Below, piece after piece: positions 1-64,000 of a stretch of DNA of 64,000 nt (positions within the stretch are counted from its first letter, which is position 1; the number at the start of each line of letters is the position of its first letter). Under the pieces are notes generated by a model. The model was not told where the DNA came from, searched no databases, and saw only the letters and a list, made by a program, of their open reading frames with translations. This stretch comes from an uncultured Actinomycetota bacterium (GTDB lineage: Bacteria > Actinomycetota > Actinomycetes > Prado026). Location of the stretch: assembly GCA_963849365.1 (NCBI GenBank), contig CAWKHA010000004.1:1570051-1634050 (forward strand), read 5' to 3'. Both the position numbers and the translations under genes were made by a program.

Positions 1-555
1 CGACCGCCGGCAACCTCACGGGCAACAAGGCCCGGAACCGAGGACACCGTGACGCGCTCCCTTGAGACCCGAGTCGCCAAGCTTGGCTTCCCGAGCCCCA
101 TGACCGCATTCTCCTCAGCGCACTTCGCCGCTGCGACACGAGCCCGCGGGTAGAGAAGCGTTCAACAGGATGCTGGCGACGACACCTCGGTCCTGCACCG
201 GCGCGGCACCACTCCGCCGTTTGCATGCAGTCCTCGACAGGGAAACCGCGAACGTGGTCGATGATGAAGCGCATCTCCACCCCCCAGTTCGCTCGAGCCA
301 CGCCAGCACCCTCCGCGATGGCAGTCATCACCTCATCAACAGGCATCCCCTTGAACCGAAGATGTGTGCCAGCGGTGAAGGTCACCTCGGCGTAACGCAC
401 ACCGTTTGCCGATAGGTCCTCTCCGAGCTGCTCAGTATCTAGCTTGAAGGCCTCGGGCCTCGCCAGGGCGTAAGTGGTCTCGCCGTACAGCTCCATGAGT
501 GCTCGAAGCTTGAGAACCTGAAGTACTCGCGGACGCCAGCTAGTGCCGTGTCAGG
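1..555 (-). pseudogene. adenosine/adenine deaminase-like amidohydrolase remnant, 5' truncated and running off the window edge
   Basis: Minus-strand frame reads LYGETTYALARPEAFKLDTEQLGEDLSANGVRYAEVTFTAGTHLRFKGMPVDEVMTAIAEGAGVARANWGVEMRFIIDHVRGFP, like the DGVxYxEVRF...EVxxAVxxG block of adenosine deaminases. An in-frame TGA near 556 removes the N-terminal HxH region. The expected RGVV continuation appears only in another frame (shift near 190-200). Confidence 0.3.
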
Positions 556-588
556 CAACGTTTGCCTTCTTGATGATCTCGGTGAGTG

Positions 589-795
589 AAACTGGGCTTC
601 GATCCGGTTCAGCCAGGACGCGTAGAACGGGACGTAGGCCAGCTCGAGGTTGTTCGCCGCGGCCCAGTCCCCGACCCGGGTGTCCGTGGCGGTGGAACGG
701 TGGCGGCTCCAGTTGTCCAGGACGATTGCGATCCGCACTCCGGGTGGGTGCTGGCGTGGGAGACGCGCTGCCGCTGAGCCAAATGCACCGAAGTG
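589..795 (-). mobile_element. IS630-family transposase C-terminal fragment (no intact IS, no terminal repeats seen)
   Basis: RIAIVLDNWSRHRS...AAANNLELAYVPFYASWLNRIEAQF resembles the LDNxxxH...P.Y.P.LN.IE..W region of IS630/Tc1-type DDE transposases. There is a stop at 796-798 upstream, and the frame degenerates after AQF. Confidence 0.5.
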
Positions 796-891
796 TCACA
801 TTGCGCGTGCGCTCCCGACCGAGGGACTCGATACGGCCGGATCGATGTCGTTGCCGCGTCGGACAGCGTGGCTCCTTGACATCAAAATGCA

Positions 892-908
892 ATATCGTGA
901 TGAGACAT
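892..908. promoter_or_regulatory. weak RTATCG-N5-CGATAY box upstream of racemase-like gene 1
   Basis: ATATCG tgatg AGACAT, with TTGACA at 876-881 just upstream. The right half-site is poor. Confidence 0.35.
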
Positions 909-1045
909 TGCCGGTGATCTCGATCTGGATGGCGATCGATGCAACAGCGCGAGTTGCGGTCGGGTGCCCCGCATGCCGGTGTAGTGGGACTCGGCTGCAT
1001 GGGCATGTCTTTCGGCTATCCGTGTCTGCGTGGAGAGGACTCAGC

Positions 1046-1795
1046 ATGGCGAAGCTCACTGGAGGCCGCACCCTTTACGGTCATGCGCTTGGTGTGATCA
1101 TGCTTGACACCGTGTTTCCGCGAGTGCCCGGCGACGTCGGCAACGCCCTCACCTGGCCGTTTCCGGTGCGATACCGGATCGTGCCCGGCGCGCGCGTTGC
1201 CCAGGTCATCGGGCCGGAGCCGGATTTCTCGCTGCTCGAACCACTGCTGGATGCTGCGCGTGAGCTCGAGGCCGACGGCGTGCGAGCGATCACGACCAGT
1301 TGCGGGCTGCTGGCGATGTTCCAGCGCGAAATGGCCGCTGCGGTTTCGGTTCCGGTCCTCACGTCGGCGCTCTTGCAGATGCCCCTGGTGGCGCAGCTGA
1401 TCCGGCCCGACCAGGCGATCGGCGTCCTTACTGCCCGCGTAAGTGAACTCACCGCACGGCATTTTGCCTATGCCGGGTGGTCGGTTGACCAAGTGCCGGT
1501 GCGGGTGGGCGAGGTCGCGCCGGATGCGCTGCTCCACACCGTATACACCGACGACGCCGCCGTGGCCGACATTGAGGCGCTCGAAGCCGAACTGGTCGAC
1601 GCCGCGAGGCACCTTGTGCACGAGCACCCCGACGTCGGAGTGCTCCTGCTGGAGTGCACCAATTTCGTTCCGTTCAGCCAGGCGATTCGCGCCGCCACGG
1701 GCCGTCCCGTGTTCGACCTCTTCACGCTGGTCATGCAGATCTACAACGCGACCGCCGGTCACGATTTCACCCGCCGCGGACCCGCCGATCTTTGA
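1046..1795 (+). CDS. Asp/Glu/hydantoin racemase superfamily protein (paralog 1 of 3)
   Basis: ATG 1046 follows GGAGAGGA (1032-1039). MAKLTGGRTLYGHALGVIMLDTVFPRVPGDVGNALTWPFPV... aligns end to end with the products of 17089-17862(-) and 36383-37168(-). The ORF-track start at 650 is rejected because that N-terminus looks non-coding. Confidence 0.8.
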   Translation: MAKLTGGRTLYGHALGVIMLDTVFPRVPGDVGNALTWPFPVRYRIVPGARVAQVIGPEPDFSLLEPLLDAARELEADGVRAITTSCGLLAMFQREMAAAVSVPVLTSALLQMPLVAQLIRPDQAIGVLTARVSELTARHFAYAGWSVDQVPVRVGEVAPDALLHTVYTDDAAVADIEALEAELVDAARHLVHEHPDVGVLLLECTNFVPFSQAIRAATGRPVFDLFTLVMQIYNATAGHDFTRRGPADL

Positions 1796-1824
1796 TACCG
1801 AACGGCGATACCGTGTTACGATAT
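1795..1824. promoter_or_regulatory. two overlapping RTATCG-N5-CGATAY boxes plus -10 element of the aminotransferase gene
   Basis: ATACCG aacgg CGATAC (1795-1811) and ATACCG tgtta CGATAT (1808-1824). TACGAT at 1817-1822 is followed 6 nt later by ATG 1829, a leaderless layout. Confidence 0.6.
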
Positions 1825-1828
1825 TGTG

Positions 1829-2779
1829 ATGGGCTCCACGTTCAGCTGGATGGACGGACGGCTCGTACCGGAGGCAGACGCTGCGCTCCCGGTCACGAGC
1901 GAGGCGGTATTGCGTGGGGCGACCGTCTTCGAGGGCGTCCGCGCATATCAAGGTGACGACGGTGAGCTGCTCCTCTTCCGGCTCGGTGATCACCTCGACC
2001 GGTTGTTCGAGACATCGATGAAGTTCCTGCGGATGCGCCTCGCGTACGGGCGGGACGAACTCACCGAGGCCATCTTCACGCTGCTCGAGGCGAACGCAAT
2101 CGCGGCCGACGCGTACATCCGTGTCAACATCTACCTGGGCGAGCCGCTGGCGTATGGCGACGCGGACACACCCACCGGCGCATTCATCCTCGCCGAAGAA
2201 GGCTTCAAGCCGGCGCCGTCGTCGATGCGAGTCACGCTCAGTCCGTGGCGGCGCATGAGCGATCTGATGCTGCCGCCGCGCGTGAAGTCGAGCGCCAACT
2301 ACCTGAACAGCCGGATCGCGATGCTAGACGCGCGGCGCAAGGGCTTCGACACTGCGGTGCTGCTCAACGAGCGTGGCAAGGTGTCCGAGGGCCCGGCCAT
2401 GAATGTGTTCATGGTCCGGTCCGGCCGGCTGATCACGCCGCGTGCTACGGACGGCATTCTCGAAGGCATCACCCGTGCGACCGTCATCGAGATCGCAGCG
2501 CGAGAGTTAGGCATTCCGGTCGACGAGCGGGAGATCGACCCGACCGAGCTGTACCTCGCGAACGAGATGTTCCTGTGCGGCACAGCGTTCGAGATCGCCC
2601 CGGTCAGCGAGGTTGACGGCTACGACATCGGCAACGGCCAGGCCGGACCGATCACCGCCAGCCTCCAGGAGTGCTACGCCGAGTACGTTCGCGGTCGACG
2701 CGTTGCCCCCGACGGGTGGGTCACCCCAGTCGTCCGTGGCCGGCGGATCTTCCCGGCGCACCCGGCTAAGAACTCCTGA
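1829..2779 (+). CDS. fold-type IV PLP aminotransferase (branched-chain / D-amino-acid aminotransferase family)
   Basis: VFEGVRAY, KSSANYLNSRIAMLDARRKGFDTAVLLNERGKVSEGPAMNVFMV and GILEGITR blocks are typical of class IV aminotransferases. GTG 1826 is an alternative start. Confidence 0.85.
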   Translation: MGSTFSWMDGRLVPEADAALPVTSEAVLRGATVFEGVRAYQGDDGELLLFRLGDHLDRLFETSMKFLRMRLAYGRDELTEAIFTLLEANAIAADAYIRVNIYLGEPLAYGDADTPTGAFILAEEGFKPAPSSMRVTLSPWRRMSDLMLPPRVKSSANYLNSRIAMLDARRKGFDTAVLLNERGKVSEGPAMNVFMVRSGRLITPRATDGILEGITRATVIEIAARELGIPVDEREIDPTELYLANEMFLCGTAFEIAPVSEVDGYDIGNGQAGPITASLQECYAEYVRGRRVAPDGWVTPVVRGRRIFPAHPAKNS

Positions 2780-2782
2780 CTG

Positions 2783-3772
2783 TCAACCGCTCGCCACCCT
2801 GTCGTACGCCTCGAGCGCGGTGCGCAGAACGCGCGTCCAGTACGCCCTCTCCGAGCCGGCTGCAAGGTGTGGCGTGATGATCACGTTGTCACCGGCGAGG
2901 GCAAGCAGAGGGTGCTCCTTCGGCAGCGGCTCATAGTGGAAGACGTCCAACGCAGCGCCGGCGATCTGGCCCTCGCGCAGCGCCGCGACGAGCGCGTCCT
3001 CGTCGAGGATCCGACCGCGCGAGGTGTTTATCAGGAACGCTGAGTTCTTCACCATCGCAAATTCCCGGGCGCCGAACTGGCCTTCGTTGCCGCCGGGCCC
3101 TTCCTGCAGGCGATGGTGCAGCGTGATGAAATCGCATTCCCGAATGAGGTCGTCGAACTCGCGCCACTCGAGATGCAGTCGCTCTTCATCGGCTTCCGGC
3201 AGTCGGTGGCGCTGCGTGTACCGCAGCCGCGCACCGAACGGCGCCAGCATCTGGGCCACCGATGAGCCGATCGCACCGACGCCAATGATGCCGACGACCT
3301 TCTCGAACAGGAACCCGGAACTCTGCAGCTGCGTCCAGTTGTAGACGTACCGCGCCTGGGTGGTCAGCGCCGGTTCGTCGCGGCCCGGTGCCCAAGGGTG
3401 CTCGGTTGCCGTCCGTGCGAGGGCGAGCAGGTTCCGCGCCAGCGCGAGGATCATCGTGACGGCGTATTCCGCGACAACATGGTGTCCCTGCTGCCTCTCT
3501 GTGGACAACCGGACAATCTGGACGTCGTCGAGGCCGCTCGGGATGTCATCGGTGTTCGTGGTGGCGATCAGCCGAAGGCTCGGGCGGGCCCGCCTGACCA
3601 CGCCGGCCTCGAGCGGTCTGTCGACCGCGAGGATCACCGCTGCGTCATCCGGCTCGTCGGCGAGCACCCACCCCTCGGGCAGCGCGGCCTGCAAGGCGGC
3701 AACCGCCTCCGTTGCGAACGTACTTTCCGCGAGCAGCGGATGGAGCCGGTGAGCTGCGTCCGAGTCCTGCAC
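2783..3772 (-). CDS. D-isomer-specific 2-hydroxyacid dehydrogenase family (paralog 1)
   Basis: VGIIGVGAIGSSVA Rossmann motif, FLINTSRGRILDEDALVAALREGQIAGAALDVFHYEPLP and ITPHLAAGS. GTG 3772 follows AGGTGG and gives 329 aa, matching paralog 11711-12697. The ORF-track start at 3820 overlaps an operator box. Confidence 0.85.
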   Translation of the reverse strand: MQDSDAAHRLHPLLAESTFATEAVAALQAALPEGWVLADEPDDAAVILAVDRPLEAGVVRRARPSLRLIATTNTDDIPSGLDDVQIVRLSTERQQGHHVVAEYAVTMILALARNLLALARTATEHPWAPGRDEPALTTQARYVYNWTQLQSSGFLFEKVVGIIGVGAIGSSVAQMLAPFGARLRYTQRHRLPEADEERLHLEWREFDDLIRECDFITLHHRLQEGPGGNEGQFGAREFAMVKNSAFLINTSRGRILDEDALVAALREGQIAGAALDVFHYEPLPKEHPLLALAGDNVIITPHLAAGSERAYWTRVLRTALEAYDRVASG

Positions 3773-3811
3773 GACTTGCCACCTACCCTTCGTCTCGCAC
3801 CCGGAGTCTAG

Positions 3812-3858
3812 ATGTCGCAAACCGATATTGCCTGAATGCTAGTATCGGAATACGATAC
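3812..3858. promoter_or_regulatory. two RTATCG-N5-CGATAY boxes (one perfect) upstream of 2-hydroxyacid dehydrogenase 1
   Basis: ATGTCG caaac CGATAT (3812-3828) and perfect palindrome GTATCG gaata CGATAC (3842-3858). Confidence 0.65.
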
Positions 3859-3912
3859 CGATGAGGAGTCAGGAGCGTTGATGGCGCAGTACACCGACGA
3901 CCGGCGACTGGG

Positions 3913-4266
3913 TCATGTGCAGCAACGACGGCACGGGTCGGGCCCTTGTTGATCCTGGTGTTGGCCTGAGGTCATGCTCGGCCTGGTCCGCGCCTGGATG
4001 CCCCGCAGCAGCGCCGCAACCTCGCCGAGCACACACTCCTGCAACGCGTCCGTGGCGGAGTCCCCGCCCGGCTCAACGTCGACGGTCAGGCGGATGTTCA
4101 TCAGCAGCCGACGGATGAAGTCGGCCCACTCGGGGGCCAGTTCACCCTCGTCATCGACCTGCCGCTTCAGAAGCTGGAGCATCAGGAGCTGCTCCTCGAA
4201 CAGCTTGCGGCGCCGCTCTAGTCCGCCTCGCGCCTGGCGACGCAGCGACCTGCGAACCGCTCGCAC
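3913..4266 (-). CDS. hypothetical helical protein (start uncertain)
   Basis: High third-position GC over ...LERRRKLFEEQLLMLQLLKRQVDDEGELAPEWADFIRRLLMNIRLTVDVEPGGDSATDALQECVLGEVAALLRGIQ. No family recognised. GTG 4266 is the candidate start. Confidence 0.3.
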   Translation of the reverse strand: MRAVRRSLRRQARGGLERRRKLFEEQLLMLQLLKRQVDDEGELAPEWADFIRRLLMNIRLTVDVEPGGDSATDALQECVLGEVAALLRGIQARTRPSMTSGQHQDQQGPDPCRRCCT

Positions 4267-4361
4267 CTTCCATCCAGAGGTCCAACAACGTCCGCAAGTC
4301 GGCGCGGTTACTCCGTCATGGATGCTGATGACGACTACGCCGGGTTCACTGAGAGGTCTCC

Positions 4362-5249
4362 ATGACAGAGCTGCACGGGGTCCTGACCGCACTCGCCACG
4401 CCGTTCGGGCCGGACGGGGCCATCGACACCACGCTGCTGGGCAGGCTGGTCGACCGCAGCATCGACGGCGGGGTGCACGGCGTGGTCGCGTGCGGGTCGA
4501 CGGGTGAGTTCGCGGCGATGACGAGCGCGGAGCGCCGCCTGGTGGTCGAGACGGTGGTCGACCACGTGGGTGGTCGCGTACCCGTCGTGGCGCAGACCGG
4601 CGCGACGAGCACCGCGGAGGCCATCGAGCTGTCGCGGCATGCGCAGGGCGCCGGGGCCTCGGTCGTCATGGTGGTCGCGCCGTACTACGAGCCGCTCACC
4701 CTGGACGAGACGCTCGACTACCTGCGTGCCGTCGCCGACGCAGTCCAGATCCCGGTCATGCTCTACAACCTGCCCTCGGCGACCGGCGTCAACCTCGCGC
4801 CGGATACTGTCGGGCAGCTCGCGCGCGAGGTCGAGAACATCCGGTACATCAAGGACACCAGCGCCGACATGGCCCAGGCGGGCCGGCTCATCCACACGTA
4901 CGGGGACCTGGTCGGCACCTTCGTCGGCTGGGACAGCCTGCTCCTCGCCGCGCTCACCGAGGGCGCCGCCGGGGTGATGGCCGGCACCGCCAACGTGATG
5001 CCCGCCGAGCTGGTGTCGATCCACGACGCACTCGCTGCCGGGGACCTCGACCGGGCGCAGTCGGAGTGGGCGACGATCTACTCGCTGATGGACGCGATCG
5101 TTTCCGCGCCATTCATCCCGGCCGTCAAGGCCGCCCTGAACGCGCTCGGGTTCCCCGCCGGCAGCCCCCGGCCGCCGTTGCACGATCTCGACGGGGCCGC
5201 CGCGGCCCGGATCGGCTCACTCGCGGCCGCCCTGCTCCAGCCTGTCTGA
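4362..5249 (+). CDS. DapA/DHDPS-N-acetylneuraminate lyase family class I aldolase/lyase
   Basis: GVLTALATPF, GVVACGSTGEFAAMTSAER, MLYNLPSATG and IRYIKDTS blocks. RBS GAGAGG lies before the ATG. No operator box upstream. Confidence 0.85.
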   Translation: MTELHGVLTALATPFGPDGAIDTTLLGRLVDRSIDGGVHGVVACGSTGEFAAMTSAERRLVVETVVDHVGGRVPVVAQTGATSTAEAIELSRHAQGAGASVVMVVAPYYEPLTLDETLDYLRAVADAVQIPVMLYNLPSATGVNLAPDTVGQLAREVENIRYIKDTSADMAQAGRLIHTYGDLVGTFVGWDSLLLAALTEGAAGVMAGTANVMPAELVSIHDALAAGDLDRAQSEWATIYSLMDAIVSAPFIPAVKAALNALGFPAGSPRPPLHDLDGAAAARIGSLAAALLQPV

Positions 5250-5312
5250 TCCCGCGCAGCAACCGCATCAGCCTCCACCGAACCGGTGGCGCTGGCGAGA
5301 GGAGCCGGAGAA

Positions 5313-6493
5313 TTGGAGACCTGGATTCTTGCCGGTCAGTCCGGCATGGAAGGTCGGGGGTTGCTCCACGACCCGCGGGCGCTACTGGAGCCGGTCGACG
5401 GGGTCCGTGCGCTGAACAGCGCCGGCGAGTGGGAGGTCGCAGCCGACCCCCTGTACCGTATGTGGGAGAGTCTCACTCCCATTCATCGCGTCCTGTCGCG
5501 GCGAAGCTCGAACGAAATGAACCGCACTTGCAGCATCTCACCGATGCTGAGCTGGCCCGCCGCGATCGACTTCACGGCAAGGCCGGCGCGGGACTCAGCG
5601 TCGCATTTGGACAAGCGCTCGCCCAGGCCAAGGGCACGCAGATCGGGCTCATTCCGGCTGCCCACGGGGGCACTTCGCTGGAAGAGTGGCGCGTAGGGCC
5701 GGTGCCCGACGGCGGACAAACCTTGTTCGGGAGTCTGTGGGAGCGAGTCTTGCGGGCTCGCGCGACCGCCCCGGCGAAGCTCGCTGGAATTCTCTGGTAC
5801 CAGGGCGAGAGCGATGGCACCCTGGAGGACTCCGCGTCCTATGCGCAGCAGTTCGACACCTGGGTGAACGACGTCCGGGAGCTGCTCGAAGAGACCCGGC
5901 TTCCGGTGTACATCGTTCAACTCAGCCGAATGGTCGCCACGGAGCTCGGCCCTGGCGTCCCACCCGAAGGCTGGGTTCCGGCCGGCTGGGACGTCGTCCG
6001 GGAGGCGCAGCGCACCGCACCGGATCGATTGGCTGACGTCGGGGTGGTTTCTGCCATCGACCTGGGCCTCGTCGACGATTGCCACGTCGACAGCGCAGGA
6101 TTGGTTCGGCTCGGACGTCGGCTGGCTCGCCTCGCCCTAAGCGACGGGCGAGCGCCTCGCGTCGTACGAGTGGAGCGCGGACCCGATGCCGGCAACGGTC
6201 TGCACCAGGTCCGTGTCGTCTGCGATGAGGTCGACGGTGGTTGGCGACCGGCTAGCCATATCACCGGATTCGAAATCCGTGACGCCTCGAATGAGCGGCA
6301 TCGAGAGGTTGACGTCGTCGACGCCCATCCCGATTGGGATGACCCGCGGAACATCAATATCGTTCTCAACAGCGAAGGTGACTTCGATCCACAGATGAGA
6401 GTTGGCTACGGTCTGGGCTTCAACCCTCCCTGTACGGCTGTCGACGCTGCGGATATGGCGATGCCTGCTTTTGCCCCGCAGGCGGTCGCCTGA
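5313..6493 (+). pseudogene. SGNH/DUF303 sialate-O-acetylesterase-like hydrolase, frameshifted
   Basis: The N-terminal ETWILAGQSGMEGRG (GQSNM-type catalytic Ser motif) is in the frame of ORF 5286-5696. The downstream IGLIPAAHGGTSLEEW and ILWYQGESD blocks are in the frame of ORF 5066-6493. The frames must switch between about 5490 and 5575. Confidence 0.6.
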
Positions 6494-6542
6494 AGTAGGA
6501 GGAGATCGACCGCCGACGCGACGGACCGCGCTCCTTACCCGT

Positions 6543-7976
6543 CTATGAGCGAGCTTCATCTGTGGCAGGGCGCAACATGGCACGGCCGGAGCGGCCGACT
6601 GTCGACGGCACGTGTGCGGCGACTGCGTCAACTCCGAGGCGCCCTGTGAAGACCATCCCGATGGTGAGCACCACCGTCATCGTCAGATTCATGATCAGGA
6701 AGGTCGTGTCAAAGCTGAGCGCTCCACGTGCAGCCGTGGCCACGAGCACGCCACCCAACCCGGTCAGCACAGCTGTCCCTGCCGCTCCCGCCAACTGAGT
6801 TGCGGCGGAATTGAAGCCGCGCTCTTCCTCAGTGGTCCGCCTCTGCACCAGCACGTTGACGGTCGTCATGGTGAGCCCGGCTCCAACACTTGCCAGACAC
6901 GAGGCAGCCAGCGCCCACCAGCCGGAAACCGTCGGAAAGGCGACGGCCGCGGCTACGAGAGTCGCGAGCGCGGTAAGGCCGAAGCCGAGCCTGACGAGCC
7001 GAATCCGGTAGACCTCATCGTCGCCCCGGGTCGGTCGGCTCTGCAGCCAGGATCCGACGGACCAGGCCGTCCCACCTACGGCAAGTGGCAGCCCGGCAAG
7101 CATTGGGCTGTACCCGTGCTGGACGGTCAGCATCAGCGGAATAACGGACTCGAGCCCCATCACGACGCCGGCGAGGATACCGCGAAGACCGATCGGCGCG
7201 GCTACGCCTCGGCGCAGCTGGAACGTCCCGCTGGGCAGCACGCCGCGCAGCCCCCAGGCGAGCAGCAGTCCAGAGCAGGTGGCGACGCCGACGAGGACCG
7301 GCCACGCCGGCGGGTGCTGGCCTACGTGCTCCAGAACCGCAATGGCAGCCGCGACGCCGAGCGCGAACGCCAGGTTCTTGCGACGCATGGCCGGCGCCGC
7401 GGGCCGGTGCAGCGCGCGCAGCACTGGGACCATCAGCAGCATAGCCACGACGGCGAGCGGAATGAGTCCGAAGAACGTCCATCGCCAGCTCGTGTACTGG
7501 GCGATGACCCCGGCGACCAACGGCCCCATCAGGGAGGGGACGACGAAGGTATATCCGATGACCGACTGGACCCTGGGCGCCTTCGCGGCCGAGAACATTC
7601 TGCCGATCACGACGTACACCGAGGTGAGCAGCATCCCGGTGCCGCAACCTTGGAGCAAGCGACCCACGATCACCCAGCTCATCGTCGGCGCCGCACCAAT
7701 CGCTAGCGAGCTCAATGGGAAGAGCAACATGCCTGCTATCAGCGGCGATCGAGGCCCGCGGGTGTCGCTGTACTGCGCCGCCAGAACAAGTCCGACGATC
7801 TTCGCCGTGACGAACCCGGTATAGACCCAGCCAAACGACCCGATACCGCCAAGGTCCTTAGCCGCCGTCGGCAGCACTGCGCCGGCCGACGTCTCCTGAA
7901 AGGCCATCAGCGTGAAGAGAACGAACACCCCGACCAACGTCGCCCGTTCACGCGCGTCAAACGAGGTAGATGGCAT
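6543..7976 (-). CDS. MFS transporter (paralog of 38597-39991)
   Basis: Many hydrophobic spans. MPSTSFDARERATLVGVFVLFTLMAFQETSAGAVLPTAAKDLG... aligns with the MFS at 38597-39991. ATG 7976 follows AGGAAG. Confidence 0.85.
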   Translation of the reverse strand: MPSTSFDARERATLVGVFVLFTLMAFQETSAGAVLPTAAKDLGGIGSFGWVYTGFVTAKIVGLVLAAQYSDTRGPRSPLIAGMLLFPLSSLAIGAAPTMSWVIVGRLLQGCGTGMLLTSVYVVIGRMFSAAKAPRVQSVIGYTFVVPSLMGPLVAGVIAQYTSWRWTFFGLIPLAVVAMLLMVPVLRALHRPAAPAMRRKNLAFALGVAAAIAVLEHVGQHPPAWPVLVGVATCSGLLLAWGLRGVLPSGTFQLRRGVAAPIGLRGILAGVVMGLESVIPLMLTVQHGYSPMLAGLPLAVGGTAWSVGSWLQSRPTRGDDEVYRIRLVRLGFGLTALATLVAAAVAFPTVSGWWALAASCLASVGAGLTMTTVNVLVQRRTTEEERGFNSAATQLAGAAGTAVLTGLGGVLVATAARGALSFDTTFLIMNLTMTVVLTIGMVFTGRLGVDAVAAHVPSTVGRSGRAMLRPATDEARS

Positions 7977-8001
7977 GAGTCTTCCTGGCCGCGCCCTAGC
8001 C

Positions 8002-8031
8002 GTATCAGATACCGATATCAGCAAAGAATAC
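8002..8031. promoter_or_regulatory. two overlapping RTATCG-N5-CGATAY boxes in the MFS / cupin divergent region
   Basis: GTATCA gatac CGATAT (8002-8018) and ATATCA gcaaa GAATAC (8015-8031). Confidence 0.65.
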
Positions 8032-8160
8032 GAGTGCACGAGGGTTATCTCCACCGTGGACCACATCGTGGAAGCACGACGACCATGTGACCGTGCTGCA
8101 GCGTCTGTGCCGAACGCGGTCGTCCACCGGCTGCCATGCGGAGGGTGCTGTCGGGTAGCG

Positions 8161-8177
8161 ATATCGTGCTAGGATAC
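8161..8177. promoter_or_regulatory. RTATCG-N5-CGATAY box overlapping the extended -10 of the cupin gene
   Basis: ATATCG tgcta GGATAC. TGcTAGGAT extended -10 (8167-8175), with ATG 8182 seven nt after the -10, a leaderless layout. Confidence 0.65.
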
Positions 8178-8181
8178 AGCG

Positions 8182-8535
8182 ATGACAGATGTCGAGCGGC
8201 TGTTGCCTGCACGCTTGCGCGCGCTGCTGCCTCGACGTGGAGACGCCGTCCCCGCGTACTGGCTGAGAGCGCCCGGCTGCGATGTGTTGTTCGTGGTGGC
8301 GCCGGCGGGGAGCAGCCTGGCGCCACACGTTCACGACACTGACAACGCCACTGTCGTGGTGTCCGGCGAGACGGTCTTGACGACGGCCCGGGGGGAGGAG
8401 CGATACAGCCAGGGACAGTGGTACGAGACGCGCGCAAACGAGCAGCACAGCGTGCGGTTCGAGGTCCCCACGCTCCAGGTCGAGCTGCGCTTTTCCGGAT
8501 CGACGAACCGCGACGGCTCACGTCCGCACGACTAA
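8182..8535 (+). CDS. cupin-fold protein
   Basis: 117 aa with SSLAPHVHDTDNATVVVSGE...W...EQHSV, a cupin-like metal motif spacing. Convergent 4-nt overlap with the next gene. Confidence 0.65.
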   Translation: MTDVERLLPARLRALLPRRGDAVPAYWLRAPGCDVLFVVAPAGSSLAPHVHDTDNATVVVSGETVLTTARGEERYSQGQWYETRANEQHSVRFEVPTLQVELRFSGSTNRDGSRPHD

Positions 8536-9626
8536 GCGCGAGCTCCTTGTCCCTCGTCCTGGCGTTCGTCGATGTCCAGCCAGGACGAGCCTGTCGCGCT
8601 GCAGGTGCCGCCACACGGGCAGTCCGGGATGTCTTCGCCGTAGTTCGCGGTGAAGTACTTGTGTGCGAGCCGTAGCGCCTCGTCCTCTGTGATGCCCCAG
8701 GACGACCAGTTGGCACGGGACGCCTCCATCACCTTGACCGGGTCGCCCATCCGCCAGTACTCGGAGAACCGGTCCGGCTTCCCGACCCCCAGCGCCTGCG
8801 CCAGGACGCTGATGTAGTGCTTGATCGGCAGCCGGTCGTTCGCGAACTTGCTCAGCTCGCGCGTGCACGAGTGATACAGCGTGACAAGAGTGTTCGCACC
8901 GGACGCAGCCAGGTACTGCTCGAGCTTCTGCTGCGCCGCCAGGTACTCGGCTGTTCCCATGGCCGCGATGACCAGACCCTGGTTGTCGCAGATGTCGAGC
9001 ACCTCAGTCTCCGCGTAGTCCACGTACTCGACGCCCGGAACCCGCTTTAGCAGCTCCGCGGCGATCTTCGGGTGCCGGTCGCGCACCGCGTGCTCCCCGA
9101 GATGTCCGTGCACGACTGCCTTCACATCGACCTCAGACTTCCAAGGCACCTGGTCACCAAGAGCATCGATGCGTTCGACGAGGAAGGCGGCCAGCGGTTC
9201 GCTCGTGAACTCGATGGTCTTGCTCGCACCGAACACGTCGCTGAACTGCATCTCACAAGCTGAGCACCACTGAATGGTTCGCTTGGGCTGGTACGCGGCC
9301 ATCCGCTCGACCGACGTGTTGATGATCTGACCGGCCATGTCGGGGAAGCCGAGGCCGCTGTAGACCTTCCCGCAGCACGTCCGCTGCCCGGCGATGGCAG
9401 AGAAGTCGACGCCGAGCGCCTCCATGACGGCCACCGCCTCACGCTGGAGGTGCGGCGTCTGCCGGACGTTGCAGCCGAAGTTGAGCAGGATCTCGACGGG
9501 CCGTGCGGGAACTTCGCCTGCCTCGGACCAGACCGCCTCCTCCCGCGACACCTGCATGTGCTCGCGCTCCATCATCGCCCGGTAGAACTCGGGGATGGTG
9601 AAGTCACTGAGTCTGGGTCCGGCCAT
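8532..9626 (-). CDS. CCG-motif cysteine-rich protein, HdrB/GlpC/LutA-like (paralog 1 of 3)
   Basis: NFGCNVRQTPHL...TCCGKVYSG...WCSACEMQF fits C-Xn-CCG-Xm-C-X2-C. The second half has a degenerate repeat. C-terminal tail is DCPCGGTC. ATG 9626 follows GGGAGGTG. Confidence 0.8.
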   Translation of the reverse strand: MAGPRLSDFTIPEFYRAMMEREHMQVSREEAVWSEAGEVPARPVEILLNFGCNVRQTPHLQREAVAVMEALGVDFSAIAGQRTCCGKVYSGLGFPDMAGQIINTSVERMAAYQPKRTIQWCSACEMQFSDVFGASKTIEFTSEPLAAFLVERIDALGDQVPWKSEVDVKAVVHGHLGEHAVRDRHPKIAAELLKRVPGVEYVDYAETEVLDICDNQGLVIAAMGTAEYLAAQQKLEQYLAASGANTLVTLYHSCTRELSKFANDRLPIKHYISVLAQALGVGKPDRFSEYWRMGDPVKVMEASRANWSSWGITEDEALRLAHKYFTANYGEDIPDCPCGGTCSATGSSWLDIDERQDEGQGARA

Positions 9627-9669
9627 CGCGGTCACCTCCCGCATGTCATCTCTGTCGACTGGTAACGTG

Positions 9670-9699
9670 ATAACGCTAGCAGATATCGGATGCCGACCT
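9670..9699. promoter_or_regulatory. RTATCG-N5-CGATAY boxes upstream of CCG gene 1
   Basis: ATAACG ctagc AGATAT (9670-9686) and ATATCG gatgc CGACCT (9683-9699, weak right half). Confidence 0.5.
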
Positions 9700-9733
9700 G
9701 TCGGGCTCCGAGGAGCTACCCCTCTGGCCTCGG

Positions 9734-10234
9734 CTAGTGAGCGCCGCCAAGCTCATATTCCGTGTCGATGGTGAGCCACCGGTGGCTGATCTTCCAGTCG
9801 CCGTTGACCTTCCGCAGCTTCCTGATGTCGGTGCCGGTCGCGCACACGCTGCGCGGGTCACCGAGCAGCAGCGTGTGGTGGTAGGCGCACAGGTAGGCCT
9901 CGCTCGTCCGGTCGACGATACGGACGAGGACGTTGGACCAGATGTGCCGGGTGCCGTTCCAGGTGGCGAAGTTGTCGAGGTACTTCTTGCGCAGCTCGTC
10001 CGAGCCGTTGACGGCGCCACGCGGGCTGTGGACCACGCAGTCCGCGGCGAAGAAGTCGATGATGGCGTCCAGATCGCGGTTGTCGTACACGTAGCCGTAG
10101 ACGGTGAAGTCGTCGCGGATCCGTGTTTCCTCCTCGATCAGCTGGGATCGCTCAACCTCGCCCGTCCCGGCCGGCCACCGCGGCAGCTGCGCGATCTCCT
10201 GAAGTGCGGCCACTCCGCCCGCTCCAAGGTCCAC
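9734..10234 (-). CDS. SnoaL-like / NTF2-fold protein (paralog 1 of 3)
   Basis: YVYDNRDLDAIIDFFAADCVVHSPRG...TRHIWSNVLV...AYLCAYHH...NGDWKISHRWLTID is a typical SnoaL_4 pattern. GTG 10234 follows GGAG. Confidence 0.75.
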   Translation of the reverse strand: MDLGAGGVAALQEIAQLPRWPAGTGEVERSQLIEEETRIRDDFTVYGYVYDNRDLDAIIDFFAADCVVHSPRGAVNGSDELRKKYLDNFATWNGTRHIWSNVLVRIVDRTSEAYLCAYHHTLLLGDPRSVCATGTDIRKLRKVNGDWKISHRWLTIDTEYELGGAH

Positions 10235-10266
10235 GATCCGTACTCCGTTCGGTCGCGATGTGATGG

Positions 10267-10368
10267 CTACTCGGCGGCGTCCAGGACGGCGCGGGGGATC
10301 AGTCCCCAGTACTCCCGCTCGTCTGCCGCGGCGATGTGTGGCGTGATGAGCGGTGCAAGGTCACACAT
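10267..10368 (-). pseudogene. 3'-terminal stump of a third D-2-hydroxyacid dehydrogenase paralog
   Basis: APLITPHIAAADEREYWGLIPRAVLDAAE-stop aligns with the C-termini VIITPHLAAGSERAYWTRVLRTALEAY and VILTPHIAAGTEVEYWRYTLRTVLEAY of the two intact paralogs. Nothing homologous lies upstream. Confidence 0.5.
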
Positions 10369-10405
10369 GACCGCCGGGCGCCGCGGATATCGACAGCCCC
10401 GGGGA

Positions 10406-11599
10406 TCAGATCGAGAGCTGCTTGCAGATGGCGTCGATGTCGGTGCGGCGCAGCTGCGAGGCAAAGCACGAGCCTTCCCGGTCGCACGAGCAGAATTGGA
10501 CGCTGGACGCGTATTCGGGAACGAAGTACTTCGTCACCAGCTCGCGGGCCTTGGCCTCGCTGATGTCCCACGATTCCCAGTACGACCGGCTCTCCTGGAG
10601 GATCTGCTCGGGTCCGAGCTGCCAGAAGCGGCGGAACCGGTCCTCGATCATGATGCCGAGCGTCTCGAGCAGCAGGCTCTGATAGTGGATGACCGGTAGC
10701 TCCGGGCTGCTGAACTTCGACCACTCGCGGTGGCACTTGTGGTGGTGGGTCAGGATGCCTTCCGCTCCAACAGCGCGGGCCTGCTCGAGCAGCTCAGCCT
10801 GAACGCTGCGGTACTCCTCCGTGCTGATGTCGCTCAGCTTGGTGTGCCCATACGCATCCCCCAGCTCGGGCCGGGAGTTGCTGGTGCATGGGCTTCCCAC
10901 GGATGGCGCAGTGACCATGCCTGCGAACTCGACACCAGGCATGAGGTCGAGCGTCTCGATGACGGCGTTGCGCGCCTCGAGCTTCGTCGCGTGCACCTCG
11001 GCGCCCTCAGCATGCAGCAGGAATCGTCGGGTGCGTGCCGGGTTCGGGTCGGCCCACGGGACCGAGTCCCCCATCTCCCTGAGCCGGCGCAGCACGAAGT
11101 CGGTGATGTGGACGACCTCGAAGGGAGCGCTTCCGGTCTGTTCGCGCATCTGCGCCACGTTGTGCTGGAACTGGATGAGGCACGAGCCGCACTGCTGCAC
11201 GTTGATCGTCGAGTGCCACGTCGCGAGCCGACCGACGCTGTGCCAGCAGACCCGGTCACCGAGCACGGCGTCGCCGGCGGCGCCGAACGGGCGGCCGCAA
11301 CAGAACTGGGTGCCGGCGGTGGCGACGAAGTCGATGCCGAGGGCCTCGAACAGCGCGACCTGGGTCAGCATGAGGTGCGGCGTCGCCTGAACCCCGCAGC
11401 TGAGGTTCAGCACGACCTCCGCGTCCTGCGTGCGCTTCTTGGGCGTCATCTCCCAGGCGATCTCGTCACGGCGGACCTGCATGCGGTAGCACTCTTCGAG
11501 GTTGCGGTAGTGCCCCTGGGGGTCGAACGGGACGTCGTCGTCGTCCTCGAGGTCGCCGTCGGAACGGCCCATGGCCCGGTCGCCCGTGTAGCTCTCCAT
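10406..11599 (-). CDS. CCG-motif cysteine-rich protein (paralog 2 of 3)
   Basis: NLSCGVQATPHL...FCCGRPFG...QQCGSCLIQF. C-terminal tail is FCSCDREGSC. ATG 11599 follows AGGTAGGAG. Confidence 0.8.
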   Translation of the reverse strand: MESYTGDRAMGRSDGDLEDDDDVPFDPQGHYRNLEECYRMQVRRDEIAWEMTPKKRTQDAEVVLNLSCGVQATPHLMLTQVALFEALGIDFVATAGTQFCCGRPFGAAGDAVLGDRVCWHSVGRLATWHSTINVQQCGSCLIQFQHNVAQMREQTGSAPFEVVHITDFVLRRLREMGDSVPWADPNPARTRRFLLHAEGAEVHATKLEARNAVIETLDLMPGVEFAGMVTAPSVGSPCTSNSRPELGDAYGHTKLSDISTEEYRSVQAELLEQARAVGAEGILTHHHKCHREWSKFSSPELPVIHYQSLLLETLGIMIEDRFRRFWQLGPEQILQESRSYWESWDISEAKARELVTKYFVPEYASSVQFCSCDREGSCFASQLRRTDIDAICKQLSI

Positions 11600-11651
11600 C
11601 AGCACTCCTACCTGCCTGTCATGATCGCGCAACTACTGAAATCGCGACCCA

Positions 11652-11668
11652 ATATCATCGTACGCTAC
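11652..11668. promoter_or_regulatory. RTATCG-N5-CGATAY box upstream of CCG gene 2
   Basis: ATATCA tcgta CGCTAC, between the 2-hydroxyacid dehydrogenase 2 stop and the CCG2 start. Confidence 0.5.
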
Positions 11669-11710
11669 CGACGCGTCAGCACCAACGATCGGCGCGATCG
11701 CCGAAGCATG

Positions 11711-12697
11711 TCACCCGGCGTAGGCCTCGAGCACGGTGCGCAGGGTGTACCTCCAGTACTCGACCTCGGTCCCCGCCGCGATGTGCGGCGTCAGGATCAC
11801 CCGGTCATCGGCCATCGCCAGCAGCGGATGTTCCTTGGGCAGCGGCTCGTAGCGGAAGACGTCGAGTCCGACGCCGGCGATCTCGCCGTTCTTCAGGGCA
11901 CCGACGAGCGCGTCGTCGTCAATGACGCGCCCGCGAGCGGTGTTGATCAGGAACGCGGTCGGCTTCATCATCGCGAACTCGCGGGCGCCGAACTGGTTCT
12001 CGTTGCCGCCAGGCCCGAGCTGCAGCCGGTGGTTGAGCACAAGGAAGTCCGATTCTCGCAAGAGGTCGTCGAACTCTCGCCATTCCACCCCGAGCCGCTG
12101 CTCGTCCTCGATCGGCAACCGGTGACGCTGGTTGTAGCGCAGCCGAACGCCGAACGGCGCGAGCAGCTTGGCCATGTTCGCGCCGATGGTGCCGACTCCG
12201 ACGAGGCCGACCACGTTTCCGCGCAGGAAGCCGGACCCCTGCACGCCTGGCCAGTTGTAGACGTAGGTCTCCTGGTCGGTCAGCACCGGCACATCACGCC
12301 CCGGCAGCCATTCGGCGGCCCTCATCTCGCGCGCGATCGTGAGGATGTTGTGTGCCAGCGTCAGCATCAGGGTGACGGCGAACTCGGCGACCGAGATCCG
12401 CGAGAACGCCGATTCGTTGGGCAGCGTGAGGACCTGGACCTCGGCATGGCCGTCCACTGCCCCGGCTACCGTTGGGCCGCTCGTCGCGACGACCCGGAGG
12501 GCGGGCAGCGCCCGGCGCACTGTCGCGCTGTCGAGGTCGCCGTCGACGGCGAAGATCGCTGCGGCCCCGTCCGGTTCGTCAGCCAGTACCCAGCCCACCG
12601 GCAGCACGTCCCGTATGAAGCCGCGCGCCTCCACGCCGTCCTCGTCATCGGCCATGAGGACGTACAGACGATGGACATGGGGACCATCGGTTGTCAT
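11711..12697 (-). CDS. D-isomer-specific 2-hydroxyacid dehydrogenase family (paralog 2)
   Basis: VGLVGVGTIGANMA, FLINTARGRVIDDDALVGALKNGEIAGVGLDVFRYEPLP and LTPHIAAGT. ATG 12697 follows GAGGTG. Confidence 0.85.
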   Translation of the reverse strand: MTTDGPHVHRLYVLMADDEDGVEARGFIRDVLPVGWVLADEPDGAAAIFAVDGDLDSATVRRALPALRVVATSGPTVAGAVDGHAEVQVLTLPNESAFSRISVAEFAVTLMLTLAHNILTIAREMRAAEWLPGRDVPVLTDQETYVYNWPGVQGSGFLRGNVVGLVGVGTIGANMAKLLAPFGVRLRYNQRHRLPIEDEQRLGVEWREFDDLLRESDFLVLNHRLQLGPGGNENQFGAREFAMMKPTAFLINTARGRVIDDDALVGALKNGEIAGVGLDVFRYEPLPKEHPLLAMADDRVILTPHIAAGTEVEYWRYTLRTVLEAYAG

Positions 12698-12718
12698 GGG
12701 CACCTCGCACGGTCGTTA

Positions 12719-12748
12719 ATAGCGGGATACGATATCGACATCCGACCC
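12719..12748. promoter_or_regulatory. RTATCG-N5-CGATAY boxes in the dehydrogenase / molybdoenzyme divergent region
   Basis: ATAGCG ggata CGATAT (12719-12735) and ATATCG acatc CGACCC (12732-12748). The string GATATCGACATCCGAC recurs at 56830. Confidence 0.55.
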
Positions 12749-12910
12749 TAATGGGTACCCGTCCAGCAAGATTCTGGGGGACGGCCGTGCTGCAGCCTCC
12801 GACGCTGGCCCTGACTCGAACCGCAATACTGCACAGATGAGGTTCCTCGTCGACGTCGAGCGCTGGCCCAGCCGGGGCGCCGCGCGAACCGGCGGCCACT
12901 GAGCGATGCC

Positions 12911-15307
12911 ATGACCAGGCGGACCGTACGCACCTACTGCTCGATGTGCGGAGTGGGCTGCCCGGCAGCGATCACTGTGGACGGAGGGCAGGTGCTCGCC
13001 CTGACCGCGGACCGCGCCCACCCCTCCGGGGGACTGATGTGTCCGAAGGGCCGAGCGGCGCCGGAGATCCACGACCATCCGCACCGGGTGAACTACCCGA
13101 TGCGGCGCACCCGGCCCAAGACTGCGGCCGACCCGGGCTGGCAGCGTATGTCATGGGACGAGGCGCTCGACCTGATCGCCAGGGAGCTGGGACGAATCCG
13201 CAGCGACCACGGGCCGGAAGCGGTCGTGGTGGGCCGCGGCACCTCGAGCGGGACCGGCCTCGGCCCGACCGAGCCGTGGGTGGCGCGCTTCTGCGAGTCG
13301 TTCGGCTCGCCGAACTACATGACGAACACGAACCTGTGCGCGTTCGCCCGCGACGGCGCCTTCTACTACACCTTCGGCGAGAACGGGCAGCCGCCGCCGG
13401 ACGTCGAGCACAGCGGCTGCGTGATCGTGTGGGGGGCCAACCCGCTGGCCACCCGGATCGACCTCGGCGCCGCGATCAGCGCGGCCAAGCAACGTGGCGC
13501 CCGGCTCATCGTGGTGGATCCACGGCGAGCGGGTCTGGCCGGACGCTCGGATCTGCTCCTCCAGGTGCGCCCGGGGACCGACGGCGCCCTGGCCCTCAGC
13601 TTCGTCCACCTCTTGATCGAGAACCGCTGGTACGACGAGGGATTCGTCAAGGAGTGGACGAACGCCGCGTTGCTCATCCGGGAGGACACCGCTCGCCCGT
13701 TGCGGAGCCGTGATGTGGGGGAGGGGCTGCGCACGGTCGCCGGGCCACGCGATGAGGACGGATTCGTCGGCCTGGACTCCGACGCTGGCCAGCTGGTCGA
13801 GTACCGACCGTCGGCTCGGCGCTATGCCTGCGCGCCGGCCGCGCTCAGCCTGACCGGGAAGGTCACCGTAGAGCTCCGCGACGGCTCGCGGGTTCGTTGC
13901 CGCCCGGTCTTCGAAGTGCTAGCCGAGGTGGCCCGACAGTGCGCGCCGGACGTGGCCGCGCAGATCACCGGCGTCGCCGAAGCGCAGATCCGGCGTGCGG
14001 TGCGCATGGTCTACGAGAACCGGCCGGTGTCGCACCACGTGTGGAACGGGATCGTCCAGCACACGAACGGGACGCAGGCGGGGCGCGCGATCGAGATCTT
14101 CTACGCGCTCATTGGCGACTGGGACCGGCGCGGCGCGAACGTCATCCCGCCGCCGCCGGCCACCGGCAGGATCGCGGGGCTCGGACTGCTGCCGCAGGAG
14201 CGGGCCGCGCGTCGGCTGGGACTGGCCGAGCGCCCGCTCGGGCCCGCGGCCGTCGACGGGGACGTCGTGGCGCCGGACGTCTTCACCGCGATCCTCGAGG
14301 GGCATCCGTACCGGGTGCGCGGCCTGCTCTCCTTCGGCAGCAACACCCTGCTCAACACGGGCGACCCGCTCCGGGGACGGGCGGCTCTGCAGAAGCTCGA
14401 GTTCTTCGCCCAGGCCGAGCAGTTCCACACGCCCACCAGCGATCTTGCCGACGTGATCCTGCCGGCCACGACATTCCTCGAGAGCGACCTGCTGATCGTG
14501 ACCCGCGACGGTCGGGCCGAGCGTCGCCTGCCGGCCGTGGCGCCGCAGTACGAGCGACGGTCCGACATCCAGATCATCTTCGATCTCGCGGCCCGCCTCG
14601 GCCTGGGCGAGTGGTTTGCCGACGGGAGCGTGGTGGATGCCTACGACGCAATCCTCGAGCCGGCCGGCCTGACCTGGGACGGGCTGCTGGAGCACCCGAA
14701 CGGTGTCAACGTGCGTCCGGAGGTGGAGCACAAGAAGCATGCGGCGTCGGCCGGTGGGGGCCAGCGTCTCGGGTTCGGTACGCCGTCCGGACTGGTCGAG
14801 CTCTTCTCCGAGCGTTTCGCCGACCACGGTTACCCACCGTTGCCAAGCTACGTGGAACCGGTCGAGAGTCCGGTCGGCACCCCTGAACTCGCTCGCGACT
14901 ACCCGCTCGTGCTCACCAACGCCAAACGGGGCCACTTCCTGCACAGCCAGCATCGCGGCATCGCCAGCCTCCGGCGGCACTACCCACAGCCGACTGTCGA
15001 GATCCACCCGGAGACCGCTGCGCGGCACGGCATCGCTGACGGCGCCCTGGTCGCTCTCGAAACGCCCAGGGGCGGAATCCGGGTCACGGCGAAGGTCACC
15101 GAGACGATCCGTCCGGGCGTTGTGTGCGCCAACCACGGCTGGTGGGAGGGCTGTGAGGAGCTCGGCCTGGATGCGCTCGACCCGCTCGACGAGACCGGCG
15201 CGAACGTCAATTTGCTGGTCCACAACGACATGCGCGACCCGATCGGTGGGGGCGTCGGCCACCGGTCCGCCCTCTGCCGACTCCGTCCGCTGCCGGACCT
15301 CGCCTGA
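12911..15307 (+). CDS. molybdopterin (bis-MGD) oxidoreductase, DMSO-reductase superfamily, cytoplasmic
   Basis: N-terminal CSMCGVGC...CPKG 4Fe-4S motif, 798 aa, VWGANP and VVDPRR blocks. No Tat signal. Confidence 0.85.
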   Translation: MTRRTVRTYCSMCGVGCPAAITVDGGQVLALTADRAHPSGGLMCPKGRAAPEIHDHPHRVNYPMRRTRPKTAADPGWQRMSWDEALDLIARELGRIRSDHGPEAVVVGRGTSSGTGLGPTEPWVARFCESFGSPNYMTNTNLCAFARDGAFYYTFGENGQPPPDVEHSGCVIVWGANPLATRIDLGAAISAAKQRGARLIVVDPRRAGLAGRSDLLLQVRPGTDGALALSFVHLLIENRWYDEGFVKEWTNAALLIREDTARPLRSRDVGEGLRTVAGPRDEDGFVGLDSDAGQLVEYRPSARRYACAPAALSLTGKVTVELRDGSRVRCRPVFEVLAEVARQCAPDVAAQITGVAEAQIRRAVRMVYENRPVSHHVWNGIVQHTNGTQAGRAIEIFYALIGDWDRRGANVIPPPPATGRIAGLGLLPQERAARRLGLAERPLGPAAVDGDVVAPDVFTAILEGHPYRVRGLLSFGSNTLLNTGDPLRGRAALQKLEFFAQAEQFHTPTSDLADVILPATTFLESDLLIVTRDGRAERRLPAVAPQYERRSDIQIIFDLAARLGLGEWFADGSVVDAYDAILEPAGLTWDGLLEHPNGVNVRPEVEHKKHAASAGGGQRLGFGTPSGLVELFSERFADHGYPPLPSYVEPVESPVGTPELARDYPLVLTNAKRGHFLHSQHRGIASLRRHYPQPTVEIHPETAARHGIADGALVALETPRGGIRVTAKVTETIRPGVVCANHGWWEGCEELGLDALDPLDETGANVNLLVHNDMRDPIGGGVGHRSALCRLRPLPDLA

Positions 15308-15354
15308 TTGATCCCCTCGACGTCGCGAGCTGGGGCCTGGACCAGGTCGGACCG

Positions 15355-15384
15355 ATACGGCAGACTGATATCGAGATACGATGT
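15355..15384. promoter_or_regulatory. tandem RTATCG-N5-CGATAY boxes upstream of the MDR reductase gene
   Basis: ATACGG cagac TGATAT (15355-15371) and ATATCG agata CGATGT (15368-15384). A weaker third unit follows. Confidence 0.55.
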
Positions 15385-15420
15385 CGTAGCGATGCGTCTC
15401 GGCTAGGAGGAGCGGCGAAG

Positions 15421-16308
15421 ATGGCAGTGCGCGCGCTACAGGCCGACGGCAATGGCGGTATCGAGGTCCTCACCCTGCGTGACGTGCCGGCGCCGGAGGC
15501 GACGTCGGGACAGATCCTGGTCCGGACGGTATCGAGCACGATCAACCCGCTCGACATCAAGATGCGGGGCAAGAACGTTCCGTTCCCGGTCACCCTGGGC
15601 TGCGACGTCGCCGGCATCGTTGTCGAGAGCGAGGCCGCGGACTATCGGCCCGGCGACCGGGTCATCGGTCTGACCTACCCGGACGACGGCGCCGGCGCGT
15701 GGACCGACCTGGTCGCGCTCAGCCCGGTCCAGGTGGCTCATGCGCCCGCCAGCGTCTCGCTGGCGGAGGCGGCCACGATCCCGCTCGCCGGCCTGACGGC
15801 GCTGCAGACGTGGGACGCCCTCACGCTGTCCCCTGGCGCTCGGGTGCTGGTGCTGGGAGCGGCGGGAGGGATCGGTGGCTTCGCTGTGCAGCTCGCGGTG
15901 CACGCCGGGATGAATGTCGACGCGCTCGTCGCCTGTGCCGAGCAGATCGACTCGGTGCTCAGTCTCGGCGCGGATCTCGTCACGGACAATCATGCAGCGC
16001 TGCCCGGCCACGCCTACGACGCCGTCTTCGACCCGATCGTCGCGCCGCGGCTGGGCATCGACGTACGCGAATTCGTCACCCCGGACGCCCAGTACGTGGC
16101 GGTCGGGAGCGACGAGTCGCAGATCCCAGGTGGGCAGGAAGTCTCGGTCGACGACGACCCGGACGGATTGCGTCGGCTGGCCGAGCTGGTCGACTCCGGT
16201 GCCGTCAAGGCGCGCATCGCCGGCCACTATCCGGTCCAGCAGTTCCGGGCCGCTCATCAGCGGTTCGAGGCGGGCGGCCTGTCCGGGAGGGTCGTGCTGC
16301 ACTTCTGA
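15421..16308 (+). CDS. MDR-family NAD(P)H quinone oxidoreductase / zinc-type alcohol dehydrogenase-like
   Basis: ILVRTVSSTINPLDIKMRG...LGCDVAGIVV...PGDRVIG and VLVLGAAGGIGGFAVQLA. RBS AGGAGGAG. Confidence 0.8.
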   Translation: MAVRALQADGNGGIEVLTLRDVPAPEATSGQILVRTVSSTINPLDIKMRGKNVPFPVTLGCDVAGIVVESEAADYRPGDRVIGLTYPDDGAGAWTDLVALSPVQVAHAPASVSLAEAATIPLAGLTALQTWDALTLSPGARVLVLGAAGGIGGFAVQLAVHAGMNVDALVACAEQIDSVLSLGADLVTDNHAALPGHAYDAVFDPIVAPRLGIDVREFVTPDAQYVAVGSDESQIPGGQEVSVDDDPDGLRRLAELVDSGAVKARIAGHYPVQQFRAAHQRFEAGGLSGRVVLHF

Positions 16309-16357
16309 CCACGCGGCGCCGTCGCCGACCTTCCACGCTCCTGTGAATCGTGCAACA

Positions 16358-16374
16358 ATATCGACTACTGATAT
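16358..16374. promoter_or_regulatory. RTATCG-N5-CGATAY box upstream of the metallophosphoesterase gene
   Basis: ATATCG actac TGATAT. Confidence 0.6.
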
Positions 16375-16414
16375 AGCGGGACTTCGGGCATCCGCCGAAG
16401 GGAGTGTCATCGAG

Positions 16415-17092
16415 ATGACCGCTGTCGAACAGCTGCCCGACGAGCAGGCCATGGCCGGGGTCACCGACGTGACCGCACGCCGGATCGGCTTGCTGGGCGA
16501 CGACCACAACGAGCAAGAGGATGGCAGCGATCTGCCCGATGAGGTGCTCACCGCTTTCGACGGCGTGGATCTCATCGTCCATCTCGGGCACATGGGCTCT
16601 GGCGACGTCTTCGCAAGAGGTGTGCTCGATCGGCTTGCCAAGGTGGCCCCGGTTCTCGCGGTCCGCGACTACATGACCAACGGCGCGAAGCAGCTGGTCA
16701 TCACGCCGGCCGACGGCGAGCGCGTCGCCGGGCTGACACGGGTCATCAAGGCCGGTGGTGTCCGCATCGGCGCGTTGCACAATCCCGGCCGCGGTCCAGG
16801 TCCGGAGATCGAGACACCGCCGGGTGGCCTGCCCGAGCTGCACGGTGTGGCGGTCGGCGACGTCCTCGCCGCGAAGTTCGGGGGCCCGGTGGATGTGGTG
16901 GCCTACGCAGGCAGCCACCGGGCGGCGACGCTGCTTGCCGACGGCGTGCTGTTCGTCAATCCCGGCAGCCCGACCTACCCGAAGGGGCCGGGACGGGTCG
17001 CAGGGGAGTGGGCGCTCGGCACGGTGGGCATCCTCGACGTCGCCGACGGCGTCGCGGCGTTCGAGACGGTGGAGCTCTCGCTGCTCAGCTAG
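16415..17092 (+). CDS. YfcE/MJ0936-like metallophosphoesterase
   Basis: RIGLLGDDHN, DLIVHLGHMG, AYAGSHRA and LFVNPGSPTYP blocks. ATG 16415 follows GAAGGGAG. Confidence 0.65.
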   Translation: MTAVEQLPDEQAMAGVTDVTARRIGLLGDDHNEQEDGSDLPDEVLTAFDGVDLIVHLGHMGSGDVFARGVLDRLAKVAPVLAVRDYMTNGAKQLVITPADGERVAGLTRVIKAGGVRIGALHNPGRGPGPEIETPPGGLPELHGVAVGDVLAAKFGGPVDVVAYAGSHRAATLLADGVLFVNPGSPTYPKGPGRVAGEWALGTVGILDVADGVAAFETVELSLLS

Positions 17093-17862
17093 TCAGCTGC
17101 GCTCATCAGGCGATCGGTTTGCATCTGCTCAGGAGCCGGGGGATGGAGCCAGTCGGGGCCAGACGTTCCGAGATAGGCGTGGATGCCGAGGGTGTAGAGG
17201 TCGAAGACCGGTAGGTGGCTGGTCTCGCGCACCGTCTGGCTGAACGGCGCGAGGTTCGCGCACTCGAGCACGATGGCGCCGACCTCGGGGTGCTCGATGC
17301 ACATCTCGCGCGTGAGCTCCTCGAGTTCGGCATGGATCCGTGCCGGGTCGCACTCGGGCGCATCGCCGACGAAGGTCCGGGAAAAGTGGCTGTCCGGTCT
17401 GGGCGCCGCTTGCACGATCGGGATGTCGTCGGCTGACCAGCCGCAGCCTGTGAAGTGCAGCTCGTTCAGCACCGCGTTCGCGGTGATGATGCCCACCTTC
17501 TGGCCCGGCCTGATGCTCGCGGCGGCGAGCGGAACCTGCAACAGGGAAGACGCGAACACCGGGACGGAGACAGCGGCCGCGAGCTTCGGCTGGTGTGCAG
17601 CCAGAAACCCGCAGCTGGTGAGGATCGCGCGCACACCGTCGGCCTCGAGCTCGTGGACCGCGTCGATCATCGGTGCGAGCAGAGACGGGTCGGGCTCGCT
17701 GACGGCTAGACGCTCCGGGATGGCGCCTCGGACCACGCGATACAGCACCGGAAAGGGCCAGGTGCGTGCATTGCCGATGTCTCCGCGCAGTCGGGGGAAC
17801 TTCGTGTCCAACATGAGGACCCCGACGGGAAGCCCGTACAGGGTGTGCCCACCCCTCAGCAT
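17089..17862 (-). CDS. Asp/Glu/hydantoin racemase superfamily protein (paralog 2 of 3)
   Basis: MLRGGHTLYGLPVGVLMLDTKFPRLRGDIGNARTWPFPV aligns with paralog 1 from residue 1. TATCAT -10 (17874-17869, minus strand) places the transcription start on ATG 17862. ATG 17880 is an alternative start. Confidence 0.8.
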   Translation of the reverse strand: MLRGGHTLYGLPVGVLMLDTKFPRLRGDIGNARTWPFPVLYRVVRGAIPERLAVSEPDPSLLAPMIDAVHELEADGVRAILTSCGFLAAHQPKLAAAVSVPVFASSLLQVPLAAASIRPGQKVGIITANAVLNELHFTGCGWSADDIPIVQAAPRPDSHFSRTFVGDAPECDPARIHAELEELTREMCIEHPEVGAIVLECANLAPFSQTVRETSHLPVFDLYTLGIHAYLGTSGPDWLHPPAPEQMQTDRLMSAAD

Positions 17863-17881
17863 CGGGCCATGATAGACCATA

Positions 17882-17898
17882 GTATCGGAACACGATAT
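17882..17898. promoter_or_regulatory. RTATCG-N5-CGATAY box at the -35 position of the racemase-like gene 2 promoter
   Basis: GTATCG gaaca CGATAT. Confidence 0.65.
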
Positions 17899-17945
17899 AG
17901 CGACCTGACGTGTCGCGCGGGCGGCGCCAGCCCCGAGCGGGGGAA

Positions 17946-19250
17946 TCAGCCCAGCACCGTCATTGTCGACTCCGCGTTGGGGACTCGCTTGCGCGAGAAC
18001 TCCCCGAGGTTGATGACGTGACCGGTGTAGTCGCACTCGTACCGGAGCGGATCCACATCGTGGTCGTGCCCGGCCTCGACACCATCCACCAGCGTCGCGA
18101 TGAACCGGCCTGCGAGGGGCGCGTTCTTGAACTGATTGCCGCTGGTCCCCATGGCCACGTAGTAGCCGTCGAGATCGGCGCGGTCGTAGATCGGCGCCCA
18201 GTCGTCGGACACGTCGTACACGCCCGCTACCCCCGTCGGGCGGTCGGGCACGCCCAGCTCGGGCAACCGGCGTGCCAGGCGGGTGACCTGCACGCGGAAG
18301 CGTTCGGCCGTGGCCCGTGGGCTGGCCGCGTCCGGGTCATCCACCCACTCCAACGGATCGCACTCCGGTTCCGTGCCGCCGACGAGGAGGAAGCCGCCAG
18401 GTGCCGTTCGCCAGTAGATGCCGAGGTCCAGGTCCGCGACCACGATGGCCAGCTCGGCACCGTCACGACTGCGTGGGGCCGCGACCTGATGCACCTCCTG
18501 CCGCATGGGGCGAACGCCGACGGAGAACTCCGCGCCCACGCCGGCGAGCCGATTCAGACTCGTCGACCATGGGCCCGCCGCGTTGACCAGCACCGGGGCG
18601 TACACATGGGTTCCGTCCGCCAGGCGCACGCCGACAACTCGACCGCCCTGTTCCTCGACTCCGGTCACGTTCTGGTTGAAGAGGAACTCCACGCCGGCGC
18701 GTTGCCCGGCGAACGCCAGGTTCTGGGTCGCGAGCTGCGGGTCGCTGATGTACCCACCGTCTGGTGTGTAGATCGCGCCGAGCCGTTCCGTTGCGTCATC
18801 GGCGAAGGCCGCGTCGTCGACCCGTCTGGGCGGCCAGTACCTGCCGGTGTCGATCCCCGGGATCCGTGCCTGCAAGGTGTCGGCGTCCCACTGCTCGTAC
18901 GGCACGCCGACCTCGTCGAACAACGCGATCACGCGGTCACGGGGGAGGATAGGGACATCCAGCAGCGCGTAGCCGGTGCGGACGAACGTCGCGAGCTGCG
19001 CCTCGTCGCCGGACCGCACATGCTCCGGCCAGTTCGCCCAGTAGTGCTTCGACTCCCACGCGGTGGCCACGGCGTCGCGGGTGGGGTACTCGAACCGAAC
19101 GATGGCGCTCGACGCGCCCGTCGACCCCAGACCGGGTCCGCCGGCCTTGTCGACGACGATGACCGTGCGACCACGTCGGGCCAGCTCCAGCGCCGCGGAA
19201 CAGCCCATCACGCCGGCGCCCACGACGACCACGTCCGCGGAGCGTGACAT
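17946..19250 (-). CDS. DAO-family FAD-dependent oxidoreductase (sarcosine-oxidase-beta / D-amino-acid dehydrogenase-like)
   Basis: MSRSADVVVVGAGVMGCSAALELARRG dinucleotide fold sits right at ATG 19250. The 733-aa ORF-track extension upstream is antisense to the next gene. Confidence 0.85.
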   Translation of the reverse strand: MSRSADVVVVGAGVMGCSAALELARRGRTVIVVDKAGGPGLGSTGASSAIVRFEYPTRDAVATAWESKHYWANWPEHVRSGDEAQLATFVRTGYALLDVPILPRDRVIALFDEVGVPYEQWDADTLQARIPGIDTGRYWPPRRVDDAAFADDATERLGAIYTPDGGYISDPQLATQNLAFAGQRAGVEFLFNQNVTGVEEQGGRVVGVRLADGTHVYAPVLVNAAGPWSTSLNRLAGVGAEFSVGVRPMRQEVHQVAAPRSRDGAELAIVVADLDLGIYWRTAPGGFLLVGGTEPECDPLEWVDDPDAASPRATAERFRVQVTRLARRLPELGVPDRPTGVAGVYDVSDDWAPIYDRADLDGYYVAMGTSGNQFKNAPLAGRFIATLVDGVEAGHDHDVDPLRYECDYTGHVINLGEFSRKRVPNAESTMTVLG

Positions 19251-19340
19251 CCCTACGACACCACCCGAGACACGTGCACGACGCAATCGCCGTCGGCGCC
19301 GATAGTCACTCGCTGCCTCCCGCCCCTGTCCCCCGAGTCG

Positions 19341-19370
19341 GTGACGTATTACGATATCTATAAACGATAT
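19341..19370. promoter_or_regulatory. RTATCG-N5-CGATAY boxes in the FAD oxidoreductase / dehydratase divergent region
   Basis: GTGACG tatta CGATAT (19341-19357, weak left half) and ATATCT ataaa CGATAT (19354-19370). Confidence 0.55.
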
Positions 19371-19395
19371 TGGATGCAAGGCACTGGAGCGGGTG

Positions 19396-20400
19396 ATGAC
19401 AGGCCTTTCAGCGCTGGCGCGCACGGTGGCGACGATGTCGGAGAACGTCGCTCCGAAGATCGCCCCGTACGTCGTCTGCACGCCGTTGGTGCATTTCGCC
19501 GCGGCGAGCCAGGCCTGCGACTCCACGCTGCTGGTCAAGAGCGAGCACCAGCAGTACACCGGGTCTTTCAAGCTGCGCGGAGCCCTATCGAAGATCCTCA
19601 GCCTGTCGGCGGAGGAGCGAAGCCGCGGAGTCGTGACGTCCTCGACCGGCAACCATGGTCTCGGGCTCGCGCAGGCCCTCGAGTCGCTCGGTGGCCGCGG
19701 CATCGTCTGCGTCCCTGAGGGTGCCTCGCCCGCGAAGCTCGCCGCCCTGTCCCGCTTCGACGTCGAGCTCAGGACCCTCGGCAAGGAGGCGGGCGAGACC
19801 GAGACCCTCGGGCGGAAGCTCGCCGATGACCTCGGCATAGTCTTCGTCAGCCCGTACAACGACCTCGACGTGATCGCCGGCCAGGGCACGGTAGGCCGGG
19901 AGATCGTCGCGCAGCTCGGCTCGAGCCCGCTCACCACCGTGGTCACGTCGGTCGGCGGCGGCGGGCTGATAGCGGGAGTAGCTGCCTCGGTGAAGGCGGC
20001 GCTGCCGACCGCCCGCGTCATTGGCGCCTCACCCGCGAACGACGCGGCCATGGCGGCTTCCGTCCGCGCTGGGAAGATCATCGAGATCGACGCGCTGTCC
20101 ACCATCAGCGACGGCACCGCCGGCGGTATCGAGCCCGGCTCGATCACCTACCCGCTGTGCGCCGAGCTCGTCGACGAATGGGTCCTCGTCAGCGAGCAAC
20201 AGATCTACGAGGCGCTGCGGCTGACCATCGACACCGAGCACCAGCTCATCGAGGGGGCCGCAGCGGTCGCCATCGCGGCCGCCATCGAGGCTGGCCGAGC
20301 ACACCCGAACCAGACCCTGGCAGTCGTCTCGTGCGGTGCGAACATCTCGACGTCGACGCTGCGGATCGCCCTAGGATCGGCCGAGAGGAGACCATCGTGA
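19396..20400 (+). CDS. PLP-dependent threonine/serine dehydratase family enzyme
   Basis: GSFKLRGA (PLP lysine), SSTGNHG and GGGGLIAG blocks. GTG 19393 is an alternative start. Confidence 0.85.
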   Translation: MTGLSALARTVATMSENVAPKIAPYVVCTPLVHFAAASQACDSTLLVKSEHQQYTGSFKLRGALSKILSLSAEERSRGVVTSSTGNHGLGLAQALESLGGRGIVCVPEGASPAKLAALSRFDVELRTLGKEAGETETLGRKLADDLGIVFVSPYNDLDVIAGQGTVGREIVAQLGSSPLTTVVTSVGGGGLIAGVAASVKAALPTARVIGASPANDAAMAASVRAGKIIEIDALSTISDGTAGGIEPGSITYPLCAELVDEWVLVSEQQIYEALRLTIDTEHQLIEGAAAVAIAAAIEAGRAHPNQTLAVVSCGANISTSTLRIALGSAERRPS

Positions 20401-20759
20401 CCTTCACGACTCTGCACAGTCCCGACGTCCCTCAACCGACGGGCGCCTACAGCCAAGGCCGGCGGATCGGGCCGTTCGTCCAGACCAGTGGCCAGGTCGC
20501 CAAGGACCTCGACCTGGACATCGAGGGCCAGACTGTCCAGGCACTGGAGCAGATCCAGGCACTGCTCACCCACGAGGGTCTGGGTTGGCCAGACGTGCTG
20601 ATGATTCGCGTCTTCCTCGCCGACGACGCGCTCTGGCACGGCATGGACGTGGCCTACCGTCGTGTCGTCGCGCAGCCGTACCCGCCGCGCACCACGGTCG
20701 GCGCCACCCTCGGACCGGACATGCTCGTCGAGATCGACGCGCTGGCGGTGATCGCGTGA
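20397..20759 (+). CDS. ridA: RidA/YjgF family reactive-imine deaminase
   Basis: PQPTGAYSQG...VQTSGQV...IRVFL...YPPRTTVGA...VEIDALAV. GTG 20397 follows GAGAGGAG and overlaps the upstream stop (GTGA). Confidence 0.85.
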   Translation: MTFTTLHSPDVPQPTGAYSQGRRIGPFVQTSGQVAKDLDLDIEGQTVQALEQIQALLTHEGLGWPDVLMIRVFLADDALWHGMDVAYRRVVAQPYPPRTTVGATLGPDMLVEIDALAVIA

Positions 20760-21766
20760 CCACCGGCGACCGATCGGTCTTCGACCAGCCACCTCGAGTG
20801 AACAGCGGCGGGCACGTCGGCCCGATCGACGCCTCGCTCGTCCCCCGTTTCGTCGGCGAAGCGACGTTCCTGCGCCTACCACGGCCAGGCGAGGTCGGCG
20901 ACATCGACATCGCCATTCTCGGGGTCCCCTTCGACTCCGGGGTCTCCTTCCGGCCCGGCGCGCGGTTCGGCCCGGCACACGTCCGGGAGTCGTCCAGGCT
21001 GATCCGGCCCTACAACCCCGCACTGGGCATCGAGCCGTTCGCCGTCGCCCAGGTCTGCGACGTGGGCGACCTGGCGGTCACGCCTTACTCCATCGACGAA
21101 GCGGTAGCCACCATCCAGGCGGGCGCACGGGAGCTGAGTGAGCGAGCCGCGCACCTGGTCGCGATCGGGGGTGACCACACGATCGCGCTCCCGCTGCTGC
21201 GCGATGTGCACCGCCGGCACGGACGCGTCGCGGTCGTGCACTTCGACGCGCACCTCGACACGTGGGACACCTACTTCGGCCAGCCGATCACCCACGGCAC
21301 GCTGTTCCGGCGTGCGGCAGAGGAGGGTCTGCTCGATCGGGACGGCTGCCTGCACATCGGGACCCGGGCATCGTTGTACGCCGCCTCCGACCTCACCGAC
21401 GACCGAAGCTTCGGCTTCGACATCATCTCGGCCGACGACCTGCAGGACCTCGGCACCCGAGCAACGGTCGAGCGGATGCGCGAACGGCTTCAGGACCGAC
21501 CCGTCTACGTGTCGGTCGACATCGACGTGCTGGAACCCGGGCTGGCGCCGGGCACCGGCACTCCCGAGCTCGGCGGCCTGCTCGGTCGCGAGCTACTCGG
21601 TCTGATCCGAGGTTTGGCCGGGCTGAACATCGTCGGGGGTGACGTCGTCGAGGTTGCCCCCGCCTACGACCACGCACAGATCACGGGGATCGCTGCGGCA
21701 CACGTTCTGTACGAACTCGTCTCCGCCATCGCGGTCACCCGCAGAATCAGGGGGAGCAGCTCGTGA
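20756..21766 (+). CDS. agmatinase/arginase-family ureohydrolase (guanidino-acid hydrolase candidate)
   Basis: Mn-site motifs GGDHTIALP, VHFDAHLDT and SVDIDVLEP. GTG 20756 overlaps the ridA stop (GTGA). Confidence 0.85.
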   Translation: MTTGDRSVFDQPPRVNSGGHVGPIDASLVPRFVGEATFLRLPRPGEVGDIDIAILGVPFDSGVSFRPGARFGPAHVRESSRLIRPYNPALGIEPFAVAQVCDVGDLAVTPYSIDEAVATIQAGARELSERAAHLVAIGGDHTIALPLLRDVHRRHGRVAVVHFDAHLDTWDTYFGQPITHGTLFRRAAEEGLLDRDGCLHIGTRASLYAASDLTDDRSFGFDIISADDLQDLGTRATVERMRERLQDRPVYVSVDIDVLEPGLAPGTGTPELGGLLGRELLGLIRGLAGLNIVGGDVVEVAPAYDHAQITGIAAAHVLYELVSAIAVTRRIRGSSS

Positions 21767-23367
21767 CCGCAGGCGTCCAGATCGAGACAGCGAGCAGCAA
21801 CGGAGGGGCCGCGGTCGTCCGTACTCTCCAGGCTCACGGCGTGCGCACCGTGTTCGGCATCCCCGGCACGCACAATCTCGAGATCTACCGCCACCTGGCC
21901 GAGTCGTCCATTCGAGTGGTCACCACTCGCCACGAGCAGGGCGCCGGTTACGCCGCCGACGGCTACGCGCAGGTCAGCCGTACCCCCGGCGTCGTCATCA
22001 CCACCACCGGTCCCGGCGCGCTGAACGCGGCCACTGCCGTCGCCACGTCGTATGCCGAGTCGCGACCGGTCCTGCTCATCTCCTCGGGTCTGCCCCTCGG
22101 CGCCAACGACCGTGACCTCGGCGGCCTGCACGACACCAAGGACATCCTTGGCGCAATGTCGTCCCTGACCGCCTGGAGCGTTCGCCCCGGGACGCCGGAG
22201 GAGGTCGTCGACGCGATCTCACAGGCGTTCACGCTGTTCGCCACCGAGCGACCCCGCCCGGTCTTCATCGAGATTCCGGTCGACGTCCTCGAGTCCGCCT
22301 GGAGCGGCTCGACGACCGCTCCGATCCGATACTCGGCCCGCAGCCTCGCCGATGACGCCGCATTGGCGCAGGCCGCAGCCTTGTTGAGCCGCAGCCGACG
22401 GCCGGCGATGGTCCTCGGCGGCGGTGCGATCGACGCAGCAGCAGAGATCCGCGATCTGGCCGAACGACTCGACACGGTCGTCGTCTCGACATGCAACGGC
22501 AAGGGAGTGGTATCGGAGACGCATCCGCTCAGCGCCGGGGCGTCGATCCGCCTGCGCGCGGTCCAGCGCTACCTCGAACACTGCGACGCGCTCCTCGTCA
22601 TCGGCAGCGAGCTCGGTGACGCCGACCTGTGGGGCGGACAGATCAGCAACCCACACGTGATCCGGATCGACATCGACCCCCGGCAGCTGCACAAGAACCT
22701 CCCGGCGACCGTGCCCCTGCTGGGTGACGCACGCGCCATCGTCGGCGAGCTGGTCAAACGCGTGAATCCCCGCTCGGTCGACACACGAGCGGCCGACGTC
22801 GCCGCCGTCCTTCGCGTGGCAGCAACCGAAGAGGCGCTGCTCGATGGACGCGACTGGGTCGAGATCAACAGTGCGCTGCGTGAGGCACTTCCCCAAGACA
22901 CGATCGTCGCCGGCGACTCGTCACAGGTCACCTACTTCGGAACCGCACACTTCTTCCCGACCGAGCTACCGGCGAGCCTGCTCTACATGCCCCGCAGCGC
23001 AACGCTCGGCTACGCGCTGCCCGCGGCGATCGGGGCGAAGCTGGCCGCCCCGCAGCGGCCGGTGGTCGCGCTGCTCGGTGACGGCGCGTTCATGTTCTCC
23101 GTACAGGAGCTGGTCACGGCTGTCGAGCAAGATCTCGGCATCGCGATCGTCGTGATCAACAACCGGGGGTACTGCGAGATCAAGCAGCAGCAGGCGCGGC
23201 GCGGAGTCGACCCGATCGGAGTCGACCTCTATGTGCCCAATCTCGCGGACCTCGCGCTGTCGTGCGGTGCGGCGGGCGTGACTGCGCGCGACCCTGACCA
23301 TGCCGCGAAGCTGACTGCCGCAGCGGTGAACGGGGCCGGCCCCACCCTTGTCGAGCTGATGGTCTGA
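21763..23367 (+). CDS. thiamine-diphosphate enzyme, acetolactate synthase large subunit / 2-oxoacid decarboxylase family
   Basis: FGIPGTHNL, HEQGAGYAADGYA and TPP motif LLGDGAFMFSVQELVTAVEQDLGIAIVVINN. GTG 21763 overlaps the upstream stop (GTGA). Confidence 0.85.
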   Translation: MTAGVQIETASSNGGAAVVRTLQAHGVRTVFGIPGTHNLEIYRHLAESSIRVVTTRHEQGAGYAADGYAQVSRTPGVVITTTGPGALNAATAVATSYAESRPVLLISSGLPLGANDRDLGGLHDTKDILGAMSSLTAWSVRPGTPEEVVDAISQAFTLFATERPRPVFIEIPVDVLESAWSGSTTAPIRYSARSLADDAALAQAAALLSRSRRPAMVLGGGAIDAAAEIRDLAERLDTVVVSTCNGKGVVSETHPLSAGASIRLRAVQRYLEHCDALLVIGSELGDADLWGGQISNPHVIRIDIDPRQLHKNLPATVPLLGDARAIVGELVKRVNPRSVDTRAADVAAVLRVAATEEALLDGRDWVEINSALREALPQDTIVAGDSSQVTYFGTAHFFPTELPASLLYMPRSATLGYALPAAIGAKLAAPQRPVVALLGDGAFMFSVQELVTAVEQDLGIAIVVINNRGYCEIKQQQARRGVDPIGVDLYVPNLADLALSCGAAGVTARDPDHAAKLTAAAVNGAGPTLVELMV

Positions 23368-23401
23368 GACCCTGAGCGGGAGACCTGTCACGACCAGGCA
23401 C

Positions 23402-24382
23402 TCAGTACCGGGCACCCGCAACGCGAGTGGCAAGTGGGTCTAGGTCAGAAAGATCATCTGCGTCGAGCCGGACGTCCAGTGATCCGACGTTCTCTTCGAG
23501 CCACTTCCTTCGCTTGGTGCCAGGTATCGGAACGACGGGGACCCCGAGCTCGGCGGACCTTCCGCGGACCCACGTCAGTGCGACTTGTGCCGGGGTCGCC
23601 CCCCGTCGAGCAGCCACCGCCGCTACCACTCGTGCGATGGCCTGGTTCGAATCGGCCGCAGGGCCGGTGAACCTCGGGGTTCCGGCCCTCATGTCGCCTG
23701 GTCGGATCGTCAGGGTGTCCAGCGATCCGGTCAGGAAGCCACGCCCGAGTGGCGCGAAGGGGACCAGCGCTACGCCCAGCTCACGGGCGGCTCGCAGCAC
23801 GGTGATCTCGGGGTCGCGCGTCCACAACGAGTACTCGCTCTGCACCGCCGCGATCGGGTGGACGGAGCTTGCTCGCCGTAGGAGCGCGTCGTCCACCTCC
23901 GACAGGCCCAGGTAGCGCACCTTGCCCTCGGCCACCAGGTCCGCCATGGCGCCGACGGTCTCCTCGATCTCGGCATCCTCAGCAGGACGGTGCAGGTAGT
24001 AGAGATCGATGTGCTCGACCCCGAGGCGCAGCAGCGAGCTCACGCAGGACTGCTTGACGTACGCCGGGCTCCCACGCACGCGACGACTCTCCCTCCCCTC
24101 GGACACGTCTATGCCGAACTTCGTCGCCAGCTGCACCTCATCACGTCGGCTCGCGATCGCACGGCCGACGAGCACCTCGTTGTGGCCGGCGCCGTAGACA
24201 TCCGCGGTGTCGAGGAACGTGATCCCCAAGTCCAGAGCGCGGTGGATGGTCTCGGTGGCCTCGTCCCAGTCGGAGGCTCCGTAGCCTTGGCTCATCCCCA
24301 TGCAGCCCAGACCCAACCCGGAGACGGCCAGTCCTCCGATGCTGACGGTCGGCACCGTCACGGGCGCTCGCCGGGAGGTCAT
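23402..24382 (-). CDS. aldo/keto reductase
   Basis: GLGCMGMS, FLDTADVYG and DLYYLHRP blocks. ATGA overlap with the upstream cyclodeaminase-like gene. Confidence 0.85.
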   Translation of the reverse strand: MTSRRAPVTVPTVSIGGLAVSGLGLGCMGMSQGYGASDWDEATETIHRALDLGITFLDTADVYGAGHNEVLVGRAIASRRDEVQLATKFGIDVSEGRESRRVRGSPAYVKQSCVSSLLRLGVEHIDLYYLHRPAEDAEIEETVGAMADLVAEGKVRYLGLSEVDDALLRRASSVHPIAAVQSEYSLWTRDPEITVLRAARELGVALVPFAPLGRGFLTGSLDTLTIRPGDMRAGTPRFTGPAADSNQAIARVVAAVAARRGATPAQVALTWVRGRSAELGVPVVPIPGTKRRKWLEENVGSLDVRLDADDLSDLDPLATRVAGARY

Positions 24383-25296
24383 CGGTACTCGCCTTGCATG
24401 ACAGCTGTGGCCACGACGAGATCCTGCCAGGCCATCCCCACGCTCTTGAACACCAGCGGTCGATCAGCGGGCAGCTCGACGGCGCCCAGCACGACATCGC
24501 GCATCGGCACCAGGTCTTTGCGATCCAGCACTCCCTCGTCGACAGCCAGGGCCACGTCGCCGGCCTCGCGCAGGGCAGTGCTGACATCCTCGACGATGAC
24601 ACATGCCCGGCCGACGAGGCGCGCATCCGGCTCGCGCGCGTCGGGCTCGTGCGAGCCGACGGCCACCACCACCGCGTCGTCGCGCAGGAGCTCGGTGTCG
24701 AACAGTGGCGACCGAGCTGACGTTGCGCAGACAACTACGTCGGCTGCGCGCAGCACCTCCTCCGCCTGCCGCGAGTCCAGGAGAACCGTGCCACGCGGGT
24801 CCTGGGGGTCGCGGACCACGAACGTGGCGTCATCCAGGGGTCGCACGGCAGCCAGGGCGGCCATGTGTCCGACGGCCTGAGGGCCGGCGCCGATCACCGC
24901 AACTCTCAGCGGCCGGTCCGTCAGGCGCCCGAGGATGGCCGCAACAGAGACCGCCGGGGTGCGCAGCGTTGTCAGCGCGGTCCCGTCGAGGATGGCTCGC
25001 AGCTGGAGGGTGTCGGCGTCGAACAGCAGGTAGGCAGCCTGGATGCGGGGTAGCCCCCGGCTCGGGTTTCCCGGGGCGACCGTAGCCACCTTGACGCCGA
25101 CCGCTGAGGGGGACCCTGAGGGCATGAGGAGGAACTGGCCGTGGTCCAGGTCTACCGGAACTCGGGCCGGATCGGCGGCAGGGTCGAGGCCGCTGCGCAA
25201 CGCGTCCGTGATGGCCGCCACCGCAGCGACTGGTCCAAGCCTCGCTACGGCGACAGCATCGACGTACCTCACGGCAGTGGACAGGGCCAGCATCAT
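24379..25296 (-). CDS. ornithine cyclodeaminase / mu-crystallin family (imine reductase-type) protein
   Basis: KVATVAPGNP, LTTLRTPAVS and RVAVIGAGPQA blocks. TATGGT -10 (25310-25305, minus strand) places the transcription start at GTG 25299 / ATG 25296, a leaderless layout. Confidence 0.8.
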   Translation of the reverse strand: MMLALSTAVRYVDAVAVARLGPVAAVAAITDALRSGLDPAADPARVPVDLDHGQFLLMPSGSPSAVGVKVATVAPGNPSRGLPRIQAAYLLFDADTLQLRAILDGTALTTLRTPAVSVAAILGRLTDRPLRVAVIGAGPQAVGHMAALAAVRPLDDATFVVRDPQDPRGTVLLDSRQAEEVLRAADVVVCATSARSPLFDTELLRDDAVVVAVGSHEPDAREPDARLVGRACVIVEDVSTALREAGDVALAVDEGVLDRKDLVPMRDVVLGAVELPADRPLVFKSVGMAWQDLVVATAVMQGEYR

Positions 25297-25321
25297 CACC
25301 ACAAACCATAGAAACAGTTGC

Positions 25322-25340
25322 CGATATCGGAGCATAGGAC
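25322..25340. promoter_or_regulatory. palindromic core CGATATCG between divergent promoters (cyclodeaminase-like / FAD oxidoreductase)
   Basis: CGATATCG at 25322-25329. The flanking half-sites are poor (ATATCG gagca TAGGAC). Confidence 0.45.
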
Positions 25341-25411
25341 TGTAGAGTCGCTCCCGCAACCGACCGAGTTCGCGCGTTCGACCAGTGCGCCGGTCCGCGA
25401 GGAGATGACTG

Positions 25412-26527
25412 ATGGGTGTGGAGTCGTACGACGTCCTCGTCGTCGGCGGCGGGATGGCCGGTGTCTCGATCGGGTTCGAGCTCGCGGCAGACCGGAGCGT
25501 CCTGGTCGCGGACATGGAACGCACGCTCGCGTTCCACACCACCGGGCGGTCTGCCGCGATGCTGCAGCAGTGCTACGGAAGCCCGACGATCCGCATGCTG
25601 ACGGCTGCGAGTCGCAGCTACCTGGAGGACCCGCCCTGGGAGCAACAGCTGCTGTCGCCGATGCCGATGCTGTACATCGGCCGGGCCGGCCGTGGCGACG
25701 CCGTCGCCGAGCTCTATCGGGAGGTCCAGCCGCTTGTCCCGGAAGTGGCGCTGCTCGATGCCGCCGAAGCTGTTGCGCTGCAGCCGTTGTTGCGACCGGG
25801 CAGCGTGGATCTGGCGCTGGTCGAGCCGCACGCGATGACGATCGACGTGCACGCCCTGCACCAGGGCTACGTCCAGGGCCTGCGCGCCCGCGGGAGCGCG
25901 ACCATGGTCGACGCACAGGTCTGCTCGGCCTCACGGGACGTTGAGGGGTGGACGGTGCAGCTGACTGGCGGCCGCACGGTCCGGGTCGAGCTGGTCGTGA
26001 ACGCGGCTGGCGCCTGGGCCGACCGGCTTGCCGAGCGTTGCGCAGTCCCGGCGGTCGGGCTGCGCCCCCTTCGCCGCAGCGTCTTCATGGTCGACGCACC
26101 GGCTGGCGCGGCCGCGCCGATGATCGACGACATCGACGAAGCCTTCTACGTTAAGCCAGAGGCCGGCGGATTGCTCTGCTCGCCCGAGGACAAGACGCCG
26201 CAGGACCCCGGGGACCCTCGACCCGACGAGCTGGAGATCGCGCGCGCGATCGAGGTGATCAACGAAGTCACCACGCTCGATGTGCGGCACATCCGGTCAG
26301 CGTGGGCGGGACTGCGCAACTTCGTCGCCGACGGCGAGCCGGTCGTCGGGTTCGACCCGACAGTCGAGGGGTTCTTCTGGTTCGCCGGCCAGGGCGGGTA
26401 CGGGATCATGACGGCACCGGCGCTGGCCCGGATGGGCGCTGCCCTGGTCCGCCGTGAGCCGGTCCCTGCCGACCTCACCCAGCGGGGCCTGACCGACTGG
26501 GAGCTGGCGCCCAGCCGATTCGGGTGA
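25412..26527 (+). CDS. DAO-family FAD-dependent oxidoreductase
   Basis: YDVLVVGGGMAGVSIGFELA dinucleotide fold and HTTGRSAAM. RBS GAGGAG. Confidence 0.85.
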   Translation: MGVESYDVLVVGGGMAGVSIGFELAADRSVLVADMERTLAFHTTGRSAAMLQQCYGSPTIRMLTAASRSYLEDPPWEQQLLSPMPMLYIGRAGRGDAVAELYREVQPLVPEVALLDAAEAVALQPLLRPGSVDLALVEPHAMTIDVHALHQGYVQGLRARGSATMVDAQVCSASRDVEGWTVQLTGGRTVRVELVVNAAGAWADRLAERCAVPAVGLRPLRRSVFMVDAPAGAAAPMIDDIDEAFYVKPEAGGLLCSPEDKTPQDPGDPRPDELEIARAIEVINEVTTLDVRHIRSAWAGLRNFVADGEPVVGFDPTVEGFFWFAGQGGYGIMTAPALARMGAALVRREPVPADLTQRGLTDWELAPSRFG

Positions 26528-26575
26528 GATCGATGGCCACCCGTCTCCTCCTCTTCCCCCTGACTCCACCCGGCG

Positions 26576-26592
26576 ATATCGTGCTCGGATAT
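26576..26592. promoter_or_regulatory. RTATCG-N5-CGATAY box upstream of the amidohydrolase gene
   Basis: ATATCG tgctc GGATAT. Same GCGATATCGTGCT string as at 8159 and 52282. Confidence 0.6.
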
Positions 26593-26626
26593 TACTCGAA
26601 CCTGGCCGCAGGGTAGGAGGCTCGTC

Positions 26627-28666
26627 GTGAGCGTCGCGTTCGAAGACGTGTCGGTCGTCCCGATGGACGCCGAGCACGTCGTCCATGGCCAGACCGTCGT
26701 CGTCGAGGACGACCGGATCACCTGGGTCGGACCCGCCACGGACGCGCATGTCCCAGCCGGAGCCCAGCGCATCGATGGGAGCGGGAAGTTCCTGATGCCG
26801 GGGTTGGCGGACATGCACTGCCACCCGTGTGACGAAGACGACCTGCTGCTGCTGGTGGCGCACGGCGTCACGACCATCCGCAACCTGGAGGGCATGCCGC
26901 GCCATGTGCTCTGGCGGGAGCGCGTCGCCTCGGGCCAGATGCTGGGCCCGACGATCTACACGTCCGGTCCGATCGTGGACGGTCGGCCGGTCCGCGGCTT
27001 CGGCAGTCTGTCGGTCGTCACCGCAGAGGAGGCGGTCGCGGCGATCGAGCAGACCAAGCGCGGCGGGTACGACTGCGTCAAGGTCTACGACCAGCTGTCC
27101 CCCGAGGCGTACGGCTGGGTCGTGGCGGCAGCCCGGGAGCGCGATCTGCCGGTGGTGGGGCACATCCCGTTCCAGGTCGGGCTCTACGAGATCCTCTCCA
27201 GTGGTCAGCGCTCGATCGAGCACCTCTACGGCTACCCGCAGGCGCTGCAACCACAGTCGCGAGCGGTCGAAGCGCCGCACGACCTCGGACAGCTGCGCAA
27301 GGGACTGTTCGACATGGCTCAGCACGCGGAGCTGGGACGCCTCCCGGAACTCGCGGCTCAGACGCGGGAGGCGGGCACGTGGAACTGCGCGACGCTGATC
27401 GTCCGTGGCCGGTGGCTGGCCGGACCGGCTGCGCTGTCCGCGCTGCCTGAGCTGGCGTACCTGTCGCCGTTGCGTGCGGCCCAGGCCCGGGACTTCTTCC
27501 ATCACTACCCGACCGAACCGGAGCGCTTCGCGGTGCCGGAGTTCAACGCGGCTGTCCTGCGCGGCCTGAACGAGGCCGGCGCGGGGGTGCTGGTCGGGAC
27601 CGACGCAGGCGTCCCGGGCTTCGTGTACGGCGCGTCCGAGCACGAAGAGCTGCGGGCGTTCGTGGAGGCCGGCCTCAGCCCCTACGAGGCGCTCCGCGCC
27701 GCGACGACCGCTCCGGCCGAGTTCCTCGGCCAGCCCGGCCAGTGGGGACAGGTCGTCGCCGGCGCCCGTGCGGACCTGGTGCTGCTGGACGCCGACCCGA
27801 TCGCCGACATCGCGAGCACAACGCGCCGCAGCGGCGTCATGGTCCGCGGGCGATGGCTGCCGCAGACGGAGATCGACCTCCTGCTGGCCGACCTCGCGGC
27901 GCGGCGCCGCGAACCCATGGCCTACCGCACGCGCTCAGGGAGCGCACCGGCCGTGCCGAAGGGCAGCGAGGAGCTGCAGTTCGACGTGACCTGGGCCGGT
28001 TTCGCCGTCGGCGAGGAGCACATCGCCGACGAGCAGAACGCACAGGGAGATCGTCGTGTCGTGGCGACGTCGTCCATCGACGGACTGGGCACGGCCCTGG
28101 GTTCGGAGGCCGGCACGTACCGGGCACAGGTGAGCGTGGACTCGGCCGGGGTCGACCAGTCCGCCTGGTTCGAGTTCGACGGCGACGACGGTACGGACCG
28201 GGTCGAGATCACGCGCGTGAACGGGTCGGTGCACGTCCGGCACAGCCAGGCCACCCACGACGAAGAGGTGACTGTCGCCGACCCGGACGCGACCGCCGTG
28301 TTCGGCCGTCCCTTGACCGCCCTGTACCTGCGGCTTGCCGAGCGGCTCGCCGGGCTCGAGGTTGGCGACCAGGTCGACGTGCCCGTCATCGCGCCCGGGA
28401 TCTCGCCGGACCTGACCGTCATGGCGTCGAGCATGCACGCGAAGCGGCTGCCCGCCGCCGGCTCCGACGACCCTGGTCCGCGCTATCTCCTGGAGTTCCA
28501 GCGGCCGAACTGGTCCGCGGTCGCCCGGCTCACCTGCGACGTCGCGAACCGGCCCGTCCGCATCGAGATGAGCACGGACCTGACCTACTGGCACAACAAC
28601 TCCGCCGACAGCCTGCCCGACGACGAGTCCATCGTGCGTGTCACCCGGGTCGCAGCCGCGCGCTAG
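26627..28666 (+). CDS. metal-dependent amidohydrolase with about 250-aa C-terminal domain of unknown function
   Basis: GLADMHCHP (HxH), VKVYDQ, VVGHIP, LVGTDAG and ADLVLLDADP blocks in residues 1-420. Residues from about 425 on match no family I recognise. GTG 26627 follows AGGAGG. Confidence 0.8.
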   Translation: MSVAFEDVSVVPMDAEHVVHGQTVVVEDDRITWVGPATDAHVPAGAQRIDGSGKFLMPGLADMHCHPCDEDDLLLLVAHGVTTIRNLEGMPRHVLWRERVASGQMLGPTIYTSGPIVDGRPVRGFGSLSVVTAEEAVAAIEQTKRGGYDCVKVYDQLSPEAYGWVVAAARERDLPVVGHIPFQVGLYEILSSGQRSIEHLYGYPQALQPQSRAVEAPHDLGQLRKGLFDMAQHAELGRLPELAAQTREAGTWNCATLIVRGRWLAGPAALSALPELAYLSPLRAAQARDFFHHYPTEPERFAVPEFNAAVLRGLNEAGAGVLVGTDAGVPGFVYGASEHEELRAFVEAGLSPYEALRAATTAPAEFLGQPGQWGQVVAGARADLVLLDADPIADIASTTRRSGVMVRGRWLPQTEIDLLLADLAARRREPMAYRTRSGSAPAVPKGSEELQFDVTWAGFAVGEEHIADEQNAQGDRRVVATSSIDGLGTALGSEAGTYRAQVSVDSAGVDQSAWFEFDGDDGTDRVEITRVNGSVHVRHSQATHDEEVTVADPDATAVFGRPLTALYLRLAERLAGLEVGDQVDVPVIAPGISPDLTVMASSMHAKRLPAAGSDDPGPRYLLEFQRPNWSAVARLTCDVANRPVRIEMSTDLTYWHNNSADSLPDDESIVRVTRVAAAR

Positions 28667-28683
28667 CCGCCAGGTCGAGTCCG

Positions 28684-29925
28684 TTGATCCAGCGCTACCG
28701 CACGCTCTTCCGCGCGCCCGGCGCCGCGGCGTTCTGCTGCGCGTCGTTCGTGCAGCGCATGCCGGTCGCGATGTACCCGCTCGGGATCATCCTGATCATC
28801 GCTGCACGCGACGGTCGGTACGGCTTCGCGGGCGTGCTGAGCGCGCTCTACCTCCTCGGCAACGCGGCAGGCAGCCCGGTGCTAGCCGGACTGGCCGACC
28901 GGCACGGACAGCGGCGGGTGCTGCTGCCGGGTGCTGCGGTGCATGCAGCCGGTGTCGCGACGTTCGCGGTCCTGCTGAGCAACGACGTGCCGGACTGGCT
29001 GCTCGCTGTCCCCGTCGTGGTGTTCGGCTTCAGCTACGTCTCGGTGGCCTCGCTCGTCCGGGCGCGCTGGGTGTTCGTGCTGCACGGCGCACCGGGTCTG
29101 GCCACAGCGCTCTCGCTGGAGTCCGTGCTGGACGAGGTCGTCTGGATCGTCGGGCCGCTGGTCGCGACGGTGCTGGTGACGGACGGTGCGTCGCTGTTCA
29201 TCCTCGCCGTCGGAGTCGTCCTCGTCGTCACCGGATCCATCGGCTTGGCCTCCCTGCGCGGCACCGCACCGCGGCCGCCCCCGCGCGACAGTGCCGCGCG
29301 CGCCTCCGCGCTGCGCACCCGCGGCATGGCTCGGATCACGCTGGCGACCGCCGGGGTGGGGGGAGTGTTCGCCAGCTCCGAGGTGGCGATGGTGGCGTTC
29401 TGCGCTCAGCACGGGCAGCGCGCGCTGAGCGGCGTGGTGCTCGCGCTGGCAGCCGCCGGTAGCGCCGTGGCGGGTCTCCTGTACGGCGCCGTCGACTGGC
29501 GCACCGACGTGCTGGACCGATACCGGGTGCACGCGGTGACGTTCGCCGTGCTGCCAGCCATGCTCTTCGCCGCAGCGAACGTGCCGGCGCTGGCCGTGGC
29601 CAGCTTCGTCCTGGGCCTGGGCACCGCACCGGCGCTCATCACGACGTTCGGCCTGGTCCAGCAGATCGTCCCTGCCCGCTCACTCACCGAGGGACTGGCC
29701 TGGGCCAACGCCGGGATCAAGGTCGGCTACGCCCCCGGCGCGGCGCTCGCCGGCATCGTCGCCGACCAGCACGGCGCCCGGGCCGCGTTCCTCGTTACAG
29801 TCGTGGCGTCCGTCTTCGTGGCGCTGTTCGCCCTTTCCGTCCGCGTGCGCCGTGACCCGGGACCGCCGTCCCACCATCCACTGGATGGGGTAGTCCGGGT
29901 CGGTCAGCGCCGGGCGCTCGGGTGA
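28684..29925 (+). CDS. MFS transporter (start uncertain)
   Basis: About 12 hydrophobic spans, LADRHGQRRVLL loop motif. TTG 28684 is the first start after the upstream stop. The last ~20 codons read antisense through the oxidase stump at 29865-29988. Confidence 0.7.
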   Translation: MIQRYRTLFRAPGAAAFCCASFVQRMPVAMYPLGIILIIAARDGRYGFAGVLSALYLLGNAAGSPVLAGLADRHGQRRVLLPGAAVHAAGVATFAVLLSNDVPDWLLAVPVVVFGFSYVSVASLVRARWVFVLHGAPGLATALSLESVLDEVVWIVGPLVATVLVTDGASLFILAVGVVLVVTGSIGLASLRGTAPRPPPRDSAARASALRTRGMARITLATAGVGGVFASSEVAMVAFCAQHGQRALSGVVLALAAAGSAVAGLLYGAVDWRTDVLDRYRVHAVTFAVLPAMLFAAANVPALAVASFVLGLGTAPALITTFGLVQQIVPARSLTEGLAWANAGIKVGYAPGAALAGIVADQHGARAAFLVTVVASVFVALFALSVRVRRDPGPPSHHPLDGVVRVGQRRALG

Positions 29926-29988
29926 GAAGGACTGGACCCACTCTGTGCGCGGTCGTGCTGTCCCAGTGCCATCGCGGCCAGCAGTCGG
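29865..29988 (-). pseudogene. 3' stump of a sarcosine-oxidase-like gene (near-identical copy of 35181-35305)
   Basis: About 94% nucleotide identity by eye to the 3' end of the gene at 35185-36390, with a 1-nt deletion. Translates LLAAMALGQHDR then out of frame. Confidence 0.65.
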
Positions 29989-30000
29989 TCGTTAGCACGG

Positions 30001-30029
30001 TTGACGATATCGCCAAGTGAGAGCAGACT
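30001..30029 (+). promoter_or_regulatory. sigma70-like promoter with embedded CGATATCG core (copy of 37187-37215)
   Basis: TTGACG (30001-30006), a 17-nt spacer containing CGATATCG, then CAGACT (30024-29). 29991-30030 matches 37177-37216. Confidence 0.55.
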
Positions 30030-30061
30030 GGAGTCCCATCCCTCGGCGAAAGCGTGGCGGC

Positions 30062-30217
30062 ATGACCAGTGCTCACACGTGCAGCCGCTGCGGGAACCCC
30101 CGGCTGATCATGCAGCTGAGCTTCGACCCGGTGCCGCGGGTGCGCACCGAGTGCCGGGAGTGCGGCACCGTCACGACCGGCTTCACGGTGCACGATCTGG
30201 CCGAGGACGCCCAGTGA
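30062..30217 (+). CDS. small zinc-ribbon / rubredoxin-knuckle-like protein (51 aa)
   Basis: MTSAHTCSRCGNP...TECRECGTV has two CxxCG knuckles. The N-terminal half recurs after the Rieske gene (38418: MAAERTCRHCGNP...TECR). RBS is weak. Confidence 0.4.
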   Translation: MTSAHTCSRCGNPRLIMQLSFDPVPRVRTECRECGTVTTGFTVHDLAEDAQ

Positions 30218-30255
30218 CCGCCTAGCTGTGCCCTGAGGATTGCGGTTGGGCTCGG

Positions 30256-31404
30256 CTATCGCCGTCGACCCGACTCACGCGCTGCCATCGCCTCGCGCAC
30301 CCGCCGCCTGGCCAGGTCGCGCCCGGCGGCATGCGTCGTGCTCCCGTCCGCCTCGGCCTTCGTCAGCACCTGGACGGTGTTGGCGGCGATCCGCCGCTCC
30401 ACGTCAGCCAGCAGCTCGTCCCGCTGCACCGGGAAGCCGGTCCGTCTGCTGCGGATCTCGTACGCGGCCGCGATCACGCCGCCGGCGTTGGCGATCAGGT
30501 CGGGGACGACGGTGACGCCGCGGGAGGACAGCAGACTGATCGCGTCCTCCGTGCAGGGCAGGTTCGCCCCCTCGACAAGGACCCTGGCTGCGATGGACGC
30601 GGCTTCCGCGGCCCCGATGACGTCCTGGGTCGCGGCAGGGATCAGGACGTCGCAGTCCAGTCGCAGCTGCGCGTCGGGAGCCACCGGGGTCGCCCCGCTG
30701 GCGGTGGCGAGGCACCCGTCGCCCATCTCCTCGCGCGCCTCGAGCGGTCCGGGGACGTCGAGCCCGTCCTCGTCCAGGATGGCGCCGTCAGCGGTGGACA
30801 CCGAGATGATCGAGGCACCGAGCCGGTGCAGTCTCGCGGCGGTCGCTGCGCCGACGGCGCCGAAGCCCTGGACGACTACCCGAGCTCCGTCGACGGCCAG
30901 GCCGGCGAAGGCCATCGCCTGGATCGCTGACGCGGCGACTCCGTGACCGGTCACGCCCCAGGCGTCGTACGGGACTCCGCCGAGGGCGCTCGGACCCCCG
31001 GTCGCAGCGTCCACCGTCCCCAGCTCGTCCTGCAGGATCGCCGCGTCGACCTCGGTCAGGCCCACGTCGAGACCGAACATGTACTCACGAGGGACCTCGC
31101 TGGCGAGAGCCCGTGCGAACCGTCGCAGCGCGAGCTCCTTGTCGGCGCACTTCGGGTCGAACCGCAGACCGGCTTTGGCGCCGCCGAACCGAAGATCAGC
31201 TGCCGCCCACTTCCACGTCATGACGCGAGCCAGCCGAGCGACCTCGTTGATCGTCAGGGACGGTCGCATCCGCGTGCCGCCCTTGCCGGGTCCGCGGGAC
31301 GTGTTGTCGATGACGAGCGCTCCTTGCATGCCGAGCGCCTCGTCGCGCACGAGGACCACCTTCTCCGGGCCCCACTCGTCGGCCGTGCAGATCTCGTCGA
31401 TCAT
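30256..31404 (-). CDS. Glu/Leu/Phe/Val amino-acid dehydrogenase family
   Basis: GPGKGGTRM, RFGGAKAGL (catalytic Lys region) and VVVQGFGAVGAATA. ATG 31404 follows GGAG. The 836-aa ORF-track extension is rejected. Confidence 0.85.
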   Translation of the reverse strand: MIDEICTADEWGPEKVVLVRDEALGMQGALVIDNTSRGPGKGGTRMRPSLTINEVARLARVMTWKWAAADLRFGGAKAGLRFDPKCADKELALRRFARALASEVPREYMFGLDVGLTEVDAAILQDELGTVDAATGGPSALGGVPYDAWGVTGHGVAASAIQAMAFAGLAVDGARVVVQGFGAVGAATAARLHRLGASIISVSTADGAILDEDGLDVPGPLEAREEMGDGCLATASGATPVAPDAQLRLDCDVLIPAATQDVIGAAEAASIAARVLVEGANLPCTEDAISLLSSRGVTVVPDLIANAGGVIAAAYEIRSRRTGFPVQRDELLADVERRIAANTVQVLTKAEADGSTTHAAGRDLARRRVREAMAARESGRRR

Positions 31405-31449
31405 TCGACTCCAGCCCTCGCCTAGCCCGGCGGTCGTCGACAGAGTACA

Positions 31450-31466
31450 ATATCGGCTACTGATAT
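31450..31466. promoter_or_regulatory. RTATCG-N5-CGATAY box in the amino-acid dehydrogenase / SnoaL divergent region
   Basis: ATATCG gctac TGATAT. Confidence 0.65.
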
Positions 31467-31488
31467 CGTTAGCCTTCGAGGAGGACGG

Positions 31489-32073
31489 GTGCTCGACCTG
31501 ACCAGCGGGAGCGGAGCCCGCCTGCTCCTGTCCGTCACGGGGCTGCCACGCGTTCCTCAGGGTCTCGCCAAGGACCGGGAGCTGGAGCTGGTCGCCGAAG
31601 AGGCTGCGCTGCTGGACTACGTCACGTCGTACGCGCACGTCGTCAACTCCGGGGACATCGACGGGGTCGTGGACAGCTACGCGGCCGACTGCGTGTGCAT
31701 CAGCCCGCGGGGGTGCTACATCGGTACGGCGGAAGTGCGCCGGAACTACGAGCTCTACTACGACCCGGTGCGCTGGTTCACACTCTGGATGAACGTCACG
31801 GTGCGCTTCGTGCGCCCCTTCGACGACGCATACGTGTCCGCCTACCAGTACAGCATCGGCGTCAGTGACGCGGATCCAGTGGCACAGGGCGCGATCTCCA
31901 CCGACGTCTGGCACGTGACGCGGGTCGAGCGGTCGTGGAAGATCGTCGAACGCCGGATCGACTTCGTCGACCGCTGCAACCACCGGCTGCTTCCAGCCGT
32001 CTCGGCCGAGCGGACCGATGGCGGTCTCCGTCCCATCTCTGTACTCTCGGACAGCGATATCTCGCGGCGTTAG
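31489..32073 (+). CDS. SnoaL-like / NTF2-fold protein (paralog 2 of 3)
   Basis: YAHVVNSGDIDGVVDSYAADCVCISPRG...WMNVTV...AYVSAYQY...ERSWKIVERRIDF. GTG 31489 follows GAGGAGG. Confidence 0.75.
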   Translation: MLDLTSGSGARLLLSVTGLPRVPQGLAKDRELELVAEEAALLDYVTSYAHVVNSGDIDGVVDSYAADCVCISPRGCYIGTAEVRRNYELYYDPVRWFTLWMNVTVRFVRPFDDAYVSAYQYSIGVSDADPVAQGAISTDVWHVTRVERSWKIVERRIDFVDRCNHRLLPAVSAERTDGGLRPISVLSDSDISRR

Positions 32074-32088
32074 CAGGAGAGGAACGAC

Positions 32089-33396
32089 GTGGCCGGGGAG
32101 CAGACCAGCGGCCGAGGCGGCATCGTCGTCATCGGCGGCGGCATCGTGGGCGTCAGCACCGCGCTGCACCTGCAGCGGGCGGGTCACCAGGTGACGCTCA
32201 TCGAACGCGACTCGCCGGGATCGGGCGTATCCGGGCACAACGGCGGGGTCTTCAACGTCGGCGAGTGCATGCCGACGGGGACTCCAGGCGTGCTGCGCAG
32301 CATCCCGCGGCTGCTGGTCGATCCGAACGCGGCGCTGATCGTGCGATACCGCTACCTGCCCCAGCTCGCGCCCTGGCTGGTGCGGTTCGTTCGCTCGACC
32401 AGGTCCGAACGCGTCGAGGAGATCGCTGCGGCGATGCAGCAGCTCACCGACCGGTCCATCGACGGGTACCGCCCGCTCGTCGAGCACACTCCGGCCACGG
32501 AGCTCATGCACGAGGGTGGCATCCTGCTCGGCTACCGGACCGAGCAGATGTTCGACGCGGCTCGGTACGGTCGTGAGCTGCGCGTCCGTCACGGGGTCGA
32601 GTTCGACGTCCTCGACGACGTGGAGATCACAGCTCTCGACCCTGTCCTCGCCGGCAGGTTCGACCGGGCGATCTACCGACGACAGCCACACTTCACGGAC
32701 GACTCCCAGCGATTCGTCGAGCTGCTCGCCGACGACTTCGTCGCACGAGGCGGCCTGGTCCGCCACGCCGTCGCCCAGGGCATCGACGCGCGCAACGGCC
32801 GGGTGAAGGCAGTGGACACCACGGCCGGACGGGTGTCTGCGGACGTGGTCGTCATCGCCGCCGGTGCCTGGTCGAGGCGTCTGGTGCGCCAGCTCGGCTT
32901 CGACGTGCCGTTGGAGACCGAGCGCGGCTACGGAGTCTTCCTTCCCGACCCCGGGGTCGAGCTACGGCTGCCGGTCATCCTCGAGGACCTGCACATCGGG
33001 ATCACCCCGACCCGGGCCGGTCTGCAGCTGACCGGGATCGACGAGCTCGCCAGCGCTGACGCGCCGCCTCGGTCCGCGGTCGCCAAGCGGGTCATCCGGG
33101 CGGCGACGACGGTGTTCCCCGAGCTGCGCACCGAGGGTGCGGTGTCGTGGATGCACTGTCGTCCGTCCCTGCCCGACTCCCTGCCCGTCATCGGGGAGGT
33201 GCCCGGACACCGCAACGCGTTCATGGCCTTCGGCCACGGGCACAAGGGCCTGGGCATGGGCGGGATCACCGGCTCGCTGATCCGCCAGCTGGTCGACGGG
33301 GAGCGGCCGAGCCTGGACCTGAAGCCGTACAGCCCGCTGCGGTTCAGCAGACAAGGACGCCGGCAGGTGGCGCGAGACAGCGTCACCGTGGCGTGA
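32089..33396 (+). CDS. DadA-like FAD-dependent D-amino-acid dehydrogenase family
   Basis: IVVIGGGIVGVSTALHLQRAGHQVTLIE and AFGHGHKGLGMG. GTG 32089 follows GGAGAGGA. Confidence 0.85.
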   Translation: MAGEQTSGRGGIVVIGGGIVGVSTALHLQRAGHQVTLIERDSPGSGVSGHNGGVFNVGECMPTGTPGVLRSIPRLLVDPNAALIVRYRYLPQLAPWLVRFVRSTRSERVEEIAAAMQQLTDRSIDGYRPLVEHTPATELMHEGGILLGYRTEQMFDAARYGRELRVRHGVEFDVLDDVEITALDPVLAGRFDRAIYRRQPHFTDDSQRFVELLADDFVARGGLVRHAVAQGIDARNGRVKAVDTTAGRVSADVVVIAAGAWSRRLVRQLGFDVPLETERGYGVFLPDPGVELRLPVILEDLHIGITPTRAGLQLTGIDELASADAPPRSAVAKRVIRAATTVFPELRTEGAVSWMHCRPSLPDSLPVIGEVPGHRNAFMAFGHGHKGLGMGGITGSLIRQLVDGERPSLDLKPYSPLRFSRQGRRQVARDSVTVA

Positions 33397-33414
33397 GATT
33401 GGACGGGTCCAGAC

Positions 33415-34432
33415 GTGTCGACCTCGCAGTACTACCACCGGCTCCGCGACAGCCAGCGCCTGCTCCTGAGGCGGGACGAGGTGCGCTGGCACCTGCAGGT
33501 CACCGAGACGCCGCCGCAGTCCGACGTGGTCGTCGACTTCGGCTGTGGCCAGCAGCTGGTTCCGAGCATCATGGTCGAGATGGTGGACGTGCTGACTGCG
33601 CTCGGTGCTCCGGTGGCCGCGGTGGCGGGCCCGCAGTGGTGCTGCGGGATGCCGGTGGAAGAGGAGGAGGAGGGTGGCAGCCTGCGAGTGGTGAGCGCCT
33701 CGGTCCGTCACCTGTCCAGAGTTCCAGCCACGCATGGTCTTCCAGTCCTGTGGAGCGTGGTGGCCACACACGGCGAAGTTGCGCGAAGCCGGTGAAGCGG
33801 TTCCGTTCGGCCTGGAGCATCTGAGCCAGCTGGTGCTGGACACGCTGCAGGGCCGTGTCGACGACATCGCGTGGCGAGAGGCGCCGACCACCCGGGTGCT
33901 GCTCCATCTCAAGGCGCAGGACGCGACTGAGGAGGACCGGGCCGAGCGGCCCTCGCTCAGCACGACCGACCGCGCGGTGCCAGCGATCCTGGAGCTGATC
34001 CCTTCGGTCGAGATCGTGGGCGAGGTCGAGGCGCCCTCGGCCGGTCGGCCCTGCGAGACGGACGAGGACGGCGACGACGACTCGCTCCTGGCCGCGCTCT
34101 CGGCCCAGGAGCGTCAGGGGGTCTTGGACGAGTTGGTCGCCCAGGCGGATCGGGCCGGCGCTGATCTGATCGTGTGCGCTCACCACCGCTGCTACCAGGA
34201 GTGGGGCAAGTTCGCGAGCGAGCGCCTTCCGGTCCACCACTACATCTCGGTGCTGGCCGACGCGCTGGGGTTGGCTCAACCAAGCCGTTTCCACCAGTGC
34301 TACGCGCTGCCGTCCACCGACGACATCGTCGAGGCGACCGCGCCGCAGTGGCGGTCCTGGGACCTGAACCGGGACGAGGCGGTCGTGATCGCCCAGGAGA
34401 TCTTCCCGAAGCATCCGCGCTCGCGCAGCTGA
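33415..34432 (+). pseudogene. CCG-motif protein (paralog 3 of 3), frameshifted and with degraded CxxC
   Basis: DFGCGQQLVP...WCCGMP is in the frame of ORF 33415-33795. The remainder (EFQPRMVFQSCGAWW...HHRCYQEWGKF...) is in the frame of ORF 33734-34432. Deleting one nt near 33718 restores alignment to paralogs 1 and 2. The CxxC reads CGAW and the C-terminal Cys tail is absent. Confidence 0.7.
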
Positions 34433-34632
34433 CGTGCTGCTCATAGCCACGATCTCGAGCGGTAGCCGTGCCGAAGCCTCCGGTGCCCGATTCTGTGAGC
34501 GCCATCCTGGCCAAGCCCAACCCGGCGGTGAGGGGGGCGATCCGTTCCGACGGCCAGCCCGTCATGGTCGCCTGGAGGTACCTAGCATCTGAGACAGGCA
34601 GGACTGCGGGATCGAGCAGCTGATACCAGATG

Positions 34633-34944
34633 TCATCTCTGCGATGCCTTCACCAACTGGTGGGTCGTGACGAAGCCACTGGACTCGATTTCTGCGACTT
34701 CCGAGGTGGACACGTCGCAAACGGTCACGATCCGCTGGAGTCGACGAACCAGAACGGCGACCTGCGTTGTAGGCGAGGCCTCAACGGTAAGCACAGCGAC
34801 GTCAGGCCAGCCACTCGGTCGCGTCAAGATTACCTCGACCCGCGCCACAGTGAGCGGCAATCGTCCGATGACGCTCACGATTCTGCCTACGTCGCTCATC
34901 CCATCAGTGAACCGAACGACAACTCGATGCCGAAATGCCCGCAT
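34633..34944 (-). CDS. ACT-domain protein, acetolactate-synthase small-subunit-like
   Basis: 103 aa with beta-alpha-beta-beta-alpha-beta-like pattern HRVVVRFTDGMSDVGRIVSVIGRLPLTVARVEV...AVLTVEA...VAVLVRRLQRIVTVCDV. Family call is tentative. Confidence 0.4.
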   Translation of the reverse strand: MRAFRHRVVVRFTDGMSDVGRIVSVIGRLPLTVARVEVILTRPSGWPDVAVLTVEASPTTQVAVLVRRLQRIVTVCDVSTSEVAEIESSGFVTTHQLVKASQR

Positions 34945-34981
34945 GTTGACCAGCTCTTCCTGCCCGGGTTCCCGGACAACG

Positions 34982-35010
34982 AAAAGCCCCGGGTGACAGC
35001 ACTCCGGGGC
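34982..35010 (-). terminator. intrinsic terminator candidate downstream of the racemase-like 3 / sarcosine-oxidase-like operon
   Basis: Perfect 7-bp stem GCCCCGG (34986-92) / CCGGGGC (35004-10) with an 11-nt loop, followed on the minus strand by TTTT. Confidence 0.5.
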
Positions 35011-35184
35011 AGCGGCGTCCGGTCCTCAGTGGAGACCGGCTCGCCGCTAGACGATGATGACGATGTGGCGCGTCATGCACACATGGTGACACCTAGCGGC
35101 CCGCGTGTCGACCGATCACGTGTGTTGACGTGGACACAAGAGCGTTGATTTTGAAGTCCCCTTGGACGCTCATTCAGACTGCCG

Positions 35185-36390
35185 TCACACCATCCACTGG
35201 ATGGGGTAGTCCGGGTCGGTCAGCGCCGCGCGCTCGGGTGAGAAGGACTGGACCCACTCCGCCGTGCGGTCGTGCTGTCCCAGTGCCATGGCGGCCAGCA
35301 GTCGGCCGATGGTCGGGACGAACTTGAAGGCGTGACCTGCGCCGAGAGCGAGGTGCGCGCGCTGCGACCCGGGTACCGCGCCGAGGACGAAGTCGCGGTC
35401 GGCCGGGAGCGTGTACAGGCACCGCACGGACCGGACGGCTGGACCGCTGCCAGGGAACGTCTCAGCCATGAACTGCGAGAGGCGCCCGAGTGCTGCATCG
35501 TCGGTCCCGGGCGTCCGCTTGTCCGGGTCGACGGCGGGCCCGCCGCAGTCCTGTCCTGCCTTGATCGTGGGTTCGCCGTAGCAGGGGAATCCGTAGAAGC
35601 CCGGGTCGTCGATCCAGATCCACACCGGGAACTTGTCTGGCGCGAACGCGTCCGGTCGGCCCGGCTGGAAGTACGTCACCTGCTGGTCGAGCACGGTCAG
35701 CCGCGGCGCCCAACCCAGCGGGGCGACCAACCCGGCGGTCCAGGCGTCGGCGCAGATCACGACCGACTGCGCGGCGAACGTGCGCCGCGCCGTCACCACC
35801 TCGACGGACTCAGGGTGCTCGCGGAGCTCGAGGACCGGTGTGCGATCGACCAGCACCGCCCCCGAGCTCGCCGCCAGGCCGTGCAGGCTGGTCGTGGTCC
35901 GGCCGGCCGACACGATGCCCGTCCGCTCCTGGTAGAGCCCGGCCGTCGACTCCTCGACGCGCACCTGGGGCCAGCGCGCCTGGATCTCCCGCCCGTCGAG
36001 GAGCTCGTACGCGATCCCGGCTCCGGCCAGGCTGGCGGCATAGACGTCCAAGGACAGGTCCGCTGCGGCCGGGCACAGGTCGATGCCCCCGGTCCTGGTC
36101 ACTAGACGCTGCCCGGACGCCGCCTCCAGCTCGGCCCAGTCGTCGTACGCCTGCTTCGTCAGGTCGACGTAGTCCGCCCGGTGGTAGCTGTGCCGGAGGA
36201 TGCGGGAGGTGTCGTGCGAGGCACCCCGGTCGTGACCGAGGGCGAACTGCTCGACACCGAGGACCCGCACCCCGGCGCGCGCGAGCTGGTACGTCGTCGC
36301 GGCTCCCAGACCCCCGAGACCCACCACGATGACGTCATACGTAGCCGGGGCCTCGTCCGCCGTCGACGCGACGACCGGGCTGTCAGACAT
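35185..36390 (-). CDS. monomeric sarcosine oxidase / N-methyl-amino-acid or pipecolate oxidase-like flavoprotein
   Basis: YDVIVVGLGGLGAATTYQLA, GASHDTSRILRHSY (MSOX-type GSSHGxTRIIR block), and VRCLYTLPADRDFVLG with Cys at the covalent-flavin position. Confidence 0.85.
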   Translation of the reverse strand: MSDSPVVASTADEAPATYDVIVVGLGGLGAATTYQLARAGVRVLGVEQFALGHDRGASHDTSRILRHSYHRADYVDLTKQAYDDWAELEAASGQRLVTRTGGIDLCPAAADLSLDVYAASLAGAGIAYELLDGREIQARWPQVRVEESTAGLYQERTGIVSAGRTTTSLHGLAASSGAVLVDRTPVLELREHPESVEVVTARRTFAAQSVVICADAWTAGLVAPLGWAPRLTVLDQQVTYFQPGRPDAFAPDKFPVWIWIDDPGFYGFPCYGEPTIKAGQDCGGPAVDPDKRTPGTDDAALGRLSQFMAETFPGSGPAVRSVRCLYTLPADRDFVLGAVPGSQRAHLALGAGHAFKFVPTIGRLLAAMALGQHDRTAEWVQSFSPERAALTDPDYPIQWMV

Positions 36391-37168
36391 GCCCGTAGAA
36401 GTCTCGGTGGACCGCCAGACTGTACGCGTAGTCGAGCAGGGTGGAGAAGCTGGCCACGGGGATGTCGATCTCGCGCTGGATGGCCCGGGCGAACGGTTGG
36501 AAGCCCGTGCACTCCAGGACGAGTGCTCGGATGCTGGGGAAGCGGTCGACGAAGTCCCGGCAGATGCGGACCATGTCCGCCTCGGCCTTCGCGTAGTCCG
36601 CCGTGGGGATCTCCGGGCGCTTGTTGACCTCCCACAACGAGTCGAATTCGGGGCACTCGTACTCGTCCATGGCGCCCACGATCACGATGTTGCTGTCCGG
36701 GTCGATGCCGACCTTGCGCAGATGGGTGTCGGTCAGTTCCTTGCGCGAGGAGGCGAGCAGGCCCACGTCCGCCCGCGGTCCGATCAGCTGCTGCAGCCAC
36801 GGCACCTGCAGCAGGCTCGACAGGAACACCGGCACGTCGACGGCTGCCGCGACCTCCGGCTGGAAGTACGCGAAGTAGCCACACTCGCCGATGATCGCCC
36901 GGCACCCGAACCGCTCCAGGCGACGCGCCGCGGCCAGGATCGGCTCCAGGCACGGGCCCTTGTCCTCGACCGCGCACAACGCATAGATGTCGATGCCGGT
37001 CACCACGTCGTACTGGATCGGGAAGGGGTACGCGCTCGGGTTGCGGACGTCCCCGGGGAACGCCGGGTACACCTCGTCGAGCAGCATGACGCCCAGGCCC
37101 ATGCCAGACCCAAGGCGTCCCGGGCGTGCGTAGATGCGCGTGATCCCCCGATCGCGTTGCCGGTTCAT
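36383..37168 (-). CDS. Asp/Glu/hydantoin racemase superfamily protein (paralog 3 of 3)
   Basis: GLGVMLLDEVYPAFPGDVRNPSAYPFPIQYDVV aligns with paralogs 1 and 2. 8-nt overlap (ATGTCTGA) with the downstream oxidase gene. Confidence 0.8.
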   Translation of the reverse strand: MNRQRDRGITRIYARPGRLGSGMGLGVMLLDEVYPAFPGDVRNPSAYPFPIQYDVVTGIDIYALCAVEDKGPCLEPILAAARRLERFGCRAIIGECGYFAYFQPEVAAAVDVPVFLSSLLQVPWLQQLIGPRADVGLLASSRKELTDTHLRKVGIDPDSNIVIVGAMDEYECPEFDSLWEVNKRPEIPTADYAKAEADMVRICRDFVDRFPSIRALVLECTGFQPFARAIQREIDIPVASFSTLLDYAYSLAVHRDFYGHV

Positions 37169-37186
37169 CGGGGCAGGTTAGCACGG

Positions 37187-37215
37187 TTGACGATATCGCC
37201 ATACGAGGGCAGACT
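37187..37215 (+). promoter_or_regulatory. sigma70-like promoter with embedded CGATATCG core, Rieske oxygenase / racemase-like 3 divergent region
   Basis: TTGACG (37187-92), a 17-nt spacer containing CGATATCG (37191-98), then CAGACT (37210-15). Confidence 0.55.
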
Positions 37216-37258
37216 GAATGATCGTTGTGGTCCTCTTCCGCCAGGCCAGGAGAAGACG

Positions 37259-38413
37259 GTGGTGAACCTCTCGCGCGTCTCGGAGCTGACCGACCAGGCG
37301 GTAGCGACGGGCAGGTTGCTGCCGCAGGCTGCGTACACCTCGCCAGACTGGTTCGAAGCGGAGCGGCGGCCGATCCGCGAAAGGACCTGGACCTACGTCG
37401 GCCATGCGTCGGACCTGGCGCCAGGGCGCTTCCGTCGGGTCCGCGTTGGTATCGAGGACATGATCGTGACTCGGGACCGCGACGGGGAGCTGCATGCCCT
37501 GCACAACGTGTGCCGGCATCGTGCTGCCGAGGTGGTGACCGAGGAGTGCGGGACAGCTCATTCGCTGGTGTGCCCGTACCACCTGTGGAGCTACGACCTG
37601 GCTGGAAACCTGAAAGTCGCGCACGGCATGCCTGAGCACCTCGCGCTGGCTGACTTCCCGCTGAAGTCGATGACCGTGCGCGTCTGGCAGGGCCTGGTCT
37701 TTGTGGTTCCTGAGGAGAAGGGGCTCGACGGGACCGACTTCGAACCAGCCGCCGACCGTGATGCGGCCGAGTTCGCCAGGCTCCGGCTCGATGAGGCCAA
37801 GGTCGTCCACAGCGAGGTGTACGACATCGCAGCGAACTGGAAGACGGTCTGGGAGAACTTCAGCGAGTGCTACCACTGTTCGGCTAACCACCCCGAGTTC
37901 CTGGCGGCCTACGACCTGGCCAGTCTGTATGACGAGAACGGCGAGACTGGCATCGTGCGGCTCAAGGAGGGGATGTGCTCGCTGAGCCTTGACGGGCAGC
38001 CGGTGTGCCAGCGAGCGCTCGGCGACTTCGTCGACGTGCCGACGAGTGAGTGGACCCTCCAGTTCGCCGGTGCACATCCGACGTTCTCGGTCAGCGCGAC
38101 TCCGGACTACGCCGTCGTGCACTGCTTCACGCCGATCTCGGCTGACCGCACGATCCTCAAGTGCGACTGGCTGGTCCATCGGGACGCCGTCGACAACGTC
38201 GACTACAAGATCAAGGACGTCGTGGTGGTGTGGCACCAGACCAACGTGCAGGACATCGCCCTGTGCGAGTCCGCCCAGCGCGGGATCCGCTCCAGCGCTT
38301 TCGAACCCGGTCCGGTCTCCGCGCTCCGGGAGCCGTTCGTCGCGAGGTTCCACGCTCAGTACGCTGCCTGGCTCCGCCAGGGCCTCCACGAGGTCGCCGA
38401 GGTGGTGGGCTGA
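37259..38413 (+). CDS. Rieske [2Fe-2S] non-haem-iron oxygenase alpha subunit (GbcA/Stc2/choline-monooxygenase-like group)
   Basis: CRHRAAEV...CPYHLW Rieske motif and NWKTVWENFSECYHCSANHPEF mononuclear-iron region. GTG 37259 is 6 nt after AGGAG. Confidence 0.85.
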   Translation: MVNLSRVSELTDQAVATGRLLPQAAYTSPDWFEAERRPIRERTWTYVGHASDLAPGRFRRVRVGIEDMIVTRDRDGELHALHNVCRHRAAEVVTEECGTAHSLVCPYHLWSYDLAGNLKVAHGMPEHLALADFPLKSMTVRVWQGLVFVVPEEKGLDGTDFEPAADRDAAEFARLRLDEAKVVHSEVYDIAANWKTVWENFSECYHCSANHPEFLAAYDLASLYDENGETGIVRLKEGMCSLSLDGQPVCQRALGDFVDVPTSEWTLQFAGAHPTFSVSATPDYAVVHCFTPISADRTILKCDWLVHRDAVDNVDYKIKDVVVVWHQTNVQDIALCESAQRGIRSSAFEPGPVSALREPFVARFHAQYAAWLRQGLHEVAEVVG

Positions 38414-38417
38414 ACGG

Positions 38418-38500
38418 ATGGCCGCTGAGCGCACGTGTCGCCACTGCGGCAACCCCTTCCAGCCGACGGCACTCACCATCGCCACCGAGTGCCGGTCAGC
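38418..38500 (+). pseudogene. degenerate copy of the zinc-ribbon mini-gene
   Basis: MAAERTCRHCGNPFQPTALTIATECR matches 30062-30217 at the first CxxCG and at TECR, then diverges with the second knuckle lost. The open frame continues antisense into the MFS gene. Confidence 0.35.
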
Positions 38501-38596
38501 TGAGCCGCTGAGGCATGTCGGCGCGACTACCCCCACACGTCGAGTGCCTTGTCGCCCGCCGGTGGACAGTCTTGCTCGGGAGCCGGCACCTTCGGT

Positions 38597-39991
38597 CTAT
38601 GTGGCGGGTTGGTCCGATTCCGCCAGTTGCGCGCCCTGGACTAGTCGTAGCCGTCCCGTCAGCGTGAGGCCGATCAGCAGGATCCCGACCATGGTCAGGT
38701 TGACGGTCAGGAACGCCGTGCTGAAGCTGAGGCCACCACGCGCCGCGATGGCTATGAGAACGCCGCCCAATCCGATGGTTACCGCCTGAGCCGTCGCGCT
38801 GGAGAGTTGTGCGGCAGCGGAGTCGAAGCCGCGATTGGCATCGGTGGTCTGGCGTATCACCAGCAGATGGAAGATCGTGAAGGCCAGGCCGAAGCCCAGG
38901 GCGGCCATGCTCCATCCCGGGTACATCAACCAGCCGGGCACGGGCGGTAGCGCGAGGACTGCTGCGACGAGGGCACCAATGATCGCCAGGGCAAAGCCGG
39001 CGCGAACGAGCGCGATCCGGTGCGAGTCGTCGTCCCGCCGCAGGACCCGGCCAGCGATCGATCGCCCGGACGCTTCGGCGAGGCCGGCAGCAGCCAACGG
39101 AAGCGCGGCGGCCGTGGGTCCGTATCCGTGTTGCAGCGTCAACGAGAGCGGAATGAGCGCCTCGACTCCGATGAAGGCGCTGTTGTAGATGCCGCGCATC
39201 GACACGGCCGCCGCGACGCCGCGGCGAACCCGGAATGCGCCGGGTGGCAGCACCGCGCGCAGGCCCCAGGCCAGAAGGCAGCCGGCCAGGATCGTCGCAA
39301 CCGCCAACACCGGCCATCCCGGCGGATGCTGGCCGATGGCCTCCAACACTGTCACGGCCATGACGATGGCCACTGCGAACGGCAGGTTGTTGCGGCGCGA
39401 TGTTGCCATCGACGGCCGAGGCAGGCGCCGCACCACCGGTAGCATCAAGGCGATCGCGAGGACGCTTCCGGGCACCAGCGCGAGGAAGACCCATCGCCAG
39501 CCCACATGCTGGGTCAGCAAGCCAGCAATGAGCGGCCCGAAGAGCGCGGGCGCGACGATCGCCAGTCCGGTCCGGGACAACACGATGGGCACGGACGCGA
39601 CCGGAAAGATCTGTCCGATGAGCACATAGACGGACGTGAACAGCAGGCCGCCGGCGAGCCCGTGGGCGACGCGGCCAGCGACGAGGACAGGCATGTTCGG
39701 CGCAAGCCCGCACACCAGCTGCGCGATCGCGAACAGCACCAGCCCAACTACCAAGACCGCGCCCGGGCCGTGGTTGTCGCTGTACTGCCCAGCCAGGACC
39801 AGGCCCAGCACTCTGGCGATGACTGCGCCGGTCAGCGCCAGGCCGATCCCTCCGATGGCGCCCAGATCCCGTGACGCAGTTGGCAGCACCGCCAGCACCG
39901 CCATGTCCTCGAAGGACGCCATGGTCATGACGGTCAGCACGCCAATCAGCGCGGCGCGTTCGCGCCCGTCGAAGCGTGCTGACCCACGCAC
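38597..39991 (-). CDS. MFS transporter (paralog of 6543-7976)
   Basis: FDGRERAALIGVLTVMTMASFEDMAVLAVLPTASRDLG... aligns with the MFS at 6543-7976. TAACAT -10 (40003-39998, minus strand) puts the transcription start on GTG 39991, a leaderless layout. Confidence 0.85.
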   Translation of the reverse strand: MRGSARFDGRERAALIGVLTVMTMASFEDMAVLAVLPTASRDLGAIGGIGLALTGAVIARVLGLVLAGQYSDNHGPGAVLVVGLVLFAIAQLVCGLAPNMPVLVAGRVAHGLAGGLLFTSVYVLIGQIFPVASVPIVLSRTGLAIVAPALFGPLIAGLLTQHVGWRWVFLALVPGSVLAIALMLPVVRRLPRPSMATSRRNNLPFAVAIVMAVTVLEAIGQHPPGWPVLAVATILAGCLLAWGLRAVLPPGAFRVRRGVAAAVSMRGIYNSAFIGVEALIPLSLTLQHGYGPTAAALPLAAAGLAEASGRSIAGRVLRRDDDSHRIALVRAGFALAIIGALVAAVLALPPVPGWLMYPGWSMAALGFGLAFTIFHLLVIRQTTDANRGFDSAAAQLSSATAQAVTIGLGGVLIAIAARGGLSFSTAFLTVNLTMVGILLIGLTLTGRLRLVQGAQLAESDQPAT

Positions 39992-40000
39992 ATCACGATG

Positions 40001-40017
40001 TTATCAGGACTCGATAT
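40001..40017. promoter_or_regulatory. RTATCG-N5-CGATAY box overlapping the -10 of the MFS paralog 2 promoter
   Basis: TTATCA ggact CGATAT. Same layout (GATATCG-N5-TGATAC) as upstream of the paralogous MFS at 8002-8018. Confidence 0.6.
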
Positions 40018-40210
40018 CGATGCTGGGAGCTACCTCTCGACGACATGAAGGGTTGCGGAGATCGGCTTTGATCTCCCCCGTCGCTGAACATGATCAAGTA
40101 GGCCGCTTGGATTGCGGCGCGGCGACGCGTGACGTTCCTGGTCGACGTCGACTTTGGCACGGATGGAGGGCCGCCCGCCCGAGCCCTTCTCATCGACCGA
40201 CAGGCCTGTG

Positions 40211-40227
40211 ATATCGTAAAGCGTTAT
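40211..40227. promoter_or_regulatory. RTATCG-N5-CGATAY box upstream of chrA
   Basis: ATATCG taaag CGTTAT. Confidence 0.55.
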
Positions 40228-40273
40228 CGACAGCCCGCAACCGACCATCGGCTCGGCGTGAGGAGTCCGAATC

Positions 40274-41542
40274 GTGCTTCGCCGATCGGCCCCCGACGTC
40301 GGATCGCAGCCGGTCGCCGAACCGGTCGCCGACACTGACGGAGAGACCCCGACCTTTGAGCGGGGGTCAGCCTGGGAAGTGTTCCGAGTCGCCTTCCGCC
40401 TCGGTGTCACCTCGTTCGGCGGTCCCATCGCGCACCTGGGGTACTTCCGCACTGAGTACGTGCAACGACGGAAGTGGCTGGACGAGAAGACGTACGCAGA
40501 CCTGATCGCTCTGTCGCAGTTCCTTCCCGGTGCAGCCAGCAGCAAGCTGGGCATGTCAATTGGCATCATGCGGGCTGGCTTGCCCGGAGGTCTGGCGGCC
40601 TGGCTCGGTTTCACGATGCCGTCCGCGATCCTGCTGGCCGCTGCCGCGACCGTCCTGCGCAGTTCGAGCAGCGAGACCACCGACCTGCTGCATGGTCTCA
40701 AGGTGGTTGCCGTCGCCGTTGTCGCGCAGGCCGTGTGGGGGATGGCGAAGGCGTTCGCGCCCGATCGGGGTCGGGCCACGATTGCCCTGGCCTCGGCTGC
40801 GGCGGTGTTGTTGCTGCCGATCTCGTTCGGGCAGATCTCGGTCATCGCCACCGCCGGTCTCATCGGCTACTTCTTCCTGCGGACCGACACCGCCTCGATC
40901 GGGCCCCAACCCGATGTCCGGGTGCCGCGCTGGCTGGGCGTCGCTTCCTGGGCGGTGCTGTTCGGACTTCTGTTCGGCCTTCCGATCGCGCGAAGCCTGA
41001 TCGCCTTCCAGCCGCTGGCGATGTTCGACTCGTTCTTCCGCTCCGGTTCGCTCGTGTTCGGTGGCGGTCACGTCGTCCTGCCGCTGCTGAACGCCGAGGT
41101 GGTGCCGAACCACTGGGTCAACCAGGACCAGTTCCTGTCCGGCTACGGCTTGGCCCAAGCTGTGCCCGGCCCGTTGTTCACCTTCGCGGCCTACCTGGGC
41201 TCAGGGATGCGGCCGACGCCGAACGGCGCTGTGGGCGCCGGGATCGCCGTGTTCGCCATCTTCCTGCCGTCCATGCTGATCACGTTGGGCTCGCTGCCCT
41301 GGTGGGGCGCGCTGCGGACCCGCTTCGGCGCCCAAGCAGCTCTGCGCGGAATCAGCGCAGCCGTCGTCGGCATCCTGTTGGCCGCGCTGTACAACCCGGT
41401 CTGGACCAGCGCGGTGACCCGGCCCGTGGACTTCGTCCTCGCCATCGGCGCCTGTGCATTGCTGATGGTATGGAAGCTCCAACCCTGGATCGTCGTCCTC
41501 GTGACCGGCGCCGCCGGCGCGTTGGTGGCTTGGCTGAGCTGA
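40274..41542 (+). CDS. chrA: chromate ion transporter (CHR family, two fused halves)
   Basis: LGVTSFGGPIAHLGYFRTEYV..., SQFLPGAASS, and second-half SLVFGGGHVVLPLL...GLAQAVPGPLFTFAAYLG. GTG 40274 follows GAGGAG. Confidence 0.85.
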   Translation: MLRRSAPDVGSQPVAEPVADTDGETPTFERGSAWEVFRVAFRLGVTSFGGPIAHLGYFRTEYVQRRKWLDEKTYADLIALSQFLPGAASSKLGMSIGIMRAGLPGGLAAWLGFTMPSAILLAAAATVLRSSSSETTDLLHGLKVVAVAVVAQAVWGMAKAFAPDRGRATIALASAAAVLLLPISFGQISVIATAGLIGYFFLRTDTASIGPQPDVRVPRWLGVASWAVLFGLLFGLPIARSLIAFQPLAMFDSFFRSGSLVFGGGHVVLPLLNAEVVPNHWVNQDQFLSGYGLAQAVPGPLFTFAAYLGSGMRPTPNGAVGAGIAVFAIFLPSMLITLGSLPWWGALRTRFGAQAALRGISAAVVGILLAALYNPVWTSAVTRPVDFVLAIGACALLMVWKLQPWIVVLVTGAAGALVAWLS

Positions 41543-41554
41543 GCGCAGCCAGGA

Positions 41555-42616
41555 TCATCCACCACGCGTGAGGAGATCCCAGATGTCGCTGTCGAGGACT
41601 CGTCGCGCCACGTCCAGGTGAGTCTGACGCTCCGAGCACTCCTCGTCTCGCCACGCCCACAGACGCGTCGTGCTGCGGTGCAGCTGATGCTCCAGCGTGA
41701 AACCGAGCGCCCCGAGCACCTGATGCGCGGCGGTCGCAATCTCGCCCGCGGACCTGCCAGCGGAGGCTTTCGCCGCCGAGATGGCAAAGCCGGCGTTGTC
41801 GGTGTCACCCTGCTCCAGCGCCGCGAGCGCAGCCTGGCCGGCGATCACCATGGCGGATGTCTCGGCTGCGAGACCGGCCAGCAGGTGCTGTACCGCCTGG
41901 AACCGGTCGATGGGACGACCGAACTGTTCCCGCTCGCCCGCGTACCGGACGGCAAGGGAGAGCACCTGTTCTGCCGCCCCCGACATCGCCAGCACCCGGC
42001 CCAGGGCGTAACGGCGCGCCAAGGCAGCCACCGTGACGTCCGCGCCAGGGGAGAGGACGTCTGCCTGCGCGAGGTGGAGGCCGTCAGCCAGCACGTCGTT
42101 GCGCGGCTCGCCGGCCAGGTTGGCTCCCGGCTGCACGGCCACCGCGTCCGGTCGCAGCAGGACGATGCGCGTGCCGTCCGGCGTGGCCAACAGACCCACG
42201 ATGAGCTCGGCAACGCTGGCCCAGGGCACGCGTCGGAGCTCGCCGGTGAACACCCACCCGTTGGCCGCGGGCTCGAGCATCGCGCCCGACTCCACGGGGG
42301 CCGCGGTCAGTGGCCCGGATGGGACCGAGACGCCGGCGCACTCGAGCAGCCAGCCGGCGCCCCACATGGTCTCGACGAGGGGGGCTGCGAGGCTGGCGCG
42401 CCCCGACGCACGGATCACCGCGGCGGCCGCTCGGAGCGAGCCACCACCGCCGCCGTGGTCGATCGGGGTCGAGACCAGCGTGAAGCCGCTGTGCTCAAGC
42501 TGTTGCCAGGTCACGCGATCGAAGGCGGCGCGGTCCTTGTGACCGTCGTGAGCGTCGGACCGCGCGCAGATGCGCTCGACCTCCGCCATCAGGATCGCGG
42601 CCTCGTCTGCGCTCAT
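41555..42616 (-). CDS. acyl-CoA dehydrogenase family protein (short, partner-subunit type)
   Basis: C-terminal ACAD block YAGEREQFGRPIDRFQAVQHLLA...GALGFTLEHQLHRSTTRLWAWR, with a divergent N-terminal half. Confidence 0.75.
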   Translation of the reverse strand: MSADEAAILMAEVERICARSDAHDGHKDRAAFDRVTWQQLEHSGFTLVSTPIDHGGGGGSLRAAAAVIRASGRASLAAPLVETMWGAGWLLECAGVSVPSGPLTAAPVESGAMLEPAANGWVFTGELRRVPWASVAELIVGLLATPDGTRIVLLRPDAVAVQPGANLAGEPRNDVLADGLHLAQADVLSPGADVTVAALARRYALGRVLAMSGAAEQVLSLAVRYAGEREQFGRPIDRFQAVQHLLAGLAAETSAMVIAGQAALAALEQGDTDNAGFAISAAKASAGRSAGEIATAAHQVLGALGFTLEHQLHRSTTRLWAWRDEECSERQTHLDVARRVLDSDIWDLLTRGG

Positions 42617-42636
42617 GACGAGTCGCTCATGACGAG
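42610..42636. repeat. tandem 13/14-bp microduplication at the junction of the two acyl-CoA dehydrogenase genes
   Basis: CGCTCATGACGAG at 42610-22 and again at 42624-36. One copy carries the ATG of the downstream gene and the other the TGA of the upstream gene (minus strand). Confidence 0.7.
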
Positions 42637-43781
42637 GCCAGACCGCGCGCCACGATCCCGCGCAGGATCTCGGTCGCGCCGCCTCGCAAGGTGAATGCTG
42701 GCGAGTGCAGGACAGCCTCGGCGACCATCCGGCACAGCGGATCCTCGCTGTGCAGGTCCACAGCGCCCTGCAGGTTCAGCTGGACGACGTCGACGATCTC
42801 GCGTTCGAGCTGCGTGCCGAGGTCCTTCACCATCGCAGCCTCCACCGCGGGGGACTCGCCCTCGGCCAGTGCGCCGGCCACAGCCAGTGACATCTGGCGC
42901 AACGCCCACAGCCGGCTGACGACGCGACCCAGGCCGTCCGCGACCAGCGGATCGTCCACGCCTGCCTTGCGCAGTCGATCCGTCCACAGCATCAGGAGGG
43001 GCAACGTGCTCATCAGGCGTTCGGGGCCGCTGCGCTCGAAGGTCAGCTCCGCCGTCACCTGCTGCCAGCCGTTCCCGATCACCCCGAGCACGGCGTCGTC
43101 CGGCACGAACACGTCGTCCATGACGACCTCGTTGAAGTGCGGTTCCCCGTCGATGGCGTGGATGGGCCGGACGGTGACGCCGTCGGCGTGCATGTCGATG
43201 ATGACCTGGCTCAGTCCGGCGTGCCGGTCGCCGTCGGAGGGCGAGGTGCGCACGAGCGAGAGCATCCGGTCGGCGACCTGTGCGCCGCTCGTCCACACCT
43301 TCGAGCCCTTGACCAGCCAGCCGCCCGCCGTCGCCGTGGCACGGGTGCGGACCGACGCAAGGTCTGAGCCGGAGTCCGGCTCGCTCATCCCGATGCAGAA
43401 CAGGCATTCCGCGCGCGCCATCGCTGGCAGCAGGCTCTGCTTCTGTTCGTCGGTGCCGAAGCGCAACAGGTTCGGCCCGACTTGTCGATCGGTGATCCAG
43501 TGCGCGGCCACGGGGGCACCAGCTGCGAGCAGCTCCTCGGTCACCACGAACCTGTCCAGCGCGCTGCGCTCCTGGCCTCCGAATTGGCGGGGCCAGGTCA
43601 TGCCCAGCCAGCCACGATCGGCCAACCGTCGGCTGAACGAGCGGTCGACGCCCCCGAGCCAGTTGTCGCAGTGCGGGACGAACCCGCCGGAGGCCAGCTC
43701 GGCCGCCAGGAAGTCACGTACCTGCGCGCGCAGGTCCTCGGTCTCGGCTGGCAGCGCGACGGCGTTCAGGGTCTGGCGCAC
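42627..43781 (-). CDS. acyl-CoA dehydrogenase
   Basis: GWLGMTWPRQFGG, CIGMSEPDSGSDLASVRTRA, GSKVWTSGA and TLRGGATEILRGIVARGL. Confidence 0.85.
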   Translation of the reverse strand: MRQTLNAVALPAETEDLRAQVRDFLAAELASGGFVPHCDNWLGGVDRSFSRRLADRGWLGMTWPRQFGGQERSALDRFVVTEELLAAGAPVAAHWITDRQVGPNLLRFGTDEQKQSLLPAMARAECLFCIGMSEPDSGSDLASVRTRATATAGGWLVKGSKVWTSGAQVADRMLSLVRTSPSDGDRHAGLSQVIIDMHADGVTVRPIHAIDGEPHFNEVVMDDVFVPDDAVLGVIGNGWQQVTAELTFERSGPERLMSTLPLLMLWTDRLRKAGVDDPLVADGLGRVVSRLWALRQMSLAVAGALAEGESPAVEAAMVKDLGTQLEREIVDVVQLNLQGAVDLHSEDPLCRMVAEAVLHSPAFTLRGGATEILRGIVARGLASS

Positions 43782-43807
43782 GGGTGCCTGGTGGGTGAGT
43801 CGACGGC

Positions 43808-44629
43808 TCAGGCGAAGCCGAAGTCGCGGAGGTCGTCGTTCATCTGCACCTTCCGGTCGGTGGACTCGCCACGCTTTCCCACGATGAGCGCACAGGCGAC
43901 CTGGTAGTCACCGCTAGGGAAGGTGCGCGCACGCGTGCCCGGCACCACGATGGAACCCGCCGGGACGCGCCCCTTGTAGGTCACCGGCTCCGGACCGGTC
44001 ACGTCGATGATGTGGCTGGACCCCGTCAGGCATGTCTGAGCGGCGATCACGGCGCCTTCCTCGACGATGACGCCCTCCACGATGATGGAACGCGAGCCGA
44101 TGAACGCGCCGTCCTCGATGATCACGGGGCGTGCGCCGGGCGGCTCGAGAACCCCGCCGATCCCGACGCCACCGGACAGGTGCACGTTCTTGCCGATCTG
44201 AGCGCAGCTGCCAACCGTCGCCCATGCGTCCACCAGGGTGCCGCGGTCGACGTAGGCGCCGATGTTGACGAAGCCGAGGGCGATGATGACCTCGGGCGCC
44301 ACGTACGACCCGTAGCGAACCACGGAGCCGGCGGTGATCCGGTTGCCACGAGCGAGGATGTCGCGCTTGATCGGGATCCGGTCGTGGTACTCCATCGGCC
44401 CCGCGCGCTCGACAATCATCGGCGCCACGTGGAAGTACTGCAGGATCGCCTGCTGCACCCACGTGTTGACCTGCCACTCGCCGTCGATCTTCTCAGCGAT
44501 GCGCAGCATGCCGCGGTCGAGGCAGTCGATGGTCTCCTCGATGGCCGCGCGGTGGCCAGGCGATTCACGAGCGGTGGGATCGTCCACCACCTCGTTGACC
44601 AACTTCTCCAGCTCAGCGACTTCGGACAC
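43808..44629 (-). CDS. dapD: tetrahydrodipicolinate N-succinyltransferase-type hexapeptide acyltransferase (proteobacterial short form)
   Basis: NIGAYVDRGTLVDAWATVGSCAQIGKNVHLSGGVGIGGVLEPPGARPVIIEDGAFIGSRSIIVEGVIVEEG is close to identical in pattern to E. coli DapD as I recall it. GTG 44629 follows GAAGGAG. Confidence 0.85.
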   Translation of the reverse strand: MSEVAELEKLVNEVVDDPTARESPGHRAAIEETIDCLDRGMLRIAEKIDGEWQVNTWVQQAILQYFHVAPMIVERAGPMEYHDRIPIKRDILARGNRITAGSVVRYGSYVAPEVIIALGFVNIGAYVDRGTLVDAWATVGSCAQIGKNVHLSGGVGIGGVLEPPGARPVIIEDGAFIGSRSIIVEGVIVEEGAVIAAQTCLTGSSHIIDVTGPEPVTYKGRVPAGSIVVPGTRARTFPSGDYQVACALIVGKRGESTDRKVQMNDDLRDFGFA

Positions 44630-44692
44630 GCATGAACTCCTTCGAAGTCGATCGGCCGGTCGGGCGGCGGGGCCTACAACTGACGGCATACG

Positions 44693-44709
44693 ATATCGCA
44701 TGCCGATTC
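44693..44709. promoter_or_regulatory. RTATCG-N5-CGATAY box upstream of the dapD-like gene
   Basis: ATATCG catgc CGATTC. The 16-mer GATATCGCATGCCGAT is repeated exactly at 46358. Confidence 0.6.
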
Positions 44710-44742
44710 TGATGTCGAGTCTGTCGTGCAGCCAGCCCCATG

Positions 44743-46218
44743 TCAGTAGGACAGGTACACCGTCTTGGACTCGGTGAAGAACTGGCGGGCGGCCTTGCCC
44801 AGCTCCCGGCCGCCGGACCCGCTGTCCTTCATGCCGCCGAAAGGGACCTGGAGCTCGATGCCCGACGTCCCCTGATTAATGCGGACGATGCCCGCTCGAA
44901 CCTCGGACGTGAACTGCATGGCCCGGTGCAGATCGCGGGTGAACAGGCTCGCGCTCAGCCCGTACGGAGTGTCGTTGGCCAGATGCAGGGCCTCGTCGAA
45001 GGTGTCGACCGGCAGCACCGCCACCACCGGGCCAAAGACCTCGTCCTGGGCGATGGGGTCGTTCGGCTGGACGTCGACGAACACGGTGGGCGGGACGAAG
45101 TAGCCCTCGGCCAGATCGCCGTCGGCCCGCGAACCGCCGGCAATGGCACGAGCGCCCGCCTGATGCGCGGCGGCCAGGTGCCCGAGCACGTCCTGCAGGT
45201 GTTGGGCCGAGGCCAGCGGGCCGAGGGTGGTGCGCGGATCGAGCGGGTCGCCCAGACGCCAGTCCTGCGCACGCTCACACAGGCGCTGGAGCAAGGGCTC
45301 GACCACTGACTTCTCGACGATGACCCGGCTGGTCGCGGTGCACTTCTGGCCGGATCCGCCGAACGCGGCCACGGAGATCTGCTCGGCGGCCAGGTCCAGG
45401 TCGGCATCAGCGAGCACCACGGCCGGGTTCTTACCGCCCAACTCCAGCTGCACCTTCTTGCCGCGGGTCGCGGCCTTGGCCTGCAGTGCACGGCCGACCT
45501 GCGTCGAGCCGGTGAAGGTCACGGCGTCGATGCCGGGGTTCTGCACGAGCTCGTCCCCGACCACCGAGCCCTTGCCCAGGACGAGATTCAGGACGCCGTT
45601 GGGGATGCCAGCGTCGACGAGAGCCTGGGAGAGGTGGACCGAGCTCAGCGGAACGACCTCCGCGGACTTCCAGACCACCGTGTTGCCGAACGCGAGGGCA
45701 GGCGCGAGCTTCCAGCTGGGCAGCGAGATCGGGAAGTTCCACGGTGTGATGACACTGACCACGCCCACCGGCTCGCTGCGCCGGAGCAGCAGCGTGTCGC
45801 TGTTGTGAGACGGGAAGGTCTCGCCGTCGGGGTCCAGCGTCTGCGCTGCGTAGTAGCGGAAGATCCGCGCGCCAAGGGCGACCTCGCGAAGGCTCTCGGC
45901 CTTGGTCTTGCCTTCTTCCCGGGACAGGTCGCGGGCGATGAGGTCCGCACGGGCATCCAGGATGTTGGCGGTCCGCTCGAGCAGCTCGCCGCGCGCCGGT
46001 GCCGCGGTCCGCCGCCAGCGTGTGGAAGCCTCGCCGGCGGCGTCGACAGCGGCACGGGCCAGATCGACATCCGCGAGATGCGTCAGGGCCACATGCTCCG
46101 AGGGGTCCGCCGGGTTCACGTCGGGCGATGTGGCCGGTCCGGAGTGCCAGCTTCCAGCGACGAACGAGCTCAACTCGGGAATCAGCGTCGACGACGCCGG
46201 TGTGGCCGCATCCAGCAT
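44743..46218 (-). CDS. NAD(P)-dependent aldehyde dehydrogenase
   Basis: ITPWNFPISLPSWKLAPALAFGNTVVWK, ELGGKNPAVV, and FGGSGQKCTATSR with the catalytic Cys. Confidence 0.85.
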   Translation of the reverse strand: MLDAATPASSTLIPELSSFVAGSWHSGPATSPDVNPADPSEHVALTHLADVDLARAAVDAAGEASTRWRRTAAPARGELLERTANILDARADLIARDLSREEGKTKAESLREVALGARIFRYYAAQTLDPDGETFPSHNSDTLLLRRSEPVGVVSVITPWNFPISLPSWKLAPALAFGNTVVWKSAEVVPLSSVHLSQALVDAGIPNGVLNLVLGKGSVVGDELVQNPGIDAVTFTGSTQVGRALQAKAATRGKKVQLELGGKNPAVVLADADLDLAAEQISVAAFGGSGQKCTATSRVIVEKSVVEPLLQRLCERAQDWRLGDPLDPRTTLGPLASAQHLQDVLGHLAAAHQAGARAIAGGSRADGDLAEGYFVPPTVFVDVQPNDPIAQDEVFGPVVAVLPVDTFDEALHLANDTPYGLSASLFTRDLHRAMQFTSEVRAGIVRINQGTSGIELQVPFGGMKDSGSGGRELGKAARQFFTESKTVYLSY

Positions 46219-46345
46219 GGCTAGGCACTTCCGATCTCGTAGGACTCGCCAACGCAGTCCGAAGGCGGCACGGAGCAGCCGGGAACTCGCCTCAGTTCCG
46301 TGCGAGACGGCGACCGCCTACCCATCCTCAGGACATGCGGCTATG

Positions 46346-46375
46346 GTATCAGGCCGTGATATCGCATGCCGATGG
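46346..46375. promoter_or_regulatory. two overlapping RTATCG-N5-CGATAY boxes in the aldehyde dehydrogenase / M20 peptidase divergent region
   Basis: GTATCA ggccg TGATAT (46346-62) and ATATCG catgc CGATGG (46359-75). TATGGT -10 at 46342-47. Confidence 0.65.
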
Positions 46376-47555
46376 TTGGGACGGGCCGGCAGGTGGCCTC
46401 GGCGGCCCCGCGGCCAAGGCGGTCCGGACCAGTCTGGAACGCCGGGTCGTCGAGATGACGGCGGTGCTCGGTGAGCTCGTCACCGCGGAGTCGTCGACCG
46501 ACGACCCGCAGGGACTGGCGAGGGTCGCGGAGCTGCTCGAGTCGATGCTGGCGCCCTACGGGACGATCGAGCGACGCCCGTCGGCAACCCATGGAGTGGA
46601 CCACCTTCTCCTCAACGTGCCCGGCGAGCATGCGCAGCTCCCACCCGCGGTGGTGCTGGGTCACTTCGACACCGTGTGGGCCCGCGGGACGATCGAGCAC
46701 ATTCCGTTCCGGGTCAGTGACGTCGGCGTGGTGACCGGACCGGGCTGCTTCGACATGAAGGGCGGTCTGGTCCTTCTGCTGTTCGCCCTGCGAGAGCTGG
46801 CTGCGCTCGGGGTCCGGCCGCGCCGCCCGGTGCGGATCGTGCTCAATGCCGACGAGGAGGTCGGCAGTCCCAGCTCCCGAGGACTCATTGCCGAGGCCGC
46901 GGACGGGGCCGCCGTCGCGCTCGTGCTCGAGGGCCCGCTCCCGGGCGGGACCTTGAAGACAGCGCGCAAGGGGAGCGCCAGCTACACCGTCACGATCACC
47001 GGCCGGGCCGCCCACTCCGGCATCGAGCCAGACAAGGGTGTCAGCGCTGTCCTCGAGCTGGCCCATCAGGTGCTGGCGATGGATGCGCTGAACCACCCCG
47101 ACCGCGGCACGACCGTGAACGTCGGGGTGGTCAGCGGTGGGTCCAGGGTGAACGTCGTTCCGGGGAACGCGGAGGCCAGGATCCACGTACGCAGCGTGAG
47201 CGCCGGCGAAGCCGATCGAGTCCGGGCCGCCCTGCAGGACCTGCAGCCACACCTGCCCGGCGCCAAGATCGACGTGCTCGCCGGGCTGGCGCGCGAGCCG
47301 ATGGAGCGGACGCCGCAGATCGGACAGCTGTTCGCCACGGCAGCGGCCATCGCCGCCGAGATGGGCGTCTGCGACCTGCGGGAGGGATCGACCGGCGGCG
47401 CGAGCGACGGCAATCTCGTCGCGGCGCTCGGCATCCCGACGTTGGACGGCCTCGGCCCAGAAGGGGGTGGCGCTCATGCCGATCACGAGCATGTCGTCGC
47501 CGCCAGCCTGCCACGACGGGCCGCGCTGCTCGCCGGACTGCTCTGCGAGGTCTGA
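46356..47555 (+). CDS. M20-family metallopeptidase (carboxypeptidase G2 / DapE-ArgE deacylase-like)
   Basis: GHFDTVW, DMKGG, NADEEVGS and GGAHADHEHV blocks. GTG 46356 is 8 nt after TATGGT, a leaderless candidate. ATG 46455 is an alternative start. Confidence 0.8.
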   Translation: MISHADGWDGPAGGLGGPAAKAVRTSLERRVVEMTAVLGELVTAESSTDDPQGLARVAELLESMLAPYGTIERRPSATHGVDHLLLNVPGEHAQLPPAVVLGHFDTVWARGTIEHIPFRVSDVGVVTGPGCFDMKGGLVLLLFALRELAALGVRPRRPVRIVLNADEEVGSPSSRGLIAEAADGAAVALVLEGPLPGGTLKTARKGSASYTVTITGRAAHSGIEPDKGVSAVLELAHQVLAMDALNHPDRGTTVNVGVVSGGSRVNVVPGNAEARIHVRSVSAGEADRVRAALQDLQPHLPGAKIDVLAGLAREPMERTPQIGQLFATAAAIAAEMGVCDLREGSTGGASDGNLVAALGIPTLDGLGPEGGGAHADHEHVVAASLPRRAALLAGLLCEV

Positions 47556-47563
47556 CGGCTATG

Positions 47564-47580
47564 ATGTCGGATGGCGATAT
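47564..47580. promoter_or_regulatory. RTATCG-N5-CGATAY box upstream of the 2-oxoacid dehydrogenase operon
   Basis: ATGTCG gatgg CGATAT. TATAGT -10 at 47584-89, with GTG 47598 eight nt later. Confidence 0.65.
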
Positions 47581-47597
47581 CGCTATAGTGACCCCGT

Positions 47598-48668
47598 GTG
47601 GGTGACCGACCGGAGTCCGCGAGGCGACAGATGCCAGAGCAGCTGCAGCAGATACTGACTCCCGAGGGGGTCCTGGTCGCCGAGGCGCCGGTGGACCTCG
47701 ATGGCGCGGTGCAGCTGTACCGATGGATGGTGGAAGCGCGCGTCTACGACAAGAAGGGCGTCGCGCTGCAGAAGCAGGGCAGGCTCGCGACCTACGCGCC
47801 GTTCGAGGGCCAGGAGGCCGCTCAGGTCGGCAGTGCCGCCGTTCTCCGCCCGGACGACTGGGTCGTTCCGTCGTATCGCGATCCGATCCCGATGTGGATG
47901 CAGGGCTATCCGATGGACCTGCTCTTCGCGGCGCGGCGCGGCACAGAGCTGGGAAACTCTCCGCCACCGGGGGTGAACGTCCTGCCGCCGTCGATCACCG
48001 TCGGTGGACACATGGTCCATGCCGTGGGACTCGCGTGGGCGGAGCAGCTGCGTGGCACCGGTCGAGTGGCCATGACGTACTTCGGTGACGGCGCGACCTC
48101 CGAGGGTGACTTCCACGAGGCGATGAACTTCGCCGGCGTCATGAAGGCCGGCTGTGTGTTCCTGTGCCAGAACAACGGGTGGGCGATCTCCCTGCCGTTC
48201 GAGGAGCAGAGCGGGTCTGCGACTGTCGCGGCGAAGGGGGCCGCCTACGGCATGCCCGGTGTGCGTGTGGACGGCAACGACGTCTTCGCGGTGTATCAGG
48301 CGTCCCGGCAGGCGGTCGACCTGGCTCGCGAGGGCGGCGGTCCGACCCTGATCGAGGCGGTGACCTACCGGATGGGACCGCACAGCACCGCGGACGACCC
48401 CAGCCGTTACCGCGACTCGGAGATGCTGACCGGCTGGCGCGAGCGTGATCCGCTGGAGCGCCTGCGTCGGTACCTGGCAGCGGCGGATCGATGGACGCCT
48501 CAGTGGCAGGCCGAGCTCGAGGAGCAGGGGTCGCAACGCGTCCTGGACGCGGTGTCGGCCGCCGAGCTGCTCGACCCGTTCACGCCTGGCGAGCTGTTCG
48601 ACGCGATGTTCGCCGTGCTGCCGCCGGCGCTCGCCAAGCAGCGCGCCCAGGCCGTGGAGGAGGCCTGA
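47598..48668 (+). CDS. 2-oxoacid dehydrogenase E1 component, alpha subunit (TPP-binding)
   Basis: YFGDGATSEGDFHEAMNFAGV...FLCQNNGWAIS TPP motif and YRMGPHSTADDPSRYR. Confidence 0.85.
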   Translation: MGDRPESARRQMPEQLQQILTPEGVLVAEAPVDLDGAVQLYRWMVEARVYDKKGVALQKQGRLATYAPFEGQEAAQVGSAAVLRPDDWVVPSYRDPIPMWMQGYPMDLLFAARRGTELGNSPPPGVNVLPPSITVGGHMVHAVGLAWAEQLRGTGRVAMTYFGDGATSEGDFHEAMNFAGVMKAGCVFLCQNNGWAISLPFEEQSGSATVAAKGAAYGMPGVRVDGNDVFAVYQASRQAVDLAREGGGPTLIEAVTYRMGPHSTADDPSRYRDSEMLTGWRERDPLERLRRYLAAADRWTPQWQAELEEQGSQRVLDAVSAAELLDPFTPGELFDAMFAVLPPALAKQRAQAVEEA

Positions 48669-49645
48669 TGGCCAGCCGTACCTTTGCCCAGGCTCTCAAC
48701 CTCGCGCTCGACACGGCGCTGACCCAGTACGACGACGTCGTCGTCCTGGGGGAGGACGTTGGCCGCACCGGCGGCGTCTTCCGCATCACTGACGGCCTGC
48801 GCGACCGGCACGGCCCCAACCGCGTGATCGACTCCCCGCTGGCGGAGTCGGGCATCGTGGGGGTCGGCCTGGGAATGGCGATCGCCGGCCTGCGTCCGGT
48901 GCTCGAGCTTCAGTTCATGGGGTTCTCCTATCCCGCCTTCGACCAGATCATCAGCCACGTGTCGAGAGTCCGTAACCGAAGCCGGCACCGATTCACCGCG
49001 CCGCTGGTGATCCGGATCCCCTTCGGCGGCGGCATCGGCGCGGCCGAGCACCACTCGGAGTCGGCCGAGGCGATCTATGCGCACACCCCGGGCCTGAAGG
49101 TCGTGGTGGCCTCCCGGCCGAGCGACGCGGCCAGCATGCTGCTGGCCGCGATCGAGGATCCCGACCCCGTCATCTTCCTCGAGCCCATCCGGCTGTACCG
49201 GGCGGTCAAAGAGGAGATGTCGGACACGGTCACCGCAGGTGGGCTCGGGACCGCAGCGCTGGACCGTGCCGGTGACGACATCACGCTGGTCTCCTGGGGG
49301 GCGATGATGACGGAGACGCGAAAGGCCGCCGACGCCCTCGCGGACGCCGGGATCTCGGCGGAGGTCGTCGACATGCGGAGCCTCGCCCCGATCGACATCG
49401 GCCCGCTCGCGGAATCCGTGCGCAAGACCGGTCGAGGAGTGGTCATCCACGAAGCGCCGCGCAGCGCTGGCCTCGGCGCCGAGATCATCGCTCAGCTGCA
49501 GGAGCACTGCGCTTACGACCTCGAGGCGCCGGTCGCCCGGGTGACCGGCTGGGACACGGTCTTCCCGTTGAAGATGGCCGAGCACCACTACCTGCCCAGC
49601 GTGCAACGGATCGTCGCGGCGGCCAAGGGGGTGCTCGACGCATGA
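48668..49645 (+). CDS. 2-oxoacid dehydrogenase E1 component, beta subunit
   Basis: VVVLGEDVGRTGGVFRIT, VIDSPLAESGIVG and HSESAEAIYAHTPGLKVV. ATG overlaps the alpha-subunit stop (TGATG). Confidence 0.85.
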   Translation: MASRTFAQALNLALDTALTQYDDVVVLGEDVGRTGGVFRITDGLRDRHGPNRVIDSPLAESGIVGVGLGMAIAGLRPVLELQFMGFSYPAFDQIISHVSRVRNRSRHRFTAPLVIRIPFGGGIGAAEHHSESAEAIYAHTPGLKVVVASRPSDAASMLLAAIEDPDPVIFLEPIRLYRAVKEEMSDTVTAGGLGTAALDRAGDDITLVSWGAMMTETRKAADALADAGISAEVVDMRSLAPIDIGPLAESVRKTGRGVVIHEAPRSAGLGAEIIAQLQEHCAYDLEAPVARVTGWDTVFPLKMAEHHYLPSVQRIVAAAKGVLDA

Positions 49646-50886
49646 CAGCTCGGGAGTTCCTGCTGCCGGACATCGGCGAGGGCCTGGTCGAGGCGGAGAT
49701 CGTGCACTGGCTGGTCCCGGTCGGCGGCGAGGTGAAGGTCGACGAGTCGCTGGTCGAGGTCGAGACAGCCAAAGCCGTCACCGAGATCCCGAGCCCGTTC
49801 GCGGGCACGGTGATCTACCACGGCGCGGCGGAGGGCGAGATGCTCGAGGTCGGGCGCACGCTAGTGGTCATCGGCGACCCGGCTGAGGTGTGGCCCGTTG
49901 CCACCGACGGTCGACCCACCAGCAGCGCGGACGCCCGTCCCATCGTCGGAAGCCTGGTTGAGGATCCGGTGGATCTGACGCCCGCGCCCGCGGCTGCCGG
50001 GGGGCTGGCCACGCGGTCAGCCGCCATGCCACTGGTGCGCCGGCTGGCCAAGGATCTCGGTGTGGACCTGGGCGGCATCACCGGCACCGGGCGGGACGGC
50101 CGCATCACTCGTGGCGATGTCGAGGCGGCCGCGGCCCGGACGCGGTCGGGTCAGGCGACCACTTCGCCGCAGGGGCGGCACGAGCCGCCGGCCTCGCGCG
50201 ACGGTGACGACCGACAGCCGCTGGGTCGGCTGCGGTCCAGGATCGCGGCGAACGTGAGCCGCTCCTGGGCGGAGATCCCCCAGGTGACGGCCTTCGACGA
50301 GGTCGACGCGACGCGGCTGTTGGCGGCACGGTCGGTGCTGCAGAAGCGCCTGGGCGTTCCGATGCCCATCGACGCGCTGGTCGTGGCCTCCCTGATCTCG
50401 GCACTTCGTGAGGTGCCGGTCCTGAACGCCGCCCTGGACGGTGATGAGATCGTCTACCACTCCCAGCATGACATCGGCGTTGCCGTGGACACCCCGGATG
50501 GTGTCGTAGTCGCGGTGATCGCGGACGCCGGCAACATGGGCGTGACTCAGCTGGCAGCTGAGGTGACCAGACTCAGCGAGAGCGCCAGAAGCCAGTCGCT
50601 GCGCCCGCGCGAGCTCACGGGTCAGAGCTTCACGCTGTCCAACATCGGCGCCGCGAACGGTGGCTGGGGCACACCGCTGGTGCCGTACGGCACGGTCGCG
50701 ATCCTGTCGATCGGCCGGGCGAAGGACCGCCCCATCGCTCGGGACGGTCAGCTGGCCGTTGCCCCAGTGATGCCGTTGTCGCTGTCGTTCGATCACCGTG
50801 TCGCCGACGGGGCGTCGGGTCGGCGATTCCTGACGGTCCTGATCGAGAACCTCAGCGAGCCGGCCCTGCTCCTCGCCAACGGTTGA
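49642..50886 (+). CDS. dihydrolipoamide acyltransferase E2 component
   Basis: Lipoyl domain LVEVETAKAVTEIPSPFAG, peripheral-subunit-binding segment, and catalytic DHRVADG. ATGA overlap with E1 beta. Confidence 0.85.
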   Translation: MTAREFLLPDIGEGLVEAEIVHWLVPVGGEVKVDESLVEVETAKAVTEIPSPFAGTVIYHGAAEGEMLEVGRTLVVIGDPAEVWPVATDGRPTSSADARPIVGSLVEDPVDLTPAPAAAGGLATRSAAMPLVRRLAKDLGVDLGGITGTGRDGRITRGDVEAAAARTRSGQATTSPQGRHEPPASRDGDDRQPLGRLRSRIAANVSRSWAEIPQVTAFDEVDATRLLAARSVLQKRLGVPMPIDALVVASLISALREVPVLNAALDGDEIVYHSQHDIGVAVDTPDGVVVAVIADAGNMGVTQLAAEVTRLSESARSQSLRPRELTGQSFTLSNIGAANGGWGTPLVPYGTVAILSIGRAKDRPIARDGQLAVAPVMPLSLSFDHRVADGASGRRFLTVLIENLSEPALLLANG

Positions 50887-50892
50887 TGCCCG

Positions 50893-51414
50893 CTAGGGCA
50901 CGAACGGCGTGCAGGCCGCCGCCACGTCGATGCAGACGGCGCGGGCCCGGATCTTCCACTGGTCACCGCGCTTGACCAGGTTGTCGCAGATCAGACCGGC
51001 GACGGTTCGGGACACTGAGCTGCTGTTGTCGAGCACTCCGTAGTGGTAGACGCACGTCCAGGCCTCGGTGAGATCGTCGGACAACCGCACGACCAGGTTG
51101 CCGAACCGGTGATGCTGATGCGGGAGGTCGCGATGCATCGCCTCGTAGTTGGCCCGGATCGCGTCGGCGCCGGACGCTTGACCGCGACTGTTGGTGAGGG
51201 CGGCGTCAGGCGTGAAGAAGGCCATGAGGCCGTCGATGTCGCCGGAGTCCCAGGTGTAGGCGTAGCGGGCCACCAGGTCGTGCAGGGCCAGCTCCTCGCT
51301 GAGGTACTGCAGACTCGGACGGCCTGGTCGAGGGCGCCGCAGCTGGGCGCGTGCCCACTCCCAGGCGGTCGAGGCGCCGACGTCCGGCGCGAACGCGCTC
51401 GTCAGGGCCGACAT
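50893..51414 (-). CDS. SnoaL-like / NTF2-fold protein (paralog 3 of 3)
   Basis: YAYTWDSGDIDGLMAFFTPDAALTNSRG...HHRFGNLVV...AWTCVYHY...GDQWKIRARAV. TAGTAT -10 (51428-23, minus strand) lies 8 nt before ATG 51414. ATG 51432 is an alternative start. Confidence 0.7.
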   Translation of the reverse strand: MSALTSAFAPDVGASTAWEWARAQLRRPRPGRPSLQYLSEELALHDLVARYAYTWDSGDIDGLMAFFTPDAALTNSRGQASGADAIRANYEAMHRDLPHQHHRFGNLVVRLSDDLTEAWTCVYHYGVLDNSSSVSRTVAGLICDNLVKRGDQWKIRARAVCIDVAAACTPFVP

Positions 51415-51438
51415 GAGGCGACATACTAACATCTAGCG

Positions 51439-51455
51439 ATATCGGTAACCGATGA
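51439..51455. promoter_or_regulatory. RTATCG-N5-CGATAY box between SnoaL 3 and the enoyl-CoA hydratase gene
   Basis: ATATCG gtaac CGATGA. TACTCT -10 (51458-63) lies 7 nt before ATG 51471. Confidence 0.6.
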
Positions 51456-51470
51456 CATACTCTGCCGCCC

Positions 51471-52235
51471 ATGACGGAGGTCGGGTACCGGGTCATCGAC
51501 CATGTGGCTGTCATTGAGCTGACCGCGCCGGAACGGCGGAATGCTCTGACGCCGTCGACAGCGCTCGCGGTCGCCAGTGCGGTGGCCGAGGCCGATCACG
51601 ACGCCGAGGTCGGAGCCATCGTCGTCCACGGAGGGCCGCACTTCTGCGCAGGCGCCGACCTCAGCACGCTCAGCGATGCGCAGACCGATCCGGCTCACCC
51701 TGACAACTACAGCGCGGTAGGCCAGATCTACGAGGCGTTCCTGCGCCTGGGCGCGGCCGAGGCGCCGACGATTGCAGCGATCCGTGGCGCGGCTGTCGGC
51801 GCCGGCCTGAACCTCGCTCTCGCGGCCGACCTGCGCATCGTCGCCAAGGACGCGCGGCTGATGTCAGGTTTCGGCAGGATCGGCGCGCACCCTGGGGGCG
51901 GTCACTTCGCCCTGCTCACCCGCGCGGCCGGGCGCGAGGCCGGCGCGGCGATGGGGCTCTTCGGCGTCGAGGTGAGCGGCGCCCGCGCTGCCGAGATCGG
52001 GTTGGCCTGGGCAGCCGTCGACGATGCCGAGACCGAGTCGGTCGCCATGGAGCACGCACGGCGAGTGGCGGCGGATCCGGAGCTGGCCCGCGCCATGGTC
52101 ACGTCGTTCCGGCAGCAGGCCGACCTCCCCGGTCTGCCGTGGGCCGTGGCCGTTCAGCTCGAGCGTGGTCCGCAGATGTGGTCGCTGCGTCGAGCAGCTG
52201 ACGTCGACTCGGCACGCAACGGGCGGGGTCACTAG
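51471..52235 (+). CDS. enoyl-CoA hydratase/isomerase (crotonase) family
   Basis: RRNALT, FCAGADL and GAAVGAGLNLALAAD oxyanion-hole blocks. Confidence 0.85.
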   Translation: MTEVGYRVIDHVAVIELTAPERRNALTPSTALAVASAVAEADHDAEVGAIVVHGGPHFCAGADLSTLSDAQTDPAHPDNYSAVGQIYEAFLRLGAAEAPTIAAIRGAAVGAGLNLALAADLRIVAKDARLMSGFGRIGAHPGGGHFALLTRAAGREAGAAMGLFGVEVSGARAAEIGLAWAAVDDAETESVAMEHARRVAADPELARAMVTSFRQQADLPGLPWAVAVQLERGPQMWSLRRAADVDSARNGRGH

Positions 52236-52271
52236 AGACGTCCGGGCGGATCCAGCCGAAGCGGGCTCATG

Positions 52272-52288
52272 GTATCAGTCAGCGATAT
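52272..52288. promoter_or_regulatory. RTATCG-N5-CGATAY box upstream of the dapB-like gene
   Basis: GTATCA gtcag CGATAT. TGcTAGCGT extended -10 (52291-99), with GTG 52306 seven nt after it. Confidence 0.65.
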
Positions 52289-52305
52289 CGTGCTAGCGTA
52301 GAAGC

Positions 52306-53124
52306 GTGACCGAGAATCGCCGAAGCAACGGTCCCGCAGCAGCGATCAGGGTTGTCGTGGCAGGGCCGAACGGGAAGATGGGCAGCGTCATGATGTCCGG
52401 GCTCCCGGAGCAGCCCGGCATTGAAGTCACCGGTGGGTTGACACGCGACGATCCGAACGCCGCGCAGCTGCTCGCAGGCGCCGATGTGCTCGTGGACTTC
52501 ACGATCGCCGAGGCCGCGATCCCCCTGATGCTCGCCGCGATCGACGCCGGCGTCCGGCCGGTGAGCGGAACGTCGGGGCTGGGCGAGCAGGCCCTGGACG
52601 AGGTCGATCGCGCGGCGCGGGCCAGGGGCCTACCGGCTGTCTGGGCATCGCAGTTCACCCCGGGCGGCGCGCTGATGATGCACTTCTGCCGGCTGGCCGC
52701 GCGCTACCTCGACGCGGCAGTCGTGACCGAGTGCCACCACGCCACAAAGGCTGACGCGCCGTCAGGAACCGCCTGGGAGCTGGCCAAGCAGATCCGGATC
52801 GCGCACGGCGCCGATCTCGTCGACTACCCGCCGCAGACCCAGCCGGTCGCGTCGGTGATGGGCGGTGACGAGGGTGGAGTGCGCATCCACAGCATGCGCC
52901 TGCCGGGAGCGCTCGGCTGGAACGAGGTGACGTTCGCGGGCCCGCATGAGACGCTCTCGATCCGGCAGACAGACGGCGACCGCGTGGGCTTTGTCCCGTT
53001 CGTCGCGCGCGCCGTTCACGAAGTCATGAACACAGATCGCGTCGGGCTCATCCGTGGGTTCGGCTCCGTCATCGGCCTGGAAGTCGAGCCAACAGACGCC
53101 ACGCCGGTCCCGGCGTCAGCATAA
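52306..53124 (+). CDS. 4-hydroxy-tetrahydrodipicolinate reductase (DapB) family imine reductase
   Basis: IRVVVAGPNGKMG and the signature ECHHATKADAPSGTA. Confidence 0.8.
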   Translation: MTENRRSNGPAAAIRVVVAGPNGKMGSVMMSGLPEQPGIEVTGGLTRDDPNAAQLLAGADVLVDFTIAEAAIPLMLAAIDAGVRPVSGTSGLGEQALDEVDRAARARGLPAVWASQFTPGGALMMHFCRLAARYLDAAVVTECHHATKADAPSGTAWELAKQIRIAHGADLVDYPPQTQPVASVMGGDEGGVRIHSMRLPGALGWNEVTFAGPHETLSIRQTDGDRVGFVPFVARAVHEVMNTDRVGLIRGFGSVIGLEVEPTDATPVPASA

Positions 53125-53134
53125 GGAGTCCGAC

Positions 53135-54112
53135 GTGGAGGCAGTCAGGGTCCACCAGCACGGCGGCCCAGAGGTGATGCAGCTCGAGACGCTGCCGACG
53201 CCGGAACCGGGACCCGGCCAGGCGCTCGTCCAGCTCACGACGTCGGGTGTGAACTACTTCGACCTGCGGCAGCGCAGTGGCGACAAGCCATGCGTCCTAC
53301 CGATCACGCTCGGGAACGAAGGCGTCGGCGCGGTCACGGCACTCGGCCCTGGCGCCGTAGCATCCGGTGTCGAGGTCGGGACCCGAGTGGCCTGGCAGAT
53401 GCAGCAAGGCACGTACGCGACCCATGCGGTGGCGCCGGCTGACGCGCTGGTCCCACTGCCGGACGCCATCGACGACCGCACCGCGGCGGCAGTCATGCTG
53501 CAGGGACTGACGGCCCAGGCGATGGCCTGCTCGGCATACGAGATCCAGGCGGGCGAGACCGCTCTGGTTCACGCAGCCGCCGGTGGTGTCGGCGGCCTCC
53601 TGACCCAGATCGCGACGGCTCGCGGCGCCCGGGTGATCGGAACCGTCTCGACGTCGGACAAGGTGGAACCTGCCCGGAAGGCTGGCGCCACCGACGTCAT
53701 CGTGCGCAGTGAGCAGGACGTCGCGGCGGAGGCGCGGTCACTCACCGACGGCCGGGGCGTGGACGTCGTGTTCGACGGCATCGGTAAGGCCACGTTCGAC
53801 GAGAGCCTGCACGCGCTGCGCCCGCACGGCTTCCTGATCCTGTACGGCGTCGCCAGTGGCGCCGTACCGCCGGTGGACACCCACACGTTGGCCCACGACG
53901 GTGGCCGGTACCTCACGCACGCCATGGTCGGGCAGTTCGTGACGGACCGCGATCAGCTGCTGCGCCGCTCGTCCGAGCTGTTCAACTGGATCATCGGCGG
54001 ACAGCTCGAGGTCAACATCGCGCAGACCTACCCGCTGGCAGACGCGGCCCAGGCCCACGCGGCCATGGGAAGCGGGAGGACAGTCGGCAAGCTGCTGCTC
54101 TCCATCGCATGA
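53135..54112 (+). CDS. MDR-family quinone oxidoreductase
   Basis: LGNEGVGAV and VHAAAGGVGGLLTQIA. GTG 53135 follows AAGGAG, 10 nt after the dapB-like stop. Confidence 0.8.
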   Translation: MEAVRVHQHGGPEVMQLETLPTPEPGPGQALVQLTTSGVNYFDLRQRSGDKPCVLPITLGNEGVGAVTALGPGAVASGVEVGTRVAWQMQQGTYATHAVAPADALVPLPDAIDDRTAAAVMLQGLTAQAMACSAYEIQAGETALVHAAAGGVGGLLTQIATARGARVIGTVSTSDKVEPARKAGATDVIVRSEQDVAAEARSLTDGRGVDVVFDGIGKATFDESLHALRPHGFLILYGVASGAVPPVDTHTLAHDGGRYLTHAMVGQFVTDRDQLLRRSSELFNWIIGGQLEVNIAQTYPLADAAQAHAAMGSGRTVGKLLLSIA

Positions 54113-54207
54113 CGTCCGGCGAAACGATCGTGAGCTGCGGTTCGAGGGTGCCCCCACGCGACAGCTGAAGGAGGGCCCGCCGCGCGTCCATGCCGTTCCA
54201 CTGGCCC

Positions 54208-55413
54208 TCAGCCGGTGGCCTCGCGCACGGCCTCGTCGAAGGAGACGCCGCGGGCGATCATGGCCCGTAGCCTGGGTAGTAGGCGCGTCTGGTTCATCCC
54301 GAACGCGCCGGTCAGCCGTGCCCCCGTACGATGCAGGGCCACATAGGCCTCGTCTGCCTCGCTATCGAGCAGGGTGACGACTTCGTCGGCGGCGACGTCT
54401 CCGACGAACTGCAGCCGGGTTCCGTACTGGTCGGACCACACGTATGGGACCGTCGTGAACGCCTCGGCGTCCTCTGGTAGGACCGCGTTGCGCCCGGCCA
54501 ACCGGCCCTGCTCGGCCGCGCTGGTCCAGTTCTCCAGGCGGACCGGCTCCGCTGAGTTCGGCGGGGTCCAGCGGACAACGTCGCCGGCCCCGAAGATCCC
54601 CGCAGAGCCGGCATTCAGCGTGGCATCGCAGACGAGCCCTCCGGTCAGGTCCAGGCCGCAGTCGCGCAGCCAGCCGGTCTCCGGCTCGACGCCGATGCCC
54701 ACGACCACGAGGTCGGCGTCCAGTGACGTCCCATCTGACAGCAGCACCTGCTCCACCCGGTTGGAGCCCTTGAGGTCGGTCACGAACACCCCCGTGAGCA
54801 GGGTGGTCCCGTTGCGCTCGTGCAGCCGCGCGCAGACGGCGCCGCTCTGTTCCCCGACAACGCGCGCAAGCGGTGTCGGCATCGGCTCGACGACGGTGAC
54901 GGTCACTCCGCGCTTGCGCGCGGCTGAGGCGACTTCTGAGCCGATCAGGCCGGCGCCCACGACGACCAACCGGGCAGTCCGTTCGAACGCCGTGCGGATA
55001 CTCAGCGCATCGTCAAGGGTTCGAAGTGTGACGACGCCGTCCAGGCTGTTGTCGTCCGAGCCGGGCAGCCGACGCGGCGTGCTCCCGGTGGCAATGACCA
55101 GCGCCGTGTAGGTCACCGGCTCGTCTGCCAGCCAGACGGTGCGTGCGTCGACGTCCAGACACGTCGCCGGCGCGCCGATCCTCAGGTCGACGCCCAGCTT
55201 GTCGCGCAGCGCCTCGCGCGAGCGGTATACCGGAGGTTGCGGCTCGGCGTCGGTGGCTGTGAGGAACTCCTTGGACAGCGGCGGTCGGTCGTAAGGTAGG
55301 TGCGGCTCGTTGCCGACCAACGTGATCGTTCCGCCGTAGCCGGCACGCCTGGCCCCGTCGACAGCGAACAACCCGGCTCGGGAGGCGCCGACCACGACGA
55401 GGTTCTCGCGCAC
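54208..55413 (-). CDS. ferredoxin-NAD(P)+ reductase (pyridine nucleotide-disulfide oxidoreductase family)
   Basis: LVVVGASRAG, PYDRPPLSK, VVVGAGLIGSEVA and GAGDV. GTG 55413 lies downstream of GGAGGA. Confidence 0.85.
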   Translation of the reverse strand: MRENLVVVGASRAGLFAVDGARRAGYGGTITLVGNEPHLPYDRPPLSKEFLTATDAEPQPPVYRSREALRDKLGVDLRIGAPATCLDVDARTVWLADEPVTYTALVIATGSTPRRLPGSDDNSLDGVVTLRTLDDALSIRTAFERTARLVVVGAGLIGSEVASAARKRGVTVTVVEPMPTPLARVVGEQSGAVCARLHERNGTTLLTGVFVTDLKGSNRVEQVLLSDGTSLDADLVVVGIGVEPETGWLRDCGLDLTGGLVCDATLNAGSAGIFGAGDVVRWTPPNSAEPVRLENWTSAAEQGRLAGRNAVLPEDAEAFTTVPYVWSDQYGTRLQFVGDVAADEVVTLLDSEADEAYVALHRTGARLTGAFGMNQTRLLPRLRAMIARGVSFDEAVREATG

Positions 55414-55461
55414 GACGACTCCGTCCTCCAGCCTTGCATGCTGGGTCGTTAACACTCTACA

Positions 55462-55478
55462 GTATCGGCTGCCGATAC
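55462..55478. promoter_or_regulatory. perfect RTATCG-N5-CGATAY box between ferredoxin reductase and ferredoxin genes
   Basis: GTATCG gctgc CGATAC, both half-sites perfect. Confidence 0.7.
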
Positions 55479-55492
55479 CGGAGGTGGGTCGA

Positions 55493-55732
55493 TTGACTGA
55501 CACGGAAGAGCGCGTGATCGGGGACATCCTGGTCCGGATCGACCGGTCGGTGTGTGTGGGGTTCGGTCATTGCGTCGACGAGAGCGGTGAGGCGTTCCAT
55601 CTGGAGGACGACAACATCGTCGCCTTCCAGCAGCCGGAGCAGGTTGACCGGGCACGTTTGCTGGCCGCGTGCGAAGCGTGCCCCGTCGGCGCCCTGAGCG
55701 TGTTCACCACCTCCGGCGAGCAGCTCGTCTGA
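55493..55732 (+). CDS. small single-cluster ferredoxin (3Fe-4S/4Fe-4S type)
   Basis: RIDRSVCVGFGHCV...ACEACPVGAL cluster ligand pattern. TTG 55493 follows GGAGGTG. GTG 55484 and GTG 55514 are alternative starts. Confidence 0.75.
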   Translation: MTDTEERVIGDILVRIDRSVCVGFGHCVDESGEAFHLEDDNIVAFQQPEQVDRARLLAACEACPVGALSVFTTSGEQLV

Positions 55733-55809
55733 AGCAGCCCCCACGCAGCAGGTGACCTTCGTCAGCGGCATGAGGCGGCAGCTCAGCCATCACGAGGACG
55801 GGAAGTGAC

Positions 55810-56256
55810 GTGACTGACGAGATCAGAGTCAGGACGGAAGACAACGAGCTCACGCTCGAGGAGATGTCCGCCGCCCTTCCTGACACGGCGGGAATCATGG
55901 AGAAGGTCGGCCACAGCTGGTGGCATGTCGCCTACGCCGCCCGCGGCGGCAACTGGGGCCTTGCGGAGTACTACGTCAAGCGGATGACCAAGCTGGAGAA
56001 CACCCTCAAGGTGCTCCGTCCCAAGCACCGCGAGCGCCTGGAGCGCTTCCAGGCGGAGGCGTTGCCCGCGGTCCGGGCGGCGATCGACGCGAAAGACCTG
56101 GATCGGTTCGAAGCGGCCTTCGCCGCGGCGACGGACATGGCGAATGATCTCCACGCGGAGTCGGGCTACCCGTACATCAAGTGGGTGCTGCCTGAGCAGG
56201 CGCCGCAGGGGCTGGTGCTCGATCTGGTGGCAGAGCCGAGTCCTGCCGACGCCTAG
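55810..56256 (+). CDS. conserved-looking hypothetical protein (148 aa), no family recognised
   Basis: High third-position GC, helical composition, WWHVAYAARGGNWGLAEYYVKRM. Immediately downstream of the ferredoxin gene. Confidence 0.5.
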   Translation: MTDEIRVRTEDNELTLEEMSAALPDTAGIMEKVGHSWWHVAYAARGGNWGLAEYYVKRMTKLENTLKVLRPKHRERLERFQAEALPAVRAAIDAKDLDRFEAAFAAATDMANDLHAESGYPYIKWVLPEQAPQGLVLDLVAEPSPADA

Positions 56257-56290
56257 AGGTTGCGCCGAGCCGAGAGGTTGCGAGCGACGT

Positions 56291-56710
56291 TCAGCGCCGT
56301 GACGACGCTGACGCGGTGGACGAGCGTGACGGCTTCCGGCTCGAATCGCCGTCGCTGACCTCCTGGACCAGGTCGATGACCTTGGCCCTGGCCTCGTCCA
56401 ACGCTCGCTGGCCCAGCGGAGTGATTCCGTAGTACTTGCGGATCTTGCCCCCGACGACGCGGTCCTGGCGAACCAGGAACTGGGCCCCCTCCAGGTTGTG
56501 CAGCAATGGGTAGAGCGTGCCGGGCGAGAGGCGGTAGCCGTGCTTCTCGAGCTCTTCGGTGAGGCCGACGCCATAGACCGGCCCCATGCTCGCGTGATAG
56601 AGCACGTGGATCTTGACGAAACCGAGCAGGAGGTCGCGGAAGATCTTCGAGTGCTCCTCCAGTGACCTGTGGACCGCCGCCGGATCGGTCGCAGACGTGC
56701 GCGTTGCCAT
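56291..56710 (-). CDS. PadR-family transcriptional regulator
   Basis: LLGFVKIHVLYHAS...GVGLTEELEKHGYRLSPGTLYPLLHNLEGAQFL...YYGITPLG winged-helix pattern. ATG 56737 is an alternative start. Confidence 0.8.
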   Translation of the reverse strand: MATRTSATDPAAVHRSLEEHSKIFRDLLLGFVKIHVLYHASMGPVYGVGLTEELEKHGYRLSPGTLYPLLHNLEGAQFLVRQDRVVGGKIRKYYGITPLGQRALDEARAKVIDLVQEVSDGDSSRKPSRSSTASASSRR

Positions 56711-56751
56711 AGGACGGCCAACCCTTCGTCTCTTCATCGAATCGTAAACCG

Positions 56752-56768
56752 TGATCGGTGATCGATAT
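56752..56768. promoter_or_regulatory. RTATCG-N5-CGATAY box proximal to the PadR gene
   Basis: TGATCG gtgat CGATAT. Confidence 0.5.
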
Positions 56769-56830
56769 TAGCGGCCGACCCGGCGTTGCGTGTGCGAACG
56801 GCGCTGGCCTTGTCGTGCCGCTGGATACCG

Positions 56831-56847
56831 ATATCGACATCCGACAC
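56831..56847. promoter_or_regulatory. RTATCG-N5-CGATAY box proximal to TPP enzyme gene 2
   Basis: ATATCG acatc CGACAC. GATATCGACATCCGAC is shared with 12731. Confidence 0.55.
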
Positions 56848-56861
56848 CGTAATCCAATATC

Positions 56862-58556
56862 ATGGCTTCCGTGGATCAGACGCTCGCGCACGACGCAGCC
56901 TTGGGACGAGATCTCCTCTTCCGGTACCTGGTCGACCTCGACATCCCGTACATCTTCGGCAACCCGGGGACGACCGAGCTTCCGCTGATCGACGGCTGCA
57001 ACGACTACGCCTCGGTCGACTACGTGCTGGCGCTGCACGAGGACATCGCGGTTGCCCAGGCCATTGGCTATGCCCGCGGCTCGGGCAAGATCGGTGTTGT
57101 CAACCTGCATGTGACGCCCGGGGTGGCCCATGGGCTGGGCAACATCTACAACGCCTTCCGCGCGCGGGTTCCGCTGCTCATCGTGGCCGGCCAGCACCAC
57201 AGCGGTCTCAATGTCTACGACCCGATCCTCACCGCGGACCTGGGCGGCCTGATGCGCCCGTTCACCAAGTGGTCGTACGAAGTCTCCTCGCTCCCCGACC
57301 TGCCTATCGCGCTGCAACGGGCGTTCAAGGAGTTGACGACGCCGCCGTACGGCCCGGTGTTCCTGTCCATCGCCACCGACCTGTTCCTGGCCGAGTACCC
57401 CGACCCACCGGGCCCCAGGTTGAGCAAGATCGGGCCCACCCGGGCGCTCGAGAGCGCGGTCGAGCACGCGGCAACTCTGCTTGCGGAAGCTGCCAATCCG
57501 CTCATCCTCGCCGGCGACGGCGTGGGCTTGAACGGCGCCTGGGAGGACATGGTCGCCCTGGCCGAGAGCCTGGACGCGGTCGTGCTGACCGAGGGGTACG
57601 CCACGTTGTGGAACTTCCCATCGAACCACCGGCTCTTTGCTGGCCCGATGCCGAACCTTGCGACCGAGATGCGCAAGCAGCTCGACGACGTCGACGTCCT
57701 CCTCACCTGCGGAGTGACCTGCCAGGCCCCGGTGTCCCGCTACGACGGCGGCGGCCCGCTCGTGCCGTGGCGGGTGCGCACGATCACCGTCGACGACAGC
57801 CCTTGGGAGATCGGCAAGAACGAGCCGGTCGAGGTGGGTCTGCTCGGCGATGTGAAGGCGAACCTGGCGGCGCTGGCCGCGGCGGTCCGGCGCAGATCCG
57901 TCGTCGGGGCACAGCGCGAGCATCGCCGAGCGGCCGCCGAGGCGCGATGTAGGCATCGGGTCGACCAGTGGGCGGATCGGGCCGCGCGTGCCCTGGAGGC
58001 GAACCGGCTGTCCGCGGACCTGGTCGCAGCCGAGCTGCGTGACCGGCTTCCTCATGACGCCATTTTCGTTGACGAGTCAATCTCCAACCGACCGTCGTTC
58101 GTGAACATCCTGCAGTTCCGCGACCCCCTGTCCTACTTCAACGTCAACGGCCTGTCCCTCGGCTACTCGCCAGCCGCAGCAGTGGGCATCCACCAGGCGC
58201 TGCCGCATCGGAAGGTCGTCAACGTGGTGGGCGACGGGTCCCTCATGTACTACCCGCAGGCCTTGTGGAATGCGGCCGCCGATGAGGCGCCGATCCTGTT
58301 CGTGGTGCTCAAGAACGGGACCTACCGCGTCCTGAGCCTGATCATCGACCGCATGGGCGGTCCCTGGGGCGCCGAGGGGCTGCCGGTGCCCGGTCTGAGC
58401 CTGGACGCGTCGACGATCGACTTCGTCGCGCTGGCGGGCGCGCAGGGTGTGCCGGGCGAACGAGCAGCCGACCCCGCGCAGCTGCGTGCCGCGCTCGAGA
58501 AGGGGCTGACCTCCGAGGGGCCGTACCTGGTCGAGGTCGTGCTGGACCAGCGGTAG
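56862..58556 (+). CDS. thiamine-diphosphate enzyme, benzoylformate decarboxylase / acetolactate synthase-like
   Basis: IFGNPGTTELP, HEDIAVAQAIGYA and TPP motif VVGDGSLMYYPQALWNAAADEAPILFVVLKN. Confidence 0.85.
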   Translation: MASVDQTLAHDAALGRDLLFRYLVDLDIPYIFGNPGTTELPLIDGCNDYASVDYVLALHEDIAVAQAIGYARGSGKIGVVNLHVTPGVAHGLGNIYNAFRARVPLLIVAGQHHSGLNVYDPILTADLGGLMRPFTKWSYEVSSLPDLPIALQRAFKELTTPPYGPVFLSIATDLFLAEYPDPPGPRLSKIGPTRALESAVEHAATLLAEAANPLILAGDGVGLNGAWEDMVALAESLDAVVLTEGYATLWNFPSNHRLFAGPMPNLATEMRKQLDDVDVLLTCGVTCQAPVSRYDGGGPLVPWRVRTITVDDSPWEIGKNEPVEVGLLGDVKANLAALAAAVRRRSVVGAQREHRRAAAEARCRHRVDQWADRAARALEANRLSADLVAAELRDRLPHDAIFVDESISNRPSFVNILQFRDPLSYFNVNGLSLGYSPAAAVGIHQALPHRKVVNVVGDGSLMYYPQALWNAAADEAPILFVVLKNGTYRVLSLIIDRMGGPWGAEGLPVPGLSLDASTIDFVALAGAQGVPGERAADPAQLRAALEKGLTSEGPYLVEVVLDQR

Positions 58557-58646
58557 GGGGAGGCTGTCGGGGGGCACGTGCGCGGGGTTGTCGACTGCGC
58601 CGGAAGGTGGCGGGCGATCGTTACGCAACCGCGTCTTCAGCGGACG

Positions 58647-58685
58647 TTGACAGGCACCCCACCCATCGTTACCGTGTGCCGATAT
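58647..58685 (+). promoter_or_regulatory. sigma70-like promoter with overlapping RTATCG-N5-CGATAY box, ABC importer operon
   Basis: TTGACA (58647-52), 17 nt, TACCGT (58670-75). Box TTACCG tgtgc CGATAT (58669-85) covers the -10 and the start site. Confidence 0.6.
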
Positions 58686-58805
58686 CGGAGACCAAGCGTA
58701 GCCCGTGGAAGTGAGCTAAGAGCAATATGGTCGGCAGGCGCCGATAGCGATCCCAGCCCCGGTTGGAGGTCGCTCCTCTGGGGTTGATTCGAAGCGGGGC
58801 TGCGT

Positions 58806-59786
58806 GTGCTGAGGTACGTGATACGGCGGTCAGCCTGGGCGGCGTTCACGCTCTGGGCAATCTCGCTCGTCTCCTTCGTGGTGATCCAGCTGCCGCCGGG
58901 CGACTTCGCGAGCGAGTACTACGCGCGGCTCGCCGAGAGCGGCATCTCGCCGCCCGCCCTGAACCAGATCCGTAAGAACCTGGGTCTGGACGAGCCGGCG
59001 TACCTGCAGTACCTGCACTGGGTGACCGGCATGGTGCACGGCGACTTCGGCCTCTCATTGAGCATGCAGGAGCCGGTCTCGACGATCATCGCCGGCGCCG
59101 CCGGCTACACCGTGCTGATCGCCGTGCTCTCGGTCGGCGTCACGTGGTTCCTCGCGGTGCCGCTCGGGATCTACTCCGCGGTCCGCCGGTACTCGTTCTT
59201 CGACTACGTGATCACCACCATCGGCTTCATCGGCCTGGGCGTGCCGTCGTTCCTGCTGGCGCTGGCGCTGATGTACTTCGCGTTCCAGTGGTTCGGCATC
59301 AACCTCGGCGGTCTGTTCTCGCCGGAGTACGTGACCGCGCCGTGGAGCATCGGCAAGCTGATCAACATGGTCGAGCACCTCATCATCCCGGCGATCGTGC
59401 TCGGGATCGGCGGCATCGCGTATCTGCACCGGGTCATGCGCGCCAACCTGCTGGACGAGCTCGGCAAGCCGTACGTGGTGACCGCGCAGGCAAAGGGACT
59501 GTCGCGGTGGCGGGTCATCAGGAAGTATCCGGTTCGGGTGGCGCTGAACCCCTTTGCCAGCTCGATCGGCCTGCTCCTCCGTGAGGCCATGTCGGACACC
59601 ATCATCATCTCCGTCGTGCTGGCGCTGCCCACGCTGGGTCCGATCCTGCTGGTCTCCCTGCGCGCTCAGGACATGCTGCTGGCCGGTGCGATCATCATGC
59701 TGCTGGGAGTCATCACCGTCGTGGGCACGTTCATCTCGGACATGGTGCTGATGGCTCTCGACCCGCGGATCCGCCATGCTGGATGA
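58806..59786 (+). CDS. ABC importer permease (DppB/OppB type)
   Basis: MLRYVIRRSAWAAFTLWAISLVSFVVIQLPPGD is a typical N-terminus. Multiple TM spans. Confidence 0.85.
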   Translation: MLRYVIRRSAWAAFTLWAISLVSFVVIQLPPGDFASEYYARLAESGISPPALNQIRKNLGLDEPAYLQYLHWVTGMVHGDFGLSLSMQEPVSTIIAGAAGYTVLIAVLSVGVTWFLAVPLGIYSAVRRYSFFDYVITTIGFIGLGVPSFLLALALMYFAFQWFGINLGGLFSPEYVTAPWSIGKLINMVEHLIIPAIVLGIGGIAYLHRVMRANLLDELGKPYVVTAQAKGLSRWRVIRKYPVRVALNPFASSIGLLLREAMSDTIIISVVLALPTLGPILLVSLRAQDMLLAGAIIMLLGVITVVGTFISDMVLMALDPRIRHAG

Positions 59787-60993
59787 CGTCAGGAAGCACC
59801 GACTGCCATTCCGGCTGCACCGCGGGGGACGCAGTGGTTCGGCCGTAGAGCAGGTGCCGCCGTCGGCCGCGGGACCCGCCACCCTGCTCACCGAGCAGCG
59901 ACTCGCGGTCGCCAGTCAGCGACAGCTGGTCTGGTGGCGGTTCCGCCGGCACAAGATGGCCATGGTCAGTGCGGCGATCCTGATCCTCATGTACATGGTC
60001 GTGATCTTCGCCGACTTCCTCGCCACGCATGATCCGCAAGACTCCAGCGCTGCGCGCATCTTCATGCCCCCCCAGCGGGTCCAGCTCTTCGACGGCCTCT
60101 CGTTCTCACCCCACATCCACCCGGTCCAAGGTCACCGTGACCCGGTCACCCTCCAGCCGGTGTACACCGTCAACGACTCGACGAACATTCCCGTGCACTT
60201 CTTCGTGCACGGCTACTCGTACAAGCTCTTCGGCCTGTTCACCACCGACATCCACCTGATGGGCGTGGACGGTCAGGTGAACGGGCAGCCGGCGTCGAAT
60301 TCGCTGGCTCTGGTGGGCGCGGACGAGGAGGGTCGCGACGTGTACTCGCGGCTGATGGTCGCCACCCGGACCTCGATGAGCATCGGGTTGATCGGCGTCT
60401 CGATCAGTCTCGTGCTCGGCTGCCTGCTCGGCGGCATCTCCGGCTACTACGGCGGCCTCATCGACACGCTCGTGCAGCGACTCATCGAGGTCATCCGGGC
60501 GATCCCCACGATCCCACTCTGGATGGGGCTTGCCGCAGCCATGCCGCGGGACTGGAGCGTGATCAAGGTCTACTTCTGCATCACGCTGATCATCTCGTTC
60601 ATCGGGTGGACCGGGCTGGCCAGAGAAGTGCGAGGCCGATTCCTCCAAGTGCGCAACGAGGACTTCGTGACAGCGGCCGAGCTCGCCGGCACCCGCCCGC
60701 GACGGGTGATCACCACGCACATGCTGCCGCTGTTCACCAGCCACATCATCGCTACGACCACCTTGGCGCTTCCCGGCATGATCGTCGCGGAGACGTCACT
60801 GAGCTTCCTGGGGCTCGGGCTGCGTCCCCCGGCGGTCTCCTGGGGTGTGATGCTCCAGGAAGCCCAGAACATCCAGGCCGTCGCTCTGACGCCCTGGCTG
60901 CTCGCGCCGGTCGTGCCCGTGGTCGTGTCGTGCCTGGCCTTCAATTTCGTCGGAGACGGACTTCGAGATGCCGCTGACCCGTACGGAAACTGA
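59776..60993 (+). CDS. ABC importer permease (DppC/OppC type) with long periplasmic loop
   Basis: LVGADEEGRDVYSRLM, IGLIGVSISLVLG and IRAIPTIPLWMGLAAAMP. Overlaps the upstream stop. Confidence 0.85.
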   Translation: MLDDVRKHRLPFRLHRGGRSGSAVEQVPPSAAGPATLLTEQRLAVASQRQLVWWRFRRHKMAMVSAAILILMYMVVIFADFLATHDPQDSSAARIFMPPQRVQLFDGLSFSPHIHPVQGHRDPVTLQPVYTVNDSTNIPVHFFVHGYSYKLFGLFTTDIHLMGVDGQVNGQPASNSLALVGADEEGRDVYSRLMVATRTSMSIGLIGVSISLVLGCLLGGISGYYGGLIDTLVQRLIEVIRAIPTIPLWMGLAAAMPRDWSVIKVYFCITLIISFIGWTGLAREVRGRFLQVRNEDFVTAAELAGTRPRRVITTHMLPLFTSHIIATTTLALPGMIVAETSLSFLGLGLRPPAVSWGVMLQEAQNIQAVALTPWLLAPVVPVVVSCLAFNFVGDGLRDAADPYGN

Positions 60994-63226
60994 GTTGGCG
61001 CCGGCTGATCCCGCGCCGATGCCCGGATCGGACATCCTGCTGTCCGTCCGCGACCTGGCGACGCACTTCCAGACCCCCGAAGGCATCGTCAGGGCCGTCG
61101 ACGGCGTGTCGTTCGACATCCCGACCGGCAAGGTCGTTGGTCTGGTCGGCGAGACGGGCTGCGGCAAGAGCGTCGCGGCCCGCTCACTCCTGCGGATCGT
61201 GGAGCAGCCCGGGAAGATCGTCGGCGGCCAGATCCTGCTGCGACAGGACGACCAGTGGTGCGACCTCGTCGAGCTCGACCCGTTCGGCGACGAGATACGG
61301 CGGGTACGAGGTGGCGAGATCGGCCTGGTGTTCCAGGAGCCGGGGACCTCCTTCAGCCCAGTGCACACCATCGGCAACCAGCTGCTCGAGGCCGTGCAGC
61401 TGCACTCCGACCTGTCCGGCGATGCCGCCCGCCAGCGTGGCGTCGAGCTGCTCACCATGGTCGGGGTGCCCCGACCAGACGGGTACCTCGACTCGTACTC
61501 CTGGCAGATGTCCGGCGGCCTGCGGCAGCGCGCGATGATCGCCATGGCGCTGGCCGGGACGCCGCGCCTGCTCATCGCGGACGAACCGACCACCGCCCTG
61601 GACGTGATCACCCAGGCGCAGATCCTGCGCACCATGCGCGACCTGCAGAAGAGCGCCGGCCTCAGCCTGCTGATGATCACGCATGACCTCGGCGTGATCG
61701 CCCAGATGGCGGACGAGGTCGTCGTGATGTACCTGGGCCGGGCGGTCGAGCGCGGACCGGTCGACCAGATCTTCCACGACCCGCACCACCCCTACACCAA
61801 AGCCCTGCTGCAATCGGTGCCCAGTGCCCAGCGTGGCAAACGTTCGCGGTTGACGACCATCTCCGGAACGGTGCCGCACCCGCTGCACCGGCCGGATGGG
61901 TGCGCGTTCCATCCGCGGTGCCAGTCGCGGATCGGGGAGATCTGCGAGAACTCCCAGCCCAGCGTGCACACCCTCGGTCAGCGCCAGGAGTACGAGTGTC
62001 ACCTGGTCGAGCAGTCGGCGGACACGGCGCAGCTGGGGAGTGCTGCGACCGCCGTGGCGCTGGCCGCGCCGCCCGTGGATTCGGCCGCCGGGAGGGTCCT
62101 CCTGACGATCGAGCCGGTCGAACCGGCTCCGAGGGCTTCGGCTCAGCTTGCACCTGACCCGAAGCTGCCGGTGCTCGAGGTGGTCGAGCTGTACAAGACC
62201 TTCACCATCCAAGGGCGCTCGCTGGGCCGCGCCAAGGGCCGTATCCAAGCCGTCCAGGACGTGACCTTCTCACTGGCGCCGGGGGAGACCTTGGCACTGG
62301 TCGGTGAGAGCGGCTCGGGCAAGACCACGACGGCGCGTTGCGTGATGCGCGACCACACCCCCGACGGCGGGCAGATCATCTTCCGCCCCAACGACTCGGT
62401 CGAGGTGGATCTTGCGAAGCTGGGCAAGAGGCAGCTGCGTTCGGTCCGGCGCGACCTCCAGATGGTGTTCCAGGATCCGTACTCCTCGCTCAACCCCCGC
62501 ATGACGGTGGTCGAGATCATCAGCGAGCCGCTTCTCGTCAACCACGTCGGTGACAAGCGGTCGCGCAAGGAACGGGTCGGCGAGCTGCTCGACCTGGTGG
62601 GGCTGCGCCGGGAGTACATGCACCGGTATCCGCATGCCTTCAGCGGCGGTCAACGGCAACGGATCGGCATCGCACGAGCACTGGCGATGAACCCCCGGCT
62701 GGTCGTGGCGGACGAGCCGGTCTCCGCTCTTGACGTGTCGGTTCAGGCACAGACCCTCAACCTTCTCCTCGACCTGCAGACTCGGCTGGGGCTCACGTAC
62801 CTGTTCGTGTCGCACGATCTGAGCGTCGTGCGCCACATCAGTGATCGGATCGCGGTCATGTACGCCGGTCAGATCGTCGAGATGGGTGAGCGAGACCAGG
62901 TGCTCATGACGCCACGGCATCCCTACACCTCAGCGCTGCTGGGTGCCGTGCTCAGGCCCGATCCCCGGCAGCGCGCCACGCTCGATCCGCCGCCCGGGAG
63001 CGTGGCCAACCTGGCGGACCTGCCCACCGGCTGCTACTTCCACCCGCGCTGCCCGTTCGCGATCGACAAGTGCAGGACCCAAGCCCCGGCGCTCGAGGCC
63101 ACCCCCGACGGCCACCAGGCCCGATGCCACCGGGCGTCCGAGCTGCGGCTTCCGGGCATGGACGATGCGCAGGCGCAACCACCGGGTGGCCCGGCGCACC
63201 CCCAGGCCAACGGGTCATTGACATGA
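60968..63226 (+). CDS. fused double ATPase of peptide/opine-type ABC importer (DppD-DppF fusion)
   Basis: Two Walker A motifs (GETGCGKS, GESGSGKT) and two signature motifs (MSGGLRQR, FSGGQRQR) in one 752-aa ORF. Confidence 0.85.
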   Translation: MPLTRTETELAPADPAPMPGSDILLSVRDLATHFQTPEGIVRAVDGVSFDIPTGKVVGLVGETGCGKSVAARSLLRIVEQPGKIVGGQILLRQDDQWCDLVELDPFGDEIRRVRGGEIGLVFQEPGTSFSPVHTIGNQLLEAVQLHSDLSGDAARQRGVELLTMVGVPRPDGYLDSYSWQMSGGLRQRAMIAMALAGTPRLLIADEPTTALDVITQAQILRTMRDLQKSAGLSLLMITHDLGVIAQMADEVVVMYLGRAVERGPVDQIFHDPHHPYTKALLQSVPSAQRGKRSRLTTISGTVPHPLHRPDGCAFHPRCQSRIGEICENSQPSVHTLGQRQEYECHLVEQSADTAQLGSAATAVALAAPPVDSAAGRVLLTIEPVEPAPRASAQLAPDPKLPVLEVVELYKTFTIQGRSLGRAKGRIQAVQDVTFSLAPGETLALVGESGSGKTTTARCVMRDHTPDGGQIIFRPNDSVEVDLAKLGKRQLRSVRRDLQMVFQDPYSSLNPRMTVVEIISEPLLVNHVGDKRSRKERVGELLDLVGLRREYMHRYPHAFSGGQRQRIGIARALAMNPRLVVADEPVSALDVSVQAQTLNLLLDLQTRLGLTYLFVSHDLSVVRHISDRIAVMYAGQIVEMGERDQVLMTPRHPYTSALLGAVLRPDPRQRATLDPPPGSVANLADLPTGCYFHPRCPFAIDKCRTQAPALEATPDGHQARCHRASELRLPGMDDAQAQPPGGPAHPQANGSLT

Positions 63227-63272
63227 GATGTATCGGTTATTACTATCGCCTAGCAATATCGGGGGTCGAGTT
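63218..63272 (+). promoter_or_regulatory. sigma70-like promoter with three tandem RTATCG-N5-CGATAY boxes, solute-binding-protein gene
   Basis: TTGACA (63218-23), 17 nt, TACTAT (63241-46). Boxes are GTATCG gttat TACTAT (63230), CTATCG cctag CAATAT (63243) and ATATCG ggggt CGAGTT (63256), in 13-bp register. Confidence 0.6.
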
Positions 63273-63390
63273 TTCCTAGATCCGTGCATGGCAGTGGGTC
63301 GCCGGAGACGCACGGCTCCGGGTCAGACACATGATCGTGAAGGTGACCGGCCGAAAGCCGGGACCTGTCAGACCTCGGAGTGTGAACCAG

Positions 63391-64000
63391 ATGGCGTTCG
63401 ACATCTCCCGCAGGCAGTTGCTAGGCAACGCCGTGCTCCTGGGCGGCGCGACGGCCCTTCTGGGCGCGTGCACGAGCAAGGGCGGAGCCTCGCCGTCCTC
63501 CACCTCGGTCGCGGGGACGTCGATCGAGGGCTACGACGTCATCAGTGACCGGTCGAAGTTCCCCACGACGTTCCACGAGCGGCCGGAGTTCGCCGCTCAG
63601 GTCGCCGCCGGCAAGCTCCCCCCGGTCGATCAACGGATCGGCCAGGACCCACTGGTCATCAGGGCGCAGAGCGTCGGCAAGTACGGTGGCCAGATCCGGA
63701 TGGGGATGGTCTCCAACGACTCTGACAACGCCGACATCCTGGCCGGCCCGGACAGCCTGCTCTTCTTCGACCACACCGGAAAGACCATCATCCCCAACAT
63801 CGCGCTCGGCTACGAGCTGAGCGGCGACTTCAAGCAGCTGACGCTGCACCTGCGTAACGGCATGAAGTGGTCCGACGGTCATCCGTTCACCGCGGACGAC
63901 CTGGTCTTCTGGCGCAACGACGTCAACCTCGACGACGACATCGGGTACCAGTCGGGCGCACTGACCATCGGCGGCGAGAACGTCACGATGGAGAAGGTCG
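63391..64000 (+). CDS. ABC importer family-5 solute-binding lipoprotein (partial, continues past the window)
   Basis: MAFDISRRQLLGNAVLLGGATALLGAC Tat/lipobox-like signal, then GGQIRMGM...LTLHLRNGMKWSDGHPFTADDLVFW typical of peptide/opine-binding proteins. Not in the ORF track because it has no stop in the window. Confidence 0.8.
   Translation, partial: MAFDISRRQLLGNAVLLGGATALLGACTSKGGASPSSTSVAGTSIEGYDVISDRSKFPTTFHERPEFAAQVAAGKLPPVDQRIGQDPLVIRAQSVGKYGGQIRMGMVSNDSDNADILAGPDSLLFFDHTGKTIIPNIALGYELSGDFKQLTLHLRNGMKWSDGHPFTADDLVFWRNDVNLDDDIGYQSGALTIGGENVTMEKV

Follow-up and report, generated by a model that had tools for sequence, protein, structure and literature searches.

The DNA analysed here (the window) is a stretch of 64,000 nucleotides taken from a contig of 2.03 Mb. 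Family-level matches showed that its genes, which the first-pass annotation had described as functionally unrelated, encode mostly enzymes of amino- and imino-acid catabolism and transporters. When the about 58 predicted genes were scanned against Pfam, a single regulator gene was found, and no PadR paralogue of it was detected in the window by tblastn. A palindromic repeat recurs between the genes. A weight matrix was built on the exact regular-expression matches to this repeat, and the candidate operators are listed below in window coordinates with their scores, together with the regulator gene.

56291-56710, minus strand: gene for a PadR subfamily-2 regulator of 139 aa, the proposed box binder
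399-415: weak isolated site (12.5 bits) near the window start, of doubtful function
879-908: 3-box operator (16.5 + 16.9 bits) upstream of the racemase-like A and class IV aminotransferase genes
1795-1824: 3-box operator (13.6 + 21.2 bits) between racemase-like A and the aminotransferase gene (1826-2779)
3812-3828 and 3842-3858: two separate 17-bp operators (22.0 bits each) upstream of a 2-hydroxyacid dehydrogenase gene (2783-3772, minus); they may also serve a DapA-like gene at 4362
8002-8031: 3-box operator (22.9 + 15.0 bits) upstream of an MFS gene (6543-7937, minus)
8148-8177: 3-box operator (15.9 + 16.1 bits) upstream of a cupin gene (8284-8535, plus)
9670-9699: 3-box operator (18.0 + 16.9 bits) upstream of a CCG-domain protein gene (8532-9644, minus)
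11639-11668: 3-box operator (15.9 + 13.8 bits) upstream of a CCG-domain protein gene (10406-11632, minus)
12719-12748: 3-box operator (19.7 + 13.3 bits) in the divergent gap between a 2-hydroxyacid dehydrogenase gene (minus) and a molybdopterin oxidoreductase gene (12977-15307, plus)
15355-15384: 3-box operator (11.1 + 20.0 bits) upstream of a zinc-type dehydrogenase gene (15427-16308)
16345-16374: 3-box operator (14.2 + 23.4 bits) upstream of a metallophosphoesterase gene (16415-17092)
17882-17898: operator (22.8 bits) directly upstream of racemase-like B (17089-17880, minus)
19341-19370: 3-box operator (18.2 + 22.9 bits) in the divergent gap between a DAO flavoprotein gene (minus) and a PALP dehydratase-RidA-arginase family-TPP operon (plus)
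25311-25327: operator (14.9 bits) in the divergent gap between OCD/mu-crystallin-AKR genes (minus) and a DAO gene (25418, plus)
26576-26592: operator (18.6 bits) upstream of amidohydrolase-MFS genes (26627-29925)
29994-30023: 3-box operator (14.1 + 13.8 bits), possibly a fossil, within a duplicated and deleted relic of the 37180 promoter (repeat families D3, D5, D6)
31450-31466: strongest operator of the window (24.3 bits), in the divergent gap between a Glu/Leu dehydrogenase gene (minus) and SnoaL-DAO-CCG genes (plus)
32044-32060: site (15.1 bits) in the final SnoaL codons; the DAO start (32089) follows about 30 bp downstream
37180-37209: 3-box operator (14.1 + 12.1 bits) in the divergent gap between racemase-like C-SolA genes (minus) and a Rieske oxygenase gene (37262-38413, plus)
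40001-40017: operator (16.8 bits) upstream of an MFS transporter gene (38597-39940, minus)
40211-40227: operator (23.4 bits) upstream of chrA (40379-41542, plus)
44680-44709: 3-box operator upstream of DapD-like-ACAD-ACAD genes (minus); its TATCGT is a predicted -10 hexamer
46346-46375: 3-box operator (13.7 + 15.8 bits) in the divergent gap between an ALDH gene (minus) and an M20 peptidase gene (46455-47555, plus)
47564-47580: operator (20.7 bits) upstream of the 2-oxoacid dehydrogenase E1-alpha/E1-beta/E2 genes (47631-50886)
51426-51455: 3-box operator (16.4 + 18.2 bits) in the divergent gap between a SnoaL gene (minus) and an enoyl-CoA hydratase gene (plus)
52272-52288: operator (19.0 bits) upstream of DapB-like-quinone oxidoreductase genes (52357-54112)
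55462-55478: perfect palindrome (18.8 bits) occupying most of the 37-bp divergent gap between a ferredoxin reductase gene (minus) and ferredoxin-hyp148 genes (plus)
56739-56768: 3-box operator (14.0 + 14.5 bits, offset 13 bp), the predicted site of autoregulation; it lies 37-50 bp before the PadR start codon
56831-56860: 3-box operator upstream of a TPP enzyme gene (56871-58556, plus), overlapping a predicted -35 TCGACA and -10 TATCAT
58669-58685: operator (15.4 bits) upstream of Opp-type ABC permease genes (58806-63226)
63230-63272: 4-box operator upstream of a family-5 solute-binding protein gene (63382 onward), overlapping a predicted -35 TTGACA and -10 TACTAT

The 17-bp palindromic repeat is real, over-represented and promoter-proximal. 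A regular-expression search of the window for RTAYCR-N5-BGATRY gave a strong excess, with 21 strand-matches at 13 loci for an expectation of 0.19 from dinucleotide shuffles (shuffle maximum 2). The 30 starts listed by the first-pass annotation all coincided with a match or a half-box, and the two copies that it had called perfect, GTATCGGAATACGATAC at 3842 and GTATCGGCTGCCGATAC at 55462, were correctly read. Its estimate of roughly 20 GATATC strings, nearly all between genes, where a handful would be expected, also agrees with the count (22 against 5.0 expected, 21 of them outside predicted genes). The matrix identified 40 sites of at least 14 bits, 39 of them intergenic, whereas non-coding DNA makes up just 11.5% of the window; when intergenic DNA alone was shuffled, which controls for its lower G+C content, 0.26 sites were expected (shuffle maximum 2). 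Within the window, non-coding DNA carried 5.3 sites per kb and coding DNA 0.018, a difference of about 300-fold. As the matrix was trained on this window, the numbers based on it are partly circular, while the regular-expression count and the k-mer result from other genomes described below are independent of it.

The 17-bp inverted repeat proposed initially does exist, but the conserved unit is an 8-bp palindrome, CGATATCG, since conservation extends to the flanking CG. Neighbouring matrix matches were offset by exactly 13 bp and by no other distance (18 pairs), giving arrays of two to four boxes. Beyond the boxes and their flanking CG the information content is approximately zero, which argues against a dispersed repeat or mobile element (REP- or MITE-like) that left remnants without regulatory role. 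One pair of sites does have a duplication origin, since 29991-30030 and 37177-37216 share 40 bp at 90% identity; apart from this, no long repeat families connect the sites. Their promoter-specific placement and their conservation at orthologous genes in other phyla also speak against such remnants, and we consider this origin to have next to no likelihood.

Regarding placement, sites were present in 11 of the 12 divergent gaps and in 13 of the 18 co-directional gaps that measured 60 bp or more, but in none of the 12 convergent ones. The distribution thus follows the promoters, in line with the first observation that the repeat precedes almost every transcription unit. An apparent exception to this placement, at 20401-20797, contains an overlooked RidA-like gene. 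Many sites lie 10-80 bp from start codons, so that some are probably transcribed, and the perfect copies could form a 6-bp stem with a 5-nt loop; the palindrome might therefore fold into a hairpin in 5' leaders, as RNA or single-stranded DNA, and serve for instance as a protein-binding or stability element. However, no selection for pairing was apparent, as the changes in 240 arm pairs were one-sided in 75 cases and compensatory in 2, and full complementarity was limited to 2 of the 40 sites, each half-site keeping its own sequence. In addition, the sites in divergent gaps serve both strands and a third box in 13-bp phase has no meaning for a hairpin, which makes this explanation highly improbable.

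The product of the gene at 56291-56710 matched the PadR family PF03551 with 61.8 bits (cut-off 27). The closest solved structure was that of Rv3488 (5ZHC, E=1.7e-25, residues 24-124), and residues His35, His39 and His57 were invariant in 88 of 88 PadR orthologues. The regions upstream of 80 orthologues, from Actinomycetota, Chloroflexota, Bacillota, Planctomycetota, Nitrospirota, Armatimonadota and one Bathyarchaeota MAG, were analysed. In a matrix-free k-mer count ATATCG (73 of the 80 regions) and GATATC (61 of 80) ranked at the top. ATATCG-N5-CGATAT with at most one mismatch was present in 67 of the 80 regions against 3 of 1438 control windows, and 64 of 75 autoregulatory operators had a third box exactly 13 bp away (8.7% of controls). 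The gene chrA adjoins padR in 17 of the 80 loci, and boxes were also found on mobile padR modules, namely a padR-chrA pair of a Staphylococcus haemolyticus plasmid, where they form the perfect 30-bp palindrome AAATCGAATTACGATATCGTAATTCGATTT, a padR-chrA pair of a Bacillus cereus plasmid, and an Escherichia coli IncF plasmid with a sul1-chrA-padR-IS6100 module. Since such small modules must bring their own regulator, they support PadR as the binder.

Taken together with the bias to non-coding DNA and the conservation upstream of orthologous genes in other genomes, which favour the earlier suggestion that a single DNA-binding protein coordinates the whole stretch, these comparisons lead us to propose, with a probability of about 85%, that the PadR subfamily-2 protein encoded at 56291-56710 binds the boxes as its operator. 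They could instead be bound by a different protein whose gene lies outside the window, PadR being just one further member of its regulon. The regulator scan covers 64 kb of a 2.03-Mb contig, the link between PadR and the boxes comes from sequence comparison, and phased 8-bp palindromes recall the box arrays bound by small repressors such as the ribbon-helix-helix proteins. Nevertheless, the box travels with padR over at least six phyla and occurs on two- and three-gene mobile modules carrying no other regulator, and its 13-bp half-site spacing is close to the 12 bp of the operator ATGT-N8-ACAT of LmrR and PadR-type repressors. An outside regulator is for these reasons unlikely. Loci L001 and L086 each have two paralogues of this PadR within 20 kb, and a paralogue elsewhere in the source contig could therefore share or divide the sites with the PadR of the window. 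Beyond actinobacteria, the comparison indicates that the box serves a widespread PadR subfamily of the ChrI/Rv3488 type as operator; a literature search found no publication defining an ATATCG-N5-CGATAT operator.

The position of the boxes relative to promoters was best seen in low-GC genomes. Only 3 sigma-70-like promoters were predicted in the 64 kb of the window, all 3 overlapping boxes, and, as promoters are mostly unpredictable in such high-G+C DNA, the repressor position there is extrapolated from low-GC orthologous loci. Of 39 low-GC loci in which a sigma-A promoter could be recognised, 30 had the best 17-mer centred 4-27 bp downstream of the last base of the -10 hexamer. Boxes in low-GC genomes begin at the -10 hexamer, and this points to repression. 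The motif could otherwise be a generic promoter element of the host, such as a sigma-factor recognition sequence, given that it stands before almost every transcription unit of the 64 kb covered by the host survey and that some boxes coincide with the -10-like hexamers TATCGT, TATCAT and TACTAT. Promoters are directional, however, whereas the motif is palindromic with phased repeats, and in the low-GC loci it stands apart from a normal -35/-10 pair, on its downstream side. Moreover, other genomes confine it to the padR neighbourhood: in most low-GC loci the match upstream of padR is the single one in 20 kb, and the high-G+C loci L003 and L005 have 1-2 sites. A generic element is consequently very unlikely.

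Boxes also precede the orthologues of the catabolic genes in other genomes, as the first-pass annotation had anticipated for a true regulatory site. This was observed at loci from Streptosporangiaceae, Limnocylindria, an Acidimicrobiales MAG, the cultured Kribbella shirazensis (L085) and a JGI metagenome contig. The genes concerned were those for the M20 peptidase (L001, L083, L085), the TPP enzyme-DapD-like-ACAD operon (TPP gene in L001, L085, L086), E1-alpha (L085, at 18124/18137), ChrA (L001, L006, L007, L085), and OppB and the solute-binding protein (both in L001, L007, L083), as well as the molybdoenzyme (L002, L004), ferredoxin/hyp148 (ferredoxin in L001, L086), SnoaL, the DapB-like protein (L086, at 13971/13984) and DAO. 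The E1-alpha orthologues adjoining padR in L003 and L005 had no box of their own. Membership was kept although gene order differs between loci, and the presence of boxes before catabolic orthologues in several Actinomycetota and Chloroflexota indicates that the enlarged regulon is conserved. About 30 promoters of amino-acid-degrading genes appear to be under PadR, instead of the usual one or two.

In the mechanism that we propose, a PadR dimer would recognise two CGATATCG boxes with centres 13 bp apart, equivalent to the 17-bp ATATCG-N5-CGATAT, and most operators have a third and sometimes a fourth box in the same phase. With the boxes overlapping the -10 region or following it closely, bound PadR would block RNA polymerase. 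Some ligand would free PadR from DNA, and its release would de-repress padR and about 30 promoters, which serve about 50 genes of the window. These encode enzymes of amino- and imino-acid catabolism, four MFS transporters, ChrA and the Opp-type importer. The ancestral unit of the subfamily would be a self-regulated padR-transporter pair, often padR-chrA; in certain Actinomycetota and Chloroflexota of high G+C content, its operator would have come to serve a large set of catabolic genes. From the sequences we infer that PadR binds physically, that it represses rather than activates, that it does so with the dimer stoichiometry given here, and that an effector exists. A simple model of one dimer per palindrome does not explain three boxes, as two dimers would share the central one.

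The closest characterised relatives of the window protein are ChrI and Rv3488. ChrI is the PadR-family regulator of the chrI-chrA1 operon of B. cereus SJ1, in which chrI (309 bp) adjoins a chrA of about 1.19 kb and chromate induces both genes; that work left the operator undefined and did not demonstrate the function of ChrI (PMC2936356). The window PadR is also a small protein, and the window chrA has its own strong box. The padR of the B. cereus plasmid (309 bp) shows 50% identity to the window protein over 96 residues, the SJ1 sequence itself being outside this comparison. Unlike chrI, the window padR lies about 15 kb from chrA, and about 30 promoters carry boxes instead of one. Rv3488 of Mycobacterium tuberculosis, which the literature places in PadR subfamily II and implicates in protection from toxic-metal stress, shares the subfamily-invariant His residues, and no publication giving its operator or regulon was found. 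Membership of the window protein in the NCBIfam Rv3488 equivalog was rejected (95.3 bits against a cut-off of 140).

Like the window system as proposed, LmrR and PadR-type regulators are winged-helix dimers and self-regulated, ligand-released repressors, with a palindrome whose half-site centres are about 12-13 bp apart. They control one or two operons rather than dozens, and the window half-site is ATATCG instead of ATGT, with a spacing one base longer and a phased third box. PadR subfamily 2 consists of single-domain proteins of 11-13 kDa and includes AspA, an archaeal centromere-binding protein with known DNA-bound structures (PMC5728393). AspA is a precedent for a subfamily-2 PadR with a job other than ordinary local repression. 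Several AspA dimers spread from a palindrome, and by analogy such spreading could explain the phased boxes, although AspA is a DNA-segregation protein and not a transcription factor, and the window arrays stop at 2-4 boxes. Finally, the TetR-family regulator KstR controls the cluster of cholesterol catabolism genes in mycobacteria and Rhodococcus. It is unrelated to the window system in protein family, in the sequence of its operator and in substrate class, but as a functional analogy it also combines one repressor with one palindromic operator before most units of a large actinobacterial catabolic cluster, in an arrangement conserved across genera like the window regulon.

The first-pass annotation, made by eye from the sequence, had proposed that one 17-bp palindrome recurs far more often than base composition allows across about 60 kb of the window. 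Its pattern, RTAYCR-N5-BGATRY, gave 21 strand-matches at 13 loci, whereas dinucleotide shuffles gave 0.19, and GATATC was observed 22 times against 5.0 expected in DNA whose G+C content is 64–72% throughout. A site or a half-box was found at all 30 positions where the palindrome had been seen by eye. Genes were modelled from third-position G+C with manual correction, yielding about 58 genes and 88.5% coding DNA with approximate start codons. With a weight matrix built from the exact matches, and partly circular because it was trained on the window itself, 40 sites of at least 14 bits were identified, 39 of them intergenic, the expectation from shuffles of intergenic DNA alone being 0.26 and the largest value 2. 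By the same matrix the density was 5.3 sites/kb in non-coding and 0.018/kb in coding DNA, in agreement with the intergenic placement first noticed. As a consequence of this training, the independent checks are the regular-pattern count and the matrix-free k-mer count in orthologues. Sites were present in 11 of 12 divergent gaps and, among co-directional gaps of 60 bp or more, in 13 of 18, whereas the 12 convergent gaps had none. Site centres lay mostly 10–130 bp from the (approximate) start codons. The motif is over-represented and restricted to promoter-bearing intergenic DNA, as expected of a transcription-factor operator.

Neighbouring matches showed 13 bp as their sole offset (18 pairs), and CG flanks the 17-mer in about two-thirds of the strong sites. 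Both observations indicate that the unit is shorter, an 8-bp palindrome, CGATATCG (hereafter the box), which is arrayed in two, three or four copies with centres exactly 13 bp apart; two boxes form the 17-mer ATATCG-N5-CGATAT and three form a 30-bp operator. Information content is approximately zero outside the boxes and the sites are thus not copies of a longer repeat, with the exception of one local duplication (29991–30030 and 37177–37216). Of 240 arm pairs, 75 carried a change on one side alone and only 2 a compensatory change; full complementarity was seen in 2 of 40 sites. The half-sites are therefore kept as sequence and not as pairing, which argues for a protein site on double-stranded DNA and against a hairpin. 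A haloarchaeal origin with a TATA-box reading was also considered, and was dropped since the encoded proteins show no unusual acidity (Asp 6.2%, Glu 5.3%).

Pfam scans of all the predicted genes of the window revealed a sole regulator, and no PadR paralogue of it was found within the window:

56291–56710, minus strand: padR, PadR-family protein of 139 aa

The protein belongs to the PadR family (Pfam PF03551, 61.8 bits with a cut-off of 27, residues 36–105). Subfamily 2 is defined by a single domain of about 100–115 residues, which carries one dimerisation helix at its C-terminus in place of a separate C-terminal domain, and the window protein, with a conserved core at residues 24–124, belongs there by its size and its nearest structure by sequence; orthologues in low-GC genomes have 98–110 aa. 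Its closest structural relative by sequence is the subfamily-II protein Rv3488 of Mycobacterium tuberculosis (113 aa, PDB 5ZHC). With the Rv3488 equivalog NF053635 (NCBIfam) it scored 95.3 bits, below the cut-off of 140, so it is related to this equivalog without being a member. PadR proteins are winged-helix dimers, those of subfamily 2 being single-domain proteins of 11–13 kDa, and in Bacillus subtilis PadR the DNA is contacted by Tyr20, Tyr42 and Lys67 (PMC5728393). In 88 orthologues of the window protein, the helix and wing regions where such contacts are expected hold conserved Tyr46 (90%), Tyr67 (100%) and Lys89 (98%), which, judged by region, are candidates for the corresponding residues. 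The divergent region upstream of padR contains two 3-box operators, one located 37–50 bp from its own start codon and the second fronting the neighbouring TPP-enzyme gene.

The relation between the boxes and PadR was studied in other genomes. A total of 511 PadR homologues were obtained at E ≤1e-10, and 80 orthologue loci were sampled from the matches listed, belonging to Actinomycetota, Chloroflexota, Bacillota, Planctomycetota, Nitrospirota, Armatimonadota and one Bathyarchaeota MAG; the loci of the closest relatives, such as Kribbella and Acidimicrobiales, were fetched separately. In the majority of loci the window matrix had a match immediately before the orthologue, which in most of the low-GC ones was the sole match in 20 kb. 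Without any matrix, the top 6-mers upstream of the orthologues were GATATC (61 of 80, 6 expected) and ATATCG/CGATAT (73 of 80, 8 expected). When up to one mismatch was allowed, ATATCG-N5-CGATAT was found upstream of 67 of the 80 orthologues, compared with 3 of 1438 control windows, the co-occurrence expected of autoregulation, and a third box exactly 13 bp off was present in 64 of 75 autoregulatory operators against 8.7% of controls.

Plasmid-borne modules gave the same association. The padR-chrA pair of a Staphylococcus haemolyticus plasmid is preceded by the perfect 30-bp palindrome AAATCGAATTACGATATCGTAATTCGATTT, that of a Bacillus cereus plasmid is also preceded by boxes, and in the sul1-chrA-padR-IS6100 array of an Escherichia coli IncF plasmid ATATCGAATTTCGTTATCGAATTTCG lies 68 bp upstream of chrA:

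1238–1270 of locus L081 (E. coli plasmid NZ_CP019009.1): phased boxes upstream of chrA

The chrA-padR module beside sul1 and IS6100 was identified in more than 1800 PLSDB plasmids, mostly of Klebsiella and Escherichia, and its regulation appears to be unstudied. Since mobile modules must bring their own regulator and the boxes travel with padR-chrA, the boxes can be assigned with high confidence, on comparative grounds, to this PadR subfamily. The proposal that one regulator reads the whole set of sites is thus supported, and the regulator is predicted to be a PadR subfamily-2 protein of the ChrI/Rv3488 type. An orthologue with the operator ATATCGAATTTCGATAA was also observed on a contig binned as archaeal (the Bathyarchaeota MAG, approximately 364–692 of locus L073), reflecting either inter-domain transfer or a binning error. 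Two PadR paralogues lie within 20 kb in a Streptosporangiaceae MAG (L001, 3804–4115 and 10001–10351) and in a JGI metagenome contig (L086, 10001–10378 and 19895–20368), both with the enlarged regulon, and so the sites may be split between two related repressors in some lineages.

Of 39 low-GC loci with a recognisable sigma-A promoter, 30 had the centre of the best 17-mer 4–27 bp downstream from where the −10 hexamer ends; the distances peaked at +10 and +23, which differ by 13 bp. The 3-box operator of these loci extends from the −10 hexamer to about +30, which is a repressor position. In the window itself a sigma-70 consensus scan predicted only 3 promoters in 64 kb, too few for promoter mapping in this DNA, and all 3 overlap boxes. 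A PadR dimer would span two boxes as ATAT-N9-ATAT, close to the ATGT-N8-ACAT geometry of LmrR/PadR operators, and on boxes from −10 to about +30 it would act as a repressor. Two dimers, on boxes 1–2 and 2–3, would have to share the central box, and the third box stays unexplained by this arrangement. Possible readings are dimers that overlap while occupying different DNA faces, as in Fur and DtxR, alternative registers, or limited spreading, for which AspA, a PadR protein of subfamily 2 (PMC5728393), offers a precedent.

The genes preceded by boxes in the window are as follows.

Box-preceded genes of the window (functions are family-level matches only)
1094–1795, 17089–17880, 36383–37168: three PRK07475 racemase-like paralogues; also a class IV aminotransferase
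Five DAO-type flavoproteins
CCG-domain proteins: two intact, one more disrupted by a frameshift
GbcA-like Rieske oxygenase with ferredoxin and ferredoxin reductase
Molybdopterin oxidoreductase
Arginase-family enzyme with a 5-guanidino-2-oxopentanoate-decarboxylase-like TPP enzyme
OCD/pyrroline-2-carboxylate-reductase-like enzyme
Alpha-ketoglutarate-semialdehyde-dehydrogenase-like ALDH
DapA-, DapB- and DapD-like proteins and an M20 (DapE-like) enzyme
Second TPP enzyme
2-oxoacid dehydrogenase E1-alpha, E1-beta and E2; two ACADs; enoyl-CoA hydratase
Four MFS transporters, ChrA (40379–41542) and an Opp-type importer

We read this set as a regulon for the catabolism of amino and imino acids, from whose gene families we infer the specific pathways (arginine-derived, lysine/pipecolate/proline-type and N-methylated substrates), and it may include catabolism of peptide-derived D-amino acids and diaminopimelate. 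Sulfonate catabolism, with ChrA as sulfite/sulfate exporter and the TPP enzyme as Xsc, was rejected because the NCBIfam Xsc and CuyB scores were far below the cut-offs. An unannotated RidA/YjgF-like ORF (about 20388–20760, plus strand) was identified between the PALP dehydratase and arginase-family genes; it fills the apparent 397-bp site-less gap at 20401–20797, and 19426–23367 is consequently probably one operon behind the operator at 19341. The three racemase-like paralogues belong to the 'hypothetical' branch PRK07475 of the Asp/Glu racemase superfamily, share LDTxFPRxxGDxxN and have an operator each, and a Limnocylindria genome (L002) has two tandem copies. Another protein, hyp148 (148 aa, 55810–56256, plus strand), lies after the ferredoxin gene and adjoins padR both in the window and in L086. 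It is 68–72% identical in L086, in an Actinomycetota MAG (L007) and in the cultured Kribbella shirazensis (L085), no relatives of it were found in Pfam, NCBIfam or PDB, and it is a predicted conserved, uncharacterised member of the regulon.

Genes of the window, in another order, surround padR orthologues in these five genomes (L001, L002, L007, L085 and L086), in a Chloroflexi MAG (L004) and in an Acidimicrobiales MAG (L083). Footprinting, the check suggested in the first-pass annotation, revealed boxes before orthologues of at least 11 gene groups, in 2–5 other genomes each, and the targets are thus conserved. Two other high-G+C Actinomycetota loci (L003 and L005) had only 1–2 sites per 20 kb, which indicates that the box is not a general feature of high-G+C promoters. 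Identity of the orthologues to the window is 60–65% in the Kribbella locus and in the Acidimicrobiales locus alike, and the source can be placed only as high-G+C Actinomycetota-like. No high-G+C plasmid with the enlarged regulon was found in PLSDB, and when 25 kb of the window was compared with plasmids by megablast, only two short 72% matches were obtained, ruling out that the window is a known plasmid.

Concerning the signal, His35, His39 and His57 are present in every one of the 88 orthologues, from all phyla sampled, and His71 in 82 of them (93%). Rv3488 shares the conserved histidines, which suggests a common metal, oxyanion or redox-linked ligand site, and throughout the subfamily they probably form the site for a ligand or metal. 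The PadR-family regulator ChrI is co-transcribed with chrA1 in B. cereus SJ1, and chromate induces both, as seen by RT-PCR (PMC2936356); Rv3488 is cited as countering toxic-metal stress. By analogy, these two closest characterised relatives suggest the same kind of signal as the histidine cluster. In other phyla the gene downstream of the padR orthologue usually encodes a transporter: Pfam analysis of ten loci gave ChrA (3), MFS (2), ABC ATPase (2, one followed by a UPF0014 gene), PiT/PHO4 (1) and hemerythrin (1), and by tblastn chrA adjoins padR in 17 of the 80 orthologue loci. Unlike the padR-chrA pair of ChrI, the window genes are unpaired, chrA lying about 15 kb from padR with its own operator, although it is inside the regulon. 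The organisation is similar to that of KstR, an example of a large single-repressor catabolic regulon in actinobacteria, whereas the protein family is unrelated.

No operator or regulon definition for this PadR subfamily was found in the literature, including that on chromate PadR, Rv3488 and PadR regulons of Actinobacteria; most subscription journals were outside the coverage, and this absence is therefore not proof. The literature matches to CGATATCG were primers. New here are a sequence-defined operator for a widespread subfamily, a phased multi-box architecture and a predicted, conserved expansion of the regulon to about 30 promoters. As a whole, we tentatively propose, with a probability of about 0.3, that a ChrI/Rv3488-type PadR, whose invariant His35/His39/His57(/His71) cluster suggests that its signal is a metal, an oxyanion or redox-linked, has been co-opted to act as the master repressor of a catabolic supercluster. 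This would comprise at least 50 genes for the breakdown of D-/L-amino acids and cyclic imino acids, possibly also of cell-wall peptides, and soil Actinomycetota and Chloroflexota would share it, probably through horizontal transfer. We further propose, as part of the same reading, that the phased boxes are bound by overlapping or cooperatively stacked dimers, a mode undescribed for PadR transcription factors.

In the usual view, a PadR protein of subfamily 2 acts locally, on a single operon for efflux or detoxification. If the proposal were true, one PadR type and one operator would control about 30 promoters in 64 kb, with the enlarged regulon conserved in several soil lineages, giving a clear example of a local repressor turned pathway-level regulator. 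The ChrI-like family would gain a concrete operator, CGATATCG boxes 13 bp apart, which applies also to the chrA-padR module of more than 1800 enterobacterial plasmids and makes its regulation directly testable. In addition, the regulon would group poorly annotated genes (the PRK07475 racemase-like paralogues, the CCG-domain proteins, the DapD/DapB/M20/TPP set and hyp148), providing a handle on the substrates degraded, and the cultured K. shirazensis would be suited to testing it.

No convincing gene, Pfam match or operator was identified at 5250–6542 and 34433–35184, which may be degraded DNA. Two overlapping ORFs in different frames (33415–33795 and 33779–34432) match residues 41–116 and 162–370 of the CCG-domain paralogue at 10406–11632; 33415–34432 is either one more paralogue, the third, that a frameshift or a deletion has disrupted, or the result of a sequencing error. 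The segment 29861–30030 is chimeric: 29861–29991 duplicates the 3' end of the SolA-like gene with 95–96% identity (compare 35177–35308), and 29991–30030 duplicates the promoter and operator of the gap between the third racemase-like gene (racemase C) and the Rieske gene with 90% identity (compare 37177–37216). Taken together, the two parts resemble the copy of an operon that has lost about 1.9 kb from its interior, and this copy overlaps the end of the MFS gene.

Follow-up and report, generated by a model that had tools for sequence, protein, structure and literature searches.

The analysed window, a 64-kb stretch of DNA, probably lies (at least from position 880 to 63270) inside a large, old and rearranging regulon for the catabolism of amino-acid derivatives, the parts of which are tagged by a shared operator and for which a PadR-family protein is the candidate repressor. 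This reading draws on sequence, trees and motif counts; most enzyme matches score below the NCBIfam equivalog cut-offs. The recurring families are found at the positions given in the initial annotation and split into two classes. Counted within the window, three racemase-like proteins, two 2-hydroxyacid dehydrogenases, two MFS transporters, three CCG proteins and probably three SnoaL-like proteins form sets of specific paralogs with 27-60% amino acid identity, whereas four DAO, two TPP and two MDR proteins have just a superfamily in common (26-31%); none of the intact copies is a recent local duplicate.

The operator-like motif is a 17-mer palindrome, ATATCG-N5-CGATAT, with the core CGATATCG. 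Two 17-mers often overlap by 4 bp, yielding TCG-N5-CGATATCG-N5-CGA, and the sites have a paired 13-bp architecture. The motif is present in 26 of the 42 intergenic spacers; of the 12 divergent spacers 11 carry it, of the 7 convergent ones 1 does. No hexamer is commoner between genes than ATATCG (41 intergenic versus 4 coding occurrences). Allowing up to two mismatches, 18 motif matches were found versus 0.43 expected; with up to three, there were 44 intergenic matches versus about one in shuffled intergenic DNA. A representative full operator is located at 12719-12748 in the divergent spacer between H2 and a Mo-oxidoreductase gene. The 25 other spacers have sites at 879-908, 1795-1824, 3812-3858, 8148-8177, 9670-9699, 11639, 15355-15384, 16345-16374, 17882, 19341-19370, 25311-25329, 26574-26592, 31450, 32044, 37180-37209, 40211, 44680-44709, 46346-46375, 47564-47582, 51426-51455, 52272-52290, 55462, 56752, 56829-56860, 58669-58687 and 63243-63272. 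The initial annotation had noted a common promoter architecture for the two MFS genes, and its motif is indeed found upstream of both M1 (8002-8019, minus strand, no mismatch) and M2 (40001-40018, minus strand, one mismatch, with the GTG start 9 nt away), but it is a general feature of the spacers and not specific to this pair. The proposal that the copies are kept under a common operator is supported, as nearly all of them sit behind this one operator-like motif.

The only regulator within the window, a member of the PadR family, is encoded at 56291-56710 (minus strand, PF03551). Its own upstream spacer carries motif sites at 56752 and 56829-56847, and the motif was found upstream of every PadR ortholog examined. 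Three orthologs were picked independently of the racemase, from Kribbella shirazensis, an Acidimicrobiales MAG and a JGI contig, and all three loci hold the toolkit of recurring families (50-80% identity) together with the motif, including perfect palindromes. A PadR ortholog also resides on the same contig as the motif in five of the Acidimicrobiia genomes and in L001. This co-occurrence and its position as the sole regulator of the window suggest that the PadR protein is probably the repressor reading the operator. The closest PDB entry and best solved relative is Rv3488 from M. tuberculosis (5zhc, E 1.7e-25 over residues 24-124), which is likewise a short single-domain protein but has no genomic context that we could see in common with the window gene. 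Characterised PadR proteins are associated with an ATGT-N8-ACAT dyad, which differs from the motif described here.

It is unlikely, though worth weighing, that the motif is no PadR operator but a promoter element of general use, or that it binds a global regulator encoded elsewhere, in which case a common operator would reveal nothing specific about these genes. It spans the whole 64 kb, Opp transporter included, so that its limits lie out of sight and a more global regulator is conceivable; moreover, loci L081, L082 and L009 bear the motif with no PadR gene in the fetched range, and a site in L081 lies upstream of a TatA-like gene. On the other hand, a palindrome with 11-13 bp phasing is unlike a -35/-10 pair, and there is no motif in front of the genes for PEPCK and a response regulator in L082 or upstream of the DHDPS-SASA unit in the window. 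Across phyla it appears only with the toolkit and PadR, being absent from more than 60 other loci, and its presence at each of the three PadR loci that were sampled independently likewise argues for a dedicated operator.

Motif, PadR ortholog and toolkit recur in other gene orders in Kribbella shirazensis and in contigs from Acidimicrobiia and Limnocylindria, where motif density amounts to 0.24-0.48 per kb in the latter two groups versus about 0.07 per kb or less elsewhere. The conserved core block (41555-50886, annotated with Pfam and NCBIfam) encodes two ACADs, a DapD-like N-succinyltransferase, an ALDH, a DapE-like M20 protein and the E1alpha, E1beta and E2 components of a 2-oxoacid dehydrogenase; its orthologs in Kribbella shirazensis, a cultured organism that carries the core on its chromosome, are 54-80% identical. 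Shuffling, as envisaged in the initial annotation, is borne out by synteny: the TPP-DapD-ACAD-ACAD genes are contiguous in Kribbella and L086 and show a 12-kb split in the window, L082 features the order DAO433 / A1-H1 / PALP-RidA-agmatinase, and gene order in L081 is also rearranged. The term island, in turn, is not supported. An IS630-type DDE_3 transposase fragment at 439-738 and the patchy distribution of the toolkit over phyla, a hint of transfer at some point, could be taken as signs of a horizontally acquired genomic island. Such an origin is nevertheless rather improbable in view of the uniform GC content (64-72%, no step), a window in which no real tRNA or integrase gene was found and core blocks that are syntenic with the Kribbella shirazensis chromosome at 50-80% identity. 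Both window ends fall within the motif-bearing region and therefore no boundary is visible.

The racemase-like genes A1 (1046-1795, plus strand), A2 (17089-17862, minus strand, next to DAO433 and with an operator at 17882-17898) and A3 (36383-37102, minus strand) all exceed the cut-off of 231 bits for NF005679 (NCBIfam PRK07475), with 286, 264 and 248 bits, respectively; A1 in addition matches PF01177 (33.5 bits, Pfam cut-off 31). A1 and A2 share 51% of their amino acids, and A3 is 36-39% identical to both, which confirms the set of three. The AlphaFold model of A1 (pLDDT 89) finds its best folds among hydantoin, Glu and Asp racemases and AMDase, and residues C86 and C204 of A1 are invariant in 40 sequences. 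The A3 gene and the beginning of that for the MSOX-like oxidase overlap, and the two likely form one operon. At least 119 foreign clusters are nearer to A1 (57-84% identity) than A2 is, and A2 has orthologs with 60-67% identity in Acidimicrobiia. In neighbour-joining trees based on BLOSUM distances and calculated without bootstrap support, A1, A2 and A3 fall into three separate old clades common to other phyla, with orthologs from Arthrobacter, Limnocylindria, Acidimicrobiia and Desulfovibrionaceae, the A3 clade being outlying.

A comparable picture emerges for the 2-hydroxyacid dehydrogenases. The genes for H1 (2783-3772) and H2 (11711-12697), both on the minus strand and assigned to PF02826, are 71% identical at the nucleotide and 60.5% at the amino acid level. 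External homologs (62-66%) outrank H1 as relatives of H2, H1 has an ortholog with 84% identity in L082, and both reside in separate clades of the neighbour-joining tree. The accompanying C-terminal stump is real, though weakly matched (10276-10368, minus strand; 31 residues with 52% identity to H2 residues 281-311 by tblastn, E 4e-4). The MFS transporters M1 (6543-7976) and M2 (38597-39991), both minus strand and PF07690 with homologous N-termini, are indeed specific paralogs with 49.5% identity from a narrow subfamily that has hardly any further relatives at 50% or above; foreign P0241 (55%) is closer to M1 than M2 is. The CCG proteins C1 (8532-9644, minus strand, PF02754 with 35 bits) and C2 (10406-11605, minus strand, 22 bits) are 31% identical; C1 keeps the motif C-x31-CC-x~37-C-x2-C and C2 orthologs in Acidimicrobiia MAGs reach 53-55%. 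A third copy, C3 (33415-34432, plus strand), is present but not full-length as had been claimed: a frameshift near 33717-33722 splits it into ORFs 33415-33795 and 33734-34432, which lie in different frames and correspond to C1/C2 residues 14-107 and 118-361, respectively, while L081 has an ortholog that consists of one ORF of 336 aa. Finally, the three SnoaL-like proteins, S1 (9734-10213, minus strand), S2 (31489-32073, plus strand, first gene of the S2-DAO-C3 unit) and S3 (50893-51414, minus strand, 74 bits), all match PF13577 and are probably specific paralogs too, with 27-34% mutual identity; S2 has an ortholog with 60% identity in L086.

Other repeated families are superfamily mates only. 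Four DAO-family flavoproteins are encoded, namely DAO433 (17946-19247, minus strand, 433 aa, spanned over its full length by PF01266 and with a 68% identical ortholog in L082), a PF01266 protein at 25418-26527 (plus strand), a DadA-like D-amino-acid dehydrogenase (32089-33396, plus strand; NF001933 190 bits, cut-off 383), orthologs of which (46-49%) adjoin CCG genes in MAGs, and an MSOX or N-methyl-amino-acid oxidase-like protein (35185-36390, minus strand) that reaches the NF008425 cut-off (285 versus 257 bits). An apparent single ORF of 733 aa at 17946-20147 was rejected as an artefact; it is really DAO433 plus a PLP-dependent Thr/Ser-dehydratase-like gene on the opposite strand (19393-20400, plus strand; PF00291 224 bits; NF005292 342 bits, below the cut-off of 371), which leads a PALP-RidA-agmatinase-like-TPP unit ending with T1. 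Divergent from the 25418 gene lies one for an OCD-family reductase (24379-25221; P2C/Pyr2C reductase models, below cut-offs). The four flavoproteins belong to different NCBIfam subfamilies and align over partial lengths only, at 26-31%. Nor can TPP and MDR enzymes be upheld as paralog sets: T1, near 5-guanidino-2-oxopentanoate decarboxylase (21841-23367, plus strand; NF005712 448 bits, cut-off 500), and the benzoylformate-decarboxylase-like T2 (56871-58556, plus strand; NF005485 348 bits, cut-off 493), orthologs of which (50-65%) adjoin DapD-like genes in L084, L086 and MAGs, share 27.6% identity, and the MDR pair 26.6%; the members of either pair match different NCBIfam subfamilies. These three families would fit a coincidental gathering of unrelated members of big superfamilies (DAO, MFS, TPP, MDR, SnoaL, dehydrogenases) in a catabolic-rich stretch of a large high-GC genome, an explanation we regard as improbable for the window as a whole. 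With the patterns used, 274 stretches from 185,579 species genomes were confirmed as PRK07475, which makes this subfamily rare, yet the window has three copies inside 36 kb, and several MAGs have two or three inside 40 kb; the narrow M1/M2 subfamily, the common operator and the cross-phylum co-occurrence also go beyond chance.

One event among the repeated families is recent, a 170-bp scar of a second copy of the MSOX-A3 operon at 29861-30030. It combines a 93% match over 132 bp (35177-35308) with a 90% match over 40 bp (37177-37216), so that the 3' end of the MSOX gene (29861-29991, 93% nucleotide identity) is fused straight to the A3/Rieske promoter spacer, CGATATCG at 30005 included, without 1.87 kb of operon interior. 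Of the DAO set in the initial annotation, the stump stands firmly and the four proteins do not form a specific paralog set. The annotation's model of local, fairly recent and repeated toolkit duplication with each copy retaining its operator is very improbable and, as to timing, largely refuted: this scar (90-93%), the still alignable H1/H2 genes and the lack, among the best 120 matches, of further H subfamily members from the 2.03-Mb source contig speak for it, but the intact paralog pairs are all 27-60% identical, A1, A2, A3, H1 and H2 each have closer foreign orthologs in separate clades, M1 is nearer to P0241, and the same multi-copy sets are already present in Acidimicrobiia and Limnocylindria clusters. 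Although the copies are closest to other taxa, they travel together as a set and are thus not unrelated acquisitions.

The old regulon favoured here resembles the KstR/KstR2 cholesterol regulon of Mycobacterium and Rhodococcus, which comprises dozens of catabolic genes from many paralogous enzyme families, with one palindromic operator in most promoter or divergent spacers and an in-cluster, self-controlling regulator. That regulator is of the TetR type and not PadR-like, the motif is different, the substrates are steroids whereas gene content here points to amino-acid derivatives, and conservation of the window regulon spans MAGs of Actinomycetota and Chloroflexota. Pseudomonas degrades arginine via 2-ketoarginine with DauA/DauB, AruI and GbuA; region 17946-26527 likewise offers a DAO flavoprotein, an OCD-family reductase, the TPP enzyme T1 and an agmatinase-family ureohydrolase, but agmatinase TIGR01230 is the only equivalog model for which the score is not below the cut-off, the region further contains a PLP dehydratase, RidA and a racemase-like gene, and regulation differs. 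P. putida catabolizes D-lysine and pipecolate by the Ama/DpkA route. The Lhp hydroxyproline cluster has the cis-3-hydroxy-L-proline dehydratase AcnX (PMC5144071). AcnX was also found in the related MAG clusters. Common to hydroxyproline and D-lysine/pipecolate clusters and the window are DAO-type dehydrogenases/oxidases, OCD- or Ldh_2-type pyrroline/piperideine-2-carboxylate reductases, DHDPS-family proteins and ALDH. However, the epimerase candidate here belongs to PRK07475 of the Asp/Glu-racemase superfamily and is neither proline-racemase-like nor a PLP racemase, and the window adds a trunk of DapD-like, M20, TPP and 2-oxoacid dehydrogenase proteins, CCG proteins and the PadR operator. We know of no activity established for PRK07475. 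It has been named as the bacterial subfamily closest to the Alma1 algal DMSP lyase family, and its bacterial members are reported to be without DMSP lyase activity (PMC10349084). A1-A3 share the superfamily and the two cysteines in xCGx and ECx contexts with Alma1; these read SCGL/SCGF/ECGY and ECTN/ECAN/ECTG in the window and not DCGF/NCGF and ECTE/ECTQ.

In the regulon as we picture it, about 55 genes make up some 26 short transcription units, the palindromic site is found in nearly all promoter spacers, and PadR would repress these units as well as its own gene. The narrow subfamilies (PRK07475, CCG, one 2-hydroxyacid dehydrogenase clade, one MFS clade, SnoaL) probably arose by ancient duplications inside the regulon lineage and were then inherited or transferred, along with PadR and the operator, across Actinomycetota and Chloroflexota. 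Between relatives, cassettes bounded by operators have been reordered, gained and lost, leaving stumps and one fresh duplication/deletion scar. Judged from gene content, the function would be oxidative catabolism of amino-acid derivatives, possibly, as a guess, D-/L-, N-methylated, guanidino, cyclic imino or diamino acids. The racemase-like enzymes would each supply a stereospecific enzyme for the alpha-amino centre: a branched-chain-type aminotransferase and H1 are neighbours of A1, DAO433 and the dehydratase-RidA-agmatinase-like-decarboxylase unit accompany A2, and A3 is found with the N-methyl-amino-acid oxidase and a GbcA-like Rieske demethylase. A common trunk (DapD-like protein, TPP decarboxylase, ALDH, M20, 2-oxoacid dehydrogenase, ACADs and ECH) would then lead to CoA-ester metabolism. 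Parallel pathways for related substrates are plausible, since the partner enzyme beside a racemase-like gene differs each time and always acts on the alpha-amino centre.

The window has a G+C content of 64-72%, at which raw ORF lists are swamped by shadow ORFs; the composition is uniform, without a step. Genes were called from third-position GC and annotated with Pfam and NCBIfam. The map comprises about 55 genes, nearly all of them for enzymes of small-molecule catabolism and transporters, and the sole transcription factor is a PadR-family protein (56291-56710(-)). A 733-aa DAO fusion ORF at 17946-20147(-) is a high-GC artefact, as a gene for a PLP-dependent Thr/Ser-dehydratase-like protein (PALP, 19393-20400(+)) is encoded on the other strand, with an operator separating the two genes. 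The true DAO protein has 433 residues (DAO433, 17946-19247(-), within the 17946-20400 region), and the stop codon of PALP and the start of RidA overlap (20397-20400). A D-amino-acid aminotransferase reading of the gene at 1826 was rejected: at 282 and 260 bits its product passes models for branched-chain transaminases, and it fails those for D-aminotransferases. An Xsc/taurine identity was likewise rejected for the thiamine-diphosphate (TPP) enzymes T1 (21841-23367(+)) and T2 (56871-58556(+)), which score far under the cut-offs. Two short repeats were noted, a 28-bp near-perfect inverted repeat (93%) just inside the E1beta gene start (48723-48750) and a 30-bp stretch of the ferredoxin-reductase gene (54939-54968) that matches the DAO433 N-terminal region (19202-19231) at 93% nucleotide identity.

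A promoter motif had initially been described as common to the two MFS transporter genes M1 (6543-7976(-)) and M2 (38597-39991(-)). It is not special to this pair. At up to two mismatches it occurs in 18 places versus 0.43 expected, 17 of which are intergenic spacers beside gene starts; the remaining match (575-592), inside the remnant of an IS630 element, seems to be noise. ATATCG/CGATAT is the commonest intergenic hexamer, with 41 intergenic versus 4 coding occurrences and a mean of 1.4 for hexamers of equal A+T content. As far as sequence can tell, the true unit is a predicted operator dyad, ATATCG-N5-CGATAT. Two dyads often overlap by 4 bp, giving TCG-N5-CGATATCG-N5-CGA. With up to three mismatches allowed, 44 intergenic matches are found compared with about one in shuffled intergenic sequence. 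Sites are present in 26 of the 42 spacers of at least 25 bp (11/12 divergent, 13/22 tandem, 1/7 convergent), a distribution indicating that the motif marks promoters; the lone convergent spacer with a site is a deletion scar that holds a displaced promoter spacer. Reading the motif as a -10/-35 promoter pair was set aside in view of its dyad symmetry and 5-bp spacer. Searched for in the literature, the motif string turned up solely in primers and unrelated passages. The proposal that the recurrent gene copies share one operator-like motif is supported, since a site precedes essentially every one of them, either directly or via the operon leader. The only sizeable unit without an operator is the DHDPS-SASA unit (SASA, esterase-like; 4362-6493), whose divergent spacer (4267-4361) also lacks one; this unit may constitute a regulon of its own within the cluster.

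The winged-helix PadR-family protein scores 62 bits with PF03551, its PDB relatives are all PadR proteins, and motif sites lie upstream of its gene at 56752 and 56829-56860. In all orthologs examined, the spacer upstream of the PadR gene contains a site. A scan of 185,579 species genomes yielded 80 loci anchored on racemase-like genes; among these, motif densities of 0.24-0.48 per kb are confined to Acidimicrobiia and Limnocylindria loci, counts of CGATATCG across loci being informative only within intergenic DNA or as the 17-mer. A PadR ortholog resides on the same contig in five of the Acidimicrobiia genomes and in locus L001. Elsewhere the density is at most about 0.07 per kb, including loci such as Arthrobacter L002 that have good orthologs of the racemase-like A1 and no PadR. 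As an independent test, a PadR-based search provided three contexts picked without reference to the racemase, from Kribbella shirazensis, an Acidimicrobiales MAG and a JGI metagenome contig. All three lie in the same toolkit at 50-80% identity, which includes T2, DapD-like, two ACADs, DapB-like, M20, E1alpha/E1beta/E2, ALDH and ChrA, and furthermore metallophosphoesterase, SnoaL, Fd/FdR, MDR2, cupin, a PRK07475 gene, Opp and a conserved 148-aa protein. In all three the motif is found in promoter spacers, including perfect 17-bp palindromes. On the strength of these independently chosen contexts, PadR is the best candidate for the reader of the motif, with binding inferred: it is encoded in the cluster, and palindromic sites are found at its own and at target promoters and are co-conserved. 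Characterized PadR proteins recognize a canonical ATGT-N8-ACAT dyad. The window motif resembles it in geometry (17-bp dyad) but differs in sequence. Rv3488 is the closest solved relative of the window PadR, and a literature search for its operator returned nothing relevant. The regulator-operator pair is not known to have been described before. The 148-aa protein adjoining PadR (55810-56256(+)) has no Pfam match; orthologs occur within the same toolkit in Kribbella shirazensis (L084 1954-2394, 72%) and on the metagenome contig L086 (19447-19866, 68%). L086 also carries two PadR paralogs 9.5 kb apart (10001-10378 and 19895-20368; 71% and 75% to the window PadR) in that toolkit.

All-against-all BLASTP recovered every family that the initial annotation had listed as recurrent, of which five consist of specific paralogs and three of superfamily mates only. 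Identities among the racemase-like proteins A1 (1046-1795(+)), A2 (17089-17862(-)) and A3 (36383-37102(-)) are 51, 39 and 36%. The 2-hydroxyacid dehydrogenases H1 (2783-3772(-)) and H2 (11711-12697(-)) share 60.5% of their residues (71% at the nucleotide level), and M1 and M2 share 49.5%. Mutual identity is 27-35% for the CCG proteins C1 (8532-9644(-)), C2 (10406-11605(-)) and C3 (33415-34432(+)) and 27-34% for the SnoaL-like proteins S1, S2 and S3 (starting at 9734, 31489 and 50893). The four DAO flavoproteins, one of them DadA-like, one resembling N-methyl-amino-acid oxidases and the other two unassigned, match over partial lengths only (26-31%). The two TPP enzymes (27.6%) are close to 5-guanidino-2-oxopentanoate decarboxylase in one case and benzoylformate-decarboxylase-like in the other, and the two MDR dehydrogenases share 26.6%. 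We regard the observation of repeated families as partly confirmed and its interpretation as partly supported.

The part of that interpretation that fails is duplication within the island, because in the three families analyzed (racemase-like proteins, 2-hydroxyacid dehydrogenases and MFS transporters) the copies are not each other's closest relatives. A database search with A1 retrieved at least 119 foreign clusters at 57-84% identity, all of them nearer than A2 (51%). In a neighbor-joining tree of 89 homologs plus A1-A3, which is distance-based and carries no support values, the three proteins fall in three separate clades: A1 groups with sequences from Arthrobacter, Limnocylindria, Chloroflexota and Acidimicrobiia, A2 with a second Acidimicrobiia set, and A3 far outside with Desulfovibrionaceae. 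Fifteen foreign proteins outrank H1 as relatives of H2, and a tree, again distance-based and without support values, splits an H1 clade from an H2 clade. No further protein of the 2.03-Mb source contig is among the 120 best H2 matches, indicating that this subfamily is not scattered along the contig. Among 1.84 billion representatives, M1 has a single full-length relative at 55% (P0241), itself 50% identical to M2, and the next follows at 42%. M1 and M2 thus form a narrow subfamily, and their split is older than that between M1 and P0241. DNA repetition at the high identity expected of a recent segmental duplication is seen only in the scar at 29861-30030 (90-93%), intact gene pairs being at most 71% identical at the nucleotide level or undetectable.

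Both gene stumps named in the initial annotation are real. The 2-hydroxyacid dehydrogenase stump (10276-10368) is weak (31 aa, E 4e-4), and the DAO stump stands out clearly as a repeat at the DNA level. In the latter, 29861-29991 corresponds to 35177-35308 with 93% nucleotide identity and the adjoining 29991-30030 to 37177-37216 with 90%. These segments represent a second copy of the operon for A3 and the N-methyl-amino-acid-oxidase-like protein MSOX (35185-36390(-)), with 1.87 kb of its interior deleted. The junction falls at the operator-bearing spacer. On its other strand, the 132-bp repeat encodes the last 19 residues of the MFS gene 28684-29925 (100% identity; 35182-35238(+) versus 29869-29925), so that both loci keep reciprocal remnants of a convergent MFS/MSOX pair. 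Another stump occurs in a related cluster on contig L081, an 82-aa fragment (9605-9850(+)) with 44% identity to C2 just upstream of the H2 ortholog, which suggests that deletions are common in the regulon.

All three racemase-like proteins pass the NF005679 (PRK07475) cut-off of 231 bits (A1 286, A2 264, A3 248). With PF01177 (cut-off 31), A1 and A2 score above the threshold and A3 slightly under it (29.7). The AlphaFold model of A1 (pLDDT 89) shows a Rossmann-like fold of two domains; in each of them a cysteine (C86 and C204) follows a strand and opens a helix, and both residues are invariant across 40 sequences. The best Foldseek matches are hydantoin, glutamate and aspartate racemases and AMDase (TM 0.55-0.62), and a sequence search of the PDB with A1 gave no match. 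We confidently assign the modeled A1 to the Asp/Glu/hydantoin-racemase-type fold, as a predicted racemase/epimerase candidate. According to PMC10349084, PRK07475 is the nearest bacterial subfamily to the algal DMSP lyase Alma1, and its bacterial members are devoid of lyase activity. Alma1 itself features DCGF/NCGF and ECTE/ECTQ together with eukaryote-specific motifs, whereas the window proteins carry the cysteines in other contexts (SCGL/SCGF/ECGY and ECTN/ECAN/ECTG). A different alpha-amino-centre enzyme is encoded beside each of the three: the branched-chain-type transaminase, along with H1, next to A1; DAO433, facing the dehydratase-RidA-agmatinase-like-decarboxylase unit, next to A2; and the N-methyl-amino-acid oxidase, facing a GbcA-like Rieske oxygenase and M2, next to A3.

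The CCG proteins C1 and C2 reach 35 and 22 bits with PF02754 (cut-off 20.6) and exhibit the CX31-39CCX35-36CXXC pattern, seen as C-x31-CC-x~37-C-x2-C in the CCG alignment. A search of the PDB with the C2 sequence gave no match. Family membership of C3 is partial, since neither C3 nor its ortholog has a Pfam match and the final cysteine is missing. C3 is split by a single-base-scale frameshift near 33717-33722 (33710-33725) into 33415-33795 and 33734-34432, and on the ENA contig L081 the orthologous gene is uninterrupted (11403-12413, a single ORF of 336 aa). The frameshift could reflect a pseudogene or a sequencing error.

The recurrent families also occur together in other lineages. Related clusters with two or three PRK07475 genes in about 40 kb are present in MAGs of sponge-associated Acidimicrobiia and of Limnocylindria. 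They contain orthologs of C2 (53-55%), the DadA-like DAO (46-49%), ChrA-like (51-54%), PadR (59-64%), T2 (56%), DapD-like (59-63%), Mo-oxidoreductase (60-61%), metallophosphoesterase (65%) and the Opp transporter. These clusters have paralog runs of their own (three Ldh_2, three MmgE/PrpD, split ChrA pairs) as well as large and small subunits of aconitase X, the family of cis-3-hydroxy-L-proline dehydratase (PMC5144071). Aconitase X subunits and two or three tandem Ldh_2 genes lie beside PRK07475 genes in L006 (4158-9884), L009 (8296-11895) and L084 (7489-9638); the window contains neither, and L010 and L006 have three MmgE/PrpD genes. The closely related L082 (A1 83%, H1 84%) displays the order DAO-25418, DAO433 / A1, H1 / PALP, RidA, agmatinase-like, and each spacer contains the motif. 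In the window, A1-(aminotransferase)-H1 occupy 1-3.8 kb, and A2-DAO433 / PALP-RidA-agmatinase-T1 lie at 17-23 kb. In Kribbella and L086, T2-DapD-ACAD-ACAD form one unit; in the window T2 is 12 kb away from DapD-ACAD-ACAD. Together with the scar junction at an operator spacer, these arrangements support the idea of a toolkit shuffled under one operator. The shuffling proceeds on a long evolutionary timescale and between genomes. The KstR regulon, likewise a catabolic supercluster under one repeated operator, is similar in logic.

The term island, used for the cluster at the outset, is not borne out. Its borders lie outside the window, and no island border is visible because both window ends are still within the motif-bearing region. 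Core blocks are syntenic with the Kribbella chromosome. The window contains no Rfam tRNA; a tRNA-Gly(GCC) called by ARAGORN at 3375-3452(+) falls within the coding sequence of H1 and was rejected as a probable false positive. The only trace of a mobile element is a fragment of an IS630-type DDE_3 transposase (439-738(-), PF13358 33 bits) in the otherwise non-coding first kilobase.

Further genes in the window encode an OCD-family reductase resembling pyrroline/piperideine-2-carboxylate reductases, and the CCG iron-sulfur proteins adjoin the DadA-like dehydrogenase. Trunk genes are DapD-like, TPP, ALDH, M20, 2-oxoacid dehydrogenase, ACAD and ECH. The cluster probably serves oxidative catabolism of amino-acid derivatives (D/L, N-methyl, guanidino, cyclic or diamino), and with such a gene content the initially suggested parallel pathways for related substrates are plausible. 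A more specific scheme is put forward as a speculation that we ourselves consider rather unlikely: a catabolic route, hitherto undescribed, that would employ homologs of lysine biosynthesis enzymes in the catabolic direction, together with PRK07475 epimerases and one PadR over about 26 promoters. The homologs concerned would be the DapD-like N-succinyltransferase, the DapE-like M20 desuccinylase and the DapB-like reductase. DAO-type dehydrogenases would form cyclic imino acids from D- or diamino acids (diaminopimelate, lysine, homologs), whose rings would be opened by succinylation. Decarboxylation by the BFDC-like TPP enzyme, oxidation by ALDH and desuccinylation would follow, and the products would enter a 2-oxoadipate-type dehydrogenase complex and ACADs. 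The Alma1-related PRK07475 proteins would act as epimerases admitting other stereoisomers or homologs, and one PadR repressor on ATATCG-N5-CGATAT would coordinate the approximately 26 promoters. A literature search for diaminopimelate catabolism involving a succinyltransferase returned nothing relevant.

If correct, the general reading of the window as a regulon of operator-tagged cassettes would place PRK07475 in a functional context for the first time, with Kribbella shirazensis as a cultured test organism, and would provide a candidate operator with a regulon of about 26 promoters for a PadR subfamily widespread in soil and in sponge symbionts. It would also exemplify the evolution of catabolic superclusters, with operator-tagged cassettes being reshuffled and old paralogs kept for related substrates, that is, retained rather than recently duplicated on site. 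In MAGs of sponge-associated Acidimicrobiia this toolkit features prominently, and it may thus bear on which host-derived nitrogen compounds are used by those symbionts. For the PRK07475 family, the PadR-operator regulon would offer a handle.
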